Positions 1-64,000 of a stretch of 64,000 bases of DNA are shown here, one piece after another. The notes beneath the pieces were generated by a model. The model was not told where the DNA came from and ran no database searches. It was given only the letters and a program-made list of their open reading frames with translations. A program made the translations under genes and the position numbers. The DNA is from Thermoproteota archaeon (GTDB lineage Archaea > Korarchaeota > Korarchaeia > B14-G2): NCBI GenBank assembly GCA_037917675.1, contig JAVCBW010000025.1:48289-112288 (forward strand), read 5' to 3'. The number at the start of each line of letters is the position of its first letter. Within the stretch, counting starts at the first letter, position 1.

Positions 1-125
1 CTTATCAGCTGAAGCTTGCTATAGCCTGCTCTCTCAAGTGCCTCCCTGAGGAACTCATCTAAGGCAACTCTCAGATATGACTCTTCAAGGACTCTCCTGA
101 CAATGCTTTTAGGCTTCTTTTCCAT
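1..125 (-). CDS. rps3: 30S ribosomal protein uS3, N-terminal part (runs off window)
   Basis: Manual translation MEKKPKSIVRRVLEESYLRVALDEFLREALERAGYS; directly follows uL22. Confidence 0.85.
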   Translation of the reverse strand, partial: MEKKPKSIVRRVLEESYLRVALDEFLREALERAGYSKLQLI

Positions 126-127
126 AC

Positions 128-610
128 TCACTCTCTCTCCCTCTCAGCTAAAAGCAGCTCAATGTGGACTAGCTGTTCTACTCTTGGTGTTGCTCTCCCA
201 AAGGCTCTTGGGAAGTATCTGAGCAGCTTTGGACCTTTGTGAGCAGCTATCCCCTTTATGTACAGGCTGTCTGCGTCAAGTCCCTTGTTTTCAGCACTCC
301 ATACCCCGTTTTCCAGCAGTCTTAAGATTATCTTGGAGGCCTTCACAGGATATCTTCCAGACGGAGGAGCTTTAAGCCCCTTCCTGTGGCCGACTCCCTT
401 AACATACCTCTTGAAGGGTATCGGCTTTCTGAGAGCTATCACATCCTCTAGGATTCTCCTAGCCTTCTCCACGCCCATTCCCTTTATGAATCTACAGAGC
501 TCTACACACTCCTTATAGGAGACCCTCTGGTCTCTAACACTGACTCTGACCTCTGTATCTCCCGGCTCAGGTAGACAATAGCCGAAGCTCGGAGACATCG
601 ACTCCACCAC
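128..610 (-). CDS. rpl22: 50S ribosomal protein uL22
   Basis: GRYPVKAS, FPRAFGRATP motifs of archaeal L22. Confidence 0.95.
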   Translation of the reverse strand: MVESMSPSFGYCLPEPGDTEVRVSVRDQRVSYKECVELCRFIKGMGVEKARRILEDVIALRKPIPFKRYVKGVGHRKGLKAPPSGRYPVKASKIILRLLENGVWSAENKGLDADSLYIKGIAAHKGPKLLRYFPRAFGRATPRVEQLVHIELLLAERERE

Positions 611-714
611 TTTATGTTTAGAGAGCTGCTTACCTCTTAGCTAGAAGTAGTGTGACAGTATTGCTTTTTAACTTAACTTACCCTATAAACTTGGAGCATA
701 GTGAGGGGGGGCTC

Positions 715-1032
715 TTGAAGCTCCTGAACACAGCATGCGATCCATCATGTGAGTACTTTAGATGTGAGAGAAGAGCAATGGTCAAGCGTAGGGGAAATCC
801 AAGGATAATGTGCGCGTATATTGGAGACGAGTGCATGGCAGGTAGATGCCAATATGCTTTTTGTAAGTACTTCGCACTCCTTCCAAGTGGCGAGTGTAAG
901 AGGAAGATGAAGAGTAGCAGTAAGGTGCCTGCTAAAAGAGGGAGACAGGAGCCTAAGGAAGCGAAACTTGAGGAGAAGGCTCTTAGTATGCTTAGGAAGA
1001 AGGTAGGTAGATCAGCTCCAGAGCTTGAGTAA
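715..1032 (+). CDS. Cys-rich hypothetical protein (putative Zn-binding)
   Basis: CDPSCEYFRC...C..IGDEC...CQYAFC; TTG start after GAGGGGGG. Confidence 0.6.
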   Translation: MKLLNTACDPSCEYFRCERRAMVKRRGNPRIMCAYIGDECMAGRCQYAFCKYFALLPSGECKRKMKSSSKVPAKRGRQEPKEAKLEEKALSMLRKKVGRSAPELE

Positions 1033-1033
1033 T

Positions 1034-1900
1034 CTATACCCTCCTCTTTTTATACAGCATCGCTAGTACAGCGTTCACAGCTACCAGGACGATGGTCATG
1101 GCAGCCATGAAGGCTGAGGTCAGCGCGCTTCTTGGAGGTTTAAGAACTACCTCATATGGCTCTATCTCAGCTCCAGTATACAGCCAGTCTATTCTACTAA
1201 ACCTCAGAGAATAGGGCTTTGGGCTAACAGTTACCAGCTTGTACTCTGGTGATGGAAGCACTAAGGATAGCTTTGCTACAGCTGGAGCCGGCAGGAACCT
1301 GAGGACCGGATTCAAAGATATCTTATACTCCCCATTTCTCTCTTCTGTAATCCCCTTCTTAATCTTCAAGTAAATGGAGAAATCCATCATTAGAGTATAG
1401 TTGAACTCTACACCTGTGTAGATCAGATAGAGCACCTCTAGCCTCTCAATAGCAACCCCATCAAGCTCTTCAGAGAATATCCTGTACCTTGAAGATATCC
1501 TGATGGTGTTTGTATCGCTGTCATATGCTACATCTATCTGAGAGAGCTCTCCTACCGGAAGGTAAAATCTCTTGATCAGGTTTAGAGCATGAATGTTTGT
1601 TATGCTCTCTGCCAGCTTCTCCATATATTCTCGTGGCTTAGCTCCTGCTACAGGAACTATCGCAAGACCATAGTATCCTTCAAGCCCCAATGCTGCCTCT
1701 TTAAGGAGAATAAATCCCTGGTACTCTAATGAAGGATCTTGAGCTAAAACGTATAGGGGAAAACGGATAGTTCCATTACATACTGCACTACCATCATCAT
1801 CTAGGTAGATGTTGACAGCAGGATATATAGGCCTAGGCTGAGCTACAGATAATACCCCAGAGACTATGATGGTGAGAGCTATAGATGCCATCAACTTCAC
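1034..1900 (-). CDS. Secreted/membrane-anchored hypothetical protein
   Basis: N-terminal hydrophobic signal after GTG 1900, C-terminal TM helix plus KKRR tail; ORF-track extension to 2185 is antisense to the IS remnant. Confidence 0.6.
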   Translation of the reverse strand: MKLMASIALTIIVSGVLSVAQPRPIYPAVNIYLDDDGSAVCNGTIRFPLYVLAQDPSLEYQGFILLKEAALGLEGYYGLAIVPVAGAKPREYMEKLAESITNIHALNLIKRFYLPVGELSQIDVAYDSDTNTIRISSRYRIFSEELDGVAIERLEVLYLIYTGVEFNYTLMMDFSIYLKIKKGITEERNGEYKISLNPVLRFLPAPAVAKLSLVLPSPEYKLVTVSPKPYSLRFSRIDWLYTGAEIEPYEVVLKPPRSALTSAFMAAMTIVLVAVNAVLAMLYKKRRV

Positions 1901-1997
1901 GAAACTACCACCGCAAGCAGTTTTATCATAAGATATTAAAAGCATTGGGCAGGGTATGATGCTGCGTTTGTAGCATTTAAATACTTTGCTACATCTC

Positions 1998-2615
1998 ATG
2001 AAGCAAAATTTGAAGTTACTTAGGACTGGGAGAGTAGCAGAGATACTTGGAGCGAACAGGGTTACGGTGATTAGGTGGGTCAAGCAAGGTAGGATTAAGG
2101 CTGCGAGGATTGGCAGGGAGTTTAGAATTCCAGAAGATGAAGCCAGAGGGTTACTTAAAGGCAAGATTACCAACACAGCAGCCATCTGTGCAAGAGCTTC
2201 TTCATCAGGCAGAAAAAGCTATTTGGAAAAGCAAGTTGAACACTTGAAGGAGTATTGACCAGCTAAGGGATACAATGTCATTGATGTTTTAACAGGCGTT
2301 GCATCAGGTTTAAACAAAAGGCGTAGAGGATAAAAAATTGTTTGGTATGTTGTGAATGGAAAAGTTGACGTTATAGTTATTAGCTATGAGGATAAGCTTA
2401 CAGGTTTAGATTCAGATATTTAGAAGAGTCCTTTAATTCTCATGAAGTTAGGATTGAGGCTGTATCTTGGTGAAGAACCTAAAAGCTTGCAACAAGAACT
2501 TATCGAAGACATGATTGCCATTGTAACCTCATTTGCTGGAGGGTTATATGGAATGAGAGGCCGCAAAAAGAAAGAAATGATTGAGATATTCAAATAAGCG
2601 GTTAGAGACTGTTAG
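1998..2615 (+). pseudogene. tnpA: IS607-family TnpA (MerR-HTH + serine recombinase), degraded
   Basis: TGRVAEILG..VIRWVKQGRI HTH, ICARASS, GVASGLN, EELIEDMIAIVTSFAGGLYGMR; internal stops and frameshifts; no tnpB downstream. Confidence 0.85.
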
Positions 2616-3050
2616 GCTCACAGCGAGGTTTTAAGCTCTCAAACTTCTTAAGCATCTTTATAACTTTGCTCTTCAACCTCTAGGGTAAGTATTTATCGCT
2701 TAGATAGCTTTCAATGTCTTTAAGCCTCCTCCTAACCCATCCTACGTCTCCGTTCTTAAGGCTAGCTTAAGCTCTCCCTCGAGCACTTTTAAATGGTATT
2801 CGTAGACGGCTTCAGGGTTTTCAACTATAACCCTTGAAGTAATCCTTAAACCCTTCCCTTTAAGGTATTCTATTTCGAGGAGCTCGTGGAAGAGCAGGTA
2901 ATCGTTCGATAATGCTTCCTCGAGCGAGTAGGCGTCTTCCTCGTAGGTTTCGGCGGTTAAGTACACATAGACCTCTTCAAGGGAAACGTTAAACTTCCTC
3001 CTAACCCTCTCCGATAATTTACCTACCCGCTTCTTAAACCTCTCTCCCAT
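2602..3050 (-). pseudogene. Degraded hypothetical protein (LLFHELLEI motif)
   Basis: ORF 2742-3101 continues in another frame (GDVGWVRRRLKDIESYLSDKYLP*RLKSKVIKML) with a further internal stop. Confidence 0.5.
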
Positions 3051-3165
3051 ATCATCTCCTGCCGCGATGACACTTACATAACTAGTAATTGGGTGACACA
3101 AAAGTTATAGATGTGGCGGCGGCTCGCAAAAGCTATAAATACAGTGGAAAACCGAAACGATTTCT

Positions 3166-4311
3166 GTGAGAGTGCTGATAGTCTCCACGTATCCTCCACA
3201 GAGATGTGGCATTGCAGAGTACACTAAGGCCTTAGCTAGAGAGCTGTCTGAGAAGCATAATGTTGAAGTCGCGGTGTTTGCTGAGAAGAGGGAGTGGATC
3301 AAAAAGCAAGTGACATTGGATAGTGGAGTGCTTGTAGTTAGAGGCTGGAGTAGGAATGGTAGAGTAGATTTACTTAGAGCCTTAAGATTACTTGTCTCCT
3401 TTAGGCCAGACATAGTACATATCCAACATGAGTATGGGCTCTTTAGGAATAGAGTAGCATTCATATTAAGTCTCCTCTTCCTCAAGCTTTTGAGAATCAA
3501 AGTTGTTATAACATTTCACACAGTATGTGATGTTTCGCAGATGATTAGAAAGAGAATAAAGCCTACTTGGGATAAAGTGGTCAGTAAACTAGCTGATGCA
3601 GCAGTAGTGCATACTAGGCAATCAGCTAGGCTTCTGAGAGCATATGGGTGGGATAGGAATAAGTGTGCTGTGATAAAGCATGGAGCCATTGAGGTGAGGA
3701 GTATTGAAGACGAGGAGAACCATAAAGAGGTGAATATACTATTTATGGGGTTCATAACCCCCAGGAAAGGCATCGAACTCATCATAGATGCGCTTTCGAA
3801 GCTTAGAGAAGATGGTGTTGGAAACTGGTTTTTTACTGTAGCAGGCTCCCTCCATCCAGCTTCTCTGAGGAGAGACCTACCATATCTGAGAACTTTGATG
3901 GAAAGGACAGCTAAGCTCAACTTAGAGGAAAAAGTAAAGTTCATAATCGAATACTTGAGCCATGATAAAATAGGAGAGCTGCTAAGGAAAGCTGACATAG
4001 TCGTGCTACCCTATAGGGAACTATATGGTGCAAGTGGCATCTTGAGGCTTGCAGCATCATATAGGAAGCTTGTAATCGTATCTGATGTCGGAGAGCTCTC
4101 AGAGGAGGTAGTGGATATGGTGAATGGGTTAATATTCAAGGCAGGAGACTCAGAGGAGCTTACTAGGAAGCTTAAGCTGGCTATCTTAGATGGAAACCTG
4201 AGGAGAAAGCTTGGACGACAGTTATATGCTACTGTAGCTGCTAGAAGCACCTGGAGAAACATGGCTGAGCTGACTATGGATGTCTATGAGAGAGTTCTCA
4301 CAGGAGGCTAG
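3166..4311 (+). CDS. Glycosyltransferase family 4
   Basis: STYPPQRCGIAEY, DIVHIQHEYG, ADIVVLPY, SDVGELSE. Confidence 0.9.
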   Translation: MRVLIVSTYPPQRCGIAEYTKALARELSEKHNVEVAVFAEKREWIKKQVTLDSGVLVVRGWSRNGRVDLLRALRLLVSFRPDIVHIQHEYGLFRNRVAFILSLLFLKLLRIKVVITFHTVCDVSQMIRKRIKPTWDKVVSKLADAAVVHTRQSARLLRAYGWDRNKCAVIKHGAIEVRSIEDEENHKEVNILFMGFITPRKGIELIIDALSKLREDGVGNWFFTVAGSLHPASLRRDLPYLRTLMERTAKLNLEEKVKFIIEYLSHDKIGELLRKADIVVLPYRELYGASGILRLAASYRKLVIVSDVGELSEEVVDMVNGLIFKAGDSEELTRKLKLAILDGNLRRKLGRQLYATVAARSTWRNMAELTMDVYERVLTGG

Positions 4312-4365
4312 CATGACAGACTGCAAGGTTTTAATTGTAGCGAGCAAGATAGCTTATGATCAGCT

Positions 4366-6888
4366 TTGGTGGAAGGTTACCTGTTATCCGTATGCTATGA
4401 CAGAGATCTAGAGGTGGCAGCAGCTAAGCTTTACATTGAGGAGGAAAAACAGGTTAGGATTGTCCACTTGAACAGAGACCATAGACCCTACCTACTGACC
4501 AATGTCCCTCCCGAGAAGCTCAGTAAAATGCCTGAGATAGTTGGGCATAAGGGATTTCTGAGGGTTGAGAAGGTTATCAAGCATGACATTCTCAGAGACG
4601 CTGATGTAGTGCTAACTAAGGTCGTAGCAAAGGATCCTCTTGCCATAGGAGGCAGAGCTGAAAGCCTTCGAGAGATCATCAAGAGAATTTCACCTGAAGC
4701 TAAGGTATGGGAAGCTGATATAAAGTACAGAAACTGCTACATCTATGATAAGCTCCTAATACCTGGCATGAGATACAAGCTGGCTGGAGACGGGGAGCTC
4801 GAGCTGATAAAGCCTGAAATAAGCAGAGACAGGATAGAGCACATCCTCAGCAGGCTTGAAGATAGAGATGATGAGGCGCTCCAAGTTGCAAAGGAGATAG
4901 TGACGATTCTTGAGGAGGAAGCTCCAAGCATGGAAGCACTTGCAATGGACATAGAAGTAGAGACCACGCAGTATAATGTGATACCAGATCCTAAGGAAGC
5001 TGAGCAGAGAGTAATTGCTATTGGACTAGCATCGAGCGAGGGTAAGCCTCCTAAGATCCTACTGCTAGCAAAAAGCCAAGATCTAGATGAAAGTTACATT
5101 GAGCAGAGTAGCATGTTAAGAGAAGCTGAGATAATTACTTATGCCGATGAGAAGACACTGATAATGGAGCTTCTTAGAACTCTCGAGAACACACCTCTCT
5201 TAGTCACATTCAATGGAACAAACTTCGACCTGCCTTATCTGAGGCATAGAGCACAGAAACTTGGGATTCCTGAAAGTGATATCCCAATAGTAGCTAAAAG
5301 AGATCATTATACTCTTAAGAAGGGAGTTCACATAGATCTTCATAGAGTGTTCAGCAATAAATCTCTAAAGAACTATGTGTATGCTGGGAAGTATAGGGAG
5401 GTAAGCTTAGATTCGGTTTCACAAGCCCTGCTTGGAGAAAAGAAGAGGACTCCACCTAAGGAGTTCAAGACAGAAACGATAACAAGAATAGCAGAATACT
5501 GTCTCTATGACACACTGCTCACACTTAGGCTCTTCACATATAGGAATAACATGCTACTTAAGCTTCTGTTCCTGTTCATGAGGATATCGAAGCTTTCAAT
5601 GGAGGATGTAGCTAATACGGGGATATCTAACTGGATAAAAAATATGATGTACTTTGAGCTTAGAAGGAGAGGATATCTCATCCCAACGCCGGAAGAAGTG
5701 TTGAATAAAGGCAGAACAGTCACCACAGCTAGGATAAAGGGGAAGAAGTATCTTGGGGCTATAGTCATAAAGCCTAGGCCTGGTGCTTTCTTCAATGTTG
5801 CATGCTTAGACTTTGCTAGCCTGTATCCGAGCATAATAAGAAAGTATAGGATAAGTTTTGAGACAATAAATTGCCCTCATCACGAATGTAAGAGCAATAG
5901 GATACCTGAGGTAAACCACTGGGTCTGCAGGAAAGTAAGGGGGATCTTCCCTCTCATAATAGGCATACTTAGAGACATAAGAGTTGGATGGTATAAGAGT
6001 GCTAGTAAGAATAAGGAGCTTCCAGAAGACAGCAGGCTGTGGTATGAAGCAGTACAGCAGTCTCTGAAGGTGTTTCTAAACGCCTCCTATGGCGTGAGCG
6101 GAGCAGAGACCTATCCGCTGTACTGCCCTCCCGCTGCTGAGAGCATAGCGGCACTTGGTAGATATGCCATACAGAGGTCTCTTGAAATAGCTAGTGTAAT
6201 GGGAGTTAAAGTGCTATATGGAGACACAGATAGCTTATTCATAAAAATCAGGTCAGAAGAAGATGTGGAGAGGCTTGAGAGAGAGATAGAGTCTAAGCTT
6301 GGGATGGATCTCGAGCTTGACAAGATTTACAGATATACTGTGTTCTCAGAGAGAAAAAAGAACTATCTTGGAGTTAGTGTGGATGGCGTTGTTGACGTGA
6401 AAGGCATGACTGGGAAGAAAAGGAATACGCCCAGGTTTATAAGAGAAGCCTTCCAGCAAGCCTTAGATGAGCTGAAGAAGGTGAAGACTCCTGAAGAGCT
6501 TGAGAGAGCCAAGGCCAGGATAATTGAGATAGTTAAGGATGCAAGAAGAAAGCTCGTTGAAAGGAAGCTTGCACTTGAGGACCTAGCTTTTGAAGTTATG
6601 CTAAGCAAACCCCTTGACAAGTATGAGAAGACTACCCCACAGCATGTCAAAGCAGCTAAGATGCTTCAGGAGAGGGGGGAAATCATAGCTACCGGGAAGA
6701 TAATAGCATATGTGAAGACGAAAACAAGAGAGGGAGTGAAGCCTATAGAGCTAGCAACCATCGATGAGATCGATGTAGAGAAGTATGAGGAGTACTTGTT
6801 CAGCACATTTGAGCAGCTTCTTGACGCCCTTGGAATAGACTATGAGATACTAAGAGCGAAAACAGCTACCTTAGACCAGTTTTTCTAG
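4366..6888 (+). CDS. polB1: Family B DNA polymerase, PolB1 type
   Basis: Exo DIE / FNGTNFD; pol DFASLYPSII, KVFLNASYG, YGDTDS; C-terminal PIP-like TLDQFF. Confidence 0.95.
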   Translation: MVEGYLLSVCYDRDLEVAAAKLYIEEEKQVRIVHLNRDHRPYLLTNVPPEKLSKMPEIVGHKGFLRVEKVIKHDILRDADVVLTKVVAKDPLAIGGRAESLREIIKRISPEAKVWEADIKYRNCYIYDKLLIPGMRYKLAGDGELELIKPEISRDRIEHILSRLEDRDDEALQVAKEIVTILEEEAPSMEALAMDIEVETTQYNVIPDPKEAEQRVIAIGLASSEGKPPKILLLAKSQDLDESYIEQSSMLREAEIITYADEKTLIMELLRTLENTPLLVTFNGTNFDLPYLRHRAQKLGIPESDIPIVAKRDHYTLKKGVHIDLHRVFSNKSLKNYVYAGKYREVSLDSVSQALLGEKKRTPPKEFKTETITRIAEYCLYDTLLTLRLFTYRNNMLLKLLFLFMRISKLSMEDVANTGISNWIKNMMYFELRRRGYLIPTPEEVLNKGRTVTTARIKGKKYLGAIVIKPRPGAFFNVACLDFASLYPSIIRKYRISFETINCPHHECKSNRIPEVNHWVCRKVRGIFPLIIGILRDIRVGWYKSASKNKELPEDSRLWYEAVQQSLKVFLNASYGVSGAETYPLYCPPAAESIAALGRYAIQRSLEIASVMGVKVLYGDTDSLFIKIRSEEDVERLEREIESKLGMDLELDKIYRYTVFSERKKNYLGVSVDGVVDVKGMTGKKRNTPRFIREAFQQALDELKKVKTPEELERAKARIIEIVKDARRKLVERKLALEDLAFEVMLSKPLDKYEKTTPQHVKAAKMLQERGEIIATGKIIAYVKTKTREGVKPIELATIDEIDVEKYEEYLFSTFEQLLDALGIDYEILRAKTATLDQFF

Positions 6889-7319
6889 CGTACTCCTATG
6901 GGTATGTAGGGCTCCTTTATGCTCCTCTCCTCCCGCTTCCTAAACTTTATTCCATACTGTATTATCCCACTTTTTCCATTAACCCTAACTTTCCTGAAGC
7001 AAGCCTCTAGCTCCATACCTACTCTCAGCTCACTTGGAGGAATATCAGTTATCTGACCAATAACTTTGACACCATCTATCTCCACAAGGCCTATAGCATA
7101 TGGTGTCTGCAGCTCAAATCCCTTTGGTGGGAAGTAAATGACGCTGTAACTTATCAGCTTACCCCTCCTTGGAAGCTTTATCCTCTTCATCTCTTTAGAC
7201 TTACAGTTTGGGCAGATAATCCTTGGAGGATAAAACTTGCTACCACATTTCTCACATAAGGATGCTTCCAGCCTATACCTGTAAGGTATTTCTCTCCAGT
7301 ATCTTGGAGCCGAGGACAT
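6885..7319 (-). CDS. DUF35 Zn-ribbon/OB-fold protein (thiolase-HMGS scaffold)
   Basis: CEKC..YPPRIICPNC, GIIQYGIKF; operon context. Confidence 0.9.
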   Translation of the reverse strand: MSSAPRYWREIPYRYRLEASLCEKCGSKFYPPRIICPNCKSKEMKRIKLPRRGKLISYSVIYFPPKGFELQTPYAIGLVEIDGVKVIGQITDIPPSELRVGMELEACFRKVRVNGKSGIIQYGIKFRKREERSIKEPYIPIGVR

Positions 7320-8482
7320 TAGCCTCCCCTCTCAAAGACTATAGCAGCTGCATTTGAAGCAACTCCGCCTACACTTACCATGAGAGCTCGGCTTGGGCTG
7401 TCAACTTGGAGGCTGCCTGCCTCGCCTATCAGCTGCAGGGAAAGCTCAGCTGCCTGGTATACTCCAGTAGCTCCTATTGGATGACCTCGGGCTTTAAGTC
7501 CACCGCTTAAATTTACAGGGATCCTTCCATCAGGCTCAAGGTCTCTGCTCTCAACGAGTTTATAAGCTTCTCCTCTCTTAGCTAGATTTAGCGCCTCCAT
7601 TATCATGAATGCCATGAATGGAAATGAGTCATGTAACTCTGCAACGTCTATGTCGTCTATCGAGCAGTTGGCCATTTGAAAGGCTCTTTCAGCTGCCTTG
7701 CTTACTGCCTTCAAAAAGAGAGGGTCCTCTCTGTCCTTTATGCTTATGGCATCAGTTGCCTGACCTAGCCCTCTTATGAAAACAGGGGTATCAACCACCT
7801 TCTTAGCCTCCTTCACATTAGTGATTACGAGAGCAGCAGCACCGTCTCCTACAGGAGAGCAGTCAAGTAGTCTTATTGGATCAGCTACCAGTGGAGAATT
7901 TAGGTACTGTTCTACTGTCACAGGGAACCTAAGCTGAGCATATGGATTTTTTATTGCATTTTGATGCATAAGAGAGACAAATTCTCCAAACGCCTCCCTC
8001 TTCACTCCATACTTCTCCATGTACATTCTCATCAATAGAGCGTTTGCAGCCTGAAATGTCACCCCATAAAACTTCTCATATTCTGCATCTAGGCAGCAGG
8101 ATATTACATCAGTCACCTCGGTTGAAACTAGCTCACTCATCTTCTCAACTCCAACCAGGAGGACGGTATCATATATCCCTGAGGAAACAGCTGCAGTAGC
8201 CTGAATGAGCGCTACAGCTCCGGAGGCACAGGAGGCCTCTACCTTGACTGCTGGAGCTGGCGTTAAGGCCAGATAGTCTGCTATGAGGTCAGCTAGGCTC
8301 TCCTGATCACAGAATAGCTCAGAAGCCATATTGGATACATATATGGCATCTATCGTGGGGTTTCCTGCATCATCTAGCGCTTTAAGGCCTGCTTCTACTG
8401 CTAGCTCTCTTATAGACTTACTCCAGTGCATTCCTACCTTAATCATGCCTAGCCCTACTATGGCAGCTAATCCTCTACCCAA
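7319..8482 (-). CDS. Acetyl-CoA C-acetyltransferase (thiolase)
   Basis: EASCASG, ELHDSF, GHPIGATG. Confidence 0.92.
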   Translation of the reverse strand: MGRGLAAIVGLGMIKVGMHWSKSIRELAVEAGLKALDDAGNPTIDAIYVSNMASELFCDQESLADLIADYLALTPAPAVKVEASCASGAVALIQATAAVSSGIYDTVLLVGVEKMSELVSTEVTDVISCCLDAEYEKFYGVTFQAANALLMRMYMEKYGVKREAFGEFVSLMHQNAIKNPYAQLRFPVTVEQYLNSPLVADPIRLLDCSPVGDGAAALVITNVKEAKKVVDTPVFIRGLGQATDAISIKDREDPLFLKAVSKAAERAFQMANCSIDDIDVAELHDSFPFMAFMIMEALNLAKRGEAYKLVESRDLEPDGRIPVNLSGGLKARGHPIGATGVYQAAELSLQLIGEAGSLQVDSPSRALMVSVGGVASNAAAIVFERGG

Positions 8483-9557
8483 TGTTACCCACCTTGTCTG
8501 ATGGAAGTATGAACTTCCCTCTATGCTTTCCGTATACTGCGTAGGATACGCATCTCCTCCTTTCTATCAGGTCAGAAACAAGTGGGGCAAAGCTCTTCTT
8601 CTCTTCTATAAGCTCTGTTACAAGGATATCAAAGGCATCACTTCCAGCTCCAGACCCATATGATACGAGGAGCACACGCTCACCTGGGCTAGCATGGTCA
8701 AGAACATTGCATAGCCCTATGAGAGCTGAGGCACTATAGGTGTTTCCTATCCTGTCTACAACTAGGCCATACTGCATTTGCTCCCTGCGGAAACCAAGTA
8801 TGCTTCCTACCTTAACTGGGAATCTACCATTAGGTTGATGGAATATAACATGCTCATAGTCTCTTGGAGTAGCTCCAATCTCCTCCATTAGAGCCTTAGC
8901 TGCGCTTATGATATGGTGGAAATATGCGGGCTCTCCTGTAAAGGCTTCAGCATGACGGGGATATGGCTCAAACGGCCGCCTCCAGAAGTCAGGAGTGTCA
9001 GTTACATATGATACTGATGCGGTTATTATGGCAGCTGACTCAGCTTCCGGCCCAACTACTATAGCAGCGCTCCCTGCTGCAGCAGAGAACTCTAGGTCAT
9101 CTCCAGGAGCGCCTTGCGCTGTATCCACCCCTATCGCCATGCCATAATTTATCATCCCTGATGAAACTAATGCCATACAACACTGGACAGCTTCAGTGCC
9201 TGCCTTACACGCAAACTCGAAGTCTGCAGCTAGCACCCTTGGAGTAGCACCCACAGCCTCTGCTACTATCGTGCTTGTTGGCTTAACAGCATAGGGTTTG
9301 GACTCTGTTCCAACGAATACTGCACCTAGTAGAGAGGGATCTATTCCAGCTCTCTGGACTGCATAGTGTGCTGCCTCAACTGCCATAGTTGCAGTGTCTT
9401 CATCTATGTTCGGGACAGATTTTTCAAGTATCCTTATGCTCTTCTTCACTTTCTCCTTAGGTTTGCCCCATATGTCTGCAATCTCCTCTATCTTGATCCT
9501 AAGCCGAGGAACATATGCTCCCCAACCTACAATGCCGACTTTCCTAGCTGGCTTCAT
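8475..9557 (-). CDS. hmgS: Hydroxymethylglutaryl-CoA synthase
   Basis: ESKPYAVKP, EFACKAGT, HQPNGRFP, SYGSGAGSD. Confidence 0.95.
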   Translation of the reverse strand: MKPARKVGIVGWGAYVPRLRIKIEEIADIWGKPKEKVKKSIRILEKSVPNIDEDTATMAVEAAHYAVQRAGIDPSLLGAVFVGTESKPYAVKPTSTIVAEAVGATPRVLAADFEFACKAGTEAVQCCMALVSSGMINYGMAIGVDTAQGAPGDDLEFSAAAGSAAIVVGPEAESAAIITASVSYVTDTPDFWRRPFEPYPRHAEAFTGEPAYFHHIISAAKALMEEIGATPRDYEHVIFHQPNGRFPVKVGSILGFRREQMQYGLVVDRIGNTYSASALIGLCNVLDHASPGERVLLVSYGSGAGSDAFDILVTELIEEKKSFAPLVSDLIERRRCVSYAVYGKHRGKFILPSDKVGNIG

Positions 9558-9704
9558 CTTAATTCCCCGCTTAGCTTAGTGTAAGCCCTATAGAACCGCT
9601 GGAAAACGCTGGTATAGTTGCAATAGTTTAGTTACCCTGCTATCAGTTAGCTTTAAACTTTACCATATGCCAAAATATTATATGTTGATAGGCGAACATC
9701 AGCT

Positions 9705-10433
9705 TTAGGTGACTAGGAGCTTACGTAGCGCACTGACAAGCTCAGCCACAGAAGGTAGCCTTGAGATTATCAGAGGAACACCCATGAGCTCCGTTAGCTC
9801 TATTGCCAGGTCGTCTGCTCTAGAAGCCCCGTGTACAACCAGCGCTCCAGGTTTTACATTAAACACCTTTATGGCAACAGCAAGTGTCCGCCCTCCAGTC
9901 TGCCTAGCATTGGTGAAAATCAATGCTCTCTGCGTCGTGACTCCGAATATGTTATAGAAGTCTTGACCTGAAAGCTCTCTAATAGCTTTGAGCGCATCTA
10001 CTATCGTATATCCATATACGTGGCCATTTAGAGCACTCTTGCATGAGTATACATCTCCTGATATGATTTCAACTAGCTTCGATATTTTAACTGGGTGAGA
10101 GAACTCCTTCATGTCGATCACAGAGGATGGAAGAGGTATAGGGGTCAATGTTTTTGCTAATAACCGGGTTACATGGCCTCCTGACTTGAGATCTGCCTCT
10201 ATTAATGCGTTCACAAATCTCTTCAGCACATAGGTTCCAGGGCTCTTCCTTCTCCCAGACTCATAGTCTGATATGACTGAGGGAGATATCTCAAGTTGCT
10301 CAGCCAGCTTACTCTGCTGTATCCCAAAGTACTCTCTCCACCTTCTCATAGCCTTTCCTGGGCTATCAGACATCACTATGTCTCCAATTATCTTCCTAGC
10401 TACATAGTCACGGAGAACCTCTATGGAAGACAT
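9705..10433 (-). CDS. XRE-family HTH transcriptional regulator
   Basis: SPSVISDYESGRRKSPG; typical neighbour of archaeal HMGS operons. Confidence 0.85.
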   Translation of the reverse strand: MSSIEVLRDYVARKIIGDIVMSDSPGKAMRRWREYFGIQQSKLAEQLEISPSVISDYESGRRKSPGTYVLKRFVNALIEADLKSGGHVTRLLAKTLTPIPLPSSVIDMKEFSHPVKISKLVEIISGDVYSCKSALNGHVYGYTIVDALKAIRELSGQDFYNIFGVTTQRALIFTNARQTGGRTLAVAIKVFNVKPGALVVHGASRADDLAIELTELMGVPLIISRLPSVAELVSALRKLLVT

Positions 10434-10568
10434 GTTGTCCTTATTTAGGCTTACGTCGAATTAATAACTGTTTCGTATCATAGCCAAATATAGTGGAGTT
10501 TATAGTAGTAAAGATAACTTGATGCTCTCTTATTAGAGAGCCTGTAAGATAACCTATTTAAGGCATGT

Positions 10569-11176
10569 ATGGGAGGAAGGCTTGGTAGATCCTTGGGAGC
10601 CCATGATAGGATATATTTCCCGGTAAGTGAGGTGTTTAGGCTGGTGATAGCCTTTATACGAAGGAGGTTTCGCAGAGTACTGCTAGCGGTGAGTGGAATA
10701 ATGCTTTCGATCGCATTCTACACGACGCTTGCCCTTACAGCTATAGTAGTGAGGGGAGATGTAAGCATGTTGAAAGACTACTACATATGGATGCTCATCT
10801 TATCTATTCTCGTGGCTGGAGCAGGGATAATGAACTCGGTATTTATGGCTGTTGTAGAGAGAACTAGGGAGATAGGGGCGATGAAGTGTCTTGGTGCGCT
10901 GTATAGGCATATCCTCGAGATTTTCCTAATGGAGAGCGCATTACTAGGATTTATGGTGGAATTTTGGGGTATGTTCTCGGGGTATTCGCAACGATAGCTT
11001 TAACATCAAAGACTCTGAGTGCTACAGCAGCATTTGAGATCCCAGGTGGATCTATGCTAGCATTATTCGCTCAAGCCGAAGCCATATCTATTGGATTATC
11101 AGTTTTAGCTGCAGCATACCCAGCTTATAGGGCAGCTAAGCTAGATCCTGTAGAGGCTCTAAGGTTCGTCATATAG
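10569..11176 (+). pseudogene. FtsX/MacB-type ABC permease, frameshifted
   Basis: VVERTREIGAMKCLGA and YPAYRAAKLDPVEALR lie in different frames; frameshift near 10955. Confidence 0.75.
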
Positions 11177-11186
11177 GGGAGTGTTA

Positions 11187-11932
11187 GTGGCTAGCGAGAA
11201 GTTGATTATACACGGTAGAGACTGAAGAGCTGAAGAAGTACTATAAGATGGGACCAGAGACGGTGAAGGCGCTCGATGGAGTGAATCTCAGGGTTGTAAG
11301 GGAGGTACGTGAGTATAATGGGTCCTAGCGGGTCAGGTAAGACCACGTTCTTCAACATGATCGGTGGGCTTGATAAGCCAACTGCAGGCAAAGTCTACGT
11401 AGATGAAGTAGACATATCGAAGCTAGATGCATATGAACTCGCATGGCTGAGGTGTAGGAAGATCGGGTACATCTTCCAGACATTCAATTTGATCCCAGTG
11501 ATGACAGCACTAGAGAATGTCATGCTTCCAATGATATTTGCTGGCATAGACGCGGAGGAGAGGAAGAGGAGGGCTATAGAGCTCTTGAGAAGAGTTGGTT
11601 TAGGCGACAGGCTCGAGCATAAACCTGTTAAGCTATCAGGAGGACAGCAGCGTGTAGCTATAGCTAGAGCCCTAGCAAACAACCCAGCTATCATGCTTGC
11701 AGATGAGCCTACTGCAAACCTAGATCTAGAGACTGGACGTAGCATAACAATGCTTCTGCACAAGCTAAATAGTGGGAAGAGAGTGACTGTAATGGCTGCA
11801 ACACATGATCTTAAGATGATAGATGTAAGTGATAGAATAGTGTGGCTCAGAGATGGGAAGATAAGGAAGGTGGAGAAGAGAAAGGAGGTGTCGCTTAGAG
11901 TCTATAGGATTGAGGAAGCTAAGCGGCTATAA
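11187..11932 (+). pseudogene. LolD-type ABC ATPase, frameshifted at 5' end
   Basis: GPSGSGKTT, LSGGQQR (one Q short), ADEPT; N-terminus (LKKYYKMG..VKALDGVNL) in another frame. Confidence 0.75.
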
Positions 11933-12328
11933 AGTGGATGCTAACAGCTCCTTTACCACTTTGTGGTAAGCCGTGTCCTCTTCTATGACTTCTGTATATC
12001 TCTTGGTTATCCTGGCAAGTAGCACAGCTAGGATATGATAGCAGAAGGAAGTGCTTCTGTTCACTATCACGCTTATAAGATGATCTTCACACGAGCAATA
12101 GCAGTATGGTATGACTAGATACTCTCTTTCCCTCCCAACTACGCACCATATGGAGTCTCTGCTCGGGATGAAAACGTATCTTTTGACCTTCCCTTGTGAA
12201 ACAGCTTCTAAAGCCCTCTTAGCCCTGCTTCCATACATGCTAGCTATAGTTTTAATAGCATCCTCCTCAGAGACTGTGGATAGTCTTTGATAGAGCAGAA
12301 GAGCTGTCTGAGCTATCATAGATGCCAT
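11927..12328 (-). CDS. SWIM zinc-finger protein
   Basis: YCSCED...CYHILA. Confidence 0.8.
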   Translation of the reverse strand: MASMIAQTALLLYQRLSTVSEEDAIKTIASMYGSRAKRALEAVSQGKVKRYVFIPSRDSIWCVVGREREYLVIPYCYCSCEDHLISVIVNRSTSFCYHILAVLLARITKRYTEVIEEDTAYHKVVKELLASTL

Positions 12329-12364
12329 GAGAACACCCGAGTATACTCCAGTGAAGAGGAGGAG

Positions 12365-13039
12365 ATACTGATAGTAAGGTGGCTGCCGGGGCTACTGGTT
12401 AGACTTGGAGTTATTAGGATTCTGGTAGTTGGAGACCTACATATTGGATTTGAGAGAGAGCTTGCCATGCGGGGGATACACCCGATCTCACAATGGAAGA
12501 GGTTCCTTAACAACATAGCTATGGCAGGTATGAAGCTAAGAACCAATACTCTGGTTATATTAGGTGATTTAAAGCATGACGTCATTGGAGGGGGAAGAAG
12601 AGAGCTAGCTGAAGCAAGTATGCTTCTCAGGAAGCTAAAGGTGGTCTTCGAGAGGATAATTGTCACACGAGGAAACCATGATAGCTTGTTACGTGATGCA
12701 TTGGAAGATATGGGGGTAGATGAAATCGAGTTTAAGGAAGCTAGAGGCTTCTCAGCCAGGAGCATATACTTTATGCATGGGCACGCTATTCCAGGAGATG
12801 AAGTCGCTAGGAGTAAGGTGGTTCTGTTAGCACATGCACATCCAGTCTTACCAGGCATGAGAAGTAGGGTTCTGGTAAAGGGAGATGTTCAGTTGGCAGG
12901 TAATAGAGCGTGCTTCTTTATAATACCTGCGATGAGCTACCTTGTGCCCGGGCTGGACTACAGAAGAGCTATCGACACCATCCCGCTGCTTAGGAGAAAT
13001 AGGGCTTTGATAACAGATGCATATACCATAGAGGGATAG
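12365..13039 (+). CDS. Calcineurin-like metallophosphoesterase (start uncertain)
   Basis: GDLHIG, GDLKH, RGNHD, HGH, HAHP. Confidence 0.85.
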   Translation: MLIVRWLPGLLVRLGVIRILVVGDLHIGFERELAMRGIHPISQWKRFLNNIAMAGMKLRTNTLVILGDLKHDVIGGGRRELAEASMLLRKLKVVFERIIVTRGNHDSLLRDALEDMGVDEIEFKEARGFSARSIYFMHGHAIPGDEVARSKVVLLAHAHPVLPGMRSRVLVKGDVQLAGNRACFFIIPAMSYLVPGLDYRRAIDTIPLLRRNRALITDAYTIEG

Positions 13040-13041
13040 AC

Positions 13042-14448
13042 TTGTGGGATGTAGTTATTGTGGGATCTGGTCCTACAGGGATATTTACAGCATATGAGCT
13101 TGTAACAAGATCTGATAAGCTTAAGATAGCTATCCTGGAGAGAGGTAGAGATCTTAATAAGAGAGCGTGTCCGATGTTCTTAGGAGAAAGATGCAAGAGA
13201 TGTAAGCCCTGCCACATGGTCTCTGGCTATGGGGGGGCTGGAGCTTTCTCTGATGGCAAGCTTAACTTATCCCCTGATGTGGGAGGGAGGCTTCTAGAGT
13301 ACATTGGACGAAGGGAGCTGACTGAGCTCATAAGATATGTGGATAGCATTTACATCAAGTTCGGTGCACCTACTGAGCTCTATGGGACAGATACTGATAG
13401 AATAGAGCAACTTAGGAGAGAGGCATTAAGGGAAAACTTGAGGCTACTAGTGTTTCCAGTAAGACATATGGGAGAGAAAAGTAGGGATGTCTTAGAGAAC
13501 CTCAAGAAGTATCTTGAAAACAAGGGGGTTGAGTTCTACTTTGAGACAGACGCAAAGGATGTAATAGTTGGTGGAGGAAAAGTAGAGGGAGTCGTGTCAT
13601 CTGATGGAGAAGAGTTTAGATCAAGATATGTCGTCTTAGCACCAGGAAGATCAGGAGCATCTTGGCTTAGAAGGGTAGCGAAGAAGCTTGGGATAGAGGT
13701 CTATAATGATACTGTCGATATTGGAGTTAGAGTCGAGGTACCAGCTGAGATCATGGAACCCTACACGAGTGTACTCTATGAGCCAAAATTCATATATTAC
13801 ACTAAGTCTTTCGATGACAAAGTGAGAACTTTCTGTGTTTGTCCTCATGGTGAAGTCATCACAGAGGTCCATGATGGAGTAGTGACAGTTAATGGGCAGA
13901 GCAGAACAGATAACATGACGAAGAGCACAAACTTTGCCGTGTTGGTTAGCACTAGATTTACAGAGCCATTTAGAGACCCCATTTCATATGCTCTCGACAT
14001 CGCAAGGCTAGCCAACAACATAGCAGGGAATAGGCCGATAATACAGAGGCTTGGAGACCTTTTAAGAGGGAGGAGGTCAACATACGAGAGAATAGAGAGA
14101 AGCATAGTTATTAGGACGCTTGAAGACGTCACACCAGGAGACTTAAGCTATGTCCTTCCATATAGATACCTTAGGAATATAATTGAGATGTTAGAGCAAC
14201 TTAACAAGGTGATGCCAGGAGTCTATTCAGATCATACACTCCTATATGGAGTTGAGATAAAACTATACTCATCTAGCTTAAAGCTGAAGAGTACTCTTGA
14301 GACCGAGATCAGAAACCTCTATGCCGGCGGAGATGGGGCAGGAGTGTCTAGGGGGCTTGTCCAAGCTTCAGCTTCAGGAGTCATAATAGCTAGGTCGATC
14401 CTGGAGAAAGAAGGCTATACTCAACCTAATGGGGGCGCTGGGATTTGA
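13042..14448 (+). CDS. NAD(P)/FAD-dependent oxidoreductase
   Basis: GSGPTG, GGAGAFSDGKL, RTFCVCPHG, GDGAGVSRG; 3' end overlaps tRNA-Pro antisense. Confidence 0.9.
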   Translation: MWDVVIVGSGPTGIFTAYELVTRSDKLKIAILERGRDLNKRACPMFLGERCKRCKPCHMVSGYGGAGAFSDGKLNLSPDVGGRLLEYIGRRELTELIRYVDSIYIKFGAPTELYGTDTDRIEQLRREALRENLRLLVFPVRHMGEKSRDVLENLKKYLENKGVEFYFETDAKDVIVGGGKVEGVVSSDGEEFRSRYVVLAPGRSGASWLRRVAKKLGIEVYNDTVDIGVRVEVPAEIMEPYTSVLYEPKFIYYTKSFDDKVRTFCVCPHGEVITEVHDGVVTVNGQSRTDNMTKSTNFAVLVSTRFTEPFRDPISYALDIARLANNIAGNRPIIQRLGDLLRGRRSTYERIERSIVIRTLEDVTPGDLSYVLPYRYLRNIIEMLEQLNKVMPGVYSDHTLLYGVEIKLYSSSLKLKSTLETEIRNLYAGGDGAGVSRGLVQASASGVIIARSILEKEGYTQPNGGAGI

Positions 14449-14518
14449 ACCCAGGTCTCCAGCTCCCGAGGCTGGAAGGATAGGCCACTGTAGCTAGAGG
14501 TAGCTACCCCACGCCCCC
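14430..14518 (-). tRNA. tRNA-Pro(CGG) with ~14-nt D-loop intron (14488-14501)
   Basis: Cloverleaf CCAGC-CT CGG GA-GCTGG; intron central helix GTAG/CTAC. Confidence 0.9.
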
Positions 14519-14577
14519 AGGATAGCGTGCTGCTTATAGGTATAAAAGCTTCTCACAGCAGCCTGCTCTACTGTGGG

Positions 14578-15099
14578 TTAAAGCTGTAGGAGATGAGACT
14601 TCAAGCTTACAAACTCCTTCCTCAAATCCTCTGCTATAGTGCTTAGAGAGGAGGAAATCACCTTTGTGTCTGCTATGACTGGCATGAAATTTGTGTCACC
14701 AGCCCATCTCGGTACTATGTGGACATGGAGGTGGTCTTCAATACCTGCTCCAGCAAGCCTCCCGAGATTTAGCCCTATGTTGAAGCCATCAGGGCGATAC
14801 TTCTTTGAGAGTATTCTGACAGATTCCCTAATTAGCCTCCACATAGACTTTACTTCGTCATAGGATAATGACAAGAGATCGCTGATATGTCTTGTTGGAG
14901 CGACCATTAGATGACCAGGATTATATGGATACTTGTTTATGATGACTAGCGCGTGCTCATCGATGTAGAGAAGCAAACTTTTATCTCCGCTTTTAGCAGC
15001 TGCATCACAGAAGATGCAGCCTCTATCTATACCTCTACTTATCTCCTCTATGTATTGTCTCCTCCAAGGAGCCCATAGCCTCTTAATCAAGCCCCCCAC
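14578..15099 (-). CDS. HIT-family hydrolase
   Basis: LWAPWR, NKYPYNPGH, HLHVHIVPRW. Confidence 0.92.
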   Translation of the reverse strand: MGGLIKRLWAPWRRQYIEEISRGIDRGCIFCDAAAKSGDKSLLLYIDEHALVIINKYPYNPGHLMVAPTRHISDLLSLSYDEVKSMWRLIRESVRILSKKYRPDGFNIGLNLGRLAGAGIEDHLHVHIVPRWAGDTNFMPVIADTKVISSSLSTIAEDLRKEFVSLKSHLLQL

Positions 15100-15436
15100 C
15101 TTGAATGATTAGTATTGCTTCAGCCAGATCCCCTTTAGCCTTCTTCAAGGCATTTATAGCACTATCTCTGCTACATCCCGTCTGCTCTACTATGAGCCTT
15201 ATGTCCTCTTCATCTATCTCAAGCTCCTCTTCCATCTCCCTTCTGACAGGTGTGCCAACTATCTGCCACTGCTCCAGATCCTTCAGCTTGATAATAGAGA
15301 CTGTAGGTGCCTCAAAAAAGTATTCAGCATCCTTAGTCTTTATGATAGCGTACTCTACATCCTTAACCTCGGTTATACTCATGCCCATCTGTTTCATGAG
15401 CCTTCTGAGCTGACGTGGGGCTAGACCGCGAGTCAT
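15083..15436 (-). CDS. nac: Nascent polypeptide-associated complex protein
   Basis: LMKQMGM; C-terminal UBA-like EEDIRLIVEQTG...GDLAEAI. Confidence 0.9.
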   Translation of the reverse strand: MTRGLAPRQLRRLMKQMGMSITEVKDVEYAIIKTKDAEYFFEAPTVSIIKLKDLEQWQIVGTPVRREMEEELEIDEEDIRLIVEQTGCSRDSAINALKKAKGDLAEAILIIQGGGLD

Positions 15437-15505
15437 CTACCGCACCTGACACTTATAGGAGAGCCAAATTTAAGTTGAGATAGCTAGCACCATAGTGGTG
15501 AGTAT

Positions 15506-16012
15506 GTGTTCGAATGTGAAGTCTGCGGCAGGCAAACTGATAAAGTTATCAAGAGGCAGATTGAGGGGACCACAGTTTCTGTATGCCCCGCATGCGCAAG
15601 GTATGGAAGTAGTGTGAGCTTATTTGCTATGAAGAAAAGAGAGGCAAGACAGAGGAGGCGCCATGTTCAGGCGAGAAGGCGTAAGCTACATGCAGTGAAG
15701 GACTTGTATGAGAGGTATGAGGTCGTTGAAAACTACCATCTTATCATAAGGAGGAGGAGAGAAGAGCTTGGGATGAAGCAGAAAGACTTTGCAAAGAGAC
15801 TTGGAATAAAAGAGTCGATGCTACAGAAGATGGAGGCAGGGAAGTTTATACCTGATATACCGACATGTATGAAGATAGAGGCGATACTTGGCGTCAAGAT
15901 ACTGAGAGAAGCTGTAGACGAAGAGGTTTTAGCTAGGTTTGAGGGAAGGGCTGAAGTAGAACCCACGATAGGTGAGGTTCTCGAGATAAAGAGGAGAAAA
16001 GCAGGGAAGTAA
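15506..16012 (+). CDS. mbf1: Multiprotein bridging factor aMBF1
   Basis: N-terminal CEVCG..CPAC Zn ribbon plus C-terminal HTH. Confidence 0.9.
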   Translation: MFECEVCGRQTDKVIKRQIEGTTVSVCPACARYGSSVSLFAMKKREARQRRRHVQARRRKLHAVKDLYERYEVVENYHLIIRRRREELGMKQKDFAKRLGIKESMLQKMEAGKFIPDIPTCMKIEAILGVKILREAVDEEVLARFEGRAEVEPTIGEVLEIKRRKAGK

Positions 16013-16075
16013 GTTAGGCAGTTGACGATCAGGTAAGGTTAAGTATCATAGGAGCTTATCATAGTAGGGAGAGAT

Positions 16076-16597
16076 ATGAAGAACAACAGACTAGCAGAGC
16101 TCATAACGCTTCTGGTTAACGGCCATGGTGACGAGGAAATTCTGAGAGTAAGCAATGTGCTACTAAGGGGGGAAGCTGAGGAGAGAAGGATAGCTGAAGC
16201 TGCAAATCTTAAACTTCAATTCGTGAGGAGGGCGCTCTATAAGCTCCATGAAAACCACATCGTGAAGTATAGGAAGGTCAAGGATAATGAGAAGAAGTGG
16301 TACGATGTCTTCTGGGAGCTTGATATAGAGGGGCTTAAGATGAGCTTGCGTAAGAGAGCAAATAACGTCATAGAAACACTAACACGCAAGCTTAAGTATG
16401 AAAAAGGCAACATAATCTATGCGTGTATAAGCGATGAATCCCATCTAAGGGTATCACTTGAGCAAGCAGCTGAAAGAGACTTTAACTGCCCTATATGTGG
16501 TTCCCCCCTATATCCGAGTAATAGCGAGAAAGTTATCAATAGGCTTGAGGATGTGATCAATAAACTTGAGCATATAGAGATGTTTGTGAGGAGGTAG
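16076..16597 (+). CDS. tfe: Transcription factor E alpha
   Basis: wHTH VRRALYKLHE..YRKVKD..WY; FNCPICGSPL. Confidence 0.88.
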   Translation: MKNNRLAELITLLVNGHGDEEILRVSNVLLRGEAEERRIAEAANLKLQFVRRALYKLHENHIVKYRKVKDNEKKWYDVFWELDIEGLKMSLRKRANNVIETLTRKLKYEKGNIIYACISDESHLRVSLEQAAERDFNCPICGSPLYPSNSEKVINRLEDVINKLEHIEMFVRR

Positions 16598-16601
16598 CAG
16601 C

Positions 16602-17285
16602 ATTAGGATAACCATAGCAGATAGACTAGACATTCTTAGCTGGAGGATAGCTAAAAAGGCTTCCAGAGACTTCAAGCTATACTTAGAGAAGCTAGCAGAG
16701 AACCTCAAGATAGATGAGATTAATGTCAGAGAGTACCATGGGTGGATAGATGTAGATGTGTGGGGAGAAGACGATGAAGCTTTTTGCAACTTTCTAAGCG
16801 TCAGATTTGGGAGAGTAAAGAGGATGAGAGAGGTTAAGGAGAGGGAGGCTGCTAGAGGAGTCTTTCTAGTGAGCGAGAAGGCAGAGGAAGTCGTAGGTAA
16901 GGTGTTCTTAGAGGGTAAGCCAGTACAGCTAGCTAGCAGAGGGGAAGCTAGAGGAATCCTTGAAGAAGCTTGGGTACCTATGTGGATACGAGTTTTAAGG
17001 GAGGGTAAAGAAATGCATGCTCTGCTACATGAAAGGCAAGCTAGATTCTATAGGAAAATAGCCATTGGAGGGTATGTGCAGGTTGTCATAAATGGAGTTG
17101 TATCAGAAGTAGAGAAGAGGTTGCATATGTCTGGATGCAGGGGGTTCAGGGATGGCGCATTAGTCTATCAGCTTATCTGCCCAGAGAATAGCATAGCAGA
17201 CATAATAGGCCTCTTAAGAGCAGAGAAAGCCTATAGGTTTGTAGTCATACGCCCTCGAGAAATCCTTAAGTACCTAACTAGATAG
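16602..17285 (+). CDS. DUF2110-like hypothetical protein, probable ATT/ATA start
   Basis: Open frame from 16590; GWIDVDVWGEDDEAFCNFL; typical position after tfe; RBS GGAGGT before ATT 16602. Confidence 0.6.
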   Translation: MRITIADRLDILSWRIAKKASRDFKLYLEKLAENLKIDEINVREYHGWIDVDVWGEDDEAFCNFLSVRFGRVKRMREVKEREAARGVFLVSEKAEEVVGKVFLEGKPVQLASRGEARGILEEAWVPMWIRVLREGKEMHALLHERQARFYRKIAIGGYVQVVINGVVSEVEKRLHMSGCRGFRDGALVYQLICPENSIADIIGLLRAEKAYRFVVIRPREILKYLTR

Positions 17286-17295
17286 GTGTATTGGA

Positions 17296-17406
17296 GCCGG
17301 GGTGCTCTAGAGGGTTGACCGGAGAGCCTGGTAGGAGGCAGAGGAGCCTAAGCCTGCTAAGCCTGTGGCCCTTGTGGCCGCGTGGGTTCAAATCCCACCC
17401 CCGGCG
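17296..17406 (+). tRNA. tRNA-Ser(GCT) with two introns (17311-17326 at 15/16; 17342-17351 at 29/30)
   Basis: Long variable arm; intron helices CTCT/GGAG and AGGC/GCCT. Confidence 0.9.
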
Positions 17407-17414
17407 CTTAAAGT

Positions 17415-17500
17415 GGGCCGGTGGTCTAGGGGTATGACTCAGCTGGCATGAAGCCGCCCTCACGAGGCGGAGGTCGAGGGTTCGAGTCCCTCCCGGCCCA
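17415..17500 (+). tRNA. tRNA-Val(CAC) with 14-nt intron at 25/26 (17439-17452)
   Basis: CCGCC-CT CAC GA-GGCGG; helix TATG/CATG. Confidence 0.92.
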
Positions 17501-17543
17501 CTATAGGTGTGCTGCTGCTATACTACCTGTTACGTACTAAGTG

Positions 17544-17862
17544 GGCAGCGGTGGCCCCCTCAGGTGGATGAGGCTTCCCTTAGCCAGAGGCAACGTGAGG
17601 GTGATTCCACCCCTTACCTGAGAACGCCTAGTGTCCGCCTTAGGAGTGCTCTCTTCCGAGCCTCCTCCGGTTCGGCGGCAAGGAGTAGGGTGGCTCCTCT
17701 CCAGGAGCTCCTACTCCTCCACAGGCCCCTCAGGCGGTAGCTTCATCACCCCCTCACGTGCATAGCTAGGGGAGGCCTCACCGCCCTTCGGGTTCATCTG
17801 GCCCCAGCTTAGTCTTCTGGTTACAGGGGGCGACTACACCCCCGGCCCTACCCACCGCTGCC
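17544..17862 (-). ncRNA. ffs: Signal recognition particle (7S) RNA
   Basis: Terminal helix GGCAGCGGTGG/CCACCGCTGCC, Alu-like 5' domain with TGTAA, helix 8 AGGCTC-GGAA-GAGAGCA; ~320 nt GC-rich. Confidence 0.9.
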
Positions 17863-17884
17863 TCTCTTCCATGGGGGAGGGGGG

Positions 17885-17892
17885 CTTATATA
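17885..17892 (-). promoter_or_regulatory. TATA box of SRP RNA
   Basis: TATATAAG about 25 nt upstream of the RNA 5' end. Confidence 0.6.
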
Positions 17893-17899
17893 GCTTCCG

Positions 17900-18664
17900 C
17901 TAGAGGATCATGTTGCCTATTTTCTGTAGAGTCCTCAGTAAGCCTATTAGTGAGCCTGCTCTTTGAAATTCTAGTTTGAGTAGCAACCTCCTCAGCTCAC
18001 CTATCATGCTACTAGACTTCATGGGACATTGGTGAGCTATTGGTATCTGAACAGCTTTTGTGAGTTCTATTGATAACACTTCTATAGCGGGCAATGCTAG
18101 ATTTCGGTTAGAAGCCTGTGGGAGGGCTGAGGCAAGAAGAGTACGCACTAGCGGATTATGTTGCTGATAGGCTATATAGGCTAGGGCTAAGCTGCAGTAT
18201 TCATCTAATGTTAATGGAATGACTGCTTTGTTGCATCCTTTTAGATCAGCGAACTCTAGTACAGCTCTAATAACGCTGCTTATACAGGATAGACAGTCGC
18301 TTGGTGATATCGTTATGCTAGATAGCTTTATCCAGTAAGGGATGCACAGGCTAGATGCTATAGAATGAAATGTGGTGAAGTCGATGGTATTTGGAGCTAC
18401 TAGCAACGGATTAACCTTTACGAGTCTGAACTCGCTCTCTAGCTCCAGGAATAGTGATAGAAAACAAAGGTCTTCTAGGCTGGGTCTGATAGCGATAGCT
18501 ATTGCATCAGTTGGTGACAGTAGCTCTAGCTTCCTGATGACTCTCCTTATAGCCCTGTCTACTGCCTGCCTCAAACAGGGTCTGCAGTAAGCCATGCCAG
18601 AGCTTTTCTTGACGTATATAGGAGGCCTTAGCCTGCATACACTGCACTCAGAGAGCTTCATCAA
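17900..18664 (-). CDS. Degenerate TtuA/Ncs6-like protein lacking the PP-loop
   Basis: N-terminal CSVC..YCRPC..IRKLELLSPTDAIAIAI as in TtuA; SGGKDS absent. Confidence 0.5.
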   Translation of the reverse strand: MMKLSECSVCRLRPPIYVKKSSGMAYCRPCLRQAVDRAIRRVIRKLELLSPTDAIAIAIRPSLEDLCFLSLFLELESEFRLVKVNPLLVAPNTIDFTTFHSIASSLCIPYWIKLSSITISPSDCLSCISSVIRAVLEFADLKGCNKAVIPLTLDEYCSLALAYIAYQQHNPLVRTLLASALPQASNRNLALPAIEVLSIELTKAVQIPIAHQCPMKSSSMIGELRRLLLKLEFQRAGSLIGLLRTLQKIGNMIL

Positions 18665-18705
18665 AGCACCTTCAGTTATAAGTGTGGGGCATCAGGTTGA
18701 TAAGG

Positions 18706-19404
18706 ATGGTGTTGCAACCTGGAAGGAAGATAGTAAGGGAGGGGGCTGAGAGAGAAGTAGTTTATACGAGGGAGCAATGGGAACTTCTCAGAAGGAAACG
18801 TGAGCTAGCTATTAGGGTTCTTAGCAAAGCACGTGAGCTCGGTATAGTTGGTGGGGGGGTTCATGGGAGTGTTGCCCGAGGAGATGTGAGCTATAAAAGC
18901 GACATAGATGTATTTTTTGTTAGAATAGTTCCTATCCCTCTCATAGAAGTCTTTAGAGATACTATAGAGGAGGTATCGTGTGTTAAGGATGTTAAGCTCA
19001 TACAGCCATGTCCAGGTAGGGCTCTGAAGCTCTATATCCATCTGGATGGAAACGTGTCGGTTTCGTTCCCGGTGACGCCACTCAGCAAAACAGAGTATGA
19101 GTTCTATAGGTTCGGTGGAGCTATCGACCTAGATGAGCTACTTAAGGGGAAGAGAGTGCCGGGAGTGAATAAGAAGCTTCTGATGATAGAGCCTACCTCC
19201 TTTGGGCATATGGAGTATCCGATAGTCGGGCGCGAGTGGATAGCTGCACAAAAACTCGGTATCAGCATAGATACTGTCATGGAGAGAGTCAGAGTTCTCA
19301 CTAGAAGAAGTGAGGTAGGTAGAACTGGTGTGTATATTGAGATCGATGTCAAAGGTAGCCTCGCTGAGGCAGTAAAGAAGGCTGTTAAAAGAAGCTGGCT
19401 GTAA
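18706..19404 (+). CDS. Pol beta-superfamily nucleotidyltransferase
   Basis: HGSVARGDV..SDIDV, EFYRFGG, RVPGVNKKL, GRTGVY. Confidence 0.85.
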   Translation: MVLQPGRKIVREGAEREVVYTREQWELLRRKRELAIRVLSKARELGIVGGGVHGSVARGDVSYKSDIDVFFVRIVPIPLIEVFRDTIEEVSCVKDVKLIQPCPGRALKLYIHLDGNVSVSFPVTPLSKTEYEFYRFGGAIDLDELLKGKRVPGVNKKLLMIEPTSFGHMEYPIVGREWIAAQKLGISIDTVMERVRVLTRRSEVGRTGVYIEIDVKGSLAEAVKKAVKRSWL

Positions 19405-19452
19405 AATGCGGGTATTATATGGGAACTCGGCTCTTAGCTAAATGGGAGGATT

Positions 19453-19731
19453 TTGAGAGAAATATTCCTACTACATCTTGTGATCTTTGCAGCAGCTAGG
19501 CTTGGAGAGGAGCCTTTTGAAGGGGTTTCAGAGAGAATCGAGAAGTTTTTCCATGGGCTAGAGCAGCTAATTCAGGACATAAAGAGCCTGTTCATGGAGC
19601 TAGGGCAGGTGCTAGCTGGAGCCCTTATAGTAATTGGAGCTATACTGTGGGCTTCAGGAGTATTTAGGTATACTGGGTTCAGACTGATGACTGGAGGAGT
19701 CCTTCTCTTAATACTGCTCTTGCTGCTATGA
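19453..19731 (+). CDS. Small membrane protein, pilin-like architecture
   Basis: Hydrophobic N-terminus, amphipathic helix, two C-terminal TM helices; RBS GGGAGG. Confidence 0.55.
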   Translation: MREIFLLHLVIFAAARLGEEPFEGVSERIEKFFHGLEQLIQDIKSLFMELGQVLAGALIVIGAILWASGVFRYTGFRLMTGGVLLLILLLLL

Positions 19732-19732
19732 C

Positions 19733-20785
19733 TCAGGATATTCTGAATCGAAGCACAGCCATGATGCCACCAAGGTTCTCTAGCATCTCCCTGGATGGAG
19801 AATCAGAGTGTATAATCCTGTATTTACACCCAGTCTTCTCACACATTTCTAGAAGGCGTTCTATAGCATCTCTATGACTGGCCATGAGAGAAGGGCTCAG
19901 CACAACCAGCTCAGCAGCCCCATAGTAGACAGCCTGCTCCACGCTCTCAAGGCCATAAGCTACCATATTGGGGTTCTTAGCAAGTCTCTCCAATATATTC
20001 TCAATTATCCTGTTGTCCTCTGTGATCGTGAGATCCTTGAGAACCTTCTGGAGAGAGCTAGACCGCAGGCACTCCATTAGGCCAGGTACTCCTGTAGAAG
20101 ATGCCTTTACTGCAATAAGCTTATTAGATAGAGCTGGAGCCTGCTCTCGGATCTTATCCAGCATTGTTTCCTTGAAGAACCCTGGGCCTGCTACTATGAT
20201 GTAGTCAGGAGAAAGAGACCTAGCCTTCTCTATGATGGTCTTTGCGGCATCTGTTAGGCTTCTGCTGTATATAGCCTCGCCTGCTCCAGTAGGTTGCCTA
20301 TATGAGCCAAGATAGCCTCGTGTAACTAGCTGATACTGCTCGTCTCTAATCTGGTATATCTCAAACTCCTCTTGGTCTACTAGTACTATGAGCATTGTAG
20401 TTCTTGGTTTGAGCGCTTTATCTAGCATATCTAAGTGTAATTTGAGCCACCTTTCCTTGTAGATAGATATTTTCTTGCCAGATGCTATCTCTATGGTATG
20501 GTAGAGACCGAGTATACTATATTTGCTTGGACACTCTCTTATGATACCAAGCACTCTAAGCTTGGATGCAAGAGGATCTAGATGGGTGGATTTCACCTCT
20601 AGCGTGATAGGGATCTTCACGATGGCTGGATCAGTTGGCCTCAGCGATCTTGAGTGCTTTATCTTTCTCAGCGTTATGGCTCTTATGAGGTCACCTGGCT
20701 CAATTATTCTTGAAAGATAATATAGGTCATCTACACTCTGAGGTACTAGCTCAAGCCAGTTCTTATCTAGCCATTGTATCTTCAA
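19733..20785 (-). CDS. pelA: mRNA surveillance protein pelota
   Basis: DDLYYL..IIEPGD, YHTIEI, AGPGFFK, NLGGIMAVLRF. Confidence 0.92.
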   Translation of the reverse strand: MKIQWLDKNWLELVPQSVDDLYYLSRIIEPGDLIRAITLRKIKHSRSLRPTDPAIVKIPITLEVKSTHLDPLASKLRVLGIIRECPSKYSILGLYHTIEIASGKKISIYKERWLKLHLDMLDKALKPRTTMLIVLVDQEEFEIYQIRDEQYQLVTRGYLGSYRQPTGAGEAIYSRSLTDAAKTIIEKARSLSPDYIIVAGPGFFKETMLDKIREQAPALSNKLIAVKASSTGVPGLMECLRSSSLQKVLKDLTITEDNRIIENILERLAKNPNMVAYGLESVEQAVYYGAAELVVLSPSLMASHRDAIERLLEMCEKTGCKYRIIHSDSPSREMLENLGGIMAVLRFRIS

Positions 20786-20788
20786 ATC

Positions 20789-21946
20789 CTATCCCTGTTG
20801 CAAGGCGGACTTCGTGACTATCCTCATCCATGCTGGTACCTTTACGACATCAACTGCCTTGACGCCAGCTATGACTTTAACACCTCTAGATGCTGCAGCA
20901 TCAACTATCCTCTGTGTGATAAAGCCGTCATATACTATGTACTCTATTTCTCCTTTCATCGATGTTAGTTCCTTGTATAGAGCATCTACCTTACATCTGC
21001 GAATGACATTGAAGTCTTTGTCTAGGAGTAAGGCTTCAAGCTTCCCTTCTACCTGGGGGAACAGGTCTGAAAGCTTTTTGCTGACATCAGGAGAGACAGC
21101 CTGTATCTGGGTGGACTTCAGGTGCATTGCCTGACGGTACTCGTCAGCTGGGACAGCGTTCCTAAGCGCCTGCCGGATCTCCTTGGCAGATAGCTCTTCT
21201 ACGCTCCTGCCAGGAGGTGCTATTGCAATGTAATCTACATCCATGTGTGAAAGGACATTCTTTAAGACGAGTTCTCCACCGCGATCACCATCCACAAACA
21301 CCGTGACATTCTTGCGCTTACTTAGCTCGATTAGAGACTTGGGTATTGTTGTTGCGCCACCAATTGCTATGACGTTTCTCCAGCCATACTTGAGCATCTG
21401 AATGACATCAGCACGCCCCTCAACTACTATTATGTCGTCAGAAGATTCTATCGCTGGCCCACAAGGTAGCTTCTCAGGGCCATAGTAGGATAGCTCAGCT
21501 AAATGTCCTTCCTCCTGGATCCTTTCAAGTATATCAGCTGTGTCAGCTGTCAAGCTTGCAGTCCAGCTTCTGAGTATCTCGATTGCCCTTCTCATGATCT
21601 GCTTTCTCCTCTCTTCTCTGGCATCGACTATCCTCTGGAGTTTTATCCTAGCTGGGTAAGGTCCCACTTGGTCTACTGACTCGAAAGCAGCTGCAAGCAG
21701 AGCAGTCTCTGGCCTGCTCATGTTAGATGTTACTATGATGTGGCCCTCTGTAGCTCCATTTCTCTGCCTCAACTCAGCCTTAATGCGGCCGATCTTCCCT
21801 ATTCTCTGGAGCTCTCTTAGCTCAAATGGCTCGCCTAGAAGACCTTCGAGCTGGCCGAATATTGCACCTATGACGTCACTGTCCTCAACTAACCCCTTAA
21901 CGCTCAACTCAAAGTGCAAAATGTATTTGTATGACTCTTTCGCCAA
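20789..21946 (-). CDS. dnaG: Archaeal DnaG (exosome-associated primase-like protein)
   Basis: DVIGAIFGQLEGLLG, VVEGRADV, FVDGDRGG; TTG start after GAGGTG. Confidence 0.93.
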   Translation of the reverse strand: MAKESYKYILHFELSVKGLVEDSDVIGAIFGQLEGLLGEPFELRELQRIGKIGRIKAELRQRNGATEGHIIVTSNMSRPETALLAAAFESVDQVGPYPARIKLQRIVDAREERRKQIMRRAIEILRSWTASLTADTADILERIQEEGHLAELSYYGPEKLPCGPAIESSDDIIVVEGRADVIQMLKYGWRNVIAIGGATTIPKSLIELSKRKNVTVFVDGDRGGELVLKNVLSHMDVDYIAIAPPGRSVEELSAKEIRQALRNAVPADEYRQAMHLKSTQIQAVSPDVSKKLSDLFPQVEGKLEALLLDKDFNVIRRCKVDALYKELTSMKGEIEYIVYDGFITQRIVDAAASRGVKVIAGVKAVDVVKVPAWMRIVTKSALQQG

Positions 21947-21960
21947 GTCTACGCACCTCT

Positions 21961-22071
21961 GGGGGTGGTAGGTGTGTGTCTGCCTACTGATTAACGGGAT
22001 CATCGATAAGCCAACGCTTACCTCTCATCACCCGGCTCTAACAAAGGCAGACAGCCCCCACCACATTCCCC
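21961..22071 (-). ncRNA. Candidate H/ACA-like K-turn RNA in dnaG leader
   Basis: Stem CTGCCT/AGGCAG followed by ACA, internal pocket, CGGG/CCCG stem, TGATGA..ATGA K-turn, apical stem GGTAAGC/GCTTATC; TTTTAAG box at 22092-22098. Confidence 0.55.
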
Positions 22072-22198
22072 AGCATCTTAGGAAGAAGCTACTTAAAATC
22101 TTTCATAGAAGGTTTAATGATGCTCTCAACAAATTAATAGGAAACGTAGCAGCTTAAGGGTAGGTGAGAATCAGATAGCATAGCTTAGGCTGATCAGA

Positions 22199-23371
22199 AT
22201 GCCTACAAATCTACCAGCTGAGGCCTTATCAAAGTGGGAAGAAGTTCAGAAAGCTAGAACCCCTGAGGAGAAGCTTAGAAAGCTGCAGGAATTCTACTCG
22301 ATGATCCCAAAGCATAAAGGGACAGAAAAGCTGCTTAGGCAGGTTAGAAAGAAGATAGCTAGACTTAGAGAGGAGGTGGCGTCTAGAAGAGAAAGAAGGA
22401 AGGGGATAGGCTTCTTCGTGGAGAAGAGGGGAGATGTACAGGTGGTGCTATTTGGGTTTACGAACAGTGGAAGAAGCACTATCTTGAACAAGCTTACAGG
22501 TAGAAGGTTGAAGATTTCATCTAGCCCATTCACTACAGTAGATAAGCCGGAGACAGGTGTGTTTACATGGGAGGGTGTGAGCATCCAGCTAGTTGAGGCA
22601 CCACCGGTTGTTGAGGATCATGATAGCGTATTTACATCCAGGGCATTAGCGCTTGTGAGAAATGCAGATTCTGTTGCAATAACTTTGGACTCCTCTAATA
22701 ACCCTATAGATCAGCTGATTAAGCTAGCAGACACGCTTAAGATGGGAGGGATCTCTCTGAAAAAGCCGAGAGCGTACATCGATGTAGAGCCTAATCCCAG
22801 TAGAAATGGGAACCTTGTGAGAGTAAGGGGGAAGCTATGTGGGTGTACAATCAGAGATGTAGAGGAGGCGTTGATCGAGCTCGGAGTGAAGAATAAGATA
22901 GTAACCATATATGGAGAGGCAGACCTTAGCTTAATAGAGGAACATATAACCATGATGCTTAGGTATAAGCCACCTATGATTATGGTGACAAAGCTAGATA
23001 TGTTAACATACAGCGAAGCAGACAGCATCTTGAAGGAGATTAAGAAGATAGCTGGTGAGACGTTGGTCATAGATGCGAGAAGAAGCCCAGATGCTATAAA
23101 GAGAGAGATGGCCGAGTATCTGTTACATAAGCTTGGGCTGATTAGGGTATATACGTGGGGGAGGTATGAGAAACAGCCAGCAAGCAAGCCTATAGTAGTG
23201 AAGAGGGGAGCTACTGTATTAGAGGTAGCTGGTAAAGTTCATAGCAGCCTTTATGAGAGATTTAAATACGCGCTTGTCTGGAGAAGAGGAGACTTGGACA
23301 AGAAGCCTGTAAAGGTCGGTAGGGGATATACTGTAGAAGACCTAGATGTGATAAGGATAGTGGGAGGCTGA
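22199..23371 (+). CDS. DRG/OBG-family GTP-binding protein with TGS domain
   Basis: MPTNLP..IPKHKGTEKL, GFTNSGRST, PFTT, TKLD, C-terminal TGS. Confidence 0.85.
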   Translation: MPTNLPAEALSKWEEVQKARTPEEKLRKLQEFYSMIPKHKGTEKLLRQVRKKIARLREEVASRRERRKGIGFFVEKRGDVQVVLFGFTNSGRSTILNKLTGRRLKISSSPFTTVDKPETGVFTWEGVSIQLVEAPPVVEDHDSVFTSRALALVRNADSVAITLDSSNNPIDQLIKLADTLKMGGISLKKPRAYIDVEPNPSRNGNLVRVRGKLCGCTIRDVEEALIELGVKNKIVTIYGEADLSLIEEHITMMLRYKPPMIMVTKLDMLTYSEADSILKEIKKIAGETLVIDARRSPDAIKREMAEYLLHKLGLIRVYTWGRYEKQPASKPIVVKRGATVLEVAGKVHSSLYERFKYALVWRRGDLDKKPVKVGRGYTVEDLDVIRIVGG

Positions 23372-23411
23372 GGGCAAAGCTTTTATCATCTATCAGCTTA
23401 AGCCTATGGGT

Positions 23412-23525
<114 letters not shown>

Positions 23526-23527
23526 CC

Positions 23528-24205
23528 TCACTTGGCCTTGCTAAGTCGAGTAACTTTTGTTCCATGTGCAGTTATGACCTCTGTGACTAAATCCTTTGGG
23601 AAAACACCACATTCTACTACTCCAGCAATATTCTTTACAGATGATACTATGGCATCAGGTGAGGCAGATACTTCATGCATCTCGATTAGATAGTTACCAT
23701 TATCAGTGATATATGGTTTAGCACCAAGCATCCTGATGGAGTACCTCATCGCATGGCACTCTCTGGCAACTCTTCTGGCAGTAACTTTCCACATGAATGG
23801 GATAACTTCCACAGGTAGAGGGTGCTTTGAGAACAACCTAGGAACAAGCTTACTACTATCACATATCACAACATACCTGTTGCTGATCTGAGCTATCATC
23901 TTCTCTCTTGTAAGAGCTCCGCCCATCCCCTTCAGGAGATTAAGCGCCGGGTCTACTTCGTCAGCGCCATCAATCGACAAATCGAGCCCAGAGACTGGGT
24001 CATCGAGGATAGGGATGGCATAGGCTTTTGCAAGAGCCTCTATTTGAGAGGAAGCTACTACACATCTGACTCTGATGCCTTCTCTAGAGAGACGTTTCGA
24101 CATGAAGTACAGGAACCATGCTACAGTCGATCCGCTTCCAACACCAATAACCATGCCATCTTCTATTAGCTGAGAAGCAAACTTGGCTACAGCAATCTTC
24201 TCCAT
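23528..24205 (-). CDS. rpiA: Ribose-5-phosphate isomerase A
   Basis: GVGSGST, DGADEVD, KGMGGALTREK, TDNGNY. Confidence 0.95.
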   Translation of the reverse strand: MEKIAVAKFASQLIEDGMVIGVGSGSTVAWFLYFMSKRLSREGIRVRCVVASSQIEALAKAYAIPILDDPVSGLDLSIDGADEVDPALNLLKGMGGALTREKMIAQISNRYVVICDSSKLVPRLFSKHPLPVEVIPFMWKVTARRVARECHAMRYSIRMLGAKPYITDNGNYLIEMHEVSASPDAIVSSVKNIAGVVECGVFPKDLVTEVITAHGTKVTRLSKAK

Positions 24206-24222
24206 GCGAGCCTTCTCCTGAG

Positions 24223-24321
24223 AGCCCCGGGTGGGCTTTGAACCCACGACCTGCGGCTTACAAGGCTCGGCTAGAATCCGCCGCTCTGCCAGCTGAGCTC
24301 ACCCTGCAATGCCACCGGGGC
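24223..24321 (-). tRNA. tRNA-Thr(TGT) with two introns (24300-24313 at 8/9; 24266-24277 at 30/31)
   Basis: GCGGC-CT TGT AA-GCCGC after splicing; helix CGGC/GCCG; U73. Confidence 0.85.
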
Positions 24322-24405
24322 GCCGGGGCTCTGTATAGCATGCCATCACAGGTTTTTTATTCTTTGAGGTGGTACAGCTAGCTATGTTGATATACACTTG
24401 TAATG

Positions 24406-24493
24406 AGCCGCGGGCGGGATCCTCTATAGGAATTCGAACCCGCGACCTCCGGCTTACCAAGCCGGCGCTCTAACCAGGCTGAGCTACCGCGGC
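24406..24493 (-). tRNA. tRNA-Thr(GGT) with 13-nt T-loop intron (~59/60)
   Basis: CCGGC-TT GGT AA-GCCGG; insertion TTCCTATAGAGGA in T-loop. Confidence 0.9.
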
Positions 24494-24572
24494 CCAAGAA
24501 GGTGATAAGAGAGGCTTAAAAAATTAGCGTGCTTGCCGAGATGAAGCTGTACTATAGAGCTGGTGAACACTA

Positions 24573-25318
24573 TCATTGAGAGGGGTTCATGGCATTCTTA
24601 TATCTAAGCCTGTATCTAGCTAGTAGGTACACAGCTGTGAATATGAGAGCAATAAGAGGAAGCTTGATCAGTAGGCTTGAGAGCTTGCCAGAATAGAGCT
24701 CTATCATAATGATATCCCCAGGGTTGAAGCCTCCGACTACAAGTGTGGTTTTCAGAATCTGAGAGACATCTGAGATGCAAGGAAGAGACGAAAGCTCCTC
24801 AATTAAAGTCGTATTCTCTGCAAACTGCATCAGCTTCCGCAGGTGAAGCAGGCTGACAAGGAGGCCAGCGAGCTTAGATCAGAGAAAGGGGGAAAGGTGG
24901 CTTCATTCATCGTGGCATAGAGGCATGCCTCCATGCAGACCTCTACATTATAGATGTTAGAGGTAGCAAGGGTATTTGAGGAAAGCCATTCTCCCAGCAA
25001 GTAAGGATATTACATCCGTGGGATCTAGTCCTCTAGTATCTATGATAGCCTTTTTGAGATATCAGCTAGCTGGATTATTCTATGGGTAGTAGAGCTGGAG
25101 GAGACATATGCTACTACAGAAGAGAAACGTGAGGATATGGGAGACAGAGCCATATAGGTCTGCTTTAGATCAACTAGAAGTATGGAGTGGTCTATGGAGC
25201 TAGCTGCATAGATAGCAGTCACAGCTAGCTGAAAACCTGATGGAAAAGCATAGCTATATGACACGAGAAGGAGAGAAGCCAATAAGCATGCTGAGAGACA
25301 GCATATCCTCATGTGCAT
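24573..25318 (-). pseudogene. Fragmented secreted/membrane protein gene
   Basis: Signal-peptide ORF (25040-25318) and C-terminal TM ORF (24573-24830) joined by a frameshifted, stop-containing segment. Confidence 0.4.
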
Positions 25319-25361
25319 AGAAAGCTAAAGCAGACTTATGAGCATTAGCTACCGTGGCTAG

Positions 25362-26396
25362 ATGAGGAGGAACATGACATGCACTGTAGTAGTAGGTGGT
25401 TTCTACGGGGATGAGGGAAAGGGGAAAGTTATATCCTACTTAGCATGGAAGGACAGACCATATGCAGCAGCTAGAGGAGGAGTGGGGCCGAATGCTGGGC
25501 ATACTGTTGTAGTGGATAGGAGAACATATAAGCTTAGGCAGCTTCCCTCAGCCTTTGTAAGTAAAAACACTAAGCTGTACATTGGAGCTGGAGTACTGAT
25601 AAATCCTAGAGTGCTATTCAAGGAGATAGAAGAAACGAGATGTAAAGGGAGAGTATGGATAGATGGTAACTGCGGCGTTATCGAGGAAAAACACATCGAG
25701 GAAGATAGGAGGAGTAGGCACCTAAGTGGGAGGGTTGGGACAACAGGAACTGGATGTGGCCCAGCTAATGCTGAAAGAGCCCTCAGGACGCTTAAGATAG
25801 CACGTGAAGTAGAGTCGCTGAAGGAGTATATAGCAGATGTTGCACTAGAGCTAAATGAAGCATTAGATAGTGGACATGACATCCTCTTAGAAGGTACTCA
25901 AGGCACATTCCTCTCACTATACCATACAGACTGCTATCCATACTGCACGTCAAAGGATACAACAGCATCAGCTGTGTGTTCAGATGTAGGAATAGGGCCA
26001 AGGAAGGTTACAGATGTCATATTGGTATTCAAGGCGTATACGACAAGAGTAGGAGGGGGGCCCTTAGAGGGAGAGATACCAGTAGAGAAAGCGAAAGAGA
26101 TGGGTATACTCGAGATAGCTACGGTCACTGGAAGAGTGAGAAGAGCTGCCCCATTTAATTTCAAGCTTGCTAAGAGAGCTGTCATGCTGAACTCAGCTAC
26201 ACAAGTTGCAATAACTAACATAGATAGATTATATCCAGAAGCTTATGGAGTGAAGAGCTTTGAGAAACTGCCTACTAAGGCGAAAGCATTCATTGAGACT
26301 GTAGAAAATGAGCTGAGGACACCGGTAACCATGGTCTCAACAGGACCTAGCGTTGAAGACATGGTTGACATTAGAGAAGAAAAGCTAAGTAGGTGA
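25362..26396 (+). CDS. purA: Adenylosuccinate synthetase (short archaeal form)
   Basis: GDEGKGK, GPNAGHT, GTTGTGCGP, EGTQG, TVTGRVRR. Confidence 0.96.
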   Translation: MRRNMTCTVVVGGFYGDEGKGKVISYLAWKDRPYAAARGGVGPNAGHTVVVDRRTYKLRQLPSAFVSKNTKLYIGAGVLINPRVLFKEIEETRCKGRVWIDGNCGVIEEKHIEEDRRSRHLSGRVGTTGTGCGPANAERALRTLKIAREVESLKEYIADVALELNEALDSGHDILLEGTQGTFLSLYHTDCYPYCTSKDTTASAVCSDVGIGPRKVTDVILVFKAYTTRVGGGPLEGEIPVEKAKEMGILEIATVTGRVRRAAPFNFKLAKRAVMLNSATQVAITNIDRLYPEAYGVKSFEKLPTKAKAFIETVENELRTPVTMVSTGPSVEDMVDIREEKLSR

Positions 26397-26437
26397 TGAG
26401 GTAAAGTTTAAAGGATAAGGAGGCATAGAGTTCAAGT

Positions 26438-26538
26438 GGGCCCGTAGCTCAGCTAGGATCAGTAGATAGAGTTAGAGCGGGGGCCTCCTAACAGTGGAAG
26501 ATAGCCCCAGGTCGAGGGTTCAAGTCCCTCCGGGCCCG
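26438..26538 (+). tRNA. tRNA-Arg(CCT) with D-loop intron (~13 nt) and 12-nt 37/38 intron
   Basis: GGGGC-CT CCT AA-GCCCC after splicing; G73. Confidence 0.88.
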
Positions 26539-26552
26539 CTGGGGGAGCAACC

Positions 26553-27116
26553 TTGATAGTAATAGATCAAAGACTTCTCGAGAAGTATACTGGAGCTCCC
26601 CTAGAACATGAGCTGATTATGGTCAGAATTAGATACAGCACTGCTAGGAAGCTCCAGGAAGTCGTCAGTGAAACAAGTAGAGTTAAAGAAGATGCCATAC
26701 TAAACGTTGTTATTCCAGCAGACTTCATCTTTTCCCTCAGACACGTGTTATCTGCATTCATACATTGGTTTAGGTCGCTTAGAAGAGGAAGTAGGGTAAG
26801 AGATCCAAATATAGAGTTTCTCAGGTACTACTTTGCAGCCAAGCAAATAAGAGACGTTAAAAATATCTTAAGAAGAGCCTCTTCCAAAGACTTTGTGTGT
26901 ATAGCCTACGGAGACAGGAAAGGGGTTTTGGATAAGCTGAAAAGCATGCAAGAGGCAGAGATTTTGGAGGATGTTATGGTGGGAGCATGTGATGTTAGGC
27001 GGCTATCGAAGGTCTTTGGTGTTGAAATCGAGGCATTTAACAGAGGAGGTGGAGAGATCTCTGCACTAGAGCTTGGAATACTTGAGAAAATAGCCTTGCT
27101 TGACGTACGTGAGTAG
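26553..27116 (+). CDS. cgi121: KEOPS subunit Cgi121-like
   Basis: IEFLRYYFAAKQIRD, LEKIALLD. Confidence 0.7.
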   Translation: MIVIDQRLLEKYTGAPLEHELIMVRIRYSTARKLQEVVSETSRVKEDAILNVVIPADFIFSLRHVLSAFIHWFRSLRRGSRVRDPNIEFLRYYFAAKQIRDVKNILRRASSKDFVCIAYGDRKGVLDKLKSMQEAEILEDVMVGACDVRRLSKVFGVEIEAFNRGGGEISALELGILEKIALLDVRE

Positions 27117-27117
27117 C

Positions 27118-27639
27118 CTACTCGAGTATGCTTCGATCCCTCATCAAATCAACAAAGAACTTCTCTAAATCCACTTCTGCTACCAGTCTACCACCGATTT
27201 CTAGGTGTCTACTTGACTTAAGTAGGTAGCCCTCTTCAACCAGCTTATCTAGTATGGATTTTGCAGTACTATATGTATGTCTTCTTCTCAGTATGGTTAT
27301 CGCTCTGTCCTCGCTTATTCTTCCTCCTGCCTCTATTATGTGAGCTGCTATTATAGCTAGGGCTCCAAGCTCCATTAAGGTCAGTGTAGATGCGCTGTGA
27401 GAAGACTGAAGGACAAGAAACAGCCTTGTATTCGGCTTTACTTCATCCCAGCTAGCCACTTTCTTGTAGCCATCCACAGCTACCAATTTTAAGCCAAGAT
27501 CTTGAAGAACGCTGTCCAATCTGGCCAGCTTTTCCCTCCAGCTCTCCCTGTATATGGTCATTATTTCACTAGCAGGTATTCCTTTTCTTCTGCCTTTTTC
27601 TGATGAAAGCAAAGCTATTACCCTCTTATCTTCTTCCAT
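27118..27639 (-). CDS. Tandem winged-helix protein, putative kite (ScpB/Nse1-3-like) subunit
   Basis: LDSVLQDLGLKL and ILDKLVEEGYL..LEIGGRL wHTH patterns; third gene of SMC operon. Confidence 0.55.
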   Translation of the reverse strand: MEEDKRVIALLSSEKGRRKGIPASEIMTIYRESWREKLARLDSVLQDLGLKLVAVDGYKKVASWDEVKPNTRLFLVLQSSHSASTLTLMELGALAIIAAHIIEAGGRISEDRAITILRRRHTYSTAKSILDKLVEEGYLLKSSRHLEIGGRLVAEVDLEKFFVDLMRDRSILE

Positions 27640-28772
27640 CGGAGCACCTCATCCCACTTATCATAGGTTACTGATGTCAGTATTACATGAGGCTCTTCAG
27701 CAGGCTCAGGAGTGATTAATATCTGTCCGTCATCTATTTTTAGGGTAGCTAGGCCTCTTTTAACTAGGAAGCTAGTCAAGTAAGCTCTGTTAATGGTCTC
27801 CGTGAAAGTGGAGGTAGTTATCCAGCTAAAGTATTCAACTGGCTTAAGCGCAGCCCTATGTTTTAGCTCAGTTAGAAGGTTAGCTAACATGTCTTCGAAT
27901 TTCCTAGAGTCCAGTACACCCATCTTCCTTGCAGCTTCTATATCTAGCTCCACGCTGACCTTTACTGTACTTTCTGAGGGCTTAGAGCGGCGGTTCTGAG
28001 CAGCAAGTTGCAGCTGAGATATAGCCTTGGAGAGATTTTCATGAATTATTGTGTTTGGTGTGAAAACAGGGTTTACATAGGAAAGTAGCTTCTTGCCGAG
28101 TTCCTCTTCTCCTATAGATTCTATGAAATCTGTGAACCCTCTCGGTAGCTTAAGGCTGCGGGCTATCCATTTTCTCTGCGCTTTAAGCACCTTTGCAGCC
28201 TTTAGGAGGGCTTCAGCATCCATCAGAATATCTTCTCGGCTCTTCCAGATGTCATAGTACTCTCTGAGCAGCTCAATGTACGTGTCTAAGTCTAGATCAA
28301 AGGGGTCTGCTTCGTGGCTTAAAACCTGTGCAGCAAGTAAAATCAGCTTTTTTAGCGTAAATCTTCCTTTTGAGATAATGCGGTCTATATGTTGCTTGTA
28401 TTCTTCTATCTCCTCATTTAGATCTAGGTGCTGAATGTGGTGAAGAATTGGGTTTTCTCCTTTCCTATAGAGCGAGAAAAGCAGGTCAGCATAGCTTAGT
28501 ATAAGAGCGAGCGTTTCTCCTGCGCTAGTCAATTTAACTATGGTATAGCTTTTATCTCGGTCTTTCACACGCTTGACTTCTATAAGGCCTACTTCTATCA
28601 GCTTTTTTACAGCACGAGATACGCTTGGCTGAGAGGATCCTACTTTAGCCGACAGCTGAGTTATTGAGATCCCCTCAGGTATCTGGTCGAGTGTGTCTAT
28701 TATCCGGAGTGTAAGTGAGCCGTGTTCACCAGTTAGCTTTGCTAGCAGTGATATGAATCTTGAGTACTTCAC
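27618..28772 (-). CDS. Kleisin (ScpA-like) with N-terminal MarR-type HTH
   Basis: SQPSVSRAVKKL HTH; ADPFDLDL...AEALLKAAKVLKAQ; C-terminal RAYLTSFLVKRG. Confidence 0.6.
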   Translation of the reverse strand: MKYSRFISLLAKLTGEHGSLTLRIIDTLDQIPEGISITQLSAKVGSSQPSVSRAVKKLIEVGLIEVKRVKDRDKSYTIVKLTSAGETLALILSYADLLFSLYRKGENPILHHIQHLDLNEEIEEYKQHIDRIISKGRFTLKKLILLAAQVLSHEADPFDLDLDTYIELLREYYDIWKSREDILMDAEALLKAAKVLKAQRKWIARSLKLPRGFTDFIESIGEEELGKKLLSYVNPVFTPNTIIHENLSKAISQLQLAAQNRRSKPSESTVKVSVELDIEAARKMGVLDSRKFEDMLANLLTELKHRAALKPVEYFSWITTSTFTETINRAYLTSFLVKRGLATLKIDDGQILITPEPAEEPHVILTSVTYDKWDEVLRWKKIRG

Positions 28773-31564
28773 TTTGGGACCCCACAGTAGTTGACTGTAA
28801 CAACTTGGATGTTTCCTTTACTCCAGTCCATTGCTGGAAGCGGGCCTGGAGTCACTAGAAAATACTGGCCTATGCTTTCCCTTTTCGAGATGGCTGAGTA
28901 TAGCACTTCAAGCACTCTAGCCTTGTTCATCGGATCTAAGTGGACATCAAACTCATCTATAGCTTTTATCGGAGAAGAGCTGCACTCCTGTAGTGCAATT
29001 AGGAACGATAGAGTTGCTAGCGCCTTTTCTCCCCCACTTGCCTTAGCCCTCCTTAGCTCTCGCTCACTGGACTCATGGAATTTAGCTGATATTTCAAGCC
29101 AGCTGCTTTCAGGATCATCCTCTATGTGTAGGATTATCCTACCAGTGGCGCCTACTCCTCTTAAGAGCTCTTGATACCGTGAGTTAGCTTCCCTTATTAG
29201 GGATCGGAGCATTTTCTTCCAAGTCGCGATTCTCTTGCTCAATTCAGCTTCAAGCTTTAGCTTCCTCTCCTGTATCCTCTCTATGTTCTCTCGTGTCATA
29301 TTATACTCTCTTAGAGCTCTCTTATACATCTCATCTGCAGAGAGTATCACGTCTCCAATGTTTTCTAGTGAAACCTCGACTCTAGCTAGCTCCTTTAAGA
29401 TTTCTTCCTCTGATGGAATAGAATCTAGATGCTCTATTGACTTTGGTAAGTTCTTAGATATCTTCTGTATCTCCATTGCTAGGGTTTCTGCCTCTGTGGA
29501 TAATTCTCTTCTTCTGGCGTCTAAGAAAGAAAGCTGATTACTTATCTTTCTCACCTTTTCCTGAAGCAATTCTCTCTTCGCTCTCACCCTCTTTAATCTA
29601 GATTTCGCCTCTGATAGCTGACTGTCTGTCTTAGAAAGCTCTTTGAGAGCAGTTTCAAGGCGTATACTCAGCTCACTCACCTCCTTCCTCAATTTCTGGA
29701 TTTCCTCTTGAATATCTGTCTTCTCTGATAGCAATTCGCTCAGCTTTTTCCTGAGAATTTCTTGTTTAGCTAAAGCTCGCTCTACATCTATCAGCTGCGT
29801 CCTGAGATCTCTCTCTTCTCTTCTAAGCTCCCTCAGCTTGGCCTGTAGTCTTCTTCTCTCTCGCTCTAATGTTGACAGATCTGCCTGTGAGCTGCTCTCT
29901 GCCTGATGTGAAGAATGAATGAAAGTTGATATTATAACGAGGTTGGAGCCTACTTGGATAGCTTCTCTTCTCGAGCTTGTTTTCGGTGAGAAAGTTACTT
30001 CACCTGGCTTCCTAGGAAGCGAGTCTGAGAACTTGAAGCCTGATAGTTGACGTAGAAGAGCAGACAGTACTACCGCAGCTGGAAGCCTAGCTTTGAGCCT
30101 AGTGCCTTCAGGAAGAGCAAACTTGGCTACCTCTCTGCTTGGAGTATTTACGCATGCTATTGTGATGTTGATGCCGTTAGCTGCTCGGTAAGCCTCTAAT
30201 TCCTTGAGAGCTTCTAGGCTCCACGTTACAGCTATATTGGATGGAGCTATACCGATCAGCTGATGCAGAGCCTGTGGGCAGGGGTCTATTAGCTCGGTGA
30301 GGAATGCCCACTTTCCAGCAAGCTGACGCTTGAGCTGCCTGATTAGCTTCTGGTAGGTGGGTGCCGAGCCTAAGGTTTCTTTGTAGATCTTAAACGCTTT
30401 CTGAGCCTGTATCTTGCCATCTAGCTCGTCTAGCCTCTGCTCCAGCTCAGTGACTTCGCACTCCACCTCTTGCAGCCTGTCCTCTATGTTAGGCTTCCTA
30501 GATGCTAGCTGCCTTAGATTCTCTAGCTCTGCCTTAGTTTCTTCTATGCTTCTATCTATTTGAGTGATTTTGCTCTGTGCTTGCTTTAGATCAGCAGTCT
30601 TTCTGTCTTTTAGTGTTGATAGATGGGCTATCTCCCCTTCTATTTTGCGTATCTCAGAGTTGAACGCTTCTATCTCATCTGATAGCTGGTCTTCTAGCCT
30701 CCTGAGGCTAGCTATGGCTCCACTCAGCTTTATCCTTTGAAGGGAAACAATACTAGACTCTACTCTAGATAACTCAGCTTTAACTGTGGCCAGACGTGAG
30801 GCTAGCATCTGTCTTCTCTTAGCTAGCTTATAGGCTCTAGCGAGCGTGAGCTTTTCTTCAAGTTCTTCTCTTATGCTTAACAACTTTTTCCTCTCATTTA
30901 GTTTCTTCCACTCAGCTTCCCAGTACCTTAGCTTCTCTTCTGCCTGTTTTAGTATGAGAGACGCCTCCATTTCATTTATTCTGATTTCCTTTAACTCCTC
31001 TCTAGCTTCAACTATTCTCTTACGATAGGGAGTTATCTGAAGCACTTCTTCTACTAACCTAAGTTTTTCTTCAGGTTTTAGCGCAAGAAACCTTGGACCC
31101 ATGTCCTGCTGCATAAAGACTAGCGGATTCTCTGGATTTATTCCAGCACTCAGCAGGTATGTCCTAATGTCCTTAGAAGAGATTTTGGAGTATGATTTCC
31201 AGCTCTCTCCCTTTATAGCAAAGTGTGAACGCCCGTCTCTGTAGATTACCCGCTTTATTTCAATGATGTCATCTTGTATCTTAGGGAATAGCTTTCTTCT
31301 ATCAGGTAGAGTATTTCTCAGCTTCAGAATGATCTCACTCTTACTGGCACCCTCTCTGATTAGGTCGCTGAGGTTTGAAAGCCCGTCCCTCCCTATGCCT
31401 AGCGCGGTAGCTCCCAGACCTGCTGCGATGCCTATAAGCAGACTCGACTTTCCAGAACCATTTGGGCCTACTATGAACACTACACCATCCTCTATGAAGT
31501 CTATGTGAGCTAGCTCATATACCATAAAGTTCTTTAGAGTTATGCTCTTTATCATGGGAATCAT
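28769..31564 (-). CDS. SMC-family ATPase, Smc5/6- or coalescin-like
   Basis: LKNFM, GPNGSGKSS, MQQD, long coiled coils, SGGEKA, IDEFDVHLD. Confidence 0.88.
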   Translation of the reverse strand: MIPMIKSITLKNFMVYELAHIDFIEDGVVFIVGPNGSGKSSLLIGIAAGLGATALGIGRDGLSNLSDLIREGASKSEIILKLRNTLPDRRKLFPKIQDDIIEIKRVIYRDGRSHFAIKGESWKSYSKISSKDIRTYLLSAGINPENPLVFMQQDMGPRFLALKPEEKLRLVEEVLQITPYRKRIVEAREELKEIRINEMEASLILKQAEEKLRYWEAEWKKLNERKKLLSIREELEEKLTLARAYKLAKRRQMLASRLATVKAELSRVESSIVSLQRIKLSGAIASLRRLEDQLSDEIEAFNSEIRKIEGEIAHLSTLKDRKTADLKQAQSKITQIDRSIEETKAELENLRQLASRKPNIEDRLQEVECEVTELEQRLDELDGKIQAQKAFKIYKETLGSAPTYQKLIRQLKRQLAGKWAFLTELIDPCPQALHQLIGIAPSNIAVTWSLEALKELEAYRAANGINITIACVNTPSREVAKFALPEGTRLKARLPAAVVLSALLRQLSGFKFSDSLPRKPGEVTFSPKTSSRREAIQVGSNLVIISTFIHSSHQAESSSQADLSTLERERRRLQAKLRELRREERDLRTQLIDVERALAKQEILRKKLSELLSEKTDIQEEIQKLRKEVSELSIRLETALKELSKTDSQLSEAKSRLKRVRAKRELLQEKVRKISNQLSFLDARRRELSTEAETLAMEIQKISKNLPKSIEHLDSIPSEEEILKELARVEVSLENIGDVILSADEMYKRALREYNMTRENIERIQERKLKLEAELSKRIATWKKMLRSLIREANSRYQELLRGVGATGRIILHIEDDPESSWLEISAKFHESSERELRRAKASGGEKALATLSFLIALQECSSSPIKAIDEFDVHLDPMNKARVLEVLYSAISKRESIGQYFLVTPGPLPAMDWSKGNIQVVTVNYCGVPK

Positions 31565-31572
31565 CTCCTAAG

Positions 31573-31685
31573 CGGGCCCGGCGGGACTTGAACCCGCGCA
31601 CATGGCTTTCTTCAGCCACCGGAGGCCACCGCTCTACTCTATCTATGAGCCTCTTTCGAGAGGATCCTAGCTGAGCTACGGGCCC
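31573..31685 (-). tRNA. tRNA-Arg(CCG) with 28-nt D-loop intron and 11-nt 37/38 intron
   Basis: GTGGC-CT CCG GA-GCCAT after splicing. Confidence 0.88.
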
Positions 31686-31733
31686 TATCTTTAAATCTCT
31701 CCTAGGGTCGTAATAAGATTTCTGGGGGGTTCT

Positions 31734-33080
31734 ATGAGTAGTCTTTGGAGACGTATTGGTGCACACAGCCATATCAGGGGGCTTGGTGTTGAGGGTATAG
31801 AGCCTAAGCCCATTGCTGACGGGATGGTTGGGCAGATTAAGGCTAGGAAGGCTGCGGCAATAATAGCTAAAATGATTTCAAGAGGAGTAATGGCTGGAAG
31901 AGCTATATTGCTTGCCGGGCCTCCAGGAACAGGTAAGACGTCGATTGCTGTTGGATTGGCTAAGGAGCTGGGAGTAGATGTCCCATTTGTCCAGATATCT
32001 GGTAGTGAGATATACAGCAGCGAGCTCAAGAAGACAGAGGTTCTCATGAGAGCCATGAGGAAGGCTATTGGAATTAAGATACATGAGCGAAGGAAGATCT
32101 ATGAGGGAGTTGTTGTAGAGCTCAATATCAACATGGTTCAAAGCCCATATAACCCGTATCAGAGGATCCCAGAATCCGTGAGATTGACTCTCAGAGCAGG
32201 AGAGGAGAGAGAGAAGCTTAGGGGAGATAGGAGTATAGCTGAGCAGATTATAGCACAGGGCATATCAGAGGGAGATGTCATAATGATAGATTCTGAGACT
32301 GGAAGAGTCATTAGAGCAGGGAGATGCAGCGAGTACGCAGAGGAAAAATATGAGGTAAGCAGTGAAAAGCTTGTTCCAGTACCTCCTCCACCAGTGCTTA
32401 AAGAGAAGGAGTTCGTATATACGATGACCCTCCATGACTTGGATGAAATGGAGGCTGGACGGTCTAGAGGAGTATTTAGCTTGCTATTCGGTGGGGGAGA
32501 AGAGAAGGAGATAAGCCCTGATGTGAGAGCTGCTGTCGATGAGCGGGTGAAAAAGCTTGTAGAGAACAGGGGGGGAGATAGATGGGCGGAAATAGTGCCA
32601 GGGGTCCTCTTCATAGAGGAAGGACACATGCTCGATATAGAGGCTTTCTGCTTCCTCAACAGAGCTATTGAAAGCGAGCTGGCACCGATAGTCATAATAA
32701 CAACAAACAGGGGGGTGACTAAGATCAGAGGAACCGACATAGAAGCACCACATGGAATGCCTCTTGACTTACTGGATAGACTATTCATAATAACAACAGA
32801 TACCTATAGCGAGGAAGAAGTAGAGGCTATCATAAAAGAGAGAGTCAAAGTGGAGGGAGTCAGGATGGATGATGAGGCACTTGCAGTCCTAACTAAGCTT
32901 GGGGTTGAAAAATCGCTAAGGTATGCCATCCAGCTTATAGCACCAGCATATGAAGTAGCTAGAGCTAAAGGAAGAGACGTAATAGTCAGAGATGATGTTG
33001 AAGATGTCGCAGAGCTCTTCTCAGATGTCAAGAGGAGCGTGAGCCACCTTAAGAAGTATGAGAGGGAGCTTCTAGCATAG
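31734..33080 (+). CDS. TIP49/RuvB-like AAA+ ATPase
   Basis: RIGAHSHIRGLG, GPPGTGKT, PHGMPLDLLDRL, SLRYAIQL. Confidence 0.95.
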   Translation: MSSLWRRIGAHSHIRGLGVEGIEPKPIADGMVGQIKARKAAAIIAKMISRGVMAGRAILLAGPPGTGKTSIAVGLAKELGVDVPFVQISGSEIYSSELKKTEVLMRAMRKAIGIKIHERRKIYEGVVVELNINMVQSPYNPYQRIPESVRLTLRAGEEREKLRGDRSIAEQIIAQGISEGDVIMIDSETGRVIRAGRCSEYAEEKYEVSSEKLVPVPPPPVLKEKEFVYTMTLHDLDEMEAGRSRGVFSLLFGGGEEKEISPDVRAAVDERVKKLVENRGGDRWAEIVPGVLFIEEGHMLDIEAFCFLNRAIESELAPIVIITTNRGVTKIRGTDIEAPHGMPLDLLDRLFIITTDTYSEEEVEAIIKERVKVEGVRMDDEALAVLTKLGVEKSLRYAIQLIAPAYEVARAKGRDVIVRDDVEDVAELFSDVKRSVSHLKKYERELLA

Positions 33081-33087
33081 TGGTAAG

Positions 33088-33780
33088 ATGAAAGCTGTAG
33101 TGCTTCTCGGAGGAGCATTCTTCAAAGGGAGAGGGGCGGCAGATAGGCTGAGAGAGCTCTGTGACACCATATTTACTGCATTTATTGAAGGATATAGGCT
33201 TGGAGTAGTAGCAGGCGGCGGTGAGCTAGCACGAAAGTACATTAAGCTGGGAAGGGAGCTTGGACTCAATGAGTGTATGCTGGATCTCATAGGGATAGAA
33301 GCTACTAGAATGCATGCGCTACTTGTGTTCTACTTACTTAGAGATAGGGTTCCTACCAGATTTCTGTGGAGCATTGAAGACATACACGAGCTAAGGGGGG
33401 AGATTGCTGTTTGCGGAGGCATCTCACCAGGCCATTCAACAGATGCTACCGCAGCTCTGTTAGCAGAGGCCCTTGGAGCAAAGCTGGTCATAAAACTCAC
33501 AGAGAGCGGAGGAGTATATAGTCGATGTGAGATGGGAGAAGGCACCATATTGAAGGAAGTCACTACCGAAGAGGTGAGAAGGATACTAAAGGGTTCTGGA
33601 AAGAAAGCAGGAGAATATGAGCTATTAGACCATGTTGCAATCAATATCATCGAGAGATCTCAGCAGGAATGGAGAATAGTGCCGGCAAGTAAGCCAGGGA
33701 TTGTGCTTGATATATTAAGGGGGAGAGGAGAGGTGGGTACAAGAGTTGTAGTAGGGGGGGGTCTTGAGGAGAAAGAGTAA
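33088..33780 (+). CDS. pyrH: UMP kinase
   Basis: VVAGGGELARKYI, LDLIGIEATR, PGHSTD, GEYELLD. Confidence 0.88.
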   Translation: MKAVVLLGGAFFKGRGAADRLRELCDTIFTAFIEGYRLGVVAGGGELARKYIKLGRELGLNECMLDLIGIEATRMHALLVFYLLRDRVPTRFLWSIEDIHELRGEIAVCGGISPGHSTDATAALLAEALGAKLVIKLTESGGVYSRCEMGEGTILKEVTTEEVRRILKGSGKKAGEYELLDHVAINIIERSQQEWRIVPASKPGIVLDILRGRGEVGTRVVVGGGLEEKE

Positions 33781-34090
33781 GAAACCTAGCGTAGTAGGCT
33801 ATGTCATATCTGAAATCTTTTATGGTGCAGTGTTGGCAGCAATAGCCTTTGGAGTGTCCTTTGCTATCGGAGAGTATGGGGTATGGGTCTCACATCTCTG
33901 GATGCTTAGCAGAGAAAAGACAATGAGGATATTTTATCTCCTCATAGTGGCCATATCCTCGTTTTTCCTGATAATACCGCTCTACAATAAGAGGTACATG
34001 CAGCTCTTTGGAAGCTTAATTGTTCTAGCAGCCCTGTGGGCATTAGCACTTAGAACCTTGGATCCAGTAGCGCTAATATTTGGAGGATAG
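33764..34090 (+). CDS. Small integral membrane protein
   Basis: Three hydrophobic segments; overlaps pyrH stop. Confidence 0.6.
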   Translation: MRRKSKKPSVVGYVISEIFYGAVLAAIAFGVSFAIGEYGVWVSHLWMLSREKTMRIFYLLIVAISSFFLIIPLYNKRYMQLFGSLIVLAALWALALRTLDPVALIFGG

Positions 34091-34175
34091 TGCTCCGGGC
34101 GGGATTCGAACCCGCGCTAGCGGCTTTCTCCTTCTCGAGAGGCCGCCGTGCTTGGCCTGGCTACACTACCGGAGC
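34091..34175 (-). tRNA. tRNA-Glu(CTC) with 10-nt 37/38 intron (34126-34135)
   Basis: GCGGC-CT CTC GA-GCCGC; helix CTCT/GGAG. Confidence 0.92.
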
Positions 34176-34220
34176 ACCTATGCTTACTCTGAGCGGAGGT
34201 TCTTAAACTTGTCGATCTCT

Positions 34221-34790
34221 GTGAGAAGACTTTGTGTAACTGGAACACCAGGAGTAGGAAAGACCACTGTTAGCCTCAGGTTAGCAGAAGCCATAGGTGT
34301 TAGGTATATAGATCTTGGTGATCTCGTTATTAGACGTGGCTGGATATGTGGATATAACTACGCGAGAAAGAGTTTTGTAGTAGATGATAAGCTACAGAAC
34401 CAACTTAAACGATATCTTATAGAAGTTAGGGAGTATGTTATAGACACTCACTACTGTGAGCTTATTCCTTCAGAGTGTATAGATGTAGTAGTAGTGCTCA
34501 GGTTTAATCCAAAGCTACTTTTTGAGAGACTCTCTAAAAGGGGATATGGTATCAGGAAGATATGTGAGAACACACTAGCTGAGTTGCTGGACTACTGTCT
34601 GATAGCTGCTATAGAAGCCCATGGGAAAGATAAGGTTATTGAGGTGGATGCAACTGGAAAGAAAGCTGATGACATAGTAAATGAAATACTCAGAGTGGCT
34701 TCTAGGGGAGAGAGAAAGGTAGGTGTGGTTAACTGGCTTCAGGAGGTTGATAGTGAGTTTTTATCAAAACTGGAGCAGGGGCTTGAATAG
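34221..34790 (+). CDS. Adenylate kinase AK6/Fap7 family
   Basis: TGTPGVGKTT, IDTHY, RLSKRGY..KICEN..AE; ORF-track N-terminus is tRNA antisense. Confidence 0.9.
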   Translation: MRRLCVTGTPGVGKTTVSLRLAEAIGVRYIDLGDLVIRRGWICGYNYARKSFVVDDKLQNQLKRYLIEVREYVIDTHYCELIPSECIDVVVVLRFNPKLLFERLSKRGYGIRKICENTLAELLDYCLIAAIEAHGKDKVIEVDATGKKADDIVNEILRVASRGERKVGVVNWLQEVDSEFLSKLEQGLE

Positions 34791-36525
34791 TCTTGACGAA
34801 AGCCCACCCAGCCCTCAGGCTCACTAGCATCTTAGATGTAGAGGACGATACTGCTAGTATCTTAGATGCCACCTTGATATCATCTAGGGAAGCCTGACGT
34901 AATATCACTTTAGTTCCGGTGTTTTGAAGTATTGCAGTGGATAATCTTGAAAGAGATTGCGCAGTCATTATCAGACAGACACCAAATTTCCTAGCTTCAG
35001 ATACAAGATAGTCTATTATCGAGAGGTCGTTCTGGCCATACTCAGGGGAGATCTTCTCAACTTCCTCTAGAAGCACAGCTAGCCGTAGGTTAGCTGTCTC
35101 ACCAGATAACTTTATGGCATCATATATGTACCGTAGAATTAAGTAGACGAGGAGCTTTCTAAGCTCGCTGGAAAACACTGTGGAGAGATCTATGATACAA
35201 GGCTTTGACGAGAGCACATCCCATTCGATGGAGCCTGAGGAAAACAACTTAGCTCCTTGGCCTCTGGTGAATTTTGTAAGCTTACGAAGAAGAGCCATCT
35301 TGGTCTCATATTCTGCATAGCTTTTCACACTGAGGGATTCTATGGCATCAACTAGCTTCCCTATAGAGGGATTATCAGACTTCGCTACTGCTTCGAGAGT
35401 TTTAGAAAGCATAACGGACTGTGGGAGGGTTAGATCTAAGACCTCAGTGAAGACATCTACTATGAATTCAGCGTATTCGCTGCTATATCCAGTAAAAGGG
35501 TTTGCTAGCAGATTTATCTTAAGGGATCCATCTTCTATGGACAATTTCATGAAGCCAGATAGATCTCTGTACTCTCCATGTAGGTCGAACACTAAGACAG
35601 GCACGTTGAGCTTGGTAAGCTGTAAGATTAAGCACTTAGCTAGTGTTGTCTTTCCTGATCCTGTAGCACCAGCTATTAGTATGTGAGACAATAGTTCTTG
35701 TAATGGAAGCAGGTAGTCTATCGGTGATGATATCACAGGGATGCATGTACCTAAACTTACTGCTGGCCCCTTTGGAGCTGGTGGGGGGGCTACTGTCCTA
35801 GAGCCGCCTATATCAGAGAGCTTTTGAGCAGGGATATCCAGTGGAAGCAGCAAGCTGAATCTTTCAATAGGTGATTGAAAATCCAAAGATTGAGAGTGGG
35901 TATACAGAGGGCATAGTACAGCTTGCAAATCTCTGATTGAAATAAGTTCAAACTTGAATTCAGGATAGAAGCTTGACATGATTGATAACATAATGTCTAA
36001 AGCAGTTGAGACCTCCTCAATGGACTTGTAGCCAACATATTTGGACCATAAGATCAAGGCAACATCCATGCAAGCTACTTTATCGCCTACTATCCTCGGA
36101 ATGCTCTTTGAAGATATTGTTAGAGTATACATTATGTTTAAAGACGATCTCTCGACGATGCTGGCCATAGATGATAATACAGGAAGCTTATCTACTCTTC
36201 TATGCGCATTCTCTGCTTCAGCTGCATCACTGATAGACGCTACTCGGATACCAGCTACAACATACTTTTTCCCATCTAGTTCTACTAGAAAAACACCATC
36301 AACGTTTTTCAGGATAGAGAGGGAAGATGCTGACAGCATTCTGTAGAACCCTACCTTAGCTAACAGAGCGAATAGAGCACCTACGGGGAGTAATATGTAT
36401 AGAAACGCCTTCTTGAGGCCGAGTGTGACTTGTATACCGGACTTAGATAGGTATATGAGAATAGCTACCACTACAAGCAGAGAAAATATAGCAAGCTCTA
36501 CTTTGCTTACCTCCTTCTGAGTCAA
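34729..36525 (-). CDS. Membrane-anchored HerA/VirB4-like ATPase
   Basis: Two N-terminal TM helices; HILIAGATGSGKTT, FDLHGEY, LLEEVE, EARKFG, NTGTKVI. Confidence 0.82.
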   Translation of the reverse strand: MTQKEVSKVELAIFSLLVVVAILIYLSKSGIQVTLGLKKAFLYILLPVGALFALLAKVGFYRMLSASSLSILKNVDGVFLVELDGKKYVVAGIRVASISDAAEAENAHRRVDKLPVLSSMASIVERSSLNIMYTLTISSKSIPRIVGDKVACMDVALILWSKYVGYKSIEEVSTALDIMLSIMSSFYPEFKFELISIRDLQAVLCPLYTHSQSLDFQSPIERFSLLLPLDIPAQKLSDIGGSRTVAPPPAPKGPAVSLGTCIPVISSPIDYLLPLQELLSHILIAGATGSGKTTLAKCLILQLTKLNVPVLVFDLHGEYRDLSGFMKLSIEDGSLKINLLANPFTGYSSEYAEFIVDVFTEVLDLTLPQSVMLSKTLEAVAKSDNPSIGKLVDAIESLSVKSYAEYETKMALLRKLTKFTRGQGAKLFSSGSIEWDVLSSKPCIIDLSTVFSSELRKLLVYLILRYIYDAIKLSGETANLRLAVLLEEVEKISPEYGQNDLSIIDYLVSEARKFGVCLIMTAQSLSRLSTAILQNTGTKVILRQASLDDIKVASKILAVSSSTSKMLVSLRAGWAFVKTIQAPAPVLIKTHYQPPEAS

Positions 36526-36527
36526 TG

Positions 36528-37355
36528 CTACTCACAGCTAGATATGATGCCTGATAAAGCCTTCATGTGGTCGTGTAAGGAAGACATATGTAATTCTGCT
36601 AACTTACATAGCATAGACTGAGTTATTGCACCTCGTTTCCTTCCCCTTAGCTTCCTCAGCACTGTCGAGTAGGATAGATATACTACTGCTGCTGCGATGG
36701 CACTAGGCCTTTTACCAACGTAATATGACTTAGGGACCTTTGCTGCCATCTTAAAAGCTTCCCTCCTGACTATAGGTAGTAATTTGAGATCCTCATTAGA
36801 TCTCTTTAATGACAGTATATGCTCTATTTTCGAGAGCAAATTTTCAACATACAATGGGAGCATAGGTGGGTTAACTCTGGAAATTGAGTTATATGCCATT
36901 AGATTCCTCATCAGAGTTCTAACTTTGATTCTTCTGCCCATTTCTGAGACAAGAGGCACGACATCAGAGATTTTAATCGGTTGAAGCCCTCCTACCTCCC
37001 TAACTGCAGCCAATATGGAGACAATAGCTATATATGTTGAGTTAGTGAACTTGCTTCGATGGTAAGTGATTAAGTAGGAAGCTGTTTCAAGAGCTTTATC
37101 TCGCACAGCCCTTGATAAGGATAGCGAGTCGCAAACATATTTTATTACTGTATTAGTCCTATAAACAGCCTTCCTATAGGCATTTCCATTCGATTTAGAC
37201 TCCATTGGTTTAAATGATCTATAATGATTCATATTGAAGTAGGATATACTTGACATATCACGCCTTAAGACTTCATCTATCACCAATCCACAGTTTGGGC
37301 ATATTATCTCAAAGCCTTGTACAACACACTCTACACCACAGTTTGGGCAAGACAT
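36528..37355 (-). CDS. Divergent TFB (TFIIB) paralog
   Basis: CPNC..CPNCGLVIDE Zn ribbon; cyclin repeats with GKRPSAIAAAVVYL and ITQ; no recognisable B-reader. Confidence 0.75.
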   Translation of the reverse strand: MSCPNCGVECVVQGFEIICPNCGLVIDEVLRRDMSSISYFNMNHYRSFKPMESKSNGNAYRKAVYRTNTVIKYVCDSLSLSRAVRDKALETASYLITYHRSKFTNSTYIAIVSILAAVREVGGLQPIKISDVVPLVSEMGRRIKVRTLMRNLMAYNSISRVNPPMLPLYVENLLSKIEHILSLKRSNEDLKLLPIVRREAFKMAAKVPKSYYVGKRPSAIAAAVVYLSYSTVLRKLRGRKRGAITQSMLCKLAELHMSSLHDHMKALSGIISSCE

Positions 37356-37483
37356 CTAAGCTACACACCAGCTGCCACCATGTATCAGGTTGTTTTAATT
37401 AATTTAATATGTTTCTTTCAATAAATCCTTCAGTTTAACTAGGGGAGAGTATAGATATGTAATAACTCCTATATTTAGGGGTA

Positions 37484-37861
37484 TTACTTGGGAGCAATGC
37501 TCAGAAAGTTCCCTCTTAGAATAAGGTATATGTGGTTGCCTTCCCTGAGATCAATAATAGGTAATTTGCCGACGGCCAGGAAAAGCAGCCCTCCTATAGA
37601 CGCAAGAATCTGCGTTTCTTTCTTATCGTGCCTAATTCTATAGACTATCCCACGAACGACAACTCTCTGCTCTCTACTTGGCTCAGGTCTTGATTTCGTT
37701 ATGATCAACTCACCCTGCTCACCTACCTTATATATGGCTAAGTTACGAGGTAGCTCCAGTTTGAAGGCACATGGCTCATCTACGGCTTTAAAGTTCAAAA
37801 CATCAATATCATAATCAGGAGAGAGCTCAATGTGGTCTAGCACCACCTTCCATCTCATCAT
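37484..37861 (-). CDS. rpoG: RNA polymerase subunit Rpo8 (RPB8-like)
   Basis: VRGIVYR...ASIGGLL OB-fold signature. Confidence 0.7.
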   Translation of the reverse strand: MMRWKVVLDHIELSPDYDIDVLNFKAVDEPCAFKLELPRNLAIYKVGEQGELIITKSRPEPSREQRVVVRGIVYRIRHDKKETQILASIGGLLFLAVGKLPIIDLREGNHIYLILRGNFLSIAPK

Positions 37862-37914
37862 CTGAAACCCCACAAGGTATTAATCTACAGGACCAGTTAC
37901 CTACGGGTGGTAGC

Positions 37915-38343
37915 TTGGAAAGCCCGAGGAGAAGCTTCCTTAAAGAACTTTTGCAGCTAATAGGAGAGACTGTGACAGTGTTTACAAATGGTGAAAGAAT
38001 AGAAGGAGTTCTTCTGGGAGTAGATACAGGTAGCATGAGCGTTTGCTTAGCTAATGCAACAACAGAAAAGGGGAAGTTCCATAGACTAATAGTTCCAGGA
38101 AGCAACATTAGGAGTATAGCGAAGATAGAGGCTTCCCTTGATATGAAGAAGCTATATGATGAGATAAAAAAGAAGTTTGATCCAGATCTCATCGAATATG
38201 ACCAGAGTAAAGGTGAAATAAGAGTGCTTCAAGGTAGGGTGATCGTCACGAAGAGAGGAGTAGCATCTGAGAAGAAGGATAGGATATATGAGATGGTTAA
38301 GAAAATTTACGATAAGTTCGTTGAAGAAAGCGAGAGGAGCTAG
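37915..38343 (+). CDS. Sm-like protein with C-terminal extension (SmAP3-type)
   Basis: IEGVLLGVD..MSVCL, LIVPGSNIRSI plus extra C-terminal domain. Confidence 0.75.
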   Translation: MESPRRSFLKELLQLIGETVTVFTNGERIEGVLLGVDTGSMSVCLANATTEKGKFHRLIVPGSNIRSIAKIEASLDMKKLYDEIKKKFDPDLIEYDQSKGEIRVLQGRVIVTKRGVASEKKDRIYEMVKKIYDKFVEESERS

Positions 38344-38351
38344 CTTCCAGC

Positions 38352-38654
38352 TTATAGCCGGACTCTTCCACTCTTTTTGATTATATAAAGCTTCAACAGC
38401 TTTTCATCAAGTATTATAGTATGTGATATCTTCTTAACAAGCTTAAAGGGAATGAAAACGCAGCCCTCTTTATCTCTTCTGAAGAAAGTAAGAATCTCAG
38501 CAGTTTCAGGTTCATCGAGCTCTGGCTCACATACTATGCTTAGTATCTCTCCAGTAAGCTCATTAACAACAAGATCCCTTAACCTGCCTATCAAACGGCC
38601 ATCATCTGTTAGAATTTGGAGATCCTTTAACCTACCGACAGAGAACCTTGGCAT
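38352..38654 (-). CDS. PRC-barrel protein (CdpB-like)
   Basis: TDDGRLIGRLRDLVVNELTGEI, IPFKLVKKI. Confidence 0.8.
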   Translation of the reverse strand: MPRFSVGRLKDLQILTDDGRLIGRLRDLVVNELTGEILSIVCEPELDEPETAEILTFFRRDKEGCVFIPFKLVKKISHTIILDEKLLKLYIIKKSGRVRL

Positions 38655-38676
38655 TCACACTACACCTCCAGCCTAG

Positions 38677-38761
38677 TGGGCCGGGAGGGACTCGAACCCT
38701 CGACCTCCGCCTCGTCAGGACGGCTTCATGCCACTGAGTCATACCCCTAGACCACCGGCCC
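38677..38761 (-). tRNA. tRNA-Val(GAC) with 13-nt intron at 25/26
   Basis: CCGTC-CT GAC GA-GGCGG; intron TCAGTGGCATGAA. Confidence 0.92.
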
Positions 38762-38841
38762 ACAAGGAGTTTCTAGGATAAGCATGTTAAAAAGGTTTCA
38801 GTTTTTGGGTTCCAGCTCTAGGGGCCAGCTTTAGAGAAATA

Positions 38842-38932
38842 TGGTGGACCGGGCGGGATTTGAACCCGCAACCTCCGCGACTATGCCTACATGATGCCAA
38901 CGCGGCGCGCTACCAGGTTGCGCCACCGGCCC
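38842..38932 (-). tRNA. tRNA-Ala(GGC) with 14-nt anticodon-loop insertion; CCA encoded
   Basis: G3.U70 pair; CCGCG-TT GGC A..-CGCGG; BHB helix weak. Confidence 0.82.
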
Positions 38933-38992
38933 AGTAGTAAGTTACTTAGAAGACCAGTCTTAAACTTTTCCGTCAAGCAAGGAAGTTAAAAG

Positions 38993-39187
38993 CTACCACA
39001 GCCTCCTTCTTGTCAATGTGTCCTTGTTCTGCCACCGGTACTTCCTTATTCTCTTAAGCCTACCATAACCACAGGCAGCACAGACCCTTCTTGTAACATG
39101 GTATGCGTGCCTGCCACATCTCCTACATCTTATGTGAGTTCTCCCTTTAGACCTCTTTCCCATGGATGGGGTTCCTTTTACCATCAC
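38993..39187 (-). CDS. rpl37e: 50S ribosomal protein eL37
   Basis: [24 protein letters not shown]. Confidence 0.95.
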
Positions 39188-39439
39188 CTACCCCTCAACA
39201 GGCGATACTAACACGACATTATCTCCTCTTATTATGATTCTCCCCAAGTGTCTGGAGGGGTCAAGCTGTACAGGATCTTCTCCAGGCCTCCCTATTGCTA
39301 GCTCCTCTGCTCTATCTAATACTATGTTAAGGTGATTATCAAATGAAATAAAGAGCCCTCTTACAACCCCCCCACCTCTGAGCACAACTAAGACTTGTTT
39401 GCCAGTGTAGGATTCTAGCTGAGTCGCTGGTTCACTCAA
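39188..39439 (-). CDS. Sm-like protein SmAP1
   Basis: SFDNHLNIVL, IIRGDNVVLVSP; upstream of eL37. Confidence 0.92.
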   Translation of the reverse strand: MSEPATQLESYTGKQVLVVLRGGGVVRGLFISFDNHLNIVLDRAEELAIGRPGEDPVQLDPSRHLGRIIIRGDNVVLVSPVEG

Positions 39440-39521
39440 GCGAGCACACCACTGTTGAGGTCTTCAGGGGAATTAATAAACTAGAGGGATAGGAATTTAA
39501 GTAATAGAGCACCAGCAGATT

Positions 39522-39902
39522 GTGGCTGAGATGATGAGAATACTTAAGAAAATTTTTTCAAGGAGAGAGGAAGAGATGGAAGTCGAGGAGAGGAGAGAAG
39601 ACAGTGCCCTAGAGCTTGCATATGATGCAGTAGTAGTTATCAAGCCCATGAAACTAAGGGACATAACTGATGTAGATAACATAGTGGAGGAAGTTAGGAG
39701 CGGGAATATCTTACTAATAGACATAGCTCCACTTGCAGAAAGAAACCCAGAGGAGCTACAGAGCGCAGTAAAACAAATAAAAACGCTACTATCCACGATG
39801 GGGGGAGAGCTAGTTGCCCATCAGCATAAGTCAGAGTATCCCATCCTACTAGCTACACCATCATTCGTTAAGGTGTGGAGAAGAGGGAGAGAAAGAAGTT
39901 AG
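39522..39902 (+). CDS. sepF: Cell division protein SepF
   Basis: DVDNIVEEVRSGNILLIDI..MGGEL..ILLATPSFVKVWR. Confidence 0.82.
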   Translation: MAEMMRILKKIFSRREEEMEVEERREDSALELAYDAVVVIKPMKLRDITDVDNIVEEVRSGNILLIDIAPLAERNPEELQSAVKQIKTLLSTMGGELVAHQHKSEYPILLATPSFVKVWRRGRERS

Positions 39903-41851
39903 CGCCTATCTAGTCTGTATGTCTCTAAGTTATATGGGGCTGTAGACCACATGACACCCCTAGCTCGCATCAGATGCCATAAGTCTCTTGAAAGCTCTGT
40001 AGCTTTCTGAGGTTCACCATGAACTACAAGTATCTGCTGAGGAGTAGGTTTTAGCCCACCAACATAGGATAAGAGTTGTAGTCTATCACAGTGCCCAGAC
40101 AGCCCGTCTATAGAGTAGACCTTCATCTTGACATCTACAAGCTTTTCACTTCCATCAGGTAGCCTGATTTTAACACTACGAGCTCCATCTCTTATAGCTC
40201 TACCAACTGTCCCAGCAACCTGGTAGCTGACAAATATCAGGGAGTTTCTTGAATCATCACTCAGCAGTGAGAAGTAAAGAAGAGAAGGGCCTCCAGTCAA
40301 CATTCCTGAGCTAGCAAGCAAGACACAGGGGCCTCCTCCGACGACATCCAACTTGTCTCTTCCTAATGCTGGTTCGAAGTACTCACTTAATATGGGAAGC
40401 TCTCCTGTCTCTTTGAAGGTTTTTCTGATAGAAGATGATAAGAAGCTTATGTAGTTTGCATATATTAGAGAAGCCTGATATGTCAAGCCATCAATATATA
40501 TTGGGACTCTAGATAGCTCACGCTGAGATATGGCGCTATGGAGAATAGACATAACTTCTTGGGCTCTTCCAACAGAAAGGACAGGTATAAGGACCTTCCC
40601 GCCTTCTTTGAGAGTCTTATCTACTATAGACAGGAGCTGCTGTTCTGCCGTGACTTGATCCTTTCGCACATCACGTCTACCGCCGTATGTAGATTCCATT
40701 ATCAGGGTTTCAACCTTCTTAAAGTGTGTCGGCGATGAAGACAATAACCTGACTTTTCCAAACCTGAAGTCTCCAGTGTAAAGCAAGTTGTGCTTCTCCT
40801 TACCGAGTTCGGTAGTCAACAGAACCATAGCTGACCCAAGAATGTGGCCAGCAGGATAAAGTGTCATCTTGACATCAGGAGCTATATCCAGTGTAGTATT
40901 GTAGTCGACAGGTATTGTCTGTATAACGATAGAGTCAACTTCTCTCTCAGAGAAGAAAGCAGGAACACCTTCACGCTTACACACACTTAGATAGTCCCTG
41001 AATAGCAAGAGCATTAGATCTCTAGTTGGCTGCGTACAGTATATAGGACCCTTGTAGCCATACTTTATGAGTAGAGGGAGGCCGCCACAGTGGTCTAGGT
41101 GAGCGTGAGATATTATCACAGCATCTAGATACTCTGCTAGGAATGGAAGCTTCGAAAACAAGGGGAACTTTTCTCTATATGCTCCTACATTTATTCCGCA
41201 ATCTAACATGATCGTCGATGACGGAGTCTGCACAAGGATACAGCTCCTCCCCACTTCTCTTGCCCCACCAAGGAAGGTAGTAGTTATCCAGTGGTCGTCT
41301 GAAAGCACAGGTCTATGGACGAGTGTTGCAGTATTAGACAGGAAGCTGCTTCTATCTGGGTAGGCAGACATGAGAACCTTACATGAGTATTCTAGAGGGA
41401 GAAGAGCTTTCTTAGCTCGGGGAAGCACATAATATACCTCTGGAAACCACCCTGTCTCTAATAGCAGCTCCTGTCGGCCAGCCTCAGTTAGATAAGAGTA
41501 GAGCTTAGAGCTCCATGTGAGAATGGTAACTGTGGAATCAGGGAGCATGTATATCGTCTTGAAAAGATTCTCTTTCTGCAGATCTACCCTGGCTGCTATG
41601 GATTTCAGCTGTTTCTCGACCTCTTCAGGCTTCTTTAGGATGGAGTGCTCACACCTTACTAGTATCTTCTTCCTGATAGATCTCGCGAGGGCCGCGACCT
41701 CATTGCGGTTTTCGATGAAATACTCTATGTTTCTTGAGAAAATCTTCACAATGGCTCCTTCAACTACAACTTTTGTTATCTTAGCCTCTTGGGGGAAGTG
41801 GTCTAGGACTCTCTTCTCGATCTCAGGTATAGCTGCTGTGACATTCTCCAT
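39899..41851 (-). CDS. Beta-CASP ribonuclease aCPSF1 (FttA)
   Basis: KH-like N-terminus, LGGAREVGRSC, HAHLDH, AGHILGS, MESTYG, SGHCDR, VHGE. Confidence 0.9.
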   Translation of the reverse strand: MENVTAAIPEIEKRVLDHFPQEAKITKVVVEGAIVKIFSRNIEYFIENRNEVAALARSIRKKILVRCEHSILKKPEEVEKQLKSIAARVDLQKENLFKTIYMLPDSTVTILTWSSKLYSYLTEAGRQELLLETGWFPEVYYVLPRAKKALLPLEYSCKVLMSAYPDRSSFLSNTATLVHRPVLSDDHWITTTFLGGAREVGRSCILVQTPSSTIMLDCGINVGAYREKFPLFSKLPFLAEYLDAVIISHAHLDHCGGLPLLIKYGYKGPIYCTQPTRDLMLLLFRDYLSVCKREGVPAFFSEREVDSIVIQTIPVDYNTTLDIAPDVKMTLYPAGHILGSAMVLLTTELGKEKHNLLYTGDFRFGKVRLLSSSPTHFKKVETLIMESTYGGRRDVRKDQVTAEQQLLSIVDKTLKEGGKVLIPVLSVGRAQEVMSILHSAISQRELSRVPIYIDGLTYQASLIYANYISFLSSSIRKTFKETGELPILSEYFEPALGRDKLDVVGGGPCVLLASSGMLTGGPSLLYFSLLSDDSRNSLIFVSYQVAGTVGRAIRDGARSVKIRLPDGSEKLVDVKMKVYSIDGLSGHCDRLQLLSYVGGLKPTPQQILVVHGEPQKATELSRDLWHLMRARGVMWSTAPYNLETYRLDRR

Positions 41852-42509
41852 TGCAGCTCCCTTCCCTAGCAAGCTCTCCTTTCAGTGTGAAACTAAGGGT
41901 TTTGACCCCCTCTTTAGTTATGACGGTGACATCTATACCGTCACCAGTACCTGTATCTCTGGATATCGCAGCTTTAACAGCCTCTACAGCTAGCCTGACA
42001 GCTTGCTCCTCTGTTAACTGAGGAGCATAGCCTCTTTCTAGGACTGAGAAAGCCAAAAGAGACCCTGAACCAGTTGAAAGATATTTCTCCTCGCTAACCA
42101 TGCCTAGTAAGTCGACATTAAGCAGCTGAGGTGCACCATCTTCAGTAAAGCCAGCTATGATAAGATGTGTGATATATGGGAATTGACGAGCATAAAAAAG
42201 CCTATGAGACAGATATGTTGCAACTTCCTTTGGAGACAACCTGTGCTTGTTCTCATAGAGCTCATAGTTAGCTACAGCAGATGCTAGTTGTGTTAGGAAC
42301 TGAGCGTCAGCCACTAGCCCAGATATCGTAGCATAGACATTATCAGATACTTTGATAGTCTTTCTGGCAACCTTACTTGACACGAGCATGCCTCTAGAAG
42401 CTCTTCGATCGGAAGCTAGCACTATACCATTGGTGAATACGAGTCCCACAGTCGTTGTCTTTGACTCTAGCAGTGTAGAAGACCTATCTGACCTGAACTC
42501 CAACATCAT
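41823..42509 (-). CDS. psmB: Proteasome beta subunit
   Basis: KTTTVG, ASDRRAS, SGLVADAQ, STGSGS, RDTGTGDG. Confidence 0.92.
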   Translation of the reverse strand: MMLEFRSDRSSTLLESKTTTVGLVFTNGIVLASDRRASRGMLVSSKVARKTIKVSDNVYATISGLVADAQFLTQLASAVANYELYENKHRLSPKEVATYLSHRLFYARQFPYITHLIIAGFTEDGAPQLLNVDLLGMVSEEKYLSTGSGSLLAFSVLERGYAPQLTEEQAVRLAVEAVKAAISRDTGTGDGIDVTVITKEGVKTLSFTLKGELAREGSCNGECHSSYT

Positions 42510-42563
42510 ACAAACACCTCACTTGAAGTTTAAAGAGCACCCCCCAACTGGCATAGACCCAAC

Positions 42564-43001
42564 ATGGGGAGGGTTACTCTCATAGGTAAGTTACTAGCTA
42601 GAGTAGGCTGGGAATTTATATTTCTTGGGGAAGCTGCAGCATGCAAAAGATGCGAGTTTAAAACAGTATGCGTCGAAAACCTTCAGCCTAATCTGAGATA
42701 CATCATTACAGGTGTGAAAAGCAGGGCATTTAGGTGTCAGTTGCATGGAGAAGTCGTGGCAGTGGAGGTTGAGCCAGCACTTGTCGAAGTGGCTATGGAA
42801 AGCAGGAGCAGCCATGAGGGGGCAGTAACCTTGTTTATCCAGCAGGATTGCAACCTCACATGTCAGAATAAGCAGCTATGCAGGCCTGTTGGTCTCCCTT
42901 CCGGAACTAAAGTCAGGGTTGAGAGCGACCTAGGTGAAATGAGGTGCCCCATTGGAAGGAGGCTGAGAAAATGTCTGGTGGCCCCTCTTTTAACCTCGTG
43001 A
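42564..43001 (+). CDS. UPF0179 family protein
   Basis: VTLIGKLLARVG.EFIF.G...C..C. Confidence 0.8.
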   Translation: MGRVTLIGKLLARVGWEFIFLGEAAACKRCEFKTVCVENLQPNLRYIITGVKSRAFRCQLHGEVVAVEVEPALVEVAMESRSSHEGAVTLFIQQDCNLTCQNKQLCRPVGLPSGTKVRVESDLGEMRCPIGRRLRKCLVAPLLTS

Positions 43002-43712
43002 GAGCTCATAGACTTCAGTTAGCTCTAGTCTAGAGATATCTTTAACATATCGTGCTACTAGATTTATGAAATACGCCTTCTTCGCAGCATACTCGCCTAG
43101 CTTATCGAGAGAGACTGGAATTCTAATCTTCACACATCCATCTTCAGCTATAGAAGCTTCAGGCTTGACGCCATATGACTTCTCAAATATCGCGACAACT
43201 TTCTCCTCAGGGGATTCAAGTATCTTCCTGAGGATCACATGATACCTAAGCGTCTTAGAAGCCAGTGGGTGATTAAAGTTCACTCGAACCCTACCTCCAC
43301 TAACAGACTCTATGACACCTCTGACACCATCTATCTCGATTTCCTCTCCAGGTACGACTCTCACACCCATTCTCCTGATCCTCCGCTCAGAGAACATCTT
43401 AATCTTAGAGGGGTCTCTTCTCCCATAGGCCTTCTCAGGAGGGATCTCAAAGATCCTCTCCTCTCCCTCCCGCATCCCTAATATCCCTTCATCTAGGCCT
43501 CTAGTCACCCACTTAGCTCCTAAAACTAGTAGCGCTGGCTTATACTCTATCTCTTCACTAAGCTTCCCTTCTCTCTCAGCTGTCTCCTTAATTGTAGTTT
43601 CAAGAAGCTCACCTGTATCCTTGATCCAGCAGTCATAATCAACTAAGACAAAATCCCCTAAGCTAGCTACTCTCCTCTGCTTTTCCACAGCCTCAGCTTC
43701 ACTGCTAGTCAT
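42990..43712 (-). CDS. FKBP-type peptidyl-prolyl isomerase (long SlyD-like)
   Basis: GDFVLVDY, IPPEKAYG, GGRVRVNFNHPLA. Confidence 0.9.
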   Translation of the reverse strand: MTSSEAEAVEKQRRVASLGDFVLVDYDCWIKDTGELLETTIKETAEREGKLSEEIEYKPALLVLGAKWVTRGLDEGILGMREGEERIFEIPPEKAYGRRDPSKIKMFSERRIRRMGVRVVPGEEIEIDGVRGVIESVSGGRVRVNFNHPLASKTLRYHVILRKILESPEEKVVAIFEKSYGVKPEASIAEDGCVKIRIPVSLDKLGEYAAKKAYFINLVARYVKDISRLELTEVYELSRG

Positions 43713-43766
43713 AGGATGCAGGTGGCTTATGCCTTTAAAAATGGTGCCCACACTCACTGAGATAGG

Positions 43767-44591
43767 ATGCATAGGAAGAACAGGCGGGCAGTAGCTCAAG
43801 AAGATACTATTAAGCCTATTATTGAGCTATCCCAAAGGTTCATGAGAAACAGGAGGCTTCTTGAGTTTATGGCTGAAGCAGCTTGTATATCTAGAGAGGA
43901 TGTAGTGCTTGAGATTGGAGGAGGAACGGGAGCGCTCACATATGAAATCTTACAGCATAACCCGCGTAATCTCATAGTGATCGAAAAGGATGCGAGGCTT
44001 TATATGCTGCTTAAACAGAAGTTTGCTGAGTATAACAATATCAAGATAATCTTAGGGGATATCTTAGAGTATAAGCCTCCACAAGATCTAACTAAGATAA
44101 TCTCAAACCCACCATATCACATAATCTCGAGGCTACTTACAAGGATGCTAGGATGGAATTTCAAGATTGCAGTACTCACATTGCAAAAGGAAGTTGGGCA
44201 TAGACTTGTATCAGAGCCTGGAACAAAGGAGTATGGGAGGTTAACAGTTTTGTATAAGCTAGGACATGAAGTTGAGATCTTGAAGACCGTGCCACCGAGC
44301 TGCTTCTATCCAAAGCCAAGAGTCAGCTCGGTGATAGTAAGGATAAAGAAAACAGATAGATCGAGCCTTGACTACGAGGGGTTCTCGTCGTTCTTAAGAA
44401 GCATCTTCTCGCATAGGAGGAAAAAGCTAAAGAATAGCTTAAGGAGTATAGGGCTGAGGAAACAGGAGGTTGAACAGCTAATAGAGCGCATCGATGAAGA
44501 CAAGTTATGTAAAAGGGCTGATGAGCTAGAGGCTACTGAGCTCTTAGAGGTATATAAGGCATATAAAGCTGTTAAAATGGAGACAGCATAG
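43767..44591 (+). CDS. rsmA: 16S rRNA dimethyladenosine transferase
   Basis: VLEIGGGTGALT, SNPPYHI, YGRL, FYPKPRVSS. Confidence 0.93.
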   Translation: MHRKNRRAVAQEDTIKPIIELSQRFMRNRRLLEFMAEAACISREDVVLEIGGGTGALTYEILQHNPRNLIVIEKDARLYMLLKQKFAEYNNIKIILGDILEYKPPQDLTKIISNPPYHIISRLLTRMLGWNFKIAVLTLQKEVGHRLVSEPGTKEYGRLTVLYKLGHEVEILKTVPPSCFYPKPRVSSVIVRIKKTDRSSLDYEGFSSFLRSIFSHRRKKLKNSLRSIGLRKQEVEQLIERIDEDKLCKRADELEATELLEVYKAYKAVKMETA

Positions 44592-44763
44592 CCTTTCTAA
44601 GCTTTTTAGCCTTATTGTAATGTTCTCTGCAAAGCCACAGAGACTTTGTCTTAGCATCGACAGAAAACCCAAGCTGTTGGAGAAACGGCAGTAGAGATCG
44701 GCTAGCCTTCTTCACAGCAGGCTTCCCACAGCCAACTACAGCACACTCCTCAGCAGAACTCAA
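44572..44763 (-). CDS. Small Zn-binding hypothetical protein
   Basis: CAVVGC...LCREHY; RBS AGGGGAG. Confidence 0.6.
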   Translation of the reverse strand: MSSAEECAVVGCGKPAVKKASRSLLPFLQQLGFSVDAKTKSLWLCREHYNKAKKLRKAMLSPF

Positions 44764-44779
44764 AGCTACTCCCCTAAAG

Positions 44780-44854
44780 TGCGGCCGCCGGGATTCGAAC
44801 CCGGGTCACCGGCTCGGGAGGCCGATGTCCTAGACCAGGCTAGACGACGGCCGC
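44780..44854 (-). tRNA. tRNA-Gly(CCC), intron-less
   Basis: Standard 75-nt cloverleaf TCGGC-CT CCC GA-GCCGG. Confidence 0.95.
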
Positions 44855-44913
44855 CTGCATCAGGTTCAGCTCGAGAGTTAATAAAGGTTAGCTCAGAAGC
44901 CATAGAGCATAAG

Positions 44914-45015
44914 TGGTGCCGTGGGCCGGACTTCCACCTAGTTTTGAACCGGCGACAACGCGGTCTTCAGCCACGCGTTAACATCGCGCGCTCTCCCAGG
45001 CTGAGCTACCACGGC
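44914..45015 (-). tRNA. tRNA-Phe(GAA) with 13-nt 30/31 and 12-nt 59/60 introns; CCA encoded
   Basis: Helices CGCG/CGCG and TTCA/TGGA. Confidence 0.9.
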
Positions 45016-45102
45016 ACCAACATAGGTTAGAGGAAGATTCTAATAAACTCTTCTATTTGAGGAGAAGCTGATATGGAGTGTAATTCATGAGAAGAATGCA
45101 GG

Positions 45103-45187
45103 TGGGCCGGGAGGGACTCGAACCCTCGACCTCCGCCTCGTAAGGGCGGCTTCATGCCACTGAGTCATACCCCTAGACCACCGGCCC
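45103..45187 (-). tRNA. tRNA-Val(TAC) with 13-nt intron at 25/26
   Basis: CCGCC-CT TAC GA-GGCGG; intron identical to Val(GAC). Confidence 0.92.
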
Positions 45188-45190
45188 AGT

Positions 45191-45355
45191 CTACCTACTC
45201 TTTGGCTTCTCATGTTTTGGTCTTAAGTTTTTAGACTTACATCTTCTACACTTGGTTGCGCCATAAAAGTTATGTGCTCCACATTCTCTACATATCTTGT
45301 ATCTTAGCAGTGCTCTAACTGCTATCTGCCTCTTAAACGGGTCTTCTATCGGCAT
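45191..45355 (-). CDS. rpl40e: 50S ribosomal protein eL40 (not in ORF track)
   Basis: MPIEDP...KICRECGAHN..ATKCRRCKSKNLRPK, 54 aa. Confidence 0.92.
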   Translation of the reverse strand: MPIEDPFKRQIAVRALLRYKICRECGAHNFYGATKCRRCKSKNLRPKHEKPKSR

Positions 45356-45409
45356 GTAAGATCTCCTCTCCTGGGTCCATCAACATATAAAAGGATTCTT
45401 ACACAGAGT

Positions 45410-45664
45410 TTGGGGAATATGGAGAGCAACCAGGATCTGGAGGTTAAGGTCTTATCAATCGTGGAAAGTAAGGAGGGAGCTCACCTGAGAGAGCTGCTTA
45501 CAACTACTAGGGTAGGGCTTGCTAAGCTTAAGCAGGTGCTAGACTCGCTTGAACAAAAGGGGGAAGTTGTGATTAGGAGACATGGAGGCTATACATTCAT
45601 CTCTATCACAGAGAATGGGAGAAGAAGGCTGTTAGAAGCTAAAGGCGAGGTAGAAGAAAGCTAG
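45410..45664 (+). CDS. Small winged-helix protein
   Basis: LKQVLDSLEQKGEV..ISITENGRRRL. Confidence 0.65.
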   Translation: MGNMESNQDLEVKVLSIVESKEGAHLRELLTTTRVGLAKLKQVLDSLEQKGEVVIRRHGGYTFISITENGRRRLLEAKGEVEES

Positions 45665-45761
45665 TTCAGAAGCTAGCTCAGAAGAAACGTAGCTTCTATG
45701 AGAAGTGTTTAATAGAAAGGAGTTAGCTAGATGTAGAGGATCTGCTGAGGAAGTGGTATCG

Positions 45762-46253
45762 ATGAAGTTTCCACTTGATGTATTATGTGTGAAGACAGGG
45801 ACTTTCTGCCCAGTATGTAGAGCGAAGATACAGGAGGGGAAGGTTACCCAAACGGATATCGATGTAATTAAGGTTCTGATAGAGACACCAGAAGCTTTGA
45901 AGATTGAGGGAGAGTATGTGAGGAGCATGAGGACAGAAAGAGGAATATGGGTTGTTATAAAGGGGGATATAAGCGACGCTCAAGCTAGATCTCTGAGTAG
46001 ATCGATAAGCAGGAGACTAAAGAGCAGAGCTAAAGTCATTAGGTATAGGGAAGGAGAATTAGAGAAGGTCATTGCAAGCATACTCGCACCACATCAGATA
46101 ATAGGGCTTAGCAGGAGATACCTCTTCGATGATCTCGTGATACTGAAGATATTCGTGAGGCTTAGAGGGAGAAGAGGGAGGAGAAGCCTAGATGAGGAGA
46201 AGGAGATAATCAGCCAGCTTATTGGCATGCCTATCTTGATTGAGGAAGTTTAA
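45762..46253 (+). CDS. NusA-like KH-domain protein
   Basis: MKFPLDVLCVKTGTFCPVC N-terminus typical of archaeal NusA paralogs. Confidence 0.65.
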   Translation: MKFPLDVLCVKTGTFCPVCRAKIQEGKVTQTDIDVIKVLIETPEALKIEGEYVRSMRTERGIWVVIKGDISDAQARSLSRSISRRLKSRAKVIRYREGELEKVIASILAPHQIIGLSRRYLFDDLVILKIFVRLRGRRGRRSLDEEKEIISQLIGMPILIEEV

Positions 46254-47475
46254 TGTAGCCTTCATAGTCTTCTATCCTGCTGCTTTTTATGATCTCCCTG
46301 AGTACAATGCTCGCGTAGCCTCCTCGATCAAGATAAAATGACAGGACTACAGAGTCTCTGTCAGCAAAAACATCTAAGAACAGAGGGTATATGACAGCAG
46401 GCCTAATCGCTCCTGCTAGCCGATAAGGCCAGCGCTCTATGTCTGAAATAGAGAGACTCACCTCTCTTAGAGCCTGGACTAGAGCCTGATATAGCAAGCC
46501 ATGGTAAAGTTTAGTGGTACCATGACCGGGAATAGGTATACAAATGGATGCAAGTCTAGATAGACATAGTCTAGTTAGTCTAATGGCATCCCAAGATGTT
46601 CTCGCTACAACATACCTACCGAGGGCTCTCACTATCATGCCAGGGTTCACTTTAGTGAAATCGAAGCCGCTATCAGCCAGGATCGATAGAATCCTGTTAA
46701 ATAGATAAGACTGGTAGCTCTGCAGGATTATGGAAAGCACACCTGGAGGTAGCATTGGTAAGATACTCGACAGCGATCTTGCACCACTTTTGAGCTCTTT
46801 AATGATCCTGGACTCATAGGACAGCTGAGTTGCATATGGTGACTTCCTTATAGCATCCTCTAGGAGCTGGAGATCCTCTTGGAGTATAGCCTTAGCGAGC
46901 ATCAGGTTTATGGGAATAGGCACTCCAAACCTCTGGTAGCCAAAGTAGTTAAGACAGCCAGACTCCCCTAGTTCAACAGCTAACTGCTGAGCTCTTTGGA
47001 AGGAGGCGCCTCTTATCCTAACTCTAAAGAAGTTCCCCCGCATCTCTCTGGTGGTAATGGGGTGGTCAGAGCAGCCTATGTACCTGATTCTCAGGCTTGC
47101 TGGGATCCTATGAGCATCTATCCTATGTGTCATGGGGGTAGCTATAACTTGATATGCTACAGCTTTCTTGTCTTTTATCCCAGCATACTGGATGCCTTCT
47201 GCAGATATGCTGGCAGCTCTAGCCAAATGATCCACAGCATGTAGAGTGGTATGCTTTATCTTAGAGAGAATATAGCATCTGTACCTCCCATCCCTCTGGT
47301 AAGTTGACTGGATCAGACTAGCTCTGATGAAAGGTGGGTAGACTTCATCGACAACAAAATCCCAGGGATAAAGCTTAGCTACACCGCCTGCGCCGGGAGG
47401 GCTTGTTGAGTAAAAGCTCAGCCCTATCTCCATCTCATATGATGATTCCGTTGGAGTGAAAATCATGTCAATCAC
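46231..47475 (-). CDS. truD: tRNA pseudouridine(13) synthase
   Basis: DFVVDE, AGIKDKKA, GNFF, NYFGYQRFG, QSYLFNRILS, GGYASIVLRE. Confidence 0.92.
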   Translation of the reverse strand: MIDMIFTPTESSYEMEIGLSFYSTSPPGAGGVAKLYPWDFVVDEVYPPFIRASLIQSTYQRDGRYRCYILSKIKHTTLHAVDHLARAASISAEGIQYAGIKDKKAVAYQVIATPMTHRIDAHRIPASLRIRYIGCSDHPITTREMRGNFFRVRIRGASFQRAQQLAVELGESGCLNYFGYQRFGVPIPINLMLAKAILQEDLQLLEDAIRKSPYATQLSYESRIIKELKSGARSLSSILPMLPPGVLSIILQSYQSYLFNRILSILADSGFDFTKVNPGMIVRALGRYVVARTSWDAIRLTRLCLSRLASICIPIPGHGTTKLYHGLLYQALVQALREVSLSISDIERWPYRLAGAIRPAVIYPLFLDVFADRDSVVLSFYLDRGGYASIVLREIIKSSRIEDYEGYIKLPQSR

Positions 47476-47843
47476 AGCAGTTTGAGCTGGCCAGTTATCT
47501 TATCTACCTCATCTTCTCTAGCAGGACCTATTGCAACAGCCGTTATAGACCCAGGAGGGACTTCTGTGAGGCCTGCGTCCCTTATAAGGGATGCAGGTAA
47601 ACCTGCCTTCTTAGCCATGTTATAGTACCTAATAAGGTCATCCTCTCCACTACACCTAAGAACAACCTTCTTGCCGCCTTCTTCTCTCCACTGCTCATAT
47701 ACCCTAGGACATAGTCTGCGTGCTTCCTCAGCAGCCTCAAGAGAGGCATGACATGCCTGAGCTACAAGCTTCCCAACAGACATCTTCAGGTCTACTCTAA
47801 TAAGTATGCATTGCTTGAAGCTGAATCTCCTCAGGTTAACCAC
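47472..47843 (-). CDS. pth2: Peptidyl-tRNA hydrolase Pth2
   Basis: GKLVAQACHA, KKVVL, DAGLTE, IGP. Confidence 0.95.
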   Translation of the reverse strand: MVNLRRFSFKQCILIRVDLKMSVGKLVAQACHASLEAAEEARRLCPRVYEQWREEGGKKVVLRCSGEDDLIRYYNMAKKAGLPASLIRDAGLTEVPPGSITAVAIGPAREDEVDKITGQLKLL

Positions 47844-48948
47844 CTAGAATACTTGTGAAAAGTGCTAGATATCTTCTTACAGTTAAGTCCCAGGTGAACT
47901 TCTTTGCTATGCTAGTGGCCCTAGTGGTAATGTAGCTAGCTAAGCTGGGATCGTTTAGAAGAGTTTTCATGGCATTAGCTAGCTCCTCCTGAGAATATGG
48001 GTCGACTAGCACTGCGTGGTGCCAGTTCACTAAGTGTTCTGCAATGCCTGCAAGCTTGGAAATTATAACAGGAGTGCAGGTAGCCATCGCTTCGAGCGCA
48101 ACTAGCCCCCAAGCTTCTCTAAGTGATGGCATAACAAGGACATCTGCGGCTCTCAGCATGTAGGGCACCATACTTCTAGGCAGCTCAGGACGGAATATCA
48201 CTCTGCTTCTTATATCAAGCTCAAATGCCTTCCTTAGCACTTCTCGTATTAGAGGCCCTCTTCCACAGTATACGAGACAGGCATCCTGTAATCTCTTGGA
48301 CGTAAGCTTAAATGCAACAAGAACTGCCAGAGGGTTCTTATAGGAGACCAAGGGAGCCATAAACAGCACGATTCTGCGGTCTACAGGTAGCTTCACGACC
48401 TTCCTAGCTTCCTCGCGGGGAATTCTGCTAACTGAGGAAAGCTTCTCAAAGTCTACTCCACCAGGTATCACTTTAATCTTCTCTCTAGGCAGCCCTAGCT
48501 TAGCTAATTCGCATGCAAGCTTATTACTTACAGCAACATATGAGGCAAATGACGAAAACAGTGGCAGTAGGGAGCGCATGTGGCCCTTCAGAGGAGGAAC
48601 ATCAGAGCCATGGAAGGTGAGAACCTTAGGAGCACTCGTTTTTATTAGAGATGCAGCAACACCAGATGTTAGGGCGTAATGTGCATTCACCACATCAAAG
48701 CTCCTGAGGGCTGATAGTAGAGAGCCCATGGTTGAAGCTAGTGCCACGAACGTGACCCCCCTTATCCAGGGAAGAGGAGCTGTAGGCAGCCTGTATAAGG
48801 CTTCACTATTAGCTTTCTTAGATTCAAAGTAGGATAGCACATGGACATCGATACCAGCCTTCACAAGGCGAGTAGCAACCTCTGTAGCATAGACTTCTAC
48901 ACCAGCAGGTTTTGGATGATATGGCGCAATTATCAGGACAGATAGCAT
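47836..48948 (-). CDS. Glycosyltransferase family 4
   Basis: TFHGSD, PSLREAWGLVALEAMA. Confidence 0.9.
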   Translation of the reverse strand: MLSVLIIAPYHPKPAGVEVYATEVATRLVKAGIDVHVLSYFESKKANSEALYRLPTAPLPWIRGVTFVALASTMGSLLSALRSFDVVNAHYALTSGVAASLIKTSAPKVLTFHGSDVPPLKGHMRSLLPLFSSFASYVAVSNKLACELAKLGLPREKIKVIPGGVDFEKLSSVSRIPREEARKVVKLPVDRRIVLFMAPLVSYKNPLAVLVAFKLTSKRLQDACLVYCGRGPLIREVLRKAFELDIRSRVIFRPELPRSMVPYMLRAADVLVMPSLREAWGLVALEAMATCTPVIISKLAGIAEHLVNWHHAVLVDPYSQEELANAMKTLLNDPSLASYITTRATSIAKKFTWDLTVRRYLALFTSILGG

Positions 48949-49016
48949 CTGCTGATCTAAAGGACCTGGTATAGAACTGTTTAATAAGTTGGGGGAAGCC
49001 ATAGTAGGGGCCTACT

Positions 49017-50048
49017 TTGGGTGTGAAACTTACCCCACTGGTGAAGGGGAAGGTTTGTGGGCTGGAGGAGCTATCGGGTAAGGTAATTGCTATAGATGCA
49101 TATAACTTCTTCTACCAGTTCCTTGCATCAATAAGGCAGCCAGATGGTACACCACTAATGGATAGTAGGGGTAGAATAACATCAGCGCATTCCGGCGCCT
49201 TCTATAGAACTGCTAACATGCTCAAAGTAGGGATAAAGCCAATATTTGTGTTCGATGGAGAACCTAGCCCGCTTAAGAAAGCTACACTGGAGGCCAGGAA
49301 GAAGATTAGAGAGGAAGCTATGGAAAGATGGATGGAGGCCCTAAGAGAAGGGAGAATAGAAGAAGCCAAGAAGTATGCTCAGGCAGCAATAGCGCTGGAC
49401 AAGGAAATGGTAGAGGACTTAGAGAGGCTTATAGACGCTCTAGGAGTACCAGTTGTACATGCGCCGAGCGAGGGAGAAGCACAGTCAGCTTACATTTGTA
49501 GAAAAGGGGAGGCTTGGGCTACAGCATCGCAAGACTACGACTCACTGGTGTTTGGGAGCCCTAGGCTCGTGAGAAATTTAGCAGTAGTTGGGCGAAGAAA
49601 GCTTCCTGGAAAGCAAGTATACATTAAAGTCTCACCGGAAGTGTTTGAGCTCGAGAAAATACTCAAAGAACTGGATATAAGCAGAGAACAGTTGGTTGCG
49701 TTAGCAATATTAGTCGGAACTGACTATAACCCTGGAGGCGTGCCTGGGATAGGACCAAAAAGAGCACTAAGCATGGTTAAAAAGAGTAAAAACATAGAGG
49801 ATGTATTTAGAGACATAAAGTGGGAGTTTGAAGTTGATCCGATGGAGATAGCCAGGATATTTCTTGAACCTGAAGTTACAGACAACTATATGCTTGAATG
49901 GAGGCCAGTAGATAGGGATAAGGTGGTTAGGATATTAGTAGATGAACATGACTTCAGTTTTGAGAGGGTTAGCAAGATACTTGATGAAGTAGAGGCAGCA
50001 TTGGAGAGCGTCAGAAAGAGGCGGAGCTTAGAAGCCTGGTTCAAATGA
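49017..50048 (+). CDS. fen: Flap endonuclease 1
   Basis: IDAYN, VFDG, EGEAQ, SQDYD, GTDYN, C-terminal SLEAWF. Confidence 0.96.
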   Translation: MGVKLTPLVKGKVCGLEELSGKVIAIDAYNFFYQFLASIRQPDGTPLMDSRGRITSAHSGAFYRTANMLKVGIKPIFVFDGEPSPLKKATLEARKKIREEAMERWMEALREGRIEEAKKYAQAAIALDKEMVEDLERLIDALGVPVVHAPSEGEAQSAYICRKGEAWATASQDYDSLVFGSPRLVRNLAVVGRRKLPGKQVYIKVSPEVFELEKILKELDISREQLVALAILVGTDYNPGGVPGIGPKRALSMVKKSKNIEDVFRDIKWEFEVDPMEIARIFLEPEVTDNYMLEWRPVDRDKVVRILVDEHDFSFERVSKILDEVEAALESVRKRRSLEAWFK

Positions 50049-50270
50049 GAGCTCACCATGCCTTGTGAGCTCAGCGACCAGAAAGTTATTTCTCCCTCTA
50101 TATACAACAATCATATCTGCAAGTTCTAGCTTTAGTAGTGCAGCCCTTAACTCAGTTTGAGTTACCTCTCTCAAGTACATTTTATGGAGTTCCTTTAATA
50201 GATCTGCTTCACTAACTCTTTTCAATCGAGACAACACACTAATAACTGCAGACTCTAAAAGCGAAATCAA
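50028..50270 (-). CDS. Small winged-helix-like hypothetical protein
   Basis: ELRAALLKLELADMIVV. Confidence 0.55.
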   Translation of the reverse strand: MISLLESAVISVLSRLKRVSEADLLKELHKMYLREVTQTELRAALLKLELADMIVVYRGRNNFLVAELTRHGELSFEPGF

Positions 50271-50361
50271 GCTCTCAAACCAGATAGATACTTCCGCTAT
50301 AGAACCCGACTATGGTTAGCTGCTCATAACTTTTAAAAGGATAGCGCTTTGCCTGCAAGAC

Positions 50362-50529
50362 TTGAAGTGCAGCAGATGTGGTAGAGAAACGAGTTATCTT
50401 AGCACATGCATCTTGTGTGGAAAGGCCTACTGTACAAGCTGCTTTATCCCCATGATGGGAGTATGCAAGAAATGTGCACCGAACTACGAGAAACTAGCTA
50501 GAGCACGCGGGTCACTCTCTCGACACTAA
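50362..50529 (+). CDS. Small four-CxxC zinc-finger protein (not in ORF track)
   Basis: MKCSRCG...CILCG..YCTSC...VCKKC, 55 aa; TTTTAAAA box upstream. Confidence 0.7.
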   Translation: MKCSRCGRETSYLSTCILCGKAYCTSCFIPMMGVCKKCAPNYEKLARARGSLSRH

Positions 50530-50761
50530 AGCTGCTTAACTTTGGAATCTCTCCAAGCACCCTTTCAACAGGTTCTGTTCCAAGAGCTTCATCCACGATG
50601 AGCCTCGCTATCACAGCAGATACCCCAAAAGCTACAGGCCTTTCCGAAACTTCTATGACCTCTGCTATTCCAGCTAATTTTGGTGACAATGAAGACTTCA
50701 CATCCTCTACTGCATCTGGGCTCTCTGGATATAAGGCCACTTCTAACATCACACGCCCCAA
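50498..50761 (-). CDS. ef1b: Translation elongation factor 1-beta
   Basis: YPESPD, PVAFGVSA; follows Zn-ribbon gene. Confidence 0.88.
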   Translation of the reverse strand: MGRVMLEVALYPESPDAVEDVKSSLSPKLAGIAEVIEVSERPVAFGVSAVIARLIVDEALGTEPVERVLGEIPKLSSFSVERVTRVL

Positions 50762-50770
50762 GCTACCACC

Positions 50771-50947
50771 TCATGGACCTACGAATGAGCAAGATGGACA
50801 GGTATATTCTCTCCCATACTGCCTGCAGACATAGCACCTTATGATTCTGGCAGTACCGCAGTTTGGGCAGTAGAAGGCTACAGCCCTGAGAATAGGCGAA
50901 ACCCTCCTACCACATGATATGCATGTAAACTGATCTCTAGCTGACAC
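50771..50947 (-). CDS. Zn-ribbon protein DUF1610/HVO_2753-like (not in ORF track)
   Basis: CISCG..FYCPNCG..IIRCYVCR..YTCPSCSFVGP, 58 aa. Confidence 0.88.
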   Translation of the reverse strand: MSARDQFTCISCGRRVSPILRAVAFYCPNCGTARIIRCYVCRQYGREYTCPSCSFVGP

Positions 50948-50956
50948 TTCCTCACC

Positions 50957-51961
50957 TCATAGGTCGCTTGCAATCCTCAGAATATAGGTTTTTCCCACTT
51001 TCTCCCTAGCTAACAAGCCTCTGTCAACGAGAGAGTTGACAAGCCTAGAGACCTTAGGCCTATTAAACCCGGTCATGGCTGGCAGATCCTCCTGCTTGAC
51101 CTCTCCTACTCTAGCTATGGACTCTATAATAGCTCTCTCCTCAGGATCTAGGTGCTTAAGAATTAAAGATAGTTTGGCTGAAACATGAGACCTAGAGTAG
51201 AAGAATACTGCATAAGAAATAGAGAATCCCATAATAACTGCTAGGACATGGCTTACTACGGTTTTCCATGGTACTCTCAGCTTATACCTGTATATGAAGG
51301 GGGCAGGGGCTTCTCTTGTAAGGTTTATCAGCTTACATCTCACGCCTACATCTTCTAATTCCATAGATATTCTAGCAAAATGGTTGCTTAGCCCGACAAC
51401 ATAGCACTCGCTTGGGTGGATCAGCCCGTCTCTAATTGCTTGTAGAAGAACAGATGGCACAGGCTCTGTTTGAGAGGAGAAGATTATTGGTGCATCAAGC
51501 TCCCTTGAGAGAACAAGACAAGGCAAGTATACAGAAGTATCCCAGCCATCAGCTAGTATTATGCAATCAGCATCAGGCCATAACCTCCATGTGAAGTCTA
51601 CTGAGGTCTCTATCCTGCGAACTCCAGCTATCCTCACCACATTGAGGCCTAGTGCTGAAAGATCCTCCTCAACGCTGCTGGATATAGCTAGAGTATCTCC
51701 AACTATGAGAACTCTCCCACTCCCTAGCCTAGCTAGCCCTCTCAGCAGCTCCCTTGTCTCGCTAGTAAGTACAGACCTCTCAACAACAGTGAGTACAGGA
51801 ATGCCTTGTTTCTGAGCATACGCCATAGCGATAACCCAATCAGGGTATATGTCTCCCCTGACTAAGATAGCTGAGAAGAATTGCTGATAGGAGGATACTC
51901 CCATAGTAAGAAGCGTTAATCCCATAAGGAGTATGATAGAGAACATAGAGAGAAGCTTCAT
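50957..51961 (-). CDS. Membrane-spanning regulator: cell-wall-binding-2-like domain, TM, C-terminal HTH
   Basis: Signal peptide; RIAGVRRIETS; TM; KQEDL...PKVSRLVNSLVDRGL. Confidence 0.7.
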   Translation of the reverse strand: MKLLSMFSIILLMGLTLLTMGVSSYQQFFSAILVRGDIYPDWVIAMAYAQKQGIPVLTVVERSVLTSETRELLRGLARLGSGRVLIVGDTLAISSSVEEDLSALGLNVVRIAGVRRIETSVDFTWRLWPDADCIILADGWDTSVYLPCLVLSRELDAPIIFSSQTEPVPSVLLQAIRDGLIHPSECYVVGLSNHFARISMELEDVGVRCKLINLTREAPAPFIYRYKLRVPWKTVVSHVLAVIMGFSISYAVFFYSRSHVSAKLSLILKHLDPEERAIIESIARVGEVKQEDLPAMTGFNRPKVSRLVNSLVDRGLLAREKVGKTYILRIASDL

Positions 51962-52003
51962 ATCAACCCCATTTCACTAAGACTGTACAAGATAAACTTA
52001 ATG

Positions 52004-52099
52004 CGGGCCCGGAGGGACTCGAACCCTCGACCCCCGGGTTTAGGTCTACAACTCCCCTGACTAAGAGCCCGGTGCTCTACCTAACTGAGCTACGGGCCC
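52004..52099 (-). tRNA. tRNA-Lys(CTT) with 22-nt anticodon-loop insertion (possibly nested introns)
   Basis: CCGGG/CCCGG stem enclosing a 29-nt loop starting CTCTTA; G73. Confidence 0.8.
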
Positions 52100-52844
52100 A
52101 GCTAATTTGCATAGGCAGCGTTTAAAAAGTTATCGAGCAAGCCATCATTAAGCTTTTTCCGAAAGTTCAAGCTCACAGGCTACTCACGTTACTTCATCCC
52201 TAGGAAGTTTGGCTGTTTTCCTGTGTCAATACCCTATCACCTGCCTAACTAGTAAAACATTCCTGAATATGCCATGAGAGTGATTAGCCATGTGGACGCG
52301 ATCAGGACACGCCTGCAAGCAATATGCAAGGATCTAGTAGATCCTTGTATACCTTAACATGAGGTACATCATCTAAGGGAAGCGAGGTTCTAATAACACA
52401 GTGATGCTTGTCTGGATCTGCATCTGGGACGCATGTAACGAAGGCAGCTTTAACCATGTAATCACCGCATTCAATGACGGTTCTCTGAATAATAGAAGAG
52501 TTAGGTTATTATGAAGATCTTGCTTCAAACCCTATCACAGTAACAGCTTGAGAGCTATAAAGTGCTCAGGGATAAGATCATGACCCTAAAATGCTGTTTC
52601 TGCCATCCTTAAATGCACTTGCTCATCTCCTCTTTAAGGCTATAGCTTTTCTTTACTGTCAACAAGAAGATGAATAGAAGTTGTGAGAAAATGATATTTA
52701 TGCTATTCTAGATATGGTTAAGTGCTTTGTAGAGATGCTTGATGAGAAAAAAGCAAATGTTTAGATATGGATGAGACACACTATGTTGGAAGCTTGAAAG
52801 TAAAGTTCCATTTCACACTAGAACAGCTTTTACAGCATTAAAGG

Positions 52845-52941
52845 TGGACCGGGCGGGATTTGAACCCGCGGCCTCCGCGTGCCCCGGAGAGATGCGATAC
52901 CGCTACCAGCGCGGCGATCTACCAGGCTGATCTACCGGCCC
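52845..52941 (-). tRNA. tRNA-Ala(CGC) with 11-nt 32/33 and 12-nt 37/38 introns
   Basis: G3.U70; helices CCGC/GCGG and CTCG/CGGG. Confidence 0.88.
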
Positions 52942-52976
52942 ATTCCTATGCTTGCTTGAGGAGCTATAAAAAGTAG

Positions 52977-54179
52977 CTACTCTATGGCGTATCGTAGTAT
53001 GGCAGCTATCCCACCTAATTTCTGCAGCTGCTCTCCCCATTCTGTCTTATGTGTTACGATGATCAAGGTTGCTTTTGTTTGCGTAGCTTGCTCTTCTATC
53101 TTTTCAAGAAAATCTTCTCCCTTCACCTCTTTTATGTCTGAGCTGCCACATTGAGGGCATTTAGAGACTCCATTTGGTTTAAAGAAAAATCCACAGCTAT
53201 TGCAGCATGCGAGAATCTCGTCTACAAGCGACTCTAAGGCAACAAGTTTATCAACAGCTCTGGTTAGAAGAGCTTTCTCTACTGGGACTATCCCATAGGC
53301 GACAAGCCTGCTATCTTTAGAGAGCCTCTCAAACACCTCTTGGACGGCTTCACGCTCCCTGTAGATCCTGGCATCTGATAGTAAGGGCTTAGCCTTGTAG
53401 ATGGCCTCTCTGACTCCTGTTTCTCCTGTGTATCCCGTATCGATAAGGCCTATAACCTTTTGCTTAAGCATGTAGTTTAGATAGTCGCCAGCAGCAAACT
53501 CCTCCTTAGCATCTCCAGGCCCTGCTATAATTATGTGTTTGAGTTCCTTTATCGGAAGCAGAATTTTATTTGCATGCTCACCTAGCCTGACATAGTATCT
53601 TTTAACGGCTTCTTCTCTCCCCCTCTCAAACCTCCTCTGAGACTGCCCTCCAGCTCTGTGTTTGCTTGGGACATCCGAGTACAGCTCATCGACTATTTTA
53701 TATGAGGCCCCCTTTATGAGAGCTATAGCAGCCCCGCCTCTATCCATGACTATTACCGCATAGACCTCTTTTTCCTCTAGCTGGGCTTCTAAGGGCTCTA
53801 GATAGAACTCTGAGCTACATCTATAAATGAATGATGTAATCGGCTCGGGAGGCTCTAGTGCGGTAAGCTCTATCTTCTCTTCTCCACGAACATCCCCATA
53901 GGAAACTGCTCCACAGAATATTGCTAGACCATTTTCTGGCGTTGACTTGTATAGCTTAAGGTGTTGGAGTATGGATCTTATTGCAGCCTGAACATTCTTC
54001 CTTGTATTTTTGTCCTTTATGTTGCTGGCTTGGCTATACTCAAATCTCAGATATCTAGTGACCTCATGCAGGCTTCTTTCAGCAGGTATGTATAAGGATA
54101 TGAGCTCAGTTCCCCATCCCTTCTTGGACTTGAGGGCTCTTAACAACCTCTTTAGATGAAGTCTACTAATCTTAGCCAT
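52977..54179 (-). CDS. prf1: Peptide chain release factor aRF1
   Basis: GTELISLYIP, ASNIKD, YRCSSEF, GGQSQRRF. Confidence 0.96.
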   Translation of the reverse strand: MAKISRLHLKRLLRALKSKKGWGTELISLYIPAERSLHEVTRYLRFEYSQASNIKDKNTRKNVQAAIRSILQHLKLYKSTPENGLAIFCGAVSYGDVRGEEKIELTALEPPEPITSFIYRCSSEFYLEPLEAQLEEKEVYAVIVMDRGGAAIALIKGASYKIVDELYSDVPSKHRAGGQSQRRFERGREEAVKRYYVRLGEHANKILLPIKELKHIIIAGPGDAKEEFAAGDYLNYMLKQKVIGLIDTGYTGETGVREAIYKAKPLLSDARIYREREAVQEVFERLSKDSRLVAYGIVPVEKALLTRAVDKLVALESLVDEILACCNSCGFFFKPNGVSKCPQCGSSDIKEVKGEDFLEKIEEQATQTKATLIIVTHKTEWGEQLQKLGGIAAILRYAIE

Positions 54180-54420
54180 TTCACCTCTACCTTCTACAAG
54201 CTCTACTGGACAGCTCGACACCTCTCTTAAAAGCTAACAGCTGCCTTGCGAGCTAGCATGGTGAGAAGGAAGGCAGCTGGTATTCTATGAGAAGAGTGAG
54301 CAGTACTAGAGTGCAGAAGATGTTAAGTATTCTGATCCCTCTTAACCTCAACATACATCCTTAGAGAAGCTGCTCTGAATGTTTATTACTTCTTGCTTAA
54401 GCAGAAATATGGTGGGGGAG

Positions 54421-54591
54421 ATGGAAGCTAGATGCCCATGGTGTGGGGCATCTATATCGGTTTCACCCTCTGTGACAAGATTCTGCCCAGTATGCAGGAT
54501 GCCAATAATAGTCAAGGTAGTTAGAGGAACAGGGGGGTCTTTCTCGATAATTGTGCAACAAGACAGAAGACCTTCTAGAGCAAGGAGGTAG
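54421..54591 (+). CDS. Small Zn-ribbon protein
   Basis: CPWCG..FCPVC; RBS GGTGGGGGAG. Confidence 0.55.
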   Translation: MEARCPWCGASISVSPSVTRFCPVCRMPIIVKVVRGTGGSFSIIVQQDRRPSRARR

Positions 54592-54597
54592 AGGGAA

Positions 54598-55413
54598 GTG
54601 AGGGGTGGAAAACGAGACATAGCTTACTACATAGGAGAAATAGCATATAGGATAGCGACTATAGGAATACCGCTCTACGAGAGGTATCTACTTGGGAAGA
54701 TAGAGAGGAGGGGAGAGCTACCTAGACACATTGGGATCATCCCAGATGGGAACAGGAGATATGCTAGGGAAGCTGGCATCCCTCTGAGGGAAGCCTATGA
54801 GAGAGGAGCAGAGAAGCTCAGAGAGGTTTTGGAGTGGTGTCTAGAGCTTGGGATTAAGTGCGTAACAGTATATGCATTCTCAACGGAAAACTTCCAGAGG
54901 CCAAGAGAGCAGGTGGAAATAGCCATAGATCTCCTAACTAAGAAGATAGTTGAGGTCGCAGACCACCCGCTTATACACGAAAACAAGGTGAGAATCAATG
55001 TTATTGGTAGAAAAGATGTCCTCCCAGAGAAGCTAAGGAAGGCTGTAGAGTATGCTGAAAGCAGGACAAGAAGCTATAGCGATAGGTATCTGAATATAGC
55101 AGTCGGGTATGGCGGGAGAGCTGAGCTTGTTGATGCTGTAAAAAAGATAGCTGAAGATGTAAGAAGAGGTATCATTTTTCCAGACCAGATAGACGAGGAA
55201 GTTGTAAGCAAATACCTTTATACAGCGGGGCTTCCTGACCCAGACCTCATAATAAGGACATCTGGAGAGGAAAGGCTCTCTGGGTTTCTGCTCTGGCAGT
55301 CAGCTTACTCAGAACTATACTTCTGTGATGTCTACATGCCTAAGTTCAGGAAGATCGATTTTCTACGGGCGATACGAGTCTATCAGCAGAGGCATAGGAG
55401 ATTCGGTAGATAG
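54598..55413 (+). CDS. uppS: Cis-prenyltransferase (UppS family)
   Basis: HIGIIPDGNRR, FSTENF, YGGR, IIRTSGEERLSGFL. Confidence 0.95.
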   Translation: MRGGKRDIAYYIGEIAYRIATIGIPLYERYLLGKIERRGELPRHIGIIPDGNRRYAREAGIPLREAYERGAEKLREVLEWCLELGIKCVTVYAFSTENFQRPREQVEIAIDLLTKKIVEVADHPLIHENKVRINVIGRKDVLPEKLRKAVEYAESRTRSYSDRYLNIAVGYGGRAELVDAVKKIAEDVRRGIIFPDQIDEEVVSKYLYTAGLPDPDLIIRTSGEERLSGFLLWQSAYSELYFCDVYMPKFRKIDFLRAIRVYQQRHRRFGR

Positions 55414-55444
55414 GTAAATTACTGGAGCAGCAAGGTGCAGGGGG

Positions 55445-55816
55445 GTGATTATGGCTACTGCACCAATCCCTCCTAAGATGCAGGAGAAGTATAAGAAGCT
55501 CGAGGAGATAGCTAGACAGCTCAGGAATATGACAGCTACCCTTAGAGTAGTCCAAGATAACCTAGAGCAGCTTGAGAACACGCTTACTAGACTGGAGGAG
55601 ACTCCAGATGATGCTAGGATCTTTGAGAGCATAGGGAGCTTTCTAGTTGAAACTGAGAAGAGCAAGGCAGTAGCTAGGCTTAGAGAGCAGATTGAGAGAT
55701 ATAGAGCATATATAAAGGGGCTCAAGAAGAGGATAAAAGAGGCTGAGAAAGAGTATAACACGCTTGCACAAGAGCTAGCAGGCAGTCTAGCTGTACCACC
55801 AGCTACTGCTGGCTGA
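55445..55816 (+). CDS. pfdB: Prefoldin beta subunit
   Basis: Coiled coil-hairpin (IFESIGSFLV)-coiled coil. Confidence 0.8.
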   Translation: MIMATAPIPPKMQEKYKKLEEIARQLRNMTATLRVVQDNLEQLENTLTRLEETPDDARIFESIGSFLVETEKSKAVARLREQIERYRAYIKGLKKRIKEAEKEYNTLAQELAGSLAVPPATAG

Positions 55817-57215
55817 CTTCCTCTAGAGTTTTCTCAAACATTTCCATGAACTTTTCAGCAAGTGCGCGTGGTATCTGGCCGCCAGCAGCTTGAGTATGCC
55901 CTCCTCCTTCACCACCTAGCTTGCTACATATCTCACGCATGATAGTTCCTAAGTTCGGGGAGGTCCTTCCAGGAGTTAGCCTGGCAGATATCTTCACCTT
56001 TTCATTATCTGATCTAGCTAGCCCAATCACAGCGACAGCATAGCTGAACTCTCTGAAGCCACTCATTATAGTCGTCACAGTACTGATGATCGTATCCTTT
56101 ATGTCTGAAGATCCTAGTAGAAAGACAGCTTTACCAGCTTTCACTATCCTGCTCTCCCTGTTAGACATAAGCAGAGATATCGCTCTCCTTAGGTCCTCTC
56201 TGTATGCTGATAAAGCCTCTCGACATTTGTCTGCGTAGAGCCTAGGAGATATCGAGGCCAAGATGGCTATAGACCCTTGTTCTGTCTTTCCACATGCGTT
56301 AAGCATCTCACTCATGTTTCTCAGGTCATGAAAAACATTGAAGCTGGATTTCTCAGTTATAGGGTAGGTGTAGCCGAAAATGCTCTTTGCTTCATCTTCA
56401 CTTAACCCAACAGCTATCATGTATTTTACAAGCTCTGTTGCTAACCTCCTCTTCTCCGAGTCACTTAGGTCAGAGAGCCTAGTCCATCTCTCCTCCTTAA
56501 ATGGTGGTATCCCGAGGTCATATAGGAACTTGTAGCAGCGGCTTTCATCTCCAGTCAGCCCTGGTATGAATGGGTTGCTTGTATTCAGTAGAGCAAATAG
56601 CAGAGGAGTGCTGCTGCCACCAGACAACCTTAAACCTAGCTTCTGCTCGACAACACCAAGCTTCAAGCATTCTTCTAGTATTTCTCTGTTAACCCCAAGA
56701 AAGCTCCCCTTCTCGCCTTTATCTTGGAGATCTCCTATAGCACCAGCTAAGGCTAATACGGCGCTATCAGGGTCCTCCTTTAGAACAGAGAAAACCAGAT
56801 AGGTTAGGCCTGAGCTGCTTACCTCTAGTCCCCCATTCACACCATACATCCAGGCATTGATATGTACTACACTTCTCTCCTGGCTTAGACTAGGTGGCTG
56901 ATGGTGGTCTATTATGATAGTCGGCTTGCCTATCTTTGATAAGGCATCAATGTGAGATGAGCCTAGGTCTAGGAGGAGGAAAACATCATATGCTGAAGCT
57001 CCTGTAGAGGCTATTGCTGAAACCATGTTCCTTTCAAGCTGCTTAATTGGAGTATAGTGGAAGAAGAGGCCCTTCTTGAAGAGGTATCGACAAGCTATTC
57101 CAGCAGATGACAGGCCATCAGCATCTATGTGAGATAACACCCTAATACAGCTTGCCCCACTTAGAACATCTTCAACTCTGCCTGCTACATCAGCTAGCTG
57201 TTCTCTTATTTCCAT
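55803..57215 (-). CDS. RecJ-like DHH phosphoesterase
   Basis: HIDADG, DLGS, IDHH, GGGHTQAAG; downstream of uS15. Confidence 0.9.
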   Translation of the reverse strand: MEIREQLADVAGRVEDVLSGASCIRVLSHIDADGLSSAGIACRYLFKKGLFFHYTPIKQLERNMVSAIASTGASAYDVFLLLDLGSSHIDALSKIGKPTIIIDHHQPPSLSQERSVVHINAWMYGVNGGLEVSSSGLTYLVFSVLKEDPDSAVLALAGAIGDLQDKGEKGSFLGVNREILEECLKLGVVEQKLGLRLSGGSSTPLLFALLNTSNPFIPGLTGDESRCYKFLYDLGIPPFKEERWTRLSDLSDSEKRRLATELVKYMIAVGLSEDEAKSIFGYTYPITEKSSFNVFHDLRNMSEMLNACGKTEQGSIAILASISPRLYADKCREALSAYREDLRRAISLLMSNRESRIVKAGKAVFLLGSSDIKDTIISTVTTIMSGFREFSYAVAVIGLARSDNEKVKISARLTPGRTSPNLGTIMREICSKLGGEGGGHTQAAGGQIPRALAEKFMEMFEKTLEEVSQQ

Positions 57216-57232
57216 ATAGGGATCCTCAGCCT

Positions 57233-57676
57233 TCAGATGGTTAAGTGTTGCCTGAGATCCCAGTCTGGTGGCAGAACCCCCTCACGCTTATAGTACTTTA
57301 CTAGCCTCCTTATCTTAGCTTCTACAAGCTGGAGGTTCCTCTTGTTATGGATATCCTTTCCATGCTCCTTAAGATGCCTCATTATCCTCCTAGCCTTATT
57401 TATGAGATTAGCTAGATCCTCGGGGACTTGTGGAGCTAAGCCATGTTTTTCTAGTATCTTAGTGAGCTTTACACCAAGTACTCGCTTGACGAGAGGGATG
57501 CCGTAGCTGTCTCTCAGGATCAGCCCTATTCGGGATGGAGGAACCCCTCTCTTGGCTAAATCTACGATTACCTCCTCTATTTCAGCTGCTTTCATCCTAG
57601 TCCAGCTAGGAACCACTGTTGGAGGTGGCCTATTGGAGTGAGACTGACCCTTTCTCCTAGCGTGCATCCTGCCCAT
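57233..57676 (-). CDS. rps15: 30S ribosomal protein uS15
   Basis: GRMHARRKGQS, IGLILRD, VPEDL, RRLVKYYK. Confidence 0.96.
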   Translation of the reverse strand: MGRMHARRKGQSHSNRPPPTVVPSWTRMKAAEIEEVIVDLAKRGVPPSRIGLILRDSYGIPLVKRVLGVKLTKILEKHGLAPQVPEDLANLINKARRIMRHLKEHGKDIHNKRNLQLVEAKIRRLVKYYKREGVLPPDWDLRQHLTI

Positions 57677-57684
57677 TCTTTCCC

Positions 57685-58257
57685 TCACTTAGCCCATTTC
57701 CGTGATGATATATATGCTGCTAGCTTCCTTAATGCTTTAGCCCTATGGGACACTCTGTCTTTTAGAGCCCCCAGCTCGGCATATGTCTCGCCAGAAGACT
57801 CCAGCGGAACAAATATGGGGTCAAAGCCCCAGCCTGCATTTCCACGCTCCTTTAAAGCGATGTAGCCTTTTACCTCTGCCTCTATCACATGGGTTCTGTC
57901 AGATGGATCCACTACTGCGAGAACAGATCTAAATTTCGCTCTTCTATCTTTTACTCCACTCATAATCTTGAGTATGCCATCGCATCCGAGGGTCTTGTAT
58001 ACATATGATGAGTATGGGCCAGGGAATCCATTTAGTGCATGGATCTCTAGAGCAGAGTCCTCTATGAAAAATGGTCGGTAACTGAGCTCCTTGGACAGCA
58101 GTCTAGCACTACTCACTGCAACTTCCCTTATGCTAGGCTTCTGAAGCTCAGGGTACTCTCTTAGCTCGATGTTCACGAGAATGCCTAGAGATTCGAGGAT
58201 TCGCTTGCATTCAGTAGCCTTATTCCTATTAGAAGTGACAAAGAGGATCGCTTTCAA
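57685..58257 (-). CDS. XTP/dITP diphosphatase (Ham1/RdgB)
   Basis: TSNRNK, EDSAL, GFPGPYS, GFDPIF, SHRAKA. Confidence 0.94.
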   Translation of the reverse strand: MKAILFVTSNRNKATECKRILESLGILVNIELREYPELQKPSIREVAVSSARLLSKELSYRPFFIEDSALEIHALNGFPGPYSSYVYKTLGCDGILKIMSGVKDRRAKFRSVLAVVDPSDRTHVIEAEVKGYIALKERGNAGWGFDPIFVPLESSGETYAELGALKDRVSHRAKALRKLAAYISSRKWAK

Positions 58258-58877
58258 GACCTATACCTCCCTCTAAGATATATGTCATAGGCTCTTCTCA
58301 ATATAGCTGCTGCGTCTCCTCTTGTCTCAGCATACCCTCTGTTAAATGCAGCTATCCCATCATGATATACTTCAGGATGTGTAGAGTCCATACACCGGTA
58401 GAAGAGATGTATGTCCTCACCCTGGTCTTCAACTCTCTTAGAATAGAAGCTAAGGCCGAAATCTATCAAGTAAAGCCTTCCCTTAGACAAAATGACATTT
58501 GATGTAGTTAAGTCGCCATGGACTATCCCTGTGGAGTGCAGCTTCCCAATCATTGCCCCAAGATCTCTTAGAAGCGTGACATTGGCTCTAGATAACACAG
58601 TCTTCAGAGTTTGCCCTGGGATGTACTCCATGACTATGGTAGCTTTATCTAGGTCAATGTATAGGACAGCAGGGCATAGGACACCAGCCTGCTTAGCATC
58701 ACACATAATCTTAGCCTCTACAACAGTTCTATGCTTCCTTAGCCACTCGTCTAGCTCTTTTACCCTATATCGCTTAGACCTCCTCACCTTGAAGACAGAT
58801 GGTATACCTAGGAACATGCCTTTGATAAGGATTGCCTCAGCCCCAGCAGCTATGACCTGACATTTAGCTATCTCCAA
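58254..58877 (-). CDS. bud32: KEOPS kinase Bud32
   Basis: GAEA, HGDLTTSN, IDFGL, RGRY. Confidence 0.94.
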   Translation of the reverse strand: MEIAKCQVIAAGAEAILIKGMFLGIPSVFKVRRSKRYRVKELDEWLRKHRTVVEAKIMCDAKQAGVLCPAVLYIDLDKATIVMEYIPGQTLKTVLSRANVTLLRDLGAMIGKLHSTGIVHGDLTTSNVILSKGRLYLIDFGLSFYSKRVEDQGEDIHLFYRCMDSTHPEVYHDGIAAFNRGYAETRGDAAAILRRAYDIYLRGRYRS

Positions 58878-59572
58878 CCTTCCTTCCCTCTTAATGGGAC
58901 AAATGCTACTATACCAGCCTTCTTGGTAGATATAGAGCCGCTAGGCTCCTTCTTAACTACAAGGAGCTCCTGCCCCCACAGTGAGTAGGGAGAGCCTATA
59001 GGTATTACCATTAAGCCACCGGGAGCCAGTTGATCTACTAGTGGCGGAGGGACTCTCGGTGCGGCAGCAGTTACTAGGATTCTATCGTATGGGGCATGAG
59101 AAGGATACCCCATACTTCCATCACCAATTACCACAATAACTCTATCAGAATAGCCAGCAGACCTGAGGTTCTGGATTGCACGGCGAGCTAGCACCTCATC
59201 TATCTCTATGGAATACACTACACCCCACCTAGACCTATCTACGTCAGAGGGAGCAACTATCTCCGCAATCGTAGCTGCATGGTAGCCGCTCCCAGTCCCA
59301 ACCTCTAAAACTTTCATGCCAACATCAAGCTCTAAAAGCTCGTTCATCAGACAGACCATGTCTCGCCCGGCCTAGCAGCCGTGTGGCGCGCTTATGGTCT
59401 GCCCTCTCCCTATGGGAAGTGGCGTGTCCTCATATGCTTGCTCTCTCAAATCTTCCGGGACAAAGAGCTCCCGTTTAACCCTCAAAAAAGCCCTTTTCAC
59501 TTTCTCAGTTCTTATAAAGCCCTCAGCCTGCAGTAGCCTACATAACCTAGCTCTTCTGTCATCAAAGCTCAC
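58868..59572 (-). CDS. pcm: Protein-L-isoaspartate O-methyltransferase, two exons (59383-59572, 58868-59361)
   Basis: RELFVP..AYEDTPLPIG.GQTISAPH | MV..VLEVGTGSGYHAA, APYDRILVTAAA; split by 21-nt insertion. Confidence 0.9.
59362..59382 (-). other. Putative BHB mRNA intron in pcm
   Basis: CGCC-AC^A-CGGCT-GCTA-GGCCG-GGCG-AG^A; in-frame TAG; removal restores His codon. Confidence 0.85.
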
Positions 59573-59620
59573 ATGCACCCCCAGAACATTTATGTTCAAC
59601 CCTAAAATATTACTCTGGGG

Positions 59621-60043
59621 ATGCTGAGAGAAGAGATAATAGCCTGGGGACACCCTAATATATCTGCTAGGCACAAGACGACATTCCAGCTAACAAAAGA
59701 TCGTGAGATAACGAGGAAAGCAGACTGTATAATAGGAGTTAATGCTGACAAGGCATGCATAGATCTGAGAAGAGAGATGAAGCAGCACATAAGGTCAGGA
59801 GGGTGGCTCAGGATAAGAATACAGGCTGGCGAGCTTTCTGATGAGCTTATAGCTAGGGGAGCTAGGGGAGCGCCTCTTACTAGTGAGAAGGACATTGTAG
59901 TCAGAAAGTCAGCATACGTAGATGAGAGGACAATAGCAATAGAGGCAAGCAAAGCAGCCATAGAAATAGATAGAAGGCTAATCGGCCTAGCTAGAAAGCC
60001 AGATACTATCATCAGGGTCGTGCTAGAAGCTATTGTGCTATGA
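59621..60043 (+). CDS. DUF371 family protein
   Basis: GHPNISARHKTT, DCIIGV, VVRKS. Confidence 0.88.
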   Translation: MLREEIIAWGHPNISARHKTTFQLTKDREITRKADCIIGVNADKACIDLRREMKQHIRSGGWLRIRIQAGELSDELIARGARGAPLTSEKDIVVRKSAYVDERTIAIEASKAAIEIDRRLIGLARKPDTIIRVVLEAIVL

Positions 60044-60099
60044 TCAGCAGATCTTCTACAGATGCTAACTTTTAAAACTACATTGTTAATAGCTAAGGT

Positions 60100-60219
60100 G
60101 GGCCCGTAGCTCAGCCTGGATGCAGGGGTGATTGGAGCGCCCGATAAGTGAGGTGAAGCTGATAACCGGGAGTGTACTGATGTACACCGAGGTCGAGGGT
60201 TCAAGTCCCTCCGGGCCCA
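60100..60219 (+). tRNA. tRNA-Ile(GAT) with three introns (60120-60131 D-loop; 60144-60157 at 30/31; 60173-60191 at 45/46)
   Basis: Removal gives a 75-nt cloverleaf; helices GCCT/GGGT, CGCC/GGTG, CGGG/ACCG. Confidence 0.9.
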
Positions 60220-60222
60220 CTG

Positions 60223-60639
60223 GTGTTAACATTGAGGAGAAAGAAGCCGCTTATATTAGACTCTAGCTTATTGATAGCTATGGCTGAGAAGAGAAATCTA
60301 AGCTTGGATAGAGTTTTCGAGGATGTACTCTGTGACTTCAAGCTTGCGACGACAGCCTCCGTAGTGGAGGAGCTGAGGGAGATGGCTTCAGGTAAGGGGA
60401 GCCGGGCACTAAAGGCAAGAGTAGCGCTCACCATTGCTGGGAAGCTTAAGATATTCGATAGCATATCAAAGGATGCTGATACAGATGTTATAGAGGTAGC
60501 TGCTAAGCTGGGAGGCGTTGTAGCCACATGCGACCTCGAGCTGAGGAGAAAAGCCATGAGGAAAAGGGTACCTACGCTCTACCTTAGAGGTGGAAAAAGA
60601 CTTATGATTGATAACACGTTGGGAAGCTACCTCCCCTAG
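60223..60639 (+). CDS. PIN-domain protein (Fcf1/Utp24-like)
   Basis: ILDSS, VVEEL, DADT, VATCDLELR; precedes rpoE1. Confidence 0.82.
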   Translation: MLTLRRKKPLILDSSLLIAMAEKRNLSLDRVFEDVLCDFKLATTASVVEELREMASGKGSRALKARVALTIAGKLKIFDSISKDADTDVIEVAAKLGGVVATCDLELRRKAMRKRVPTLYLRGGKRLMIDNTLGSYLP

Positions 60640-60655
60640 ATTCAGGTGTTAGAGG

Positions 60656-61192
60656 ATGTTTTACATAGCGACATTTAGAGACACTGTTGAAGTCGAGCCT
60701 CATGAGCTAGGAGGGGAGCTTGGTAAGGTTATGCTAGAGAGGCTTAGAAGAAGATATTCAGATAGGTTTATCCCTGGAATAGGCTATATAGTTGAGGTGC
60801 TGAATGCAAGGAGGGAGAAATTCGGTAGAGCATCCCCCTTCGATGGAAACATATACTTTAAGGTGATGTTTGAAGCACTGATATTCATGCCTGAGCTCAT
60901 GGAGATAGTTGAGGGAGAAGTCGTCTCAGTTGTGGATTATGGGATATTCGTGGATCTCGGAGCTGTGCGCGCATTAGTGCATATATCACAGCTCGCAGAC
61001 GATTACTTCAGCTATGATGGAAAGAACCTCGTTGGAAAAAAGGTCACCTTTAGCGTTGGAGACATTGTGAGAGGGCGTATCATAGCTATATCTAAGTCTC
61101 GTGAAAGGGGTGAGAAGGTGAGGCTTAGAGTCAATCTCACATGCAGGCAACCTGGGCTAGGTAAAGTAGAGGTGGAACAGAGTGAGACTTAA
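60656..61192 (+). CDS. rpoE1: RNA polymerase subunit Rpo7 (E')
   Basis: EIVEGEV..YGIFV..LVHISQ, TCRQPGLGK. Confidence 0.93.
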   Translation: MFYIATFRDTVEVEPHELGGELGKVMLERLRRRYSDRFIPGIGYIVEVLNARREKFGRASPFDGNIYFKVMFEALIFMPELMEIVEGEVVSVVDYGIFVDLGAVRALVHISQLADDYFSYDGKNLVGKKVTFSVGDIVRGRIIAISKSRERGEKVRLRVNLTCRQPGLGKVEVEQSET

Positions 61193-61370
61193 GGCATGTA
61201 AATCTTGTAGGTCCATAGTGGTAGATGGAGACAAGTGCGGTAAGTGTGGGTCTACGCAGCTCACACACAACTGGGATGCCCTTTTTATATTACTCAACCC
61301 AGAGAAATCTGAGCTTGCTAAAAAGCTTAGCGTAAACATAGAGGGAGCTTATGCTCTGCTGGTGAAGTGA
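61182..61370 (+). CDS. spt4: Transcription elongation factor Spt4
   Basis: KACKSC..CGKCGS..PEKSELAKKL..GAYAL. Confidence 0.92.
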   Translation: MRLKACKSCRSIVVDGDKCGKCGSTQLTHNWDALFILLNPEKSELAKKLSVNIEGAYALLVK

Positions 61371-61371
61371 C

Positions 61372-61695
61372 ATGGAGGAGGCTATAGAGGTTGTTAGCAA
61401 GATTAGCAGGAAATCCATTCCCAGAAGGGAATATGAGCTGAGAGTGAAGCATACAGGTAGAGGGATTCCAAGCAGATCTGAGCTGAGAGAGCTCTTAATC
61501 CCAAAACTGCGAGAGAAACCAGATACAACTGTGATAGTTAAGATACTGGGAGAAACAGGGCTTCAGGAGTCTAGGGTAATAGTCCATGCATATGATAGCA
61601 AGAGCACAATGGAGCTCTTCGAGCCAGAGCACATTCTCAGAAAAAACTTCCAGGTAGGGGGAAAGGAAGAGGGGGGTGAGGGTGACGAAGGGTAA
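61372..61695 (+). CDS. rps24e: 30S ribosomal protein eS24
   Basis: RRE..H...PSR, HAYDS...[10 protein letters not shown]. Confidence 0.88.
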
Positions 61696-61852
61696 GAAGA
61701 CCAGCGCATACCGCTATTACCGGGTAGAAGAGGGGGAGCTGATCAGGTTAAATAGGAAGTGCCCTAGGTGTGGAAGTTTTCTAGCAGAACACGAGGACAG
61801 AAGATCCTGCGGGAAATGCGGATACACGGAGTTCAAGCAAACACAAGGATAG
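61682..61852 (+). CDS. rps27ae: 30S ribosomal protein eS31 (S27ae) (not in ORF track)
   Basis: [32 protein letters not shown]. Confidence 0.93.
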
Positions 61853-61892
61853 CGGTGATAAAGCTTAAAACAGCAGAAGCAATGTCTTCAAG

Positions 61893-62003
61893 GGGCCCGT
61901 AGCTCAGCTCGGATAGGGTCCTGAAGAGAGCGCCGAGCTTACGCGTAAGCCTGCGGAAGATGCGGCAAGCCGGAGGCCGAGGGTTCAAGTCCCTCCGGGC
62001 CCG
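61893..62003 (+). tRNA. tRNA-Arg(GCG) with three introns (61915-61926 D-loop; 61936-61948 at 29/30; 61957-61967 at 37/38)
   Basis: Removal gives a 75-nt cloverleaf; helices TCGG/CTGA, GCGC/GCGT, CTGC/GCGG. Confidence 0.9.
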
Positions 62004-62004
62004 C

Positions 62005-62688
62005 TTATGTGATAGGAGGAACTATTAGGGTCACGATATCTCCATCCTCTAAGCTCAGTGACTCTCGTAGGTTCCTTGGAGAAATGACTTCAACTATCCC
62101 TCGTGGATGATGTGTTCTTTCAGGTTTAATCACATGTACTCTCTCAGATCTGTTTAGGGAAGCGAGATAGCAGTAGACAGCACCATACCTCCTGCCCTCA
62201 TGTGTGAAGCCTGGGATTACTATTGGAGAAAGCAGTCTCTCGACAGCTACCAGCTTTGGTAGATCCCTTTCACATAACCGAATGTTGAGAGTTCCAGGGT
62301 ATGGTATATACCCCAGTTTCTCTCTGAATGACGTGAGATAGCCAGGAAGAGACATGTAGTACCTACCCTCTCCAAGGCCTGAGACCACACTACCCTGTAG
62401 TATAACAGGAATCGACATATCAAGTAGGGCTTTAGAAAGCGTAGAGTAAAGCTCCTCCAGTATACCAACAGCTTGCCTGCTTAGCCTTATCCTAAGCTCA
62501 CCTCTCTCCTTTTTCAGCTCGATGAGGTCTCGATGAGAGAGCTCAGATATCCAACGATATGCTGTCTGTCTTGGGACCTTCATCACCGATGCCACATCTC
62601 TTGGAGTAAGATATCTGTCTATGGCGCTTTCAGATAGCTTAATCAAAGCATAGAGCAATCTAGGTGGCAGGTCACTGTATGACAGCAA
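62005..62688 (-). CDS. ribK: HTH-fused CTP-dependent riboflavin kinase (RbkR-type)
   Basis: N-terminal HTH; SGLGEGRYY, PYPGTLN, PERTHH, EVISP. Confidence 0.92.
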   Translation of the reverse strand: MLSYSDLPPRLLYALIKLSESAIDRYLTPRDVASVMKVPRQTAYRWISELSHRDLIELKKERGELRIRLSRQAVGILEELYSTLSKALLDMSIPVILQGSVVSGLGEGRYYMSLPGYLTSFREKLGYIPYPGTLNIRLCERDLPKLVAVERLLSPIVIPGFTHEGRRYGAVYCYLASLNRSERVHVIKPERTHHPRGIVEVISPRNLRESLSLEDGDIVTLIVPPIT

Positions 62689-63410
62689 GCAAGCACCAAC
62701 CTCATGTGCATAAGGGGCTTAATATAGCTAAAGCAATACGAGTACAGAAGCTACTCGCTAGCAAGGTTCTGGTGAGAGACGTAGGCGAGGAGATCTATAA
62801 GGTAGCTGGAGTTGATGTAGGGTATCCTAGCTGGAAAAAGGCCTTAGCATGCCTGGTAGTTTATGATTTGGAGGAGAAGAGGTTCGTTGAGGCAGCCTGT
62901 GCTCTATGCGACATCAAAGTCCCTTATATCCCTGGACTTCTGGCTTTTCGAGAGCTTAAACCAATGCTGATGGCTATGAAGAAGGCTAGCTTTGATGCCA
63001 TCATAGTGAATGGATGTGGGATAAATCATCCTAGGAAGCTTGGACTAGCATCCCACCTGGGAGTCGTAGCAAATACCAGGAGCATCGGAGTTACTCGAAG
63101 AAGCCTAATCAGAGGAGGATCGCTAGAGAAGAGAGGGGAGTATATGGTTAGGATCGTTAATGGAGAGGAAGTTGAAGCAATCCTAGAGGCCAAAACTGGA
63201 GGGCGTCTTGTAGTAGGAGTAGGACATGGATTCTCGCTGAAGACAGCGGTATCCCTAGTGATGGAGCTCCTTGAAGAGAGAAGGAGACTCCCGCTGCCAC
63301 TTGCTGAAGCTCATACGCTCTCATCCAAGCTAGCGCGGCTACTGAGAGCTGAGGTCAATTTGGCAGATAAAAAGTCAGATCTACACCTATCTAGCAGCCT
63401 TCTAATATAG
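62679..63410 (+). CDS. nfi: Endonuclease V
   Basis: AGVDVGY, PYIPGLLAFRE, HPRKLGLASHLG. Confidence 0.88.
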   Translation: MTASKHQPHVHKGLNIAKAIRVQKLLASKVLVRDVGEEIYKVAGVDVGYPSWKKALACLVVYDLEEKRFVEAACALCDIKVPYIPGLLAFRELKPMLMAMKKASFDAIIVNGCGINHPRKLGLASHLGVVANTRSIGVTRRSLIRGGSLEKRGEYMVRIVNGEEVEAILEAKTGGRLVVGVGHGFSLKTAVSLVMELLEERRRLPLPLAEAHTLSSKLARLLRAEVNLADKKSDLHLSSSLLI

Positions 63411-63928
63411 TCTACTTTAGGGCGTACTGGAATAAGAGACTCTGGGTAGACTAGGGACATTAGAGCATGATATATCTCGTCTATGAGGCCAATACACTTC
63501 TCAGCATGCTTCAGGTCTCCACTCAGTGCCTTGACCAACATGACCCTCCTCAGCTCACCTGCCACATCAGCTAGCCCGAGAAGGTACTCCTTAGGTGGGA
63601 TCATCAAGTCAGTGTGTGTTGGAATAGAGGTTTTAGCGAGTATTGCATGAAGTATAGCAGCTTCAGCTATCTCCTGAGAAGCACTGCTCAGATACCTCTC
63701 TACTAGAGCTGTGCTTCTCGAATCCCAGCAGCTTTCTATAGCTAGCCTGTACTTCTCTAGTGAACTCCTAATCAGCTGTTCAGCCTCACTAAGGCTATCT
63801 TTAACAAGCAGACTTATAGCCTTCCTAATAAGACGCTGAATGTCTCTGGCTAGCTTAAGAGCCCTCTCTCTAGCCTCATCATACCTATCAAGCTCCTTCC
63901 TAGCCTCCTCAACTGCATTAGAGAACAT
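63311..63928 (-). CDS. Translin family protein
   Basis: DEARERAL..R, QEIAEA, YLLGLADVAGELRR, RPKVD. Confidence 0.9.
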   Translation of the reverse strand: MFSNAVEEARKELDRYDEARERALKLARDIQRLIRKAISLLVKDSLSEAEQLIRSSLEKYRLAIESCWDSRSTALVERYLSSASQEIAEAAILHAILAKTSIPTHTDLMIPPKEYLLGLADVAGELRRVMLVKALSGDLKHAEKCIGLIDEIYHALMSLVYPESLIPVRPKVDYIRRLLDRCRSDFLSAKLTSALSSRASLDESV

Positions 63929-64000
63929 GCACCTCCTAGAAGGTTGCGTTTAAAAACATGAAATGAGAATACTAGGTGCATGATGATAGAGATACCACCT

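Follow-up and report, generated by a model that had tools for sequence, protein, structure and literature searches.

Multiple introns in tRNA genes have been described for the Thermoproteales (Sugahara et al., 2008; Fujishima et al., 2010; both as cited in PMC4033280). Members of this order like Pyrobaculum, Thermofilum and Caldivirga carry up to three short introns per gene with a bulge-helix-bulge (BHB) or relaxed BHB motif (PMC4033280). These introns lie mostly at non-canonical sites, more than 80% of the genes are interrupted and standard finders fail. PMC8450103 gives a mean of 0.84 introns per tRNA gene for the Thermoproteales and a published record of 71 introns in 46 tRNA genes for Pyrobaculum calidifontis. 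An intron load of this size has so far been described mainly for this archaeal order. The genome analyzed here (G000) resembles these organisms in all of these points, with a density in the same range, but it belongs to the Korarchaeia. In total, 39 of its 46 tRNA genes are interrupted by 61 introns (1.33 per gene). The preliminary description of the locus had suggested that it may be an extreme case, which holds with respect to the Thermoproteales mean but not to the P. calidifontis record. Non-canonical and multiple tRNA introns together with a fused EndA of the alpha2 type have already been reported for Candidatus Korarchaeum cryptofilum (Fujishima et al., 2011, PMC3239211; Fujishima and Kanai, 2014, PMC4033280; Kaneta et al., 2018, PMC5829648), which belongs to the same class and, like G000, uses tRNA-Ile(UAU). 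Such introns are thus not new for the lineage, but their density is: these papers mention "a tRNA" that has them, in contrast to 39 genes here.

The window, i.e. the whole stretch of 64,000 nucleotides that was analyzed, contains micro-introns of the known archaeal type that is spliced by proteins, in a new lineage and at near-record density. A T-arm motif scan, ARAGORN and Rfam combined revealed 18 tRNA loci at 14430-62003, 17 of which are interrupted. The sole exception is tRNA-Gly(CCC). Altogether 28 insertions of 10-28 nt were modelled, 23 of them 10-14 nt long, which corresponds to 1.56 introns per gene. The genes are listed below.

14430..14518 (-), tRNA-Pro(CGG), 89 nt; one intron, 14488-14501 (14 nt, D-loop)
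17296..17406 (+), tRNA-Ser(GCT), class II, 111 nt; introns 17311-17326 (16 nt, D-loop) and 17342-17351 (10 nt, 29/30)
17415..17500 (+), tRNA-Val(CAC), 86 nt, starting 8 nt downstream of Ser-GCT; one intron, 17439-17452 (14 nt, 25/26)
23412..23525 (+), elongator tRNA-Met(CAT), 114 nt; introns 23452-23476 (25 nt, 38/39) and 23498-23511 (14 nt, 59/60)
24223..24321 (-), tRNA-Thr(TGT), 99 nt; introns 24300-24313 (14 nt, 8/9) and 24266-24277 (12 nt, 30/31)
24406..24493 (-), tRNA-Thr(GGT), 88 nt; one intron, 24420-24432 (13 nt, T-loop 59/60)
26438..26538 (+), tRNA-Arg(CCT), 101 nt; introns 26459-26471 (~13 nt, D-loop) and 26491-26502 (12 nt, 37/38)
31573..31685 (-), tRNA-Arg(CCG), 113 nt; introns 31637-31664 (28 nt, D-loop) and 31608-31618 (11 nt, 37/38), possibly three
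34091..34175 (-), tRNA-Glu(CTC), 85 nt; one intron, 34126-34135 (10 nt, 37/38)
38677..38761 (-), tRNA-Val(GAC), 85 nt; one intron, 38725-38737 (13 nt, 25/26)
38845..38932 (-), tRNA-Ala(GGC) with G3:U70 pair, 88 nt; one intron, ~38881-38894 (14 nt, anticodon loop)
44780..44854 (-), tRNA-Gly(CCC), 75 nt; no intron
44917..45015 (-), tRNA-Phe(GAA), 99 nt; introns 44972-44984 (13 nt, 30/31) and 44931-44942 (12 nt, 59/60)
45103..45187 (-), tRNA-Val(TAC), 85 nt; one intron, 45151-45163 (13 nt, 25/26)
52004..52099 (-), tRNA-Lys(CTT), 96 nt; one intron, ~52040-52061 (22 nt, 36/37 or 37/38, relaxed motif)
52845..52941 (-), tRNA-Ala(CGC) with G3:U70 pair, 97 nt; introns 52898-52908 (11 nt, 32/33) and 52881-52892 (12 nt, 37/38)
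60100..60219 (+), tRNA-Ile(GAT), 120 nt; introns 60120-60131 (12 nt, D-loop), 60144-60157 (14 nt, 30/31) and 60173-60191 (19 nt, 45/46)
61893..62003 (+), tRNA-Arg(GCG), 111 nt; introns 61915-61926 (12 nt, D-loop), 61936-61948 (13 nt, 29/30) and 61957-61967 (11 nt, 37/38)

For modelling, we applied our own solver, which strips candidate BHB insertions and then scores the cloverleaf. After intron removal all 18 genes fold into canonical cloverleaves with a mature length of 72-76 nt (85 nt for Ser-GCT). That 17 broken loci become canonical once the 28 insertions are taken out argues for introns. ARAGORN with default settings found only eight of the 18 tRNAs, four of them with an anticodon unlike that of our model, and the Rfam tRNA model at its gathering score found nine. 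Gly-CCC was found by both programs, while Phe-GAA was missed by both and detected by the T-arm motif scan alone. ARAGORN labelled Val-CAC as Met(cat), Val-GAC as Ser(tga) and, with introns allowed, Arg-GCG as Phe(gaa).

The introns are located at 8/9 (1), in the D-loop (6), at 25/26 (3), 29/30 (2), 30/31 (3), 32/33, 36/37 or 37/38 (8), 38/39, in the variable region at 45/46 and at 59/60 (3). In the register with cuts after the second bulge nucleotide, 19 of the 28 introns have a perfect 4-bp central helix of the BHB, and 27 stay within one mismatch (one mismatch in 8, two in 1). Same-length insertions placed at other offsets of the same genes (n=1608) gave 2.7% perfect helices and 19.5% with at most one mismatch. 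The helix counts are partly built in and thus not fully independent, because the strict mode of the solver proposes perfect helices only and so selects for BHB helices. All helices of Arg-GCG and that of Pro-CGG (GTAG/CTAC) are perfect, and the 38/39 intron of Met-CAT forms a full BHB with inner helix. In Ala-CGC the second helix is perfect only after removal of the first intron. The 8/9 intron of Thr-TGT has one helix mismatch and the helix of Thr-GGT consists of 3 bp and a G.A mismatch. Exact boundaries are soft for Ala-GGC (two helix mismatches), Lys-CTT, Thr-GGT and the D-loop introns of Arg-CCT (uncertain by 1-2 nt) and Arg-CCG. On inspection, the insertion in Arg-CCG resembles the Arg-CCT type plus a 15-nt hairpin; it could be two or nested introns, giving a window total of 29. 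The preliminary description had counted 17 interrupted genes of 18 at 14430..62003 and about 28 introns of 10-28 nt. Both numbers are confirmed, with exactly matching end coordinates. Its list of positions was reproduced (its 15/16 is counted here under D-loop), as were the 4-bp helix and the predicted cuts after the second bulge nucleotide for most introns, and its expectation that standard annotation misses many of these tRNAs is supported for ARAGORN and Rfam.

Independent support comes from comparisons with orthologs, which make no use of the motif. For each tRNA of the window, an intronless partner with the same anticodon was found in G004, a complete genome of the same class, with 75-93% identity to the mature tRNA predicted here. 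When the unspliced genes were compared with them by plain global alignment, gaps of matching length opened no more than about 3 nt from the modelled sites in about 11 of the 17 interrupted genes, while gaps were split or shifted in six (Pro-CGG, the three Val genes, Arg-CCG and Ala-GGC). Given as offset and length, the gap in Glu-CTC is (40,10), identical to the model. Gaps versus model are (8,14), (42,12) versus (8,14), (44,12) in Thr-TGT, (60,13) versus (61,13) in Thr-GGT, (30,13), (73,12) versus (31,13), (73,12) in Phe-GAA, (37,22) versus (38,22) in Lys-CTT, and (20,12), (44,14), (70,19) versus (20,12), (44,14), (73,19) in Ile-GAT. Arg-GCG shows gaps at (22,11), (43,13) and (64,11). In Ser-GCT, the 16-nt gap lies 2 nt off the first modelled site and the 10-nt gap exactly at the second, and the spliced form aligns without gaps to its intronless G004 partner.

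In G001, a genome of the same genus, all 23 introns of 15 interrupted ortholog pairs are found at the same sites. The two genomes differ in 81 of 322 intron columns (25%), but only in 14 of 1205 exon columns (1.2%), which corresponds to an about 20-fold higher rate of change in the insertions than in the exons around them. In Thr-GGT, for example, 5 of 13 intron positions differ and no exon position, and in Val-CAC the exons are invariant and the intron is variable. The Pro-CGG ortholog is 96.6% identical over the full length and Gly-CCC 100%; a full-length ortholog of Arg-CCG was not found among the G001 loci fetched. Between the two species, 12 of the 23 introns show changes in the intron strand of their helix, with equal or better pairing in 11 of these 12, as in the second helix of Ala-CGC, where CGGG is changed to TGAG and pairing is kept. 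We consider it improbable that some insertions, like those in the D-loop, the variable region, Ala-GGC or Lys-CTT, stay in the RNA as expanded loops or are removed in another way. The helix mismatches in nine of the 28 window introns would fit this, and Ala-GGC shows no convincing BHB in either species. The position of its insertion is conserved in G001, and the four differences lie in its 3' part. However, the fast evolution is unexpected for nucleotides of a mature tRNA core, and 10 of the 28 introns lie within or at the edge of stems (25/26, 29/30, 30/31, 8/9), where they would disrupt the fold. Moreover, helices are perfect for the D-loop introns of Ile, Pro, Ser and Arg-GCG and, in G001, for both introns of Arg-CCT (CTAG/CTAG and CTCC/GGAG). 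From this pattern we infer splicing.

Once all 61 introns are removed, each of 46 anticodon species is represented by exactly one gene in the genome. Of the 61 central helices, 46 are perfect and 59 have at most one mismatch, the two others being those of Ala-GGC and Ser-GGA. Most introns are short (51 of 61 up to 16 nt) and at non-canonical sites (43 of 61). The assembly is fragmented (92.7% complete, 62 contigs) and finder scores are low, with nine of the 18 window genes at the Rfam gathering score, as might be seen for decaying pseudogenes or artefacts of metagenome binning. Such an origin is extremely improbable: the set of 46 species is complete, and no intronless duplicates were found among the 46 genes. 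The same interrupted structures occur in the independent assembly G001, where 10 of 15 predicted mature tRNAs are identical and the other five differ at 1-2 positions (5 of 1123 positions in total). Furthermore, TATA-like boxes are present at -40 to -16 of 26 of the 46 tRNA genes, compared to 28 of 2000 random sites.

The source genome belongs to the Korarchaeia and lies outside the Thermoproteales. Relatives of its EndA are found in records named Candidatus Korarchaeota, Kor1/Kor2 and Ca. Methanodesulfokora, and the kin genomes belong to the same class. SepF is present together with two FtsZ-family genes, in contrast to the Sulfolobus control, which lacks both. EndA is encoded by a single gene in the genome, with two PF01974 units and one PF02778. 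The C-terminal half matches the catalytic subunits of Aeropyrum and Pyrobaculum (E 1e-30 to 1e-32), and Y306, H314 and K345 are invariant. In the alignment, K222 falls on the Lys of the Aeropyrum "EKPR" loop; this insert is absent from Methanosarcinaceae homologues. The N-terminal unit has a Pro at the position of the M. jannaschii EndA His. Identity to the Korarchaeota-named and related homologues (P0004-P0011) is only 42-47%. The preliminary description had suggested that this SepF-containing lineage may be a case independent of the Thermoproteales, and this agrees with the kin, SepF/FtsZ and EndA. Unlike the heteromeric EndA that it names for the Thermoproteales, the enzyme here is one fused structural-plus-catalytic chain and not separate alpha and beta subunits.

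A fused EndA with this loop was proposed for Korarchaeum in 2011, and it likewise carries a catalytic unit of the (alpha-beta)2 lineage behind a structural unit (PMC3239211). The ARMAN-2 epsilon2 EndA is also described there as a fused multi-unit enzyme with a Lys-bearing extra loop, associated with non-canonical introns (PMC3239211, PMC12397907). In contrast to the two-unit enzyme with crenarchaeal-type loop found here, this DPANN enzyme consists of three units, and its loop sequence is unrelated. The loop is of the type tied to broad specificity, which would make the enzyme of G000 a probable broad-specificity EndA. In the proposed mechanism, the four exon nucleotides directly preceding the 5' splice site would pair with four nucleotides near the intron 3' end, leaving two 3-nt bulges in the precursor, i.e. 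a strict or relaxed BHB. EndA, presumably a homodimer of chains with a structural unit at the N-terminus that lacks the catalytic His and, at the C-terminus, a catalytic unit of the crenarchaeal alpha kind with Lys loop, is predicted to cut after the second nucleotide of each bulge. The exons would then be ligated by RtcB, whose gene is present. Taken as a whole, functional tRNA genes of an uncultured member of the Korarchaeia, with BHB micro-introns, a fused EndA and accumulation within the own lineage, are very probably the explanation.

With regard to the history of the introns, a few long anticodon-loop introns (Met, Tyr, Ile-UAU) and the D-loop intron of Trp also occur at the same positions in other Korarchaeia and are probably old; Met-CAT of G004 has a single 29-nt anticodon-loop intron. 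About 50 micro-introns of 10-16 nt would have accumulated in this lineage, independently of the burst in Thermoproteales. Alternatively, a high load could be ancestral to the Korarchaeia or to a wider group including the Thermoproteales, and Korarchaeum-like lineages would have lost most introns. Intron positions 59/60, 29/30, 30/31 and D-loop also occur in Thermoproteales, which speaks for this scenario, and loss in the other family would produce the same pattern as gain. Some sites are shared with G015, a more distant relative than G001: Val-TAC has a 12-nt intron there at the same offset (25/26), and in Leu-GAG and Leu-CAA one short intron each is found at a corresponding precursor offset. 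Hence, some of the load is older than the genus. Nevertheless, an ancestral load is unlikely. The load rises stepwise from G004 (46 tRNA genes, 41 of them uninterrupted, five with six introns in total) over G015 (about 22 interrupted genes, about 29 introns in about 41 hits or about 0.7 per gene, by the uncurated solver with only over-long hits fetched) to G000. All G004 introns are at least 19 nt long, in contrast to the mostly shorter ones of G000. All 13 genomes of family f2 show many full-score tRNA hits of 72-76 nt, and in the record of Ca. Methanodesulfokora washburnensis five of 48 tRNA hits are clearly over-long. It is more parsimonious to assume gain in one lineage than the exact loss of about 50 introns in several, from which we infer accumulation in the lineage of G000.

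In contrast to the Thermoproteales, no split or permuted tRNA was found among the 46 genes, and there is little evidence that introns have spread among unrelated tRNAs. Pairs of introns with at least 70% identity number 41, compared to 3-15 in shuffles, and one clear pair was observed between unrelated tRNAs, namely Met and Ala-TGC at 59/60 with 12 of 14 nucleotides identical.

For the tRNA genes of the window, the preliminary description had reported invasion by micro-introns. Independent gene models revealed 18 tRNA genes between positions 14430 and 62003, 17 of which are interrupted in the final model by a total of 28 insertions of 10-28 nt. Gene count, intron count, positions and end coordinates all match those described before, and gene models, motif statistics and relatives show that the feature is real and was correctly described. 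Exon/intron structures were predicted with a solver in which the tetranucleotide of the upstream exon must pair with the tetranucleotide preceding the last two intron bases. This register is that of the bulge-helix-bulge (BHB) motif with cuts after the second bulge nucleotide. Up to 3-4 candidates were removed and the remainder was scored as a cloverleaf. All 18 predicted spliced products are canonical, with a length of 72-76 nt or, for the class II tRNA Ser-GCT, of 85 nt. The cloverleaf was restored by removal of the insertions in 17 of 17 interrupted genes of the window and in 39 of 39 across the genome.

The central 4-bp helix in the cleavage register is perfect in 19 of the 28 window introns and shows at most one mismatch in 27, counts which are partly built in, since the solver in its strict mode proposes perfect helices only. 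For insertions of the same length placed at other offsets of the same genes, the corresponding values are 2.7% and 19.5% (n = 1608). Across the genome the helix is perfect in 46 of 61 introns and has no more than one mismatch in 59, while Ala-GGC and Ser-GGA, with two mismatches each, lack a convincing helix. Flanking helices are missing or short in most cases, which places most introns in the relaxed type. The micro-introns in particular represent relaxed motifs, as most have no inner helix and, in an intron of 10 nt, the central helix is closed by a loop of only 6 nt. Splice boundaries are uncertain by a few nucleotides in Lys-CTT, Thr-GGT and the D-loop introns of Arg-CCT and Arg-CCG.

As the strict solver proposes only perfect helices, evidence that does not depend on the motif was sought. 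The complete one-contig genome G004, from another family of the same class, has 41 of its 46 tRNA genes uninterrupted and provides an intronless partner with the same anticodon for each of the 18 window tRNAs, 75-93% identical to the predicted mature sequence. The spliced tRNAs of the source genome (G000) are collinear with these orthologs. In a plain global alignment of the unspliced genes with G004, the gaps fall within about 3 nt of the modelled introns, with matching lengths, in about 11 of the 17 interrupted genes. For Ile-GAT the gaps are (20,12), (44,14) and (70,19), where the model gives (20,12), (44,14) and (73,19); for Glu-CTC both gap and model are (40,10). Gaps are split or shifted in Pro-CGG, the three Val genes, Arg-CCG and Ala-GGC.

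A second comparison was made with the same-genus genome G001, which contains full-length orthologs for 16 of the 18 window genes; for Arg-CCG and Arg-GCG no full-length ortholog was present among the G001 loci compared. The 15 interrupted pairs contain 23 introns, each of them at the same site in both species. Alignment columns differ in 81 of 322 cases (25%) in introns and in 14 of 1205 (1.2%) in exons, so that the predicted introns evolve at about 20 times the rate of the exons. When both species are spliced by the model, the mature tRNAs show differences at 5 of 1123 positions, and in 10 of the 15 pairs they are identical. Of the 23 introns, 12 have a changed intron strand in the central helix, and for 11 of these 12 the pairing is at least as good, with examples (G000 to G001) like CATG to CATA, TGGA to TGAA or TGAG, and CGGG to TGAG. 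Judged from sequence, this is the pattern which would be expected of spliced-out segments constrained by the helix alone.

Several alternative gene structures were considered and rejected. The CAT gene at 23412 can be read as Pro(GGG) with three introns, but the two-intron Met parse has the full BHB. G3:U70 is the identity pair of tRNA-Ala. It is present in the gene at 52845, for which Thr(GGT) with a single 23-nt intron was the other candidate, and the two-intron Ala parse gives two perfect helices. A class I Ser-GCT with three introns is contradicted by the collinear 85-nt ortholog in G004. For the three Val genes, a D-loop intron instead of the one at 25/26 would remove a segment that is invariant in G001, whereas the 25/26 segment varies.

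Standard annotation had been predicted to miss many of these tRNAs, which applies to the two finders concerned, ARAGORN (8 of 18 window genes found) and the Rfam tRNA model (9 of 18 at gathering score, plus weak or partial matches). Four of the eight ARAGORN genes carry an anticodon differing from the model, Arg-GCG was called Phe with the intron option, and Val genes were mislabelled as Ser or Met by default finders. A T-loop motif scan supplied the remaining loci, including tRNA-Phe (44917-45015), which is absent from both the ARAGORN and the Rfam results. Default finders thus recover about half of the genes and mislabel several. Therefore, statements on completeness and codon usage of metagenome bins of this kind will be wrong without intron-aware tools.

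The tRNA set of the whole genome was combined from Rfam matches, ARAGORN, motif scan, solver and hand parsing of Leu-TAA, Ser-CGA and the initiator. A genome-wide T-arm scan allowing T-loop insertions returned 718 start/end pairs with 614 distinct 3' ends, nearly all of them false, which were filtered to 55 regions. The result is 46 tRNA genes, one per anticodon species, of which 39 are interrupted (21 by one, 14 by two and 4 by three introns). Gly-CCC, Asp-GTC, Pro-TGG, Ser-TGA, Arg-TCG, Glu-TTC and Leu-CAG are the seven uninterrupted genes. The 61 introns have a median length of 13 nt, and 51 are not longer than 16 nt. Position 37/38 accounts for 18 introns, and 43 are located elsewhere (D-loop 10, 59/60 8, 30/31 6, 29/30 5, 25/26 3, others 11). 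The term near-saturating, used in the preliminary description, is appropriate for the window (17 of 18 genes; 1.56 introns per gene) and fits the genome less well (85%; 1.33 per gene). For comparison, 0.21 introns per gene are given for 217 archaeal genomes and 0.84 for Thermoproteales, the highest count being that of Pyrobaculum calidifontis, which has 71 introns in 46 genes (PMC8450103). TATA-like boxes occur 16-40 nt upstream of 26 of the 46 genes, as compared to 28 of 2000 random sites.

The initiator tRNA (contig C60, 4628-4757) is found neither by ARAGORN nor among the Rfam model matches at E<=1. Its three introns are located at 37/38 (12 nt), 52/53 (14 nt) and 59/60 (30 nt). A tRNA-Ile(UAU) is located at C60:23977-24110, and the initiator and the elongator Met are the two only genes with a CAT anticodon; AUA is therefore probably decoded without a tRNA-Ile2(CAU). 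The same use of tRNA-Ile(UAU) is described for Korarchaeum (PMC8450103).

The names of the EndA homologues, the kin of the same class, SepF and FtsZ, and tRNA-Ile(UAU) identify the source organism as a korarchaeon and not a member of the Thermoproteales. Homologues of its tRNA-splicing endonuclease EndA are named 'Candidatus Korarchaeota archaeon', with genomic records including the isolates Kor1 and Kor2 and Ca. Methanodesulfokora. The kin compared comprise one genome of the same genus and 13 that belong to another family within the class. SepF is encoded at 39639-39875 of the window and two FtsZ-family genes are present in the genome; SepF and FtsZ are both missing from the Sulfolobus control. 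This placement outside the Thermoproteales bears out the earlier suggestion of a separate, SepF-containing lineage.

Intron load differs strongly within the class, as listed here.

tRNA genes and introns in Korarchaeia genomes. Counts for G015 come from the uncurated solver, run on over-long matches only.
G004 (same class, other family): 46 tRNA genes, 5 interrupted, 6 introns, all of 19-42 nt
Ca. Methanodesulfokora washburnensis: 48 matches, of which 5 clearly over-long, 32 of 72-76 nt and 11 of class II length
G015 (more distant genome, isolate Kor1; EndA 53% identical): about 41 matches, about 22 interrupted, about 29 introns
G000 (source genome): 46 tRNA genes, 39 interrupted, 61 introns

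Of the six G004 introns, two are located in Trp, one in Ser-CGA and the other three in the anticodon loops of Met, Tyr and Ile-UAU. Many full-score matches of 72-76 nt are present in all 13 genomes of the other family, and at E<=0.001 the fewest tRNA matches were obtained for G000 (32) and G001 (28). Per gene, the load rises about ten-fold within the class, from 0.13 in G004 over about 0.7 in G015 (uncurated) to 1.33 in G000 with its sister G001, and nearly all of this rise consists of micro-introns of 10-16 nt at non-canonical sites. Some introns of G015 occupy sites that also carry introns in G000 (25/26 in Val-TAC, and single short introns with matching precursor offsets in Leu-GAG and Leu-CAA). 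G004 and G000 have in common the Trp D-loop site and the long introns in the anticodon loops of Met, Tyr and Ile-UAU, but not the micro-introns. Most simply, the distribution would reflect a build-up of micro-introns that was stepwise, specific to the lineage and independent of the one in Thermoproteales; intron loss in the other family is an unlikely alternative. It is somewhat more likely than not that the stepwise rise represents a recent burst of gain, independent of Thermoproteales, with a fused single-chain endonuclease to serve it. No report of a high tRNA intron load in Korarchaeia or Korarchaeota was found in the literature searched. The gene structure and the enzyme type are known; new are the amount of the load and its distribution within the class, with a density near the archaeal record in a lineage for which only a low level has been reported.

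Both PF01974 matches and the sole PF02778 match of the genome lie in one 377-codon open frame on contig C1, and the EndA ORF of 367 aa contains PF01974 twice and PF02778 once. No further match that could represent separate alpha and beta genes was found in this genome, which is 92.7% complete. In sequence, residues 187-364 resemble the catalytic alpha subunits from Aeropyrum pernix and from Pyrobaculum aerophilum (E 9e-32 to 7e-30), and their best solved relatives are the crenarchaeal alpha subunits 3p1z_B, 3ajv_B and 2zyz_B. Tyr306, His314 and Lys345 are invariant in ten homologues. The N-terminal half forms an endonuclease-like unit in which, in the alignment to 1a79, Pro replaces the M. jannaschii His, following the numbering of the catalytic triad of that enzyme. 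The catalytic Tyr-His-Lys triad is confined to one unit. An insert of about 10 residues around 221-232 is present in eight korarchaeal-type sequences, all of which conserve its Lys-Pro pair, and is gapped in two Methanosarcinaceae-type sequences. K222 aligns with the Lys of the 'EKPR' loop in 3p1z_B of A. pernix. The insert represents a specific loop of crenarchaeal type, with its conserved Lys beside the active site. This loop Lys of Aeropyrum is described as required for broad substrate specificity, and relaxed motifs are thought to be the substrates which need the specific loop (PMC6379350).

The enzyme corresponds to the fused alpha2-type with specific loop of K. cryptofilum proposed by Fujishima et al. 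(2011; PMC3239211), where broad specificity of the korarchaeal EndA is presented as an expectation and not as a result. In Thermoproteales, EndA is a heterotetramer, (alpha-beta)2, encoded by separate subunit genes, whereas here it is a single fused chain. This chain would dimerise and cut both strict and relaxed motifs, and the RtcB ligase encoded at C1:67297-68601 (574 bits) would join the exons.

Heavy disruption of tRNA genes is treated as a hallmark of Thermoproteales and their heterotetrameric endonuclease. A second intron-rich lineage with a fused, loop-bearing EndA supports that the loop, and not the subunit arrangement, permits intron spread. The system is of value as a natural test of co-evolution between endonuclease loop and intron load and as a graded series, in which the intron numbers of relatives range from few through intermediate to many and which offers a route to studying how archaeal tRNA introns are gained. 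If there was indeed such a recent and independent burst of gain, served by the fused enzyme, the series would allow a site-by-site reconstruction of the gain mechanism, and the idea that the specific loop rather than the subunit architecture sets the load would become directly testable.

Some individual introns stand out. The 25/26 introns of the Val genes (17439-17452, 38725-38737 and 45151-45163) resemble the D-loop and 3' D-stem of the Val genes in G004. They appear to have arisen by local duplication of this segment; the G001 comparison identifies which copy is the exon. The 59/60 introns of the elongator Met(CAT) (23498-23511) and of Ala(TGC) (C56:841-940) agree in 12 of 14 positions and the two genes have the same T-arm sequence, a hint that introns spread, or that gene conversion took place, between unrelated tRNAs. 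Apart from this pair and the three Val paralogs, similarity among introns is modestly above that of shuffles, and large-scale transposition is not claimed. The 28-nt D-loop insertion of Arg(CCG) (31637-31664) resembles a 13-nt intron of the Arg(CCT) type with an internal perfect hairpin of 15 nt and may be nested, composite or expanded. In tRNA-Ala(CGC) (52881-52908), the 37/38 helix CTCG/CGGG exists only once the 32/33 intron is removed; the latter would therefore be spliced first, in an obligatory order.

The tRNA genes are strongly clustered: the window of 64 kb, which makes up 3.6% of the genome, contains 18 of the 46, and a stretch of about 77 kb on contig C41 (C41:33673-110291) contains 20. 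They are interspersed with genes for PolB, a Rad50-like SMC protein, HerA, aRF1, a Pelota-like protein, FttA and TruD, which have roles in replication, translation and RNA processing. Likewise, most tRNA matches of G004 fall into the part of its 1.59-Mb contig that extends from 1.0 to 1.59 Mb. Ser(GCT) and Val(CAC) (17296-17500) lie 8 nt apart on the same strand, no TATA-like box was found before Val(CAC), and both are probably part of one transcript; the SRP RNA gene (17549-17857, minus strand) comes immediately after. On the plus strand, an ORF of 468 aa for a FAD-dependent oxidoreductase (13042-14448) overlaps the 3' end of tRNA-Pro(CGG) (14430-14518, minus strand) by 19 nt. The sole strong TATA-like box of Arg(CCG) (31573-31700) ends about 5 nt before the gene start, which is nearer than usual for an archaeal promoter. 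This tRNA gene is adjoined by a gene for a eukaryote-like TIP49 (RuvBL-like) AAA+ ATPase (31734-33080; PF06068, E 9e-132).
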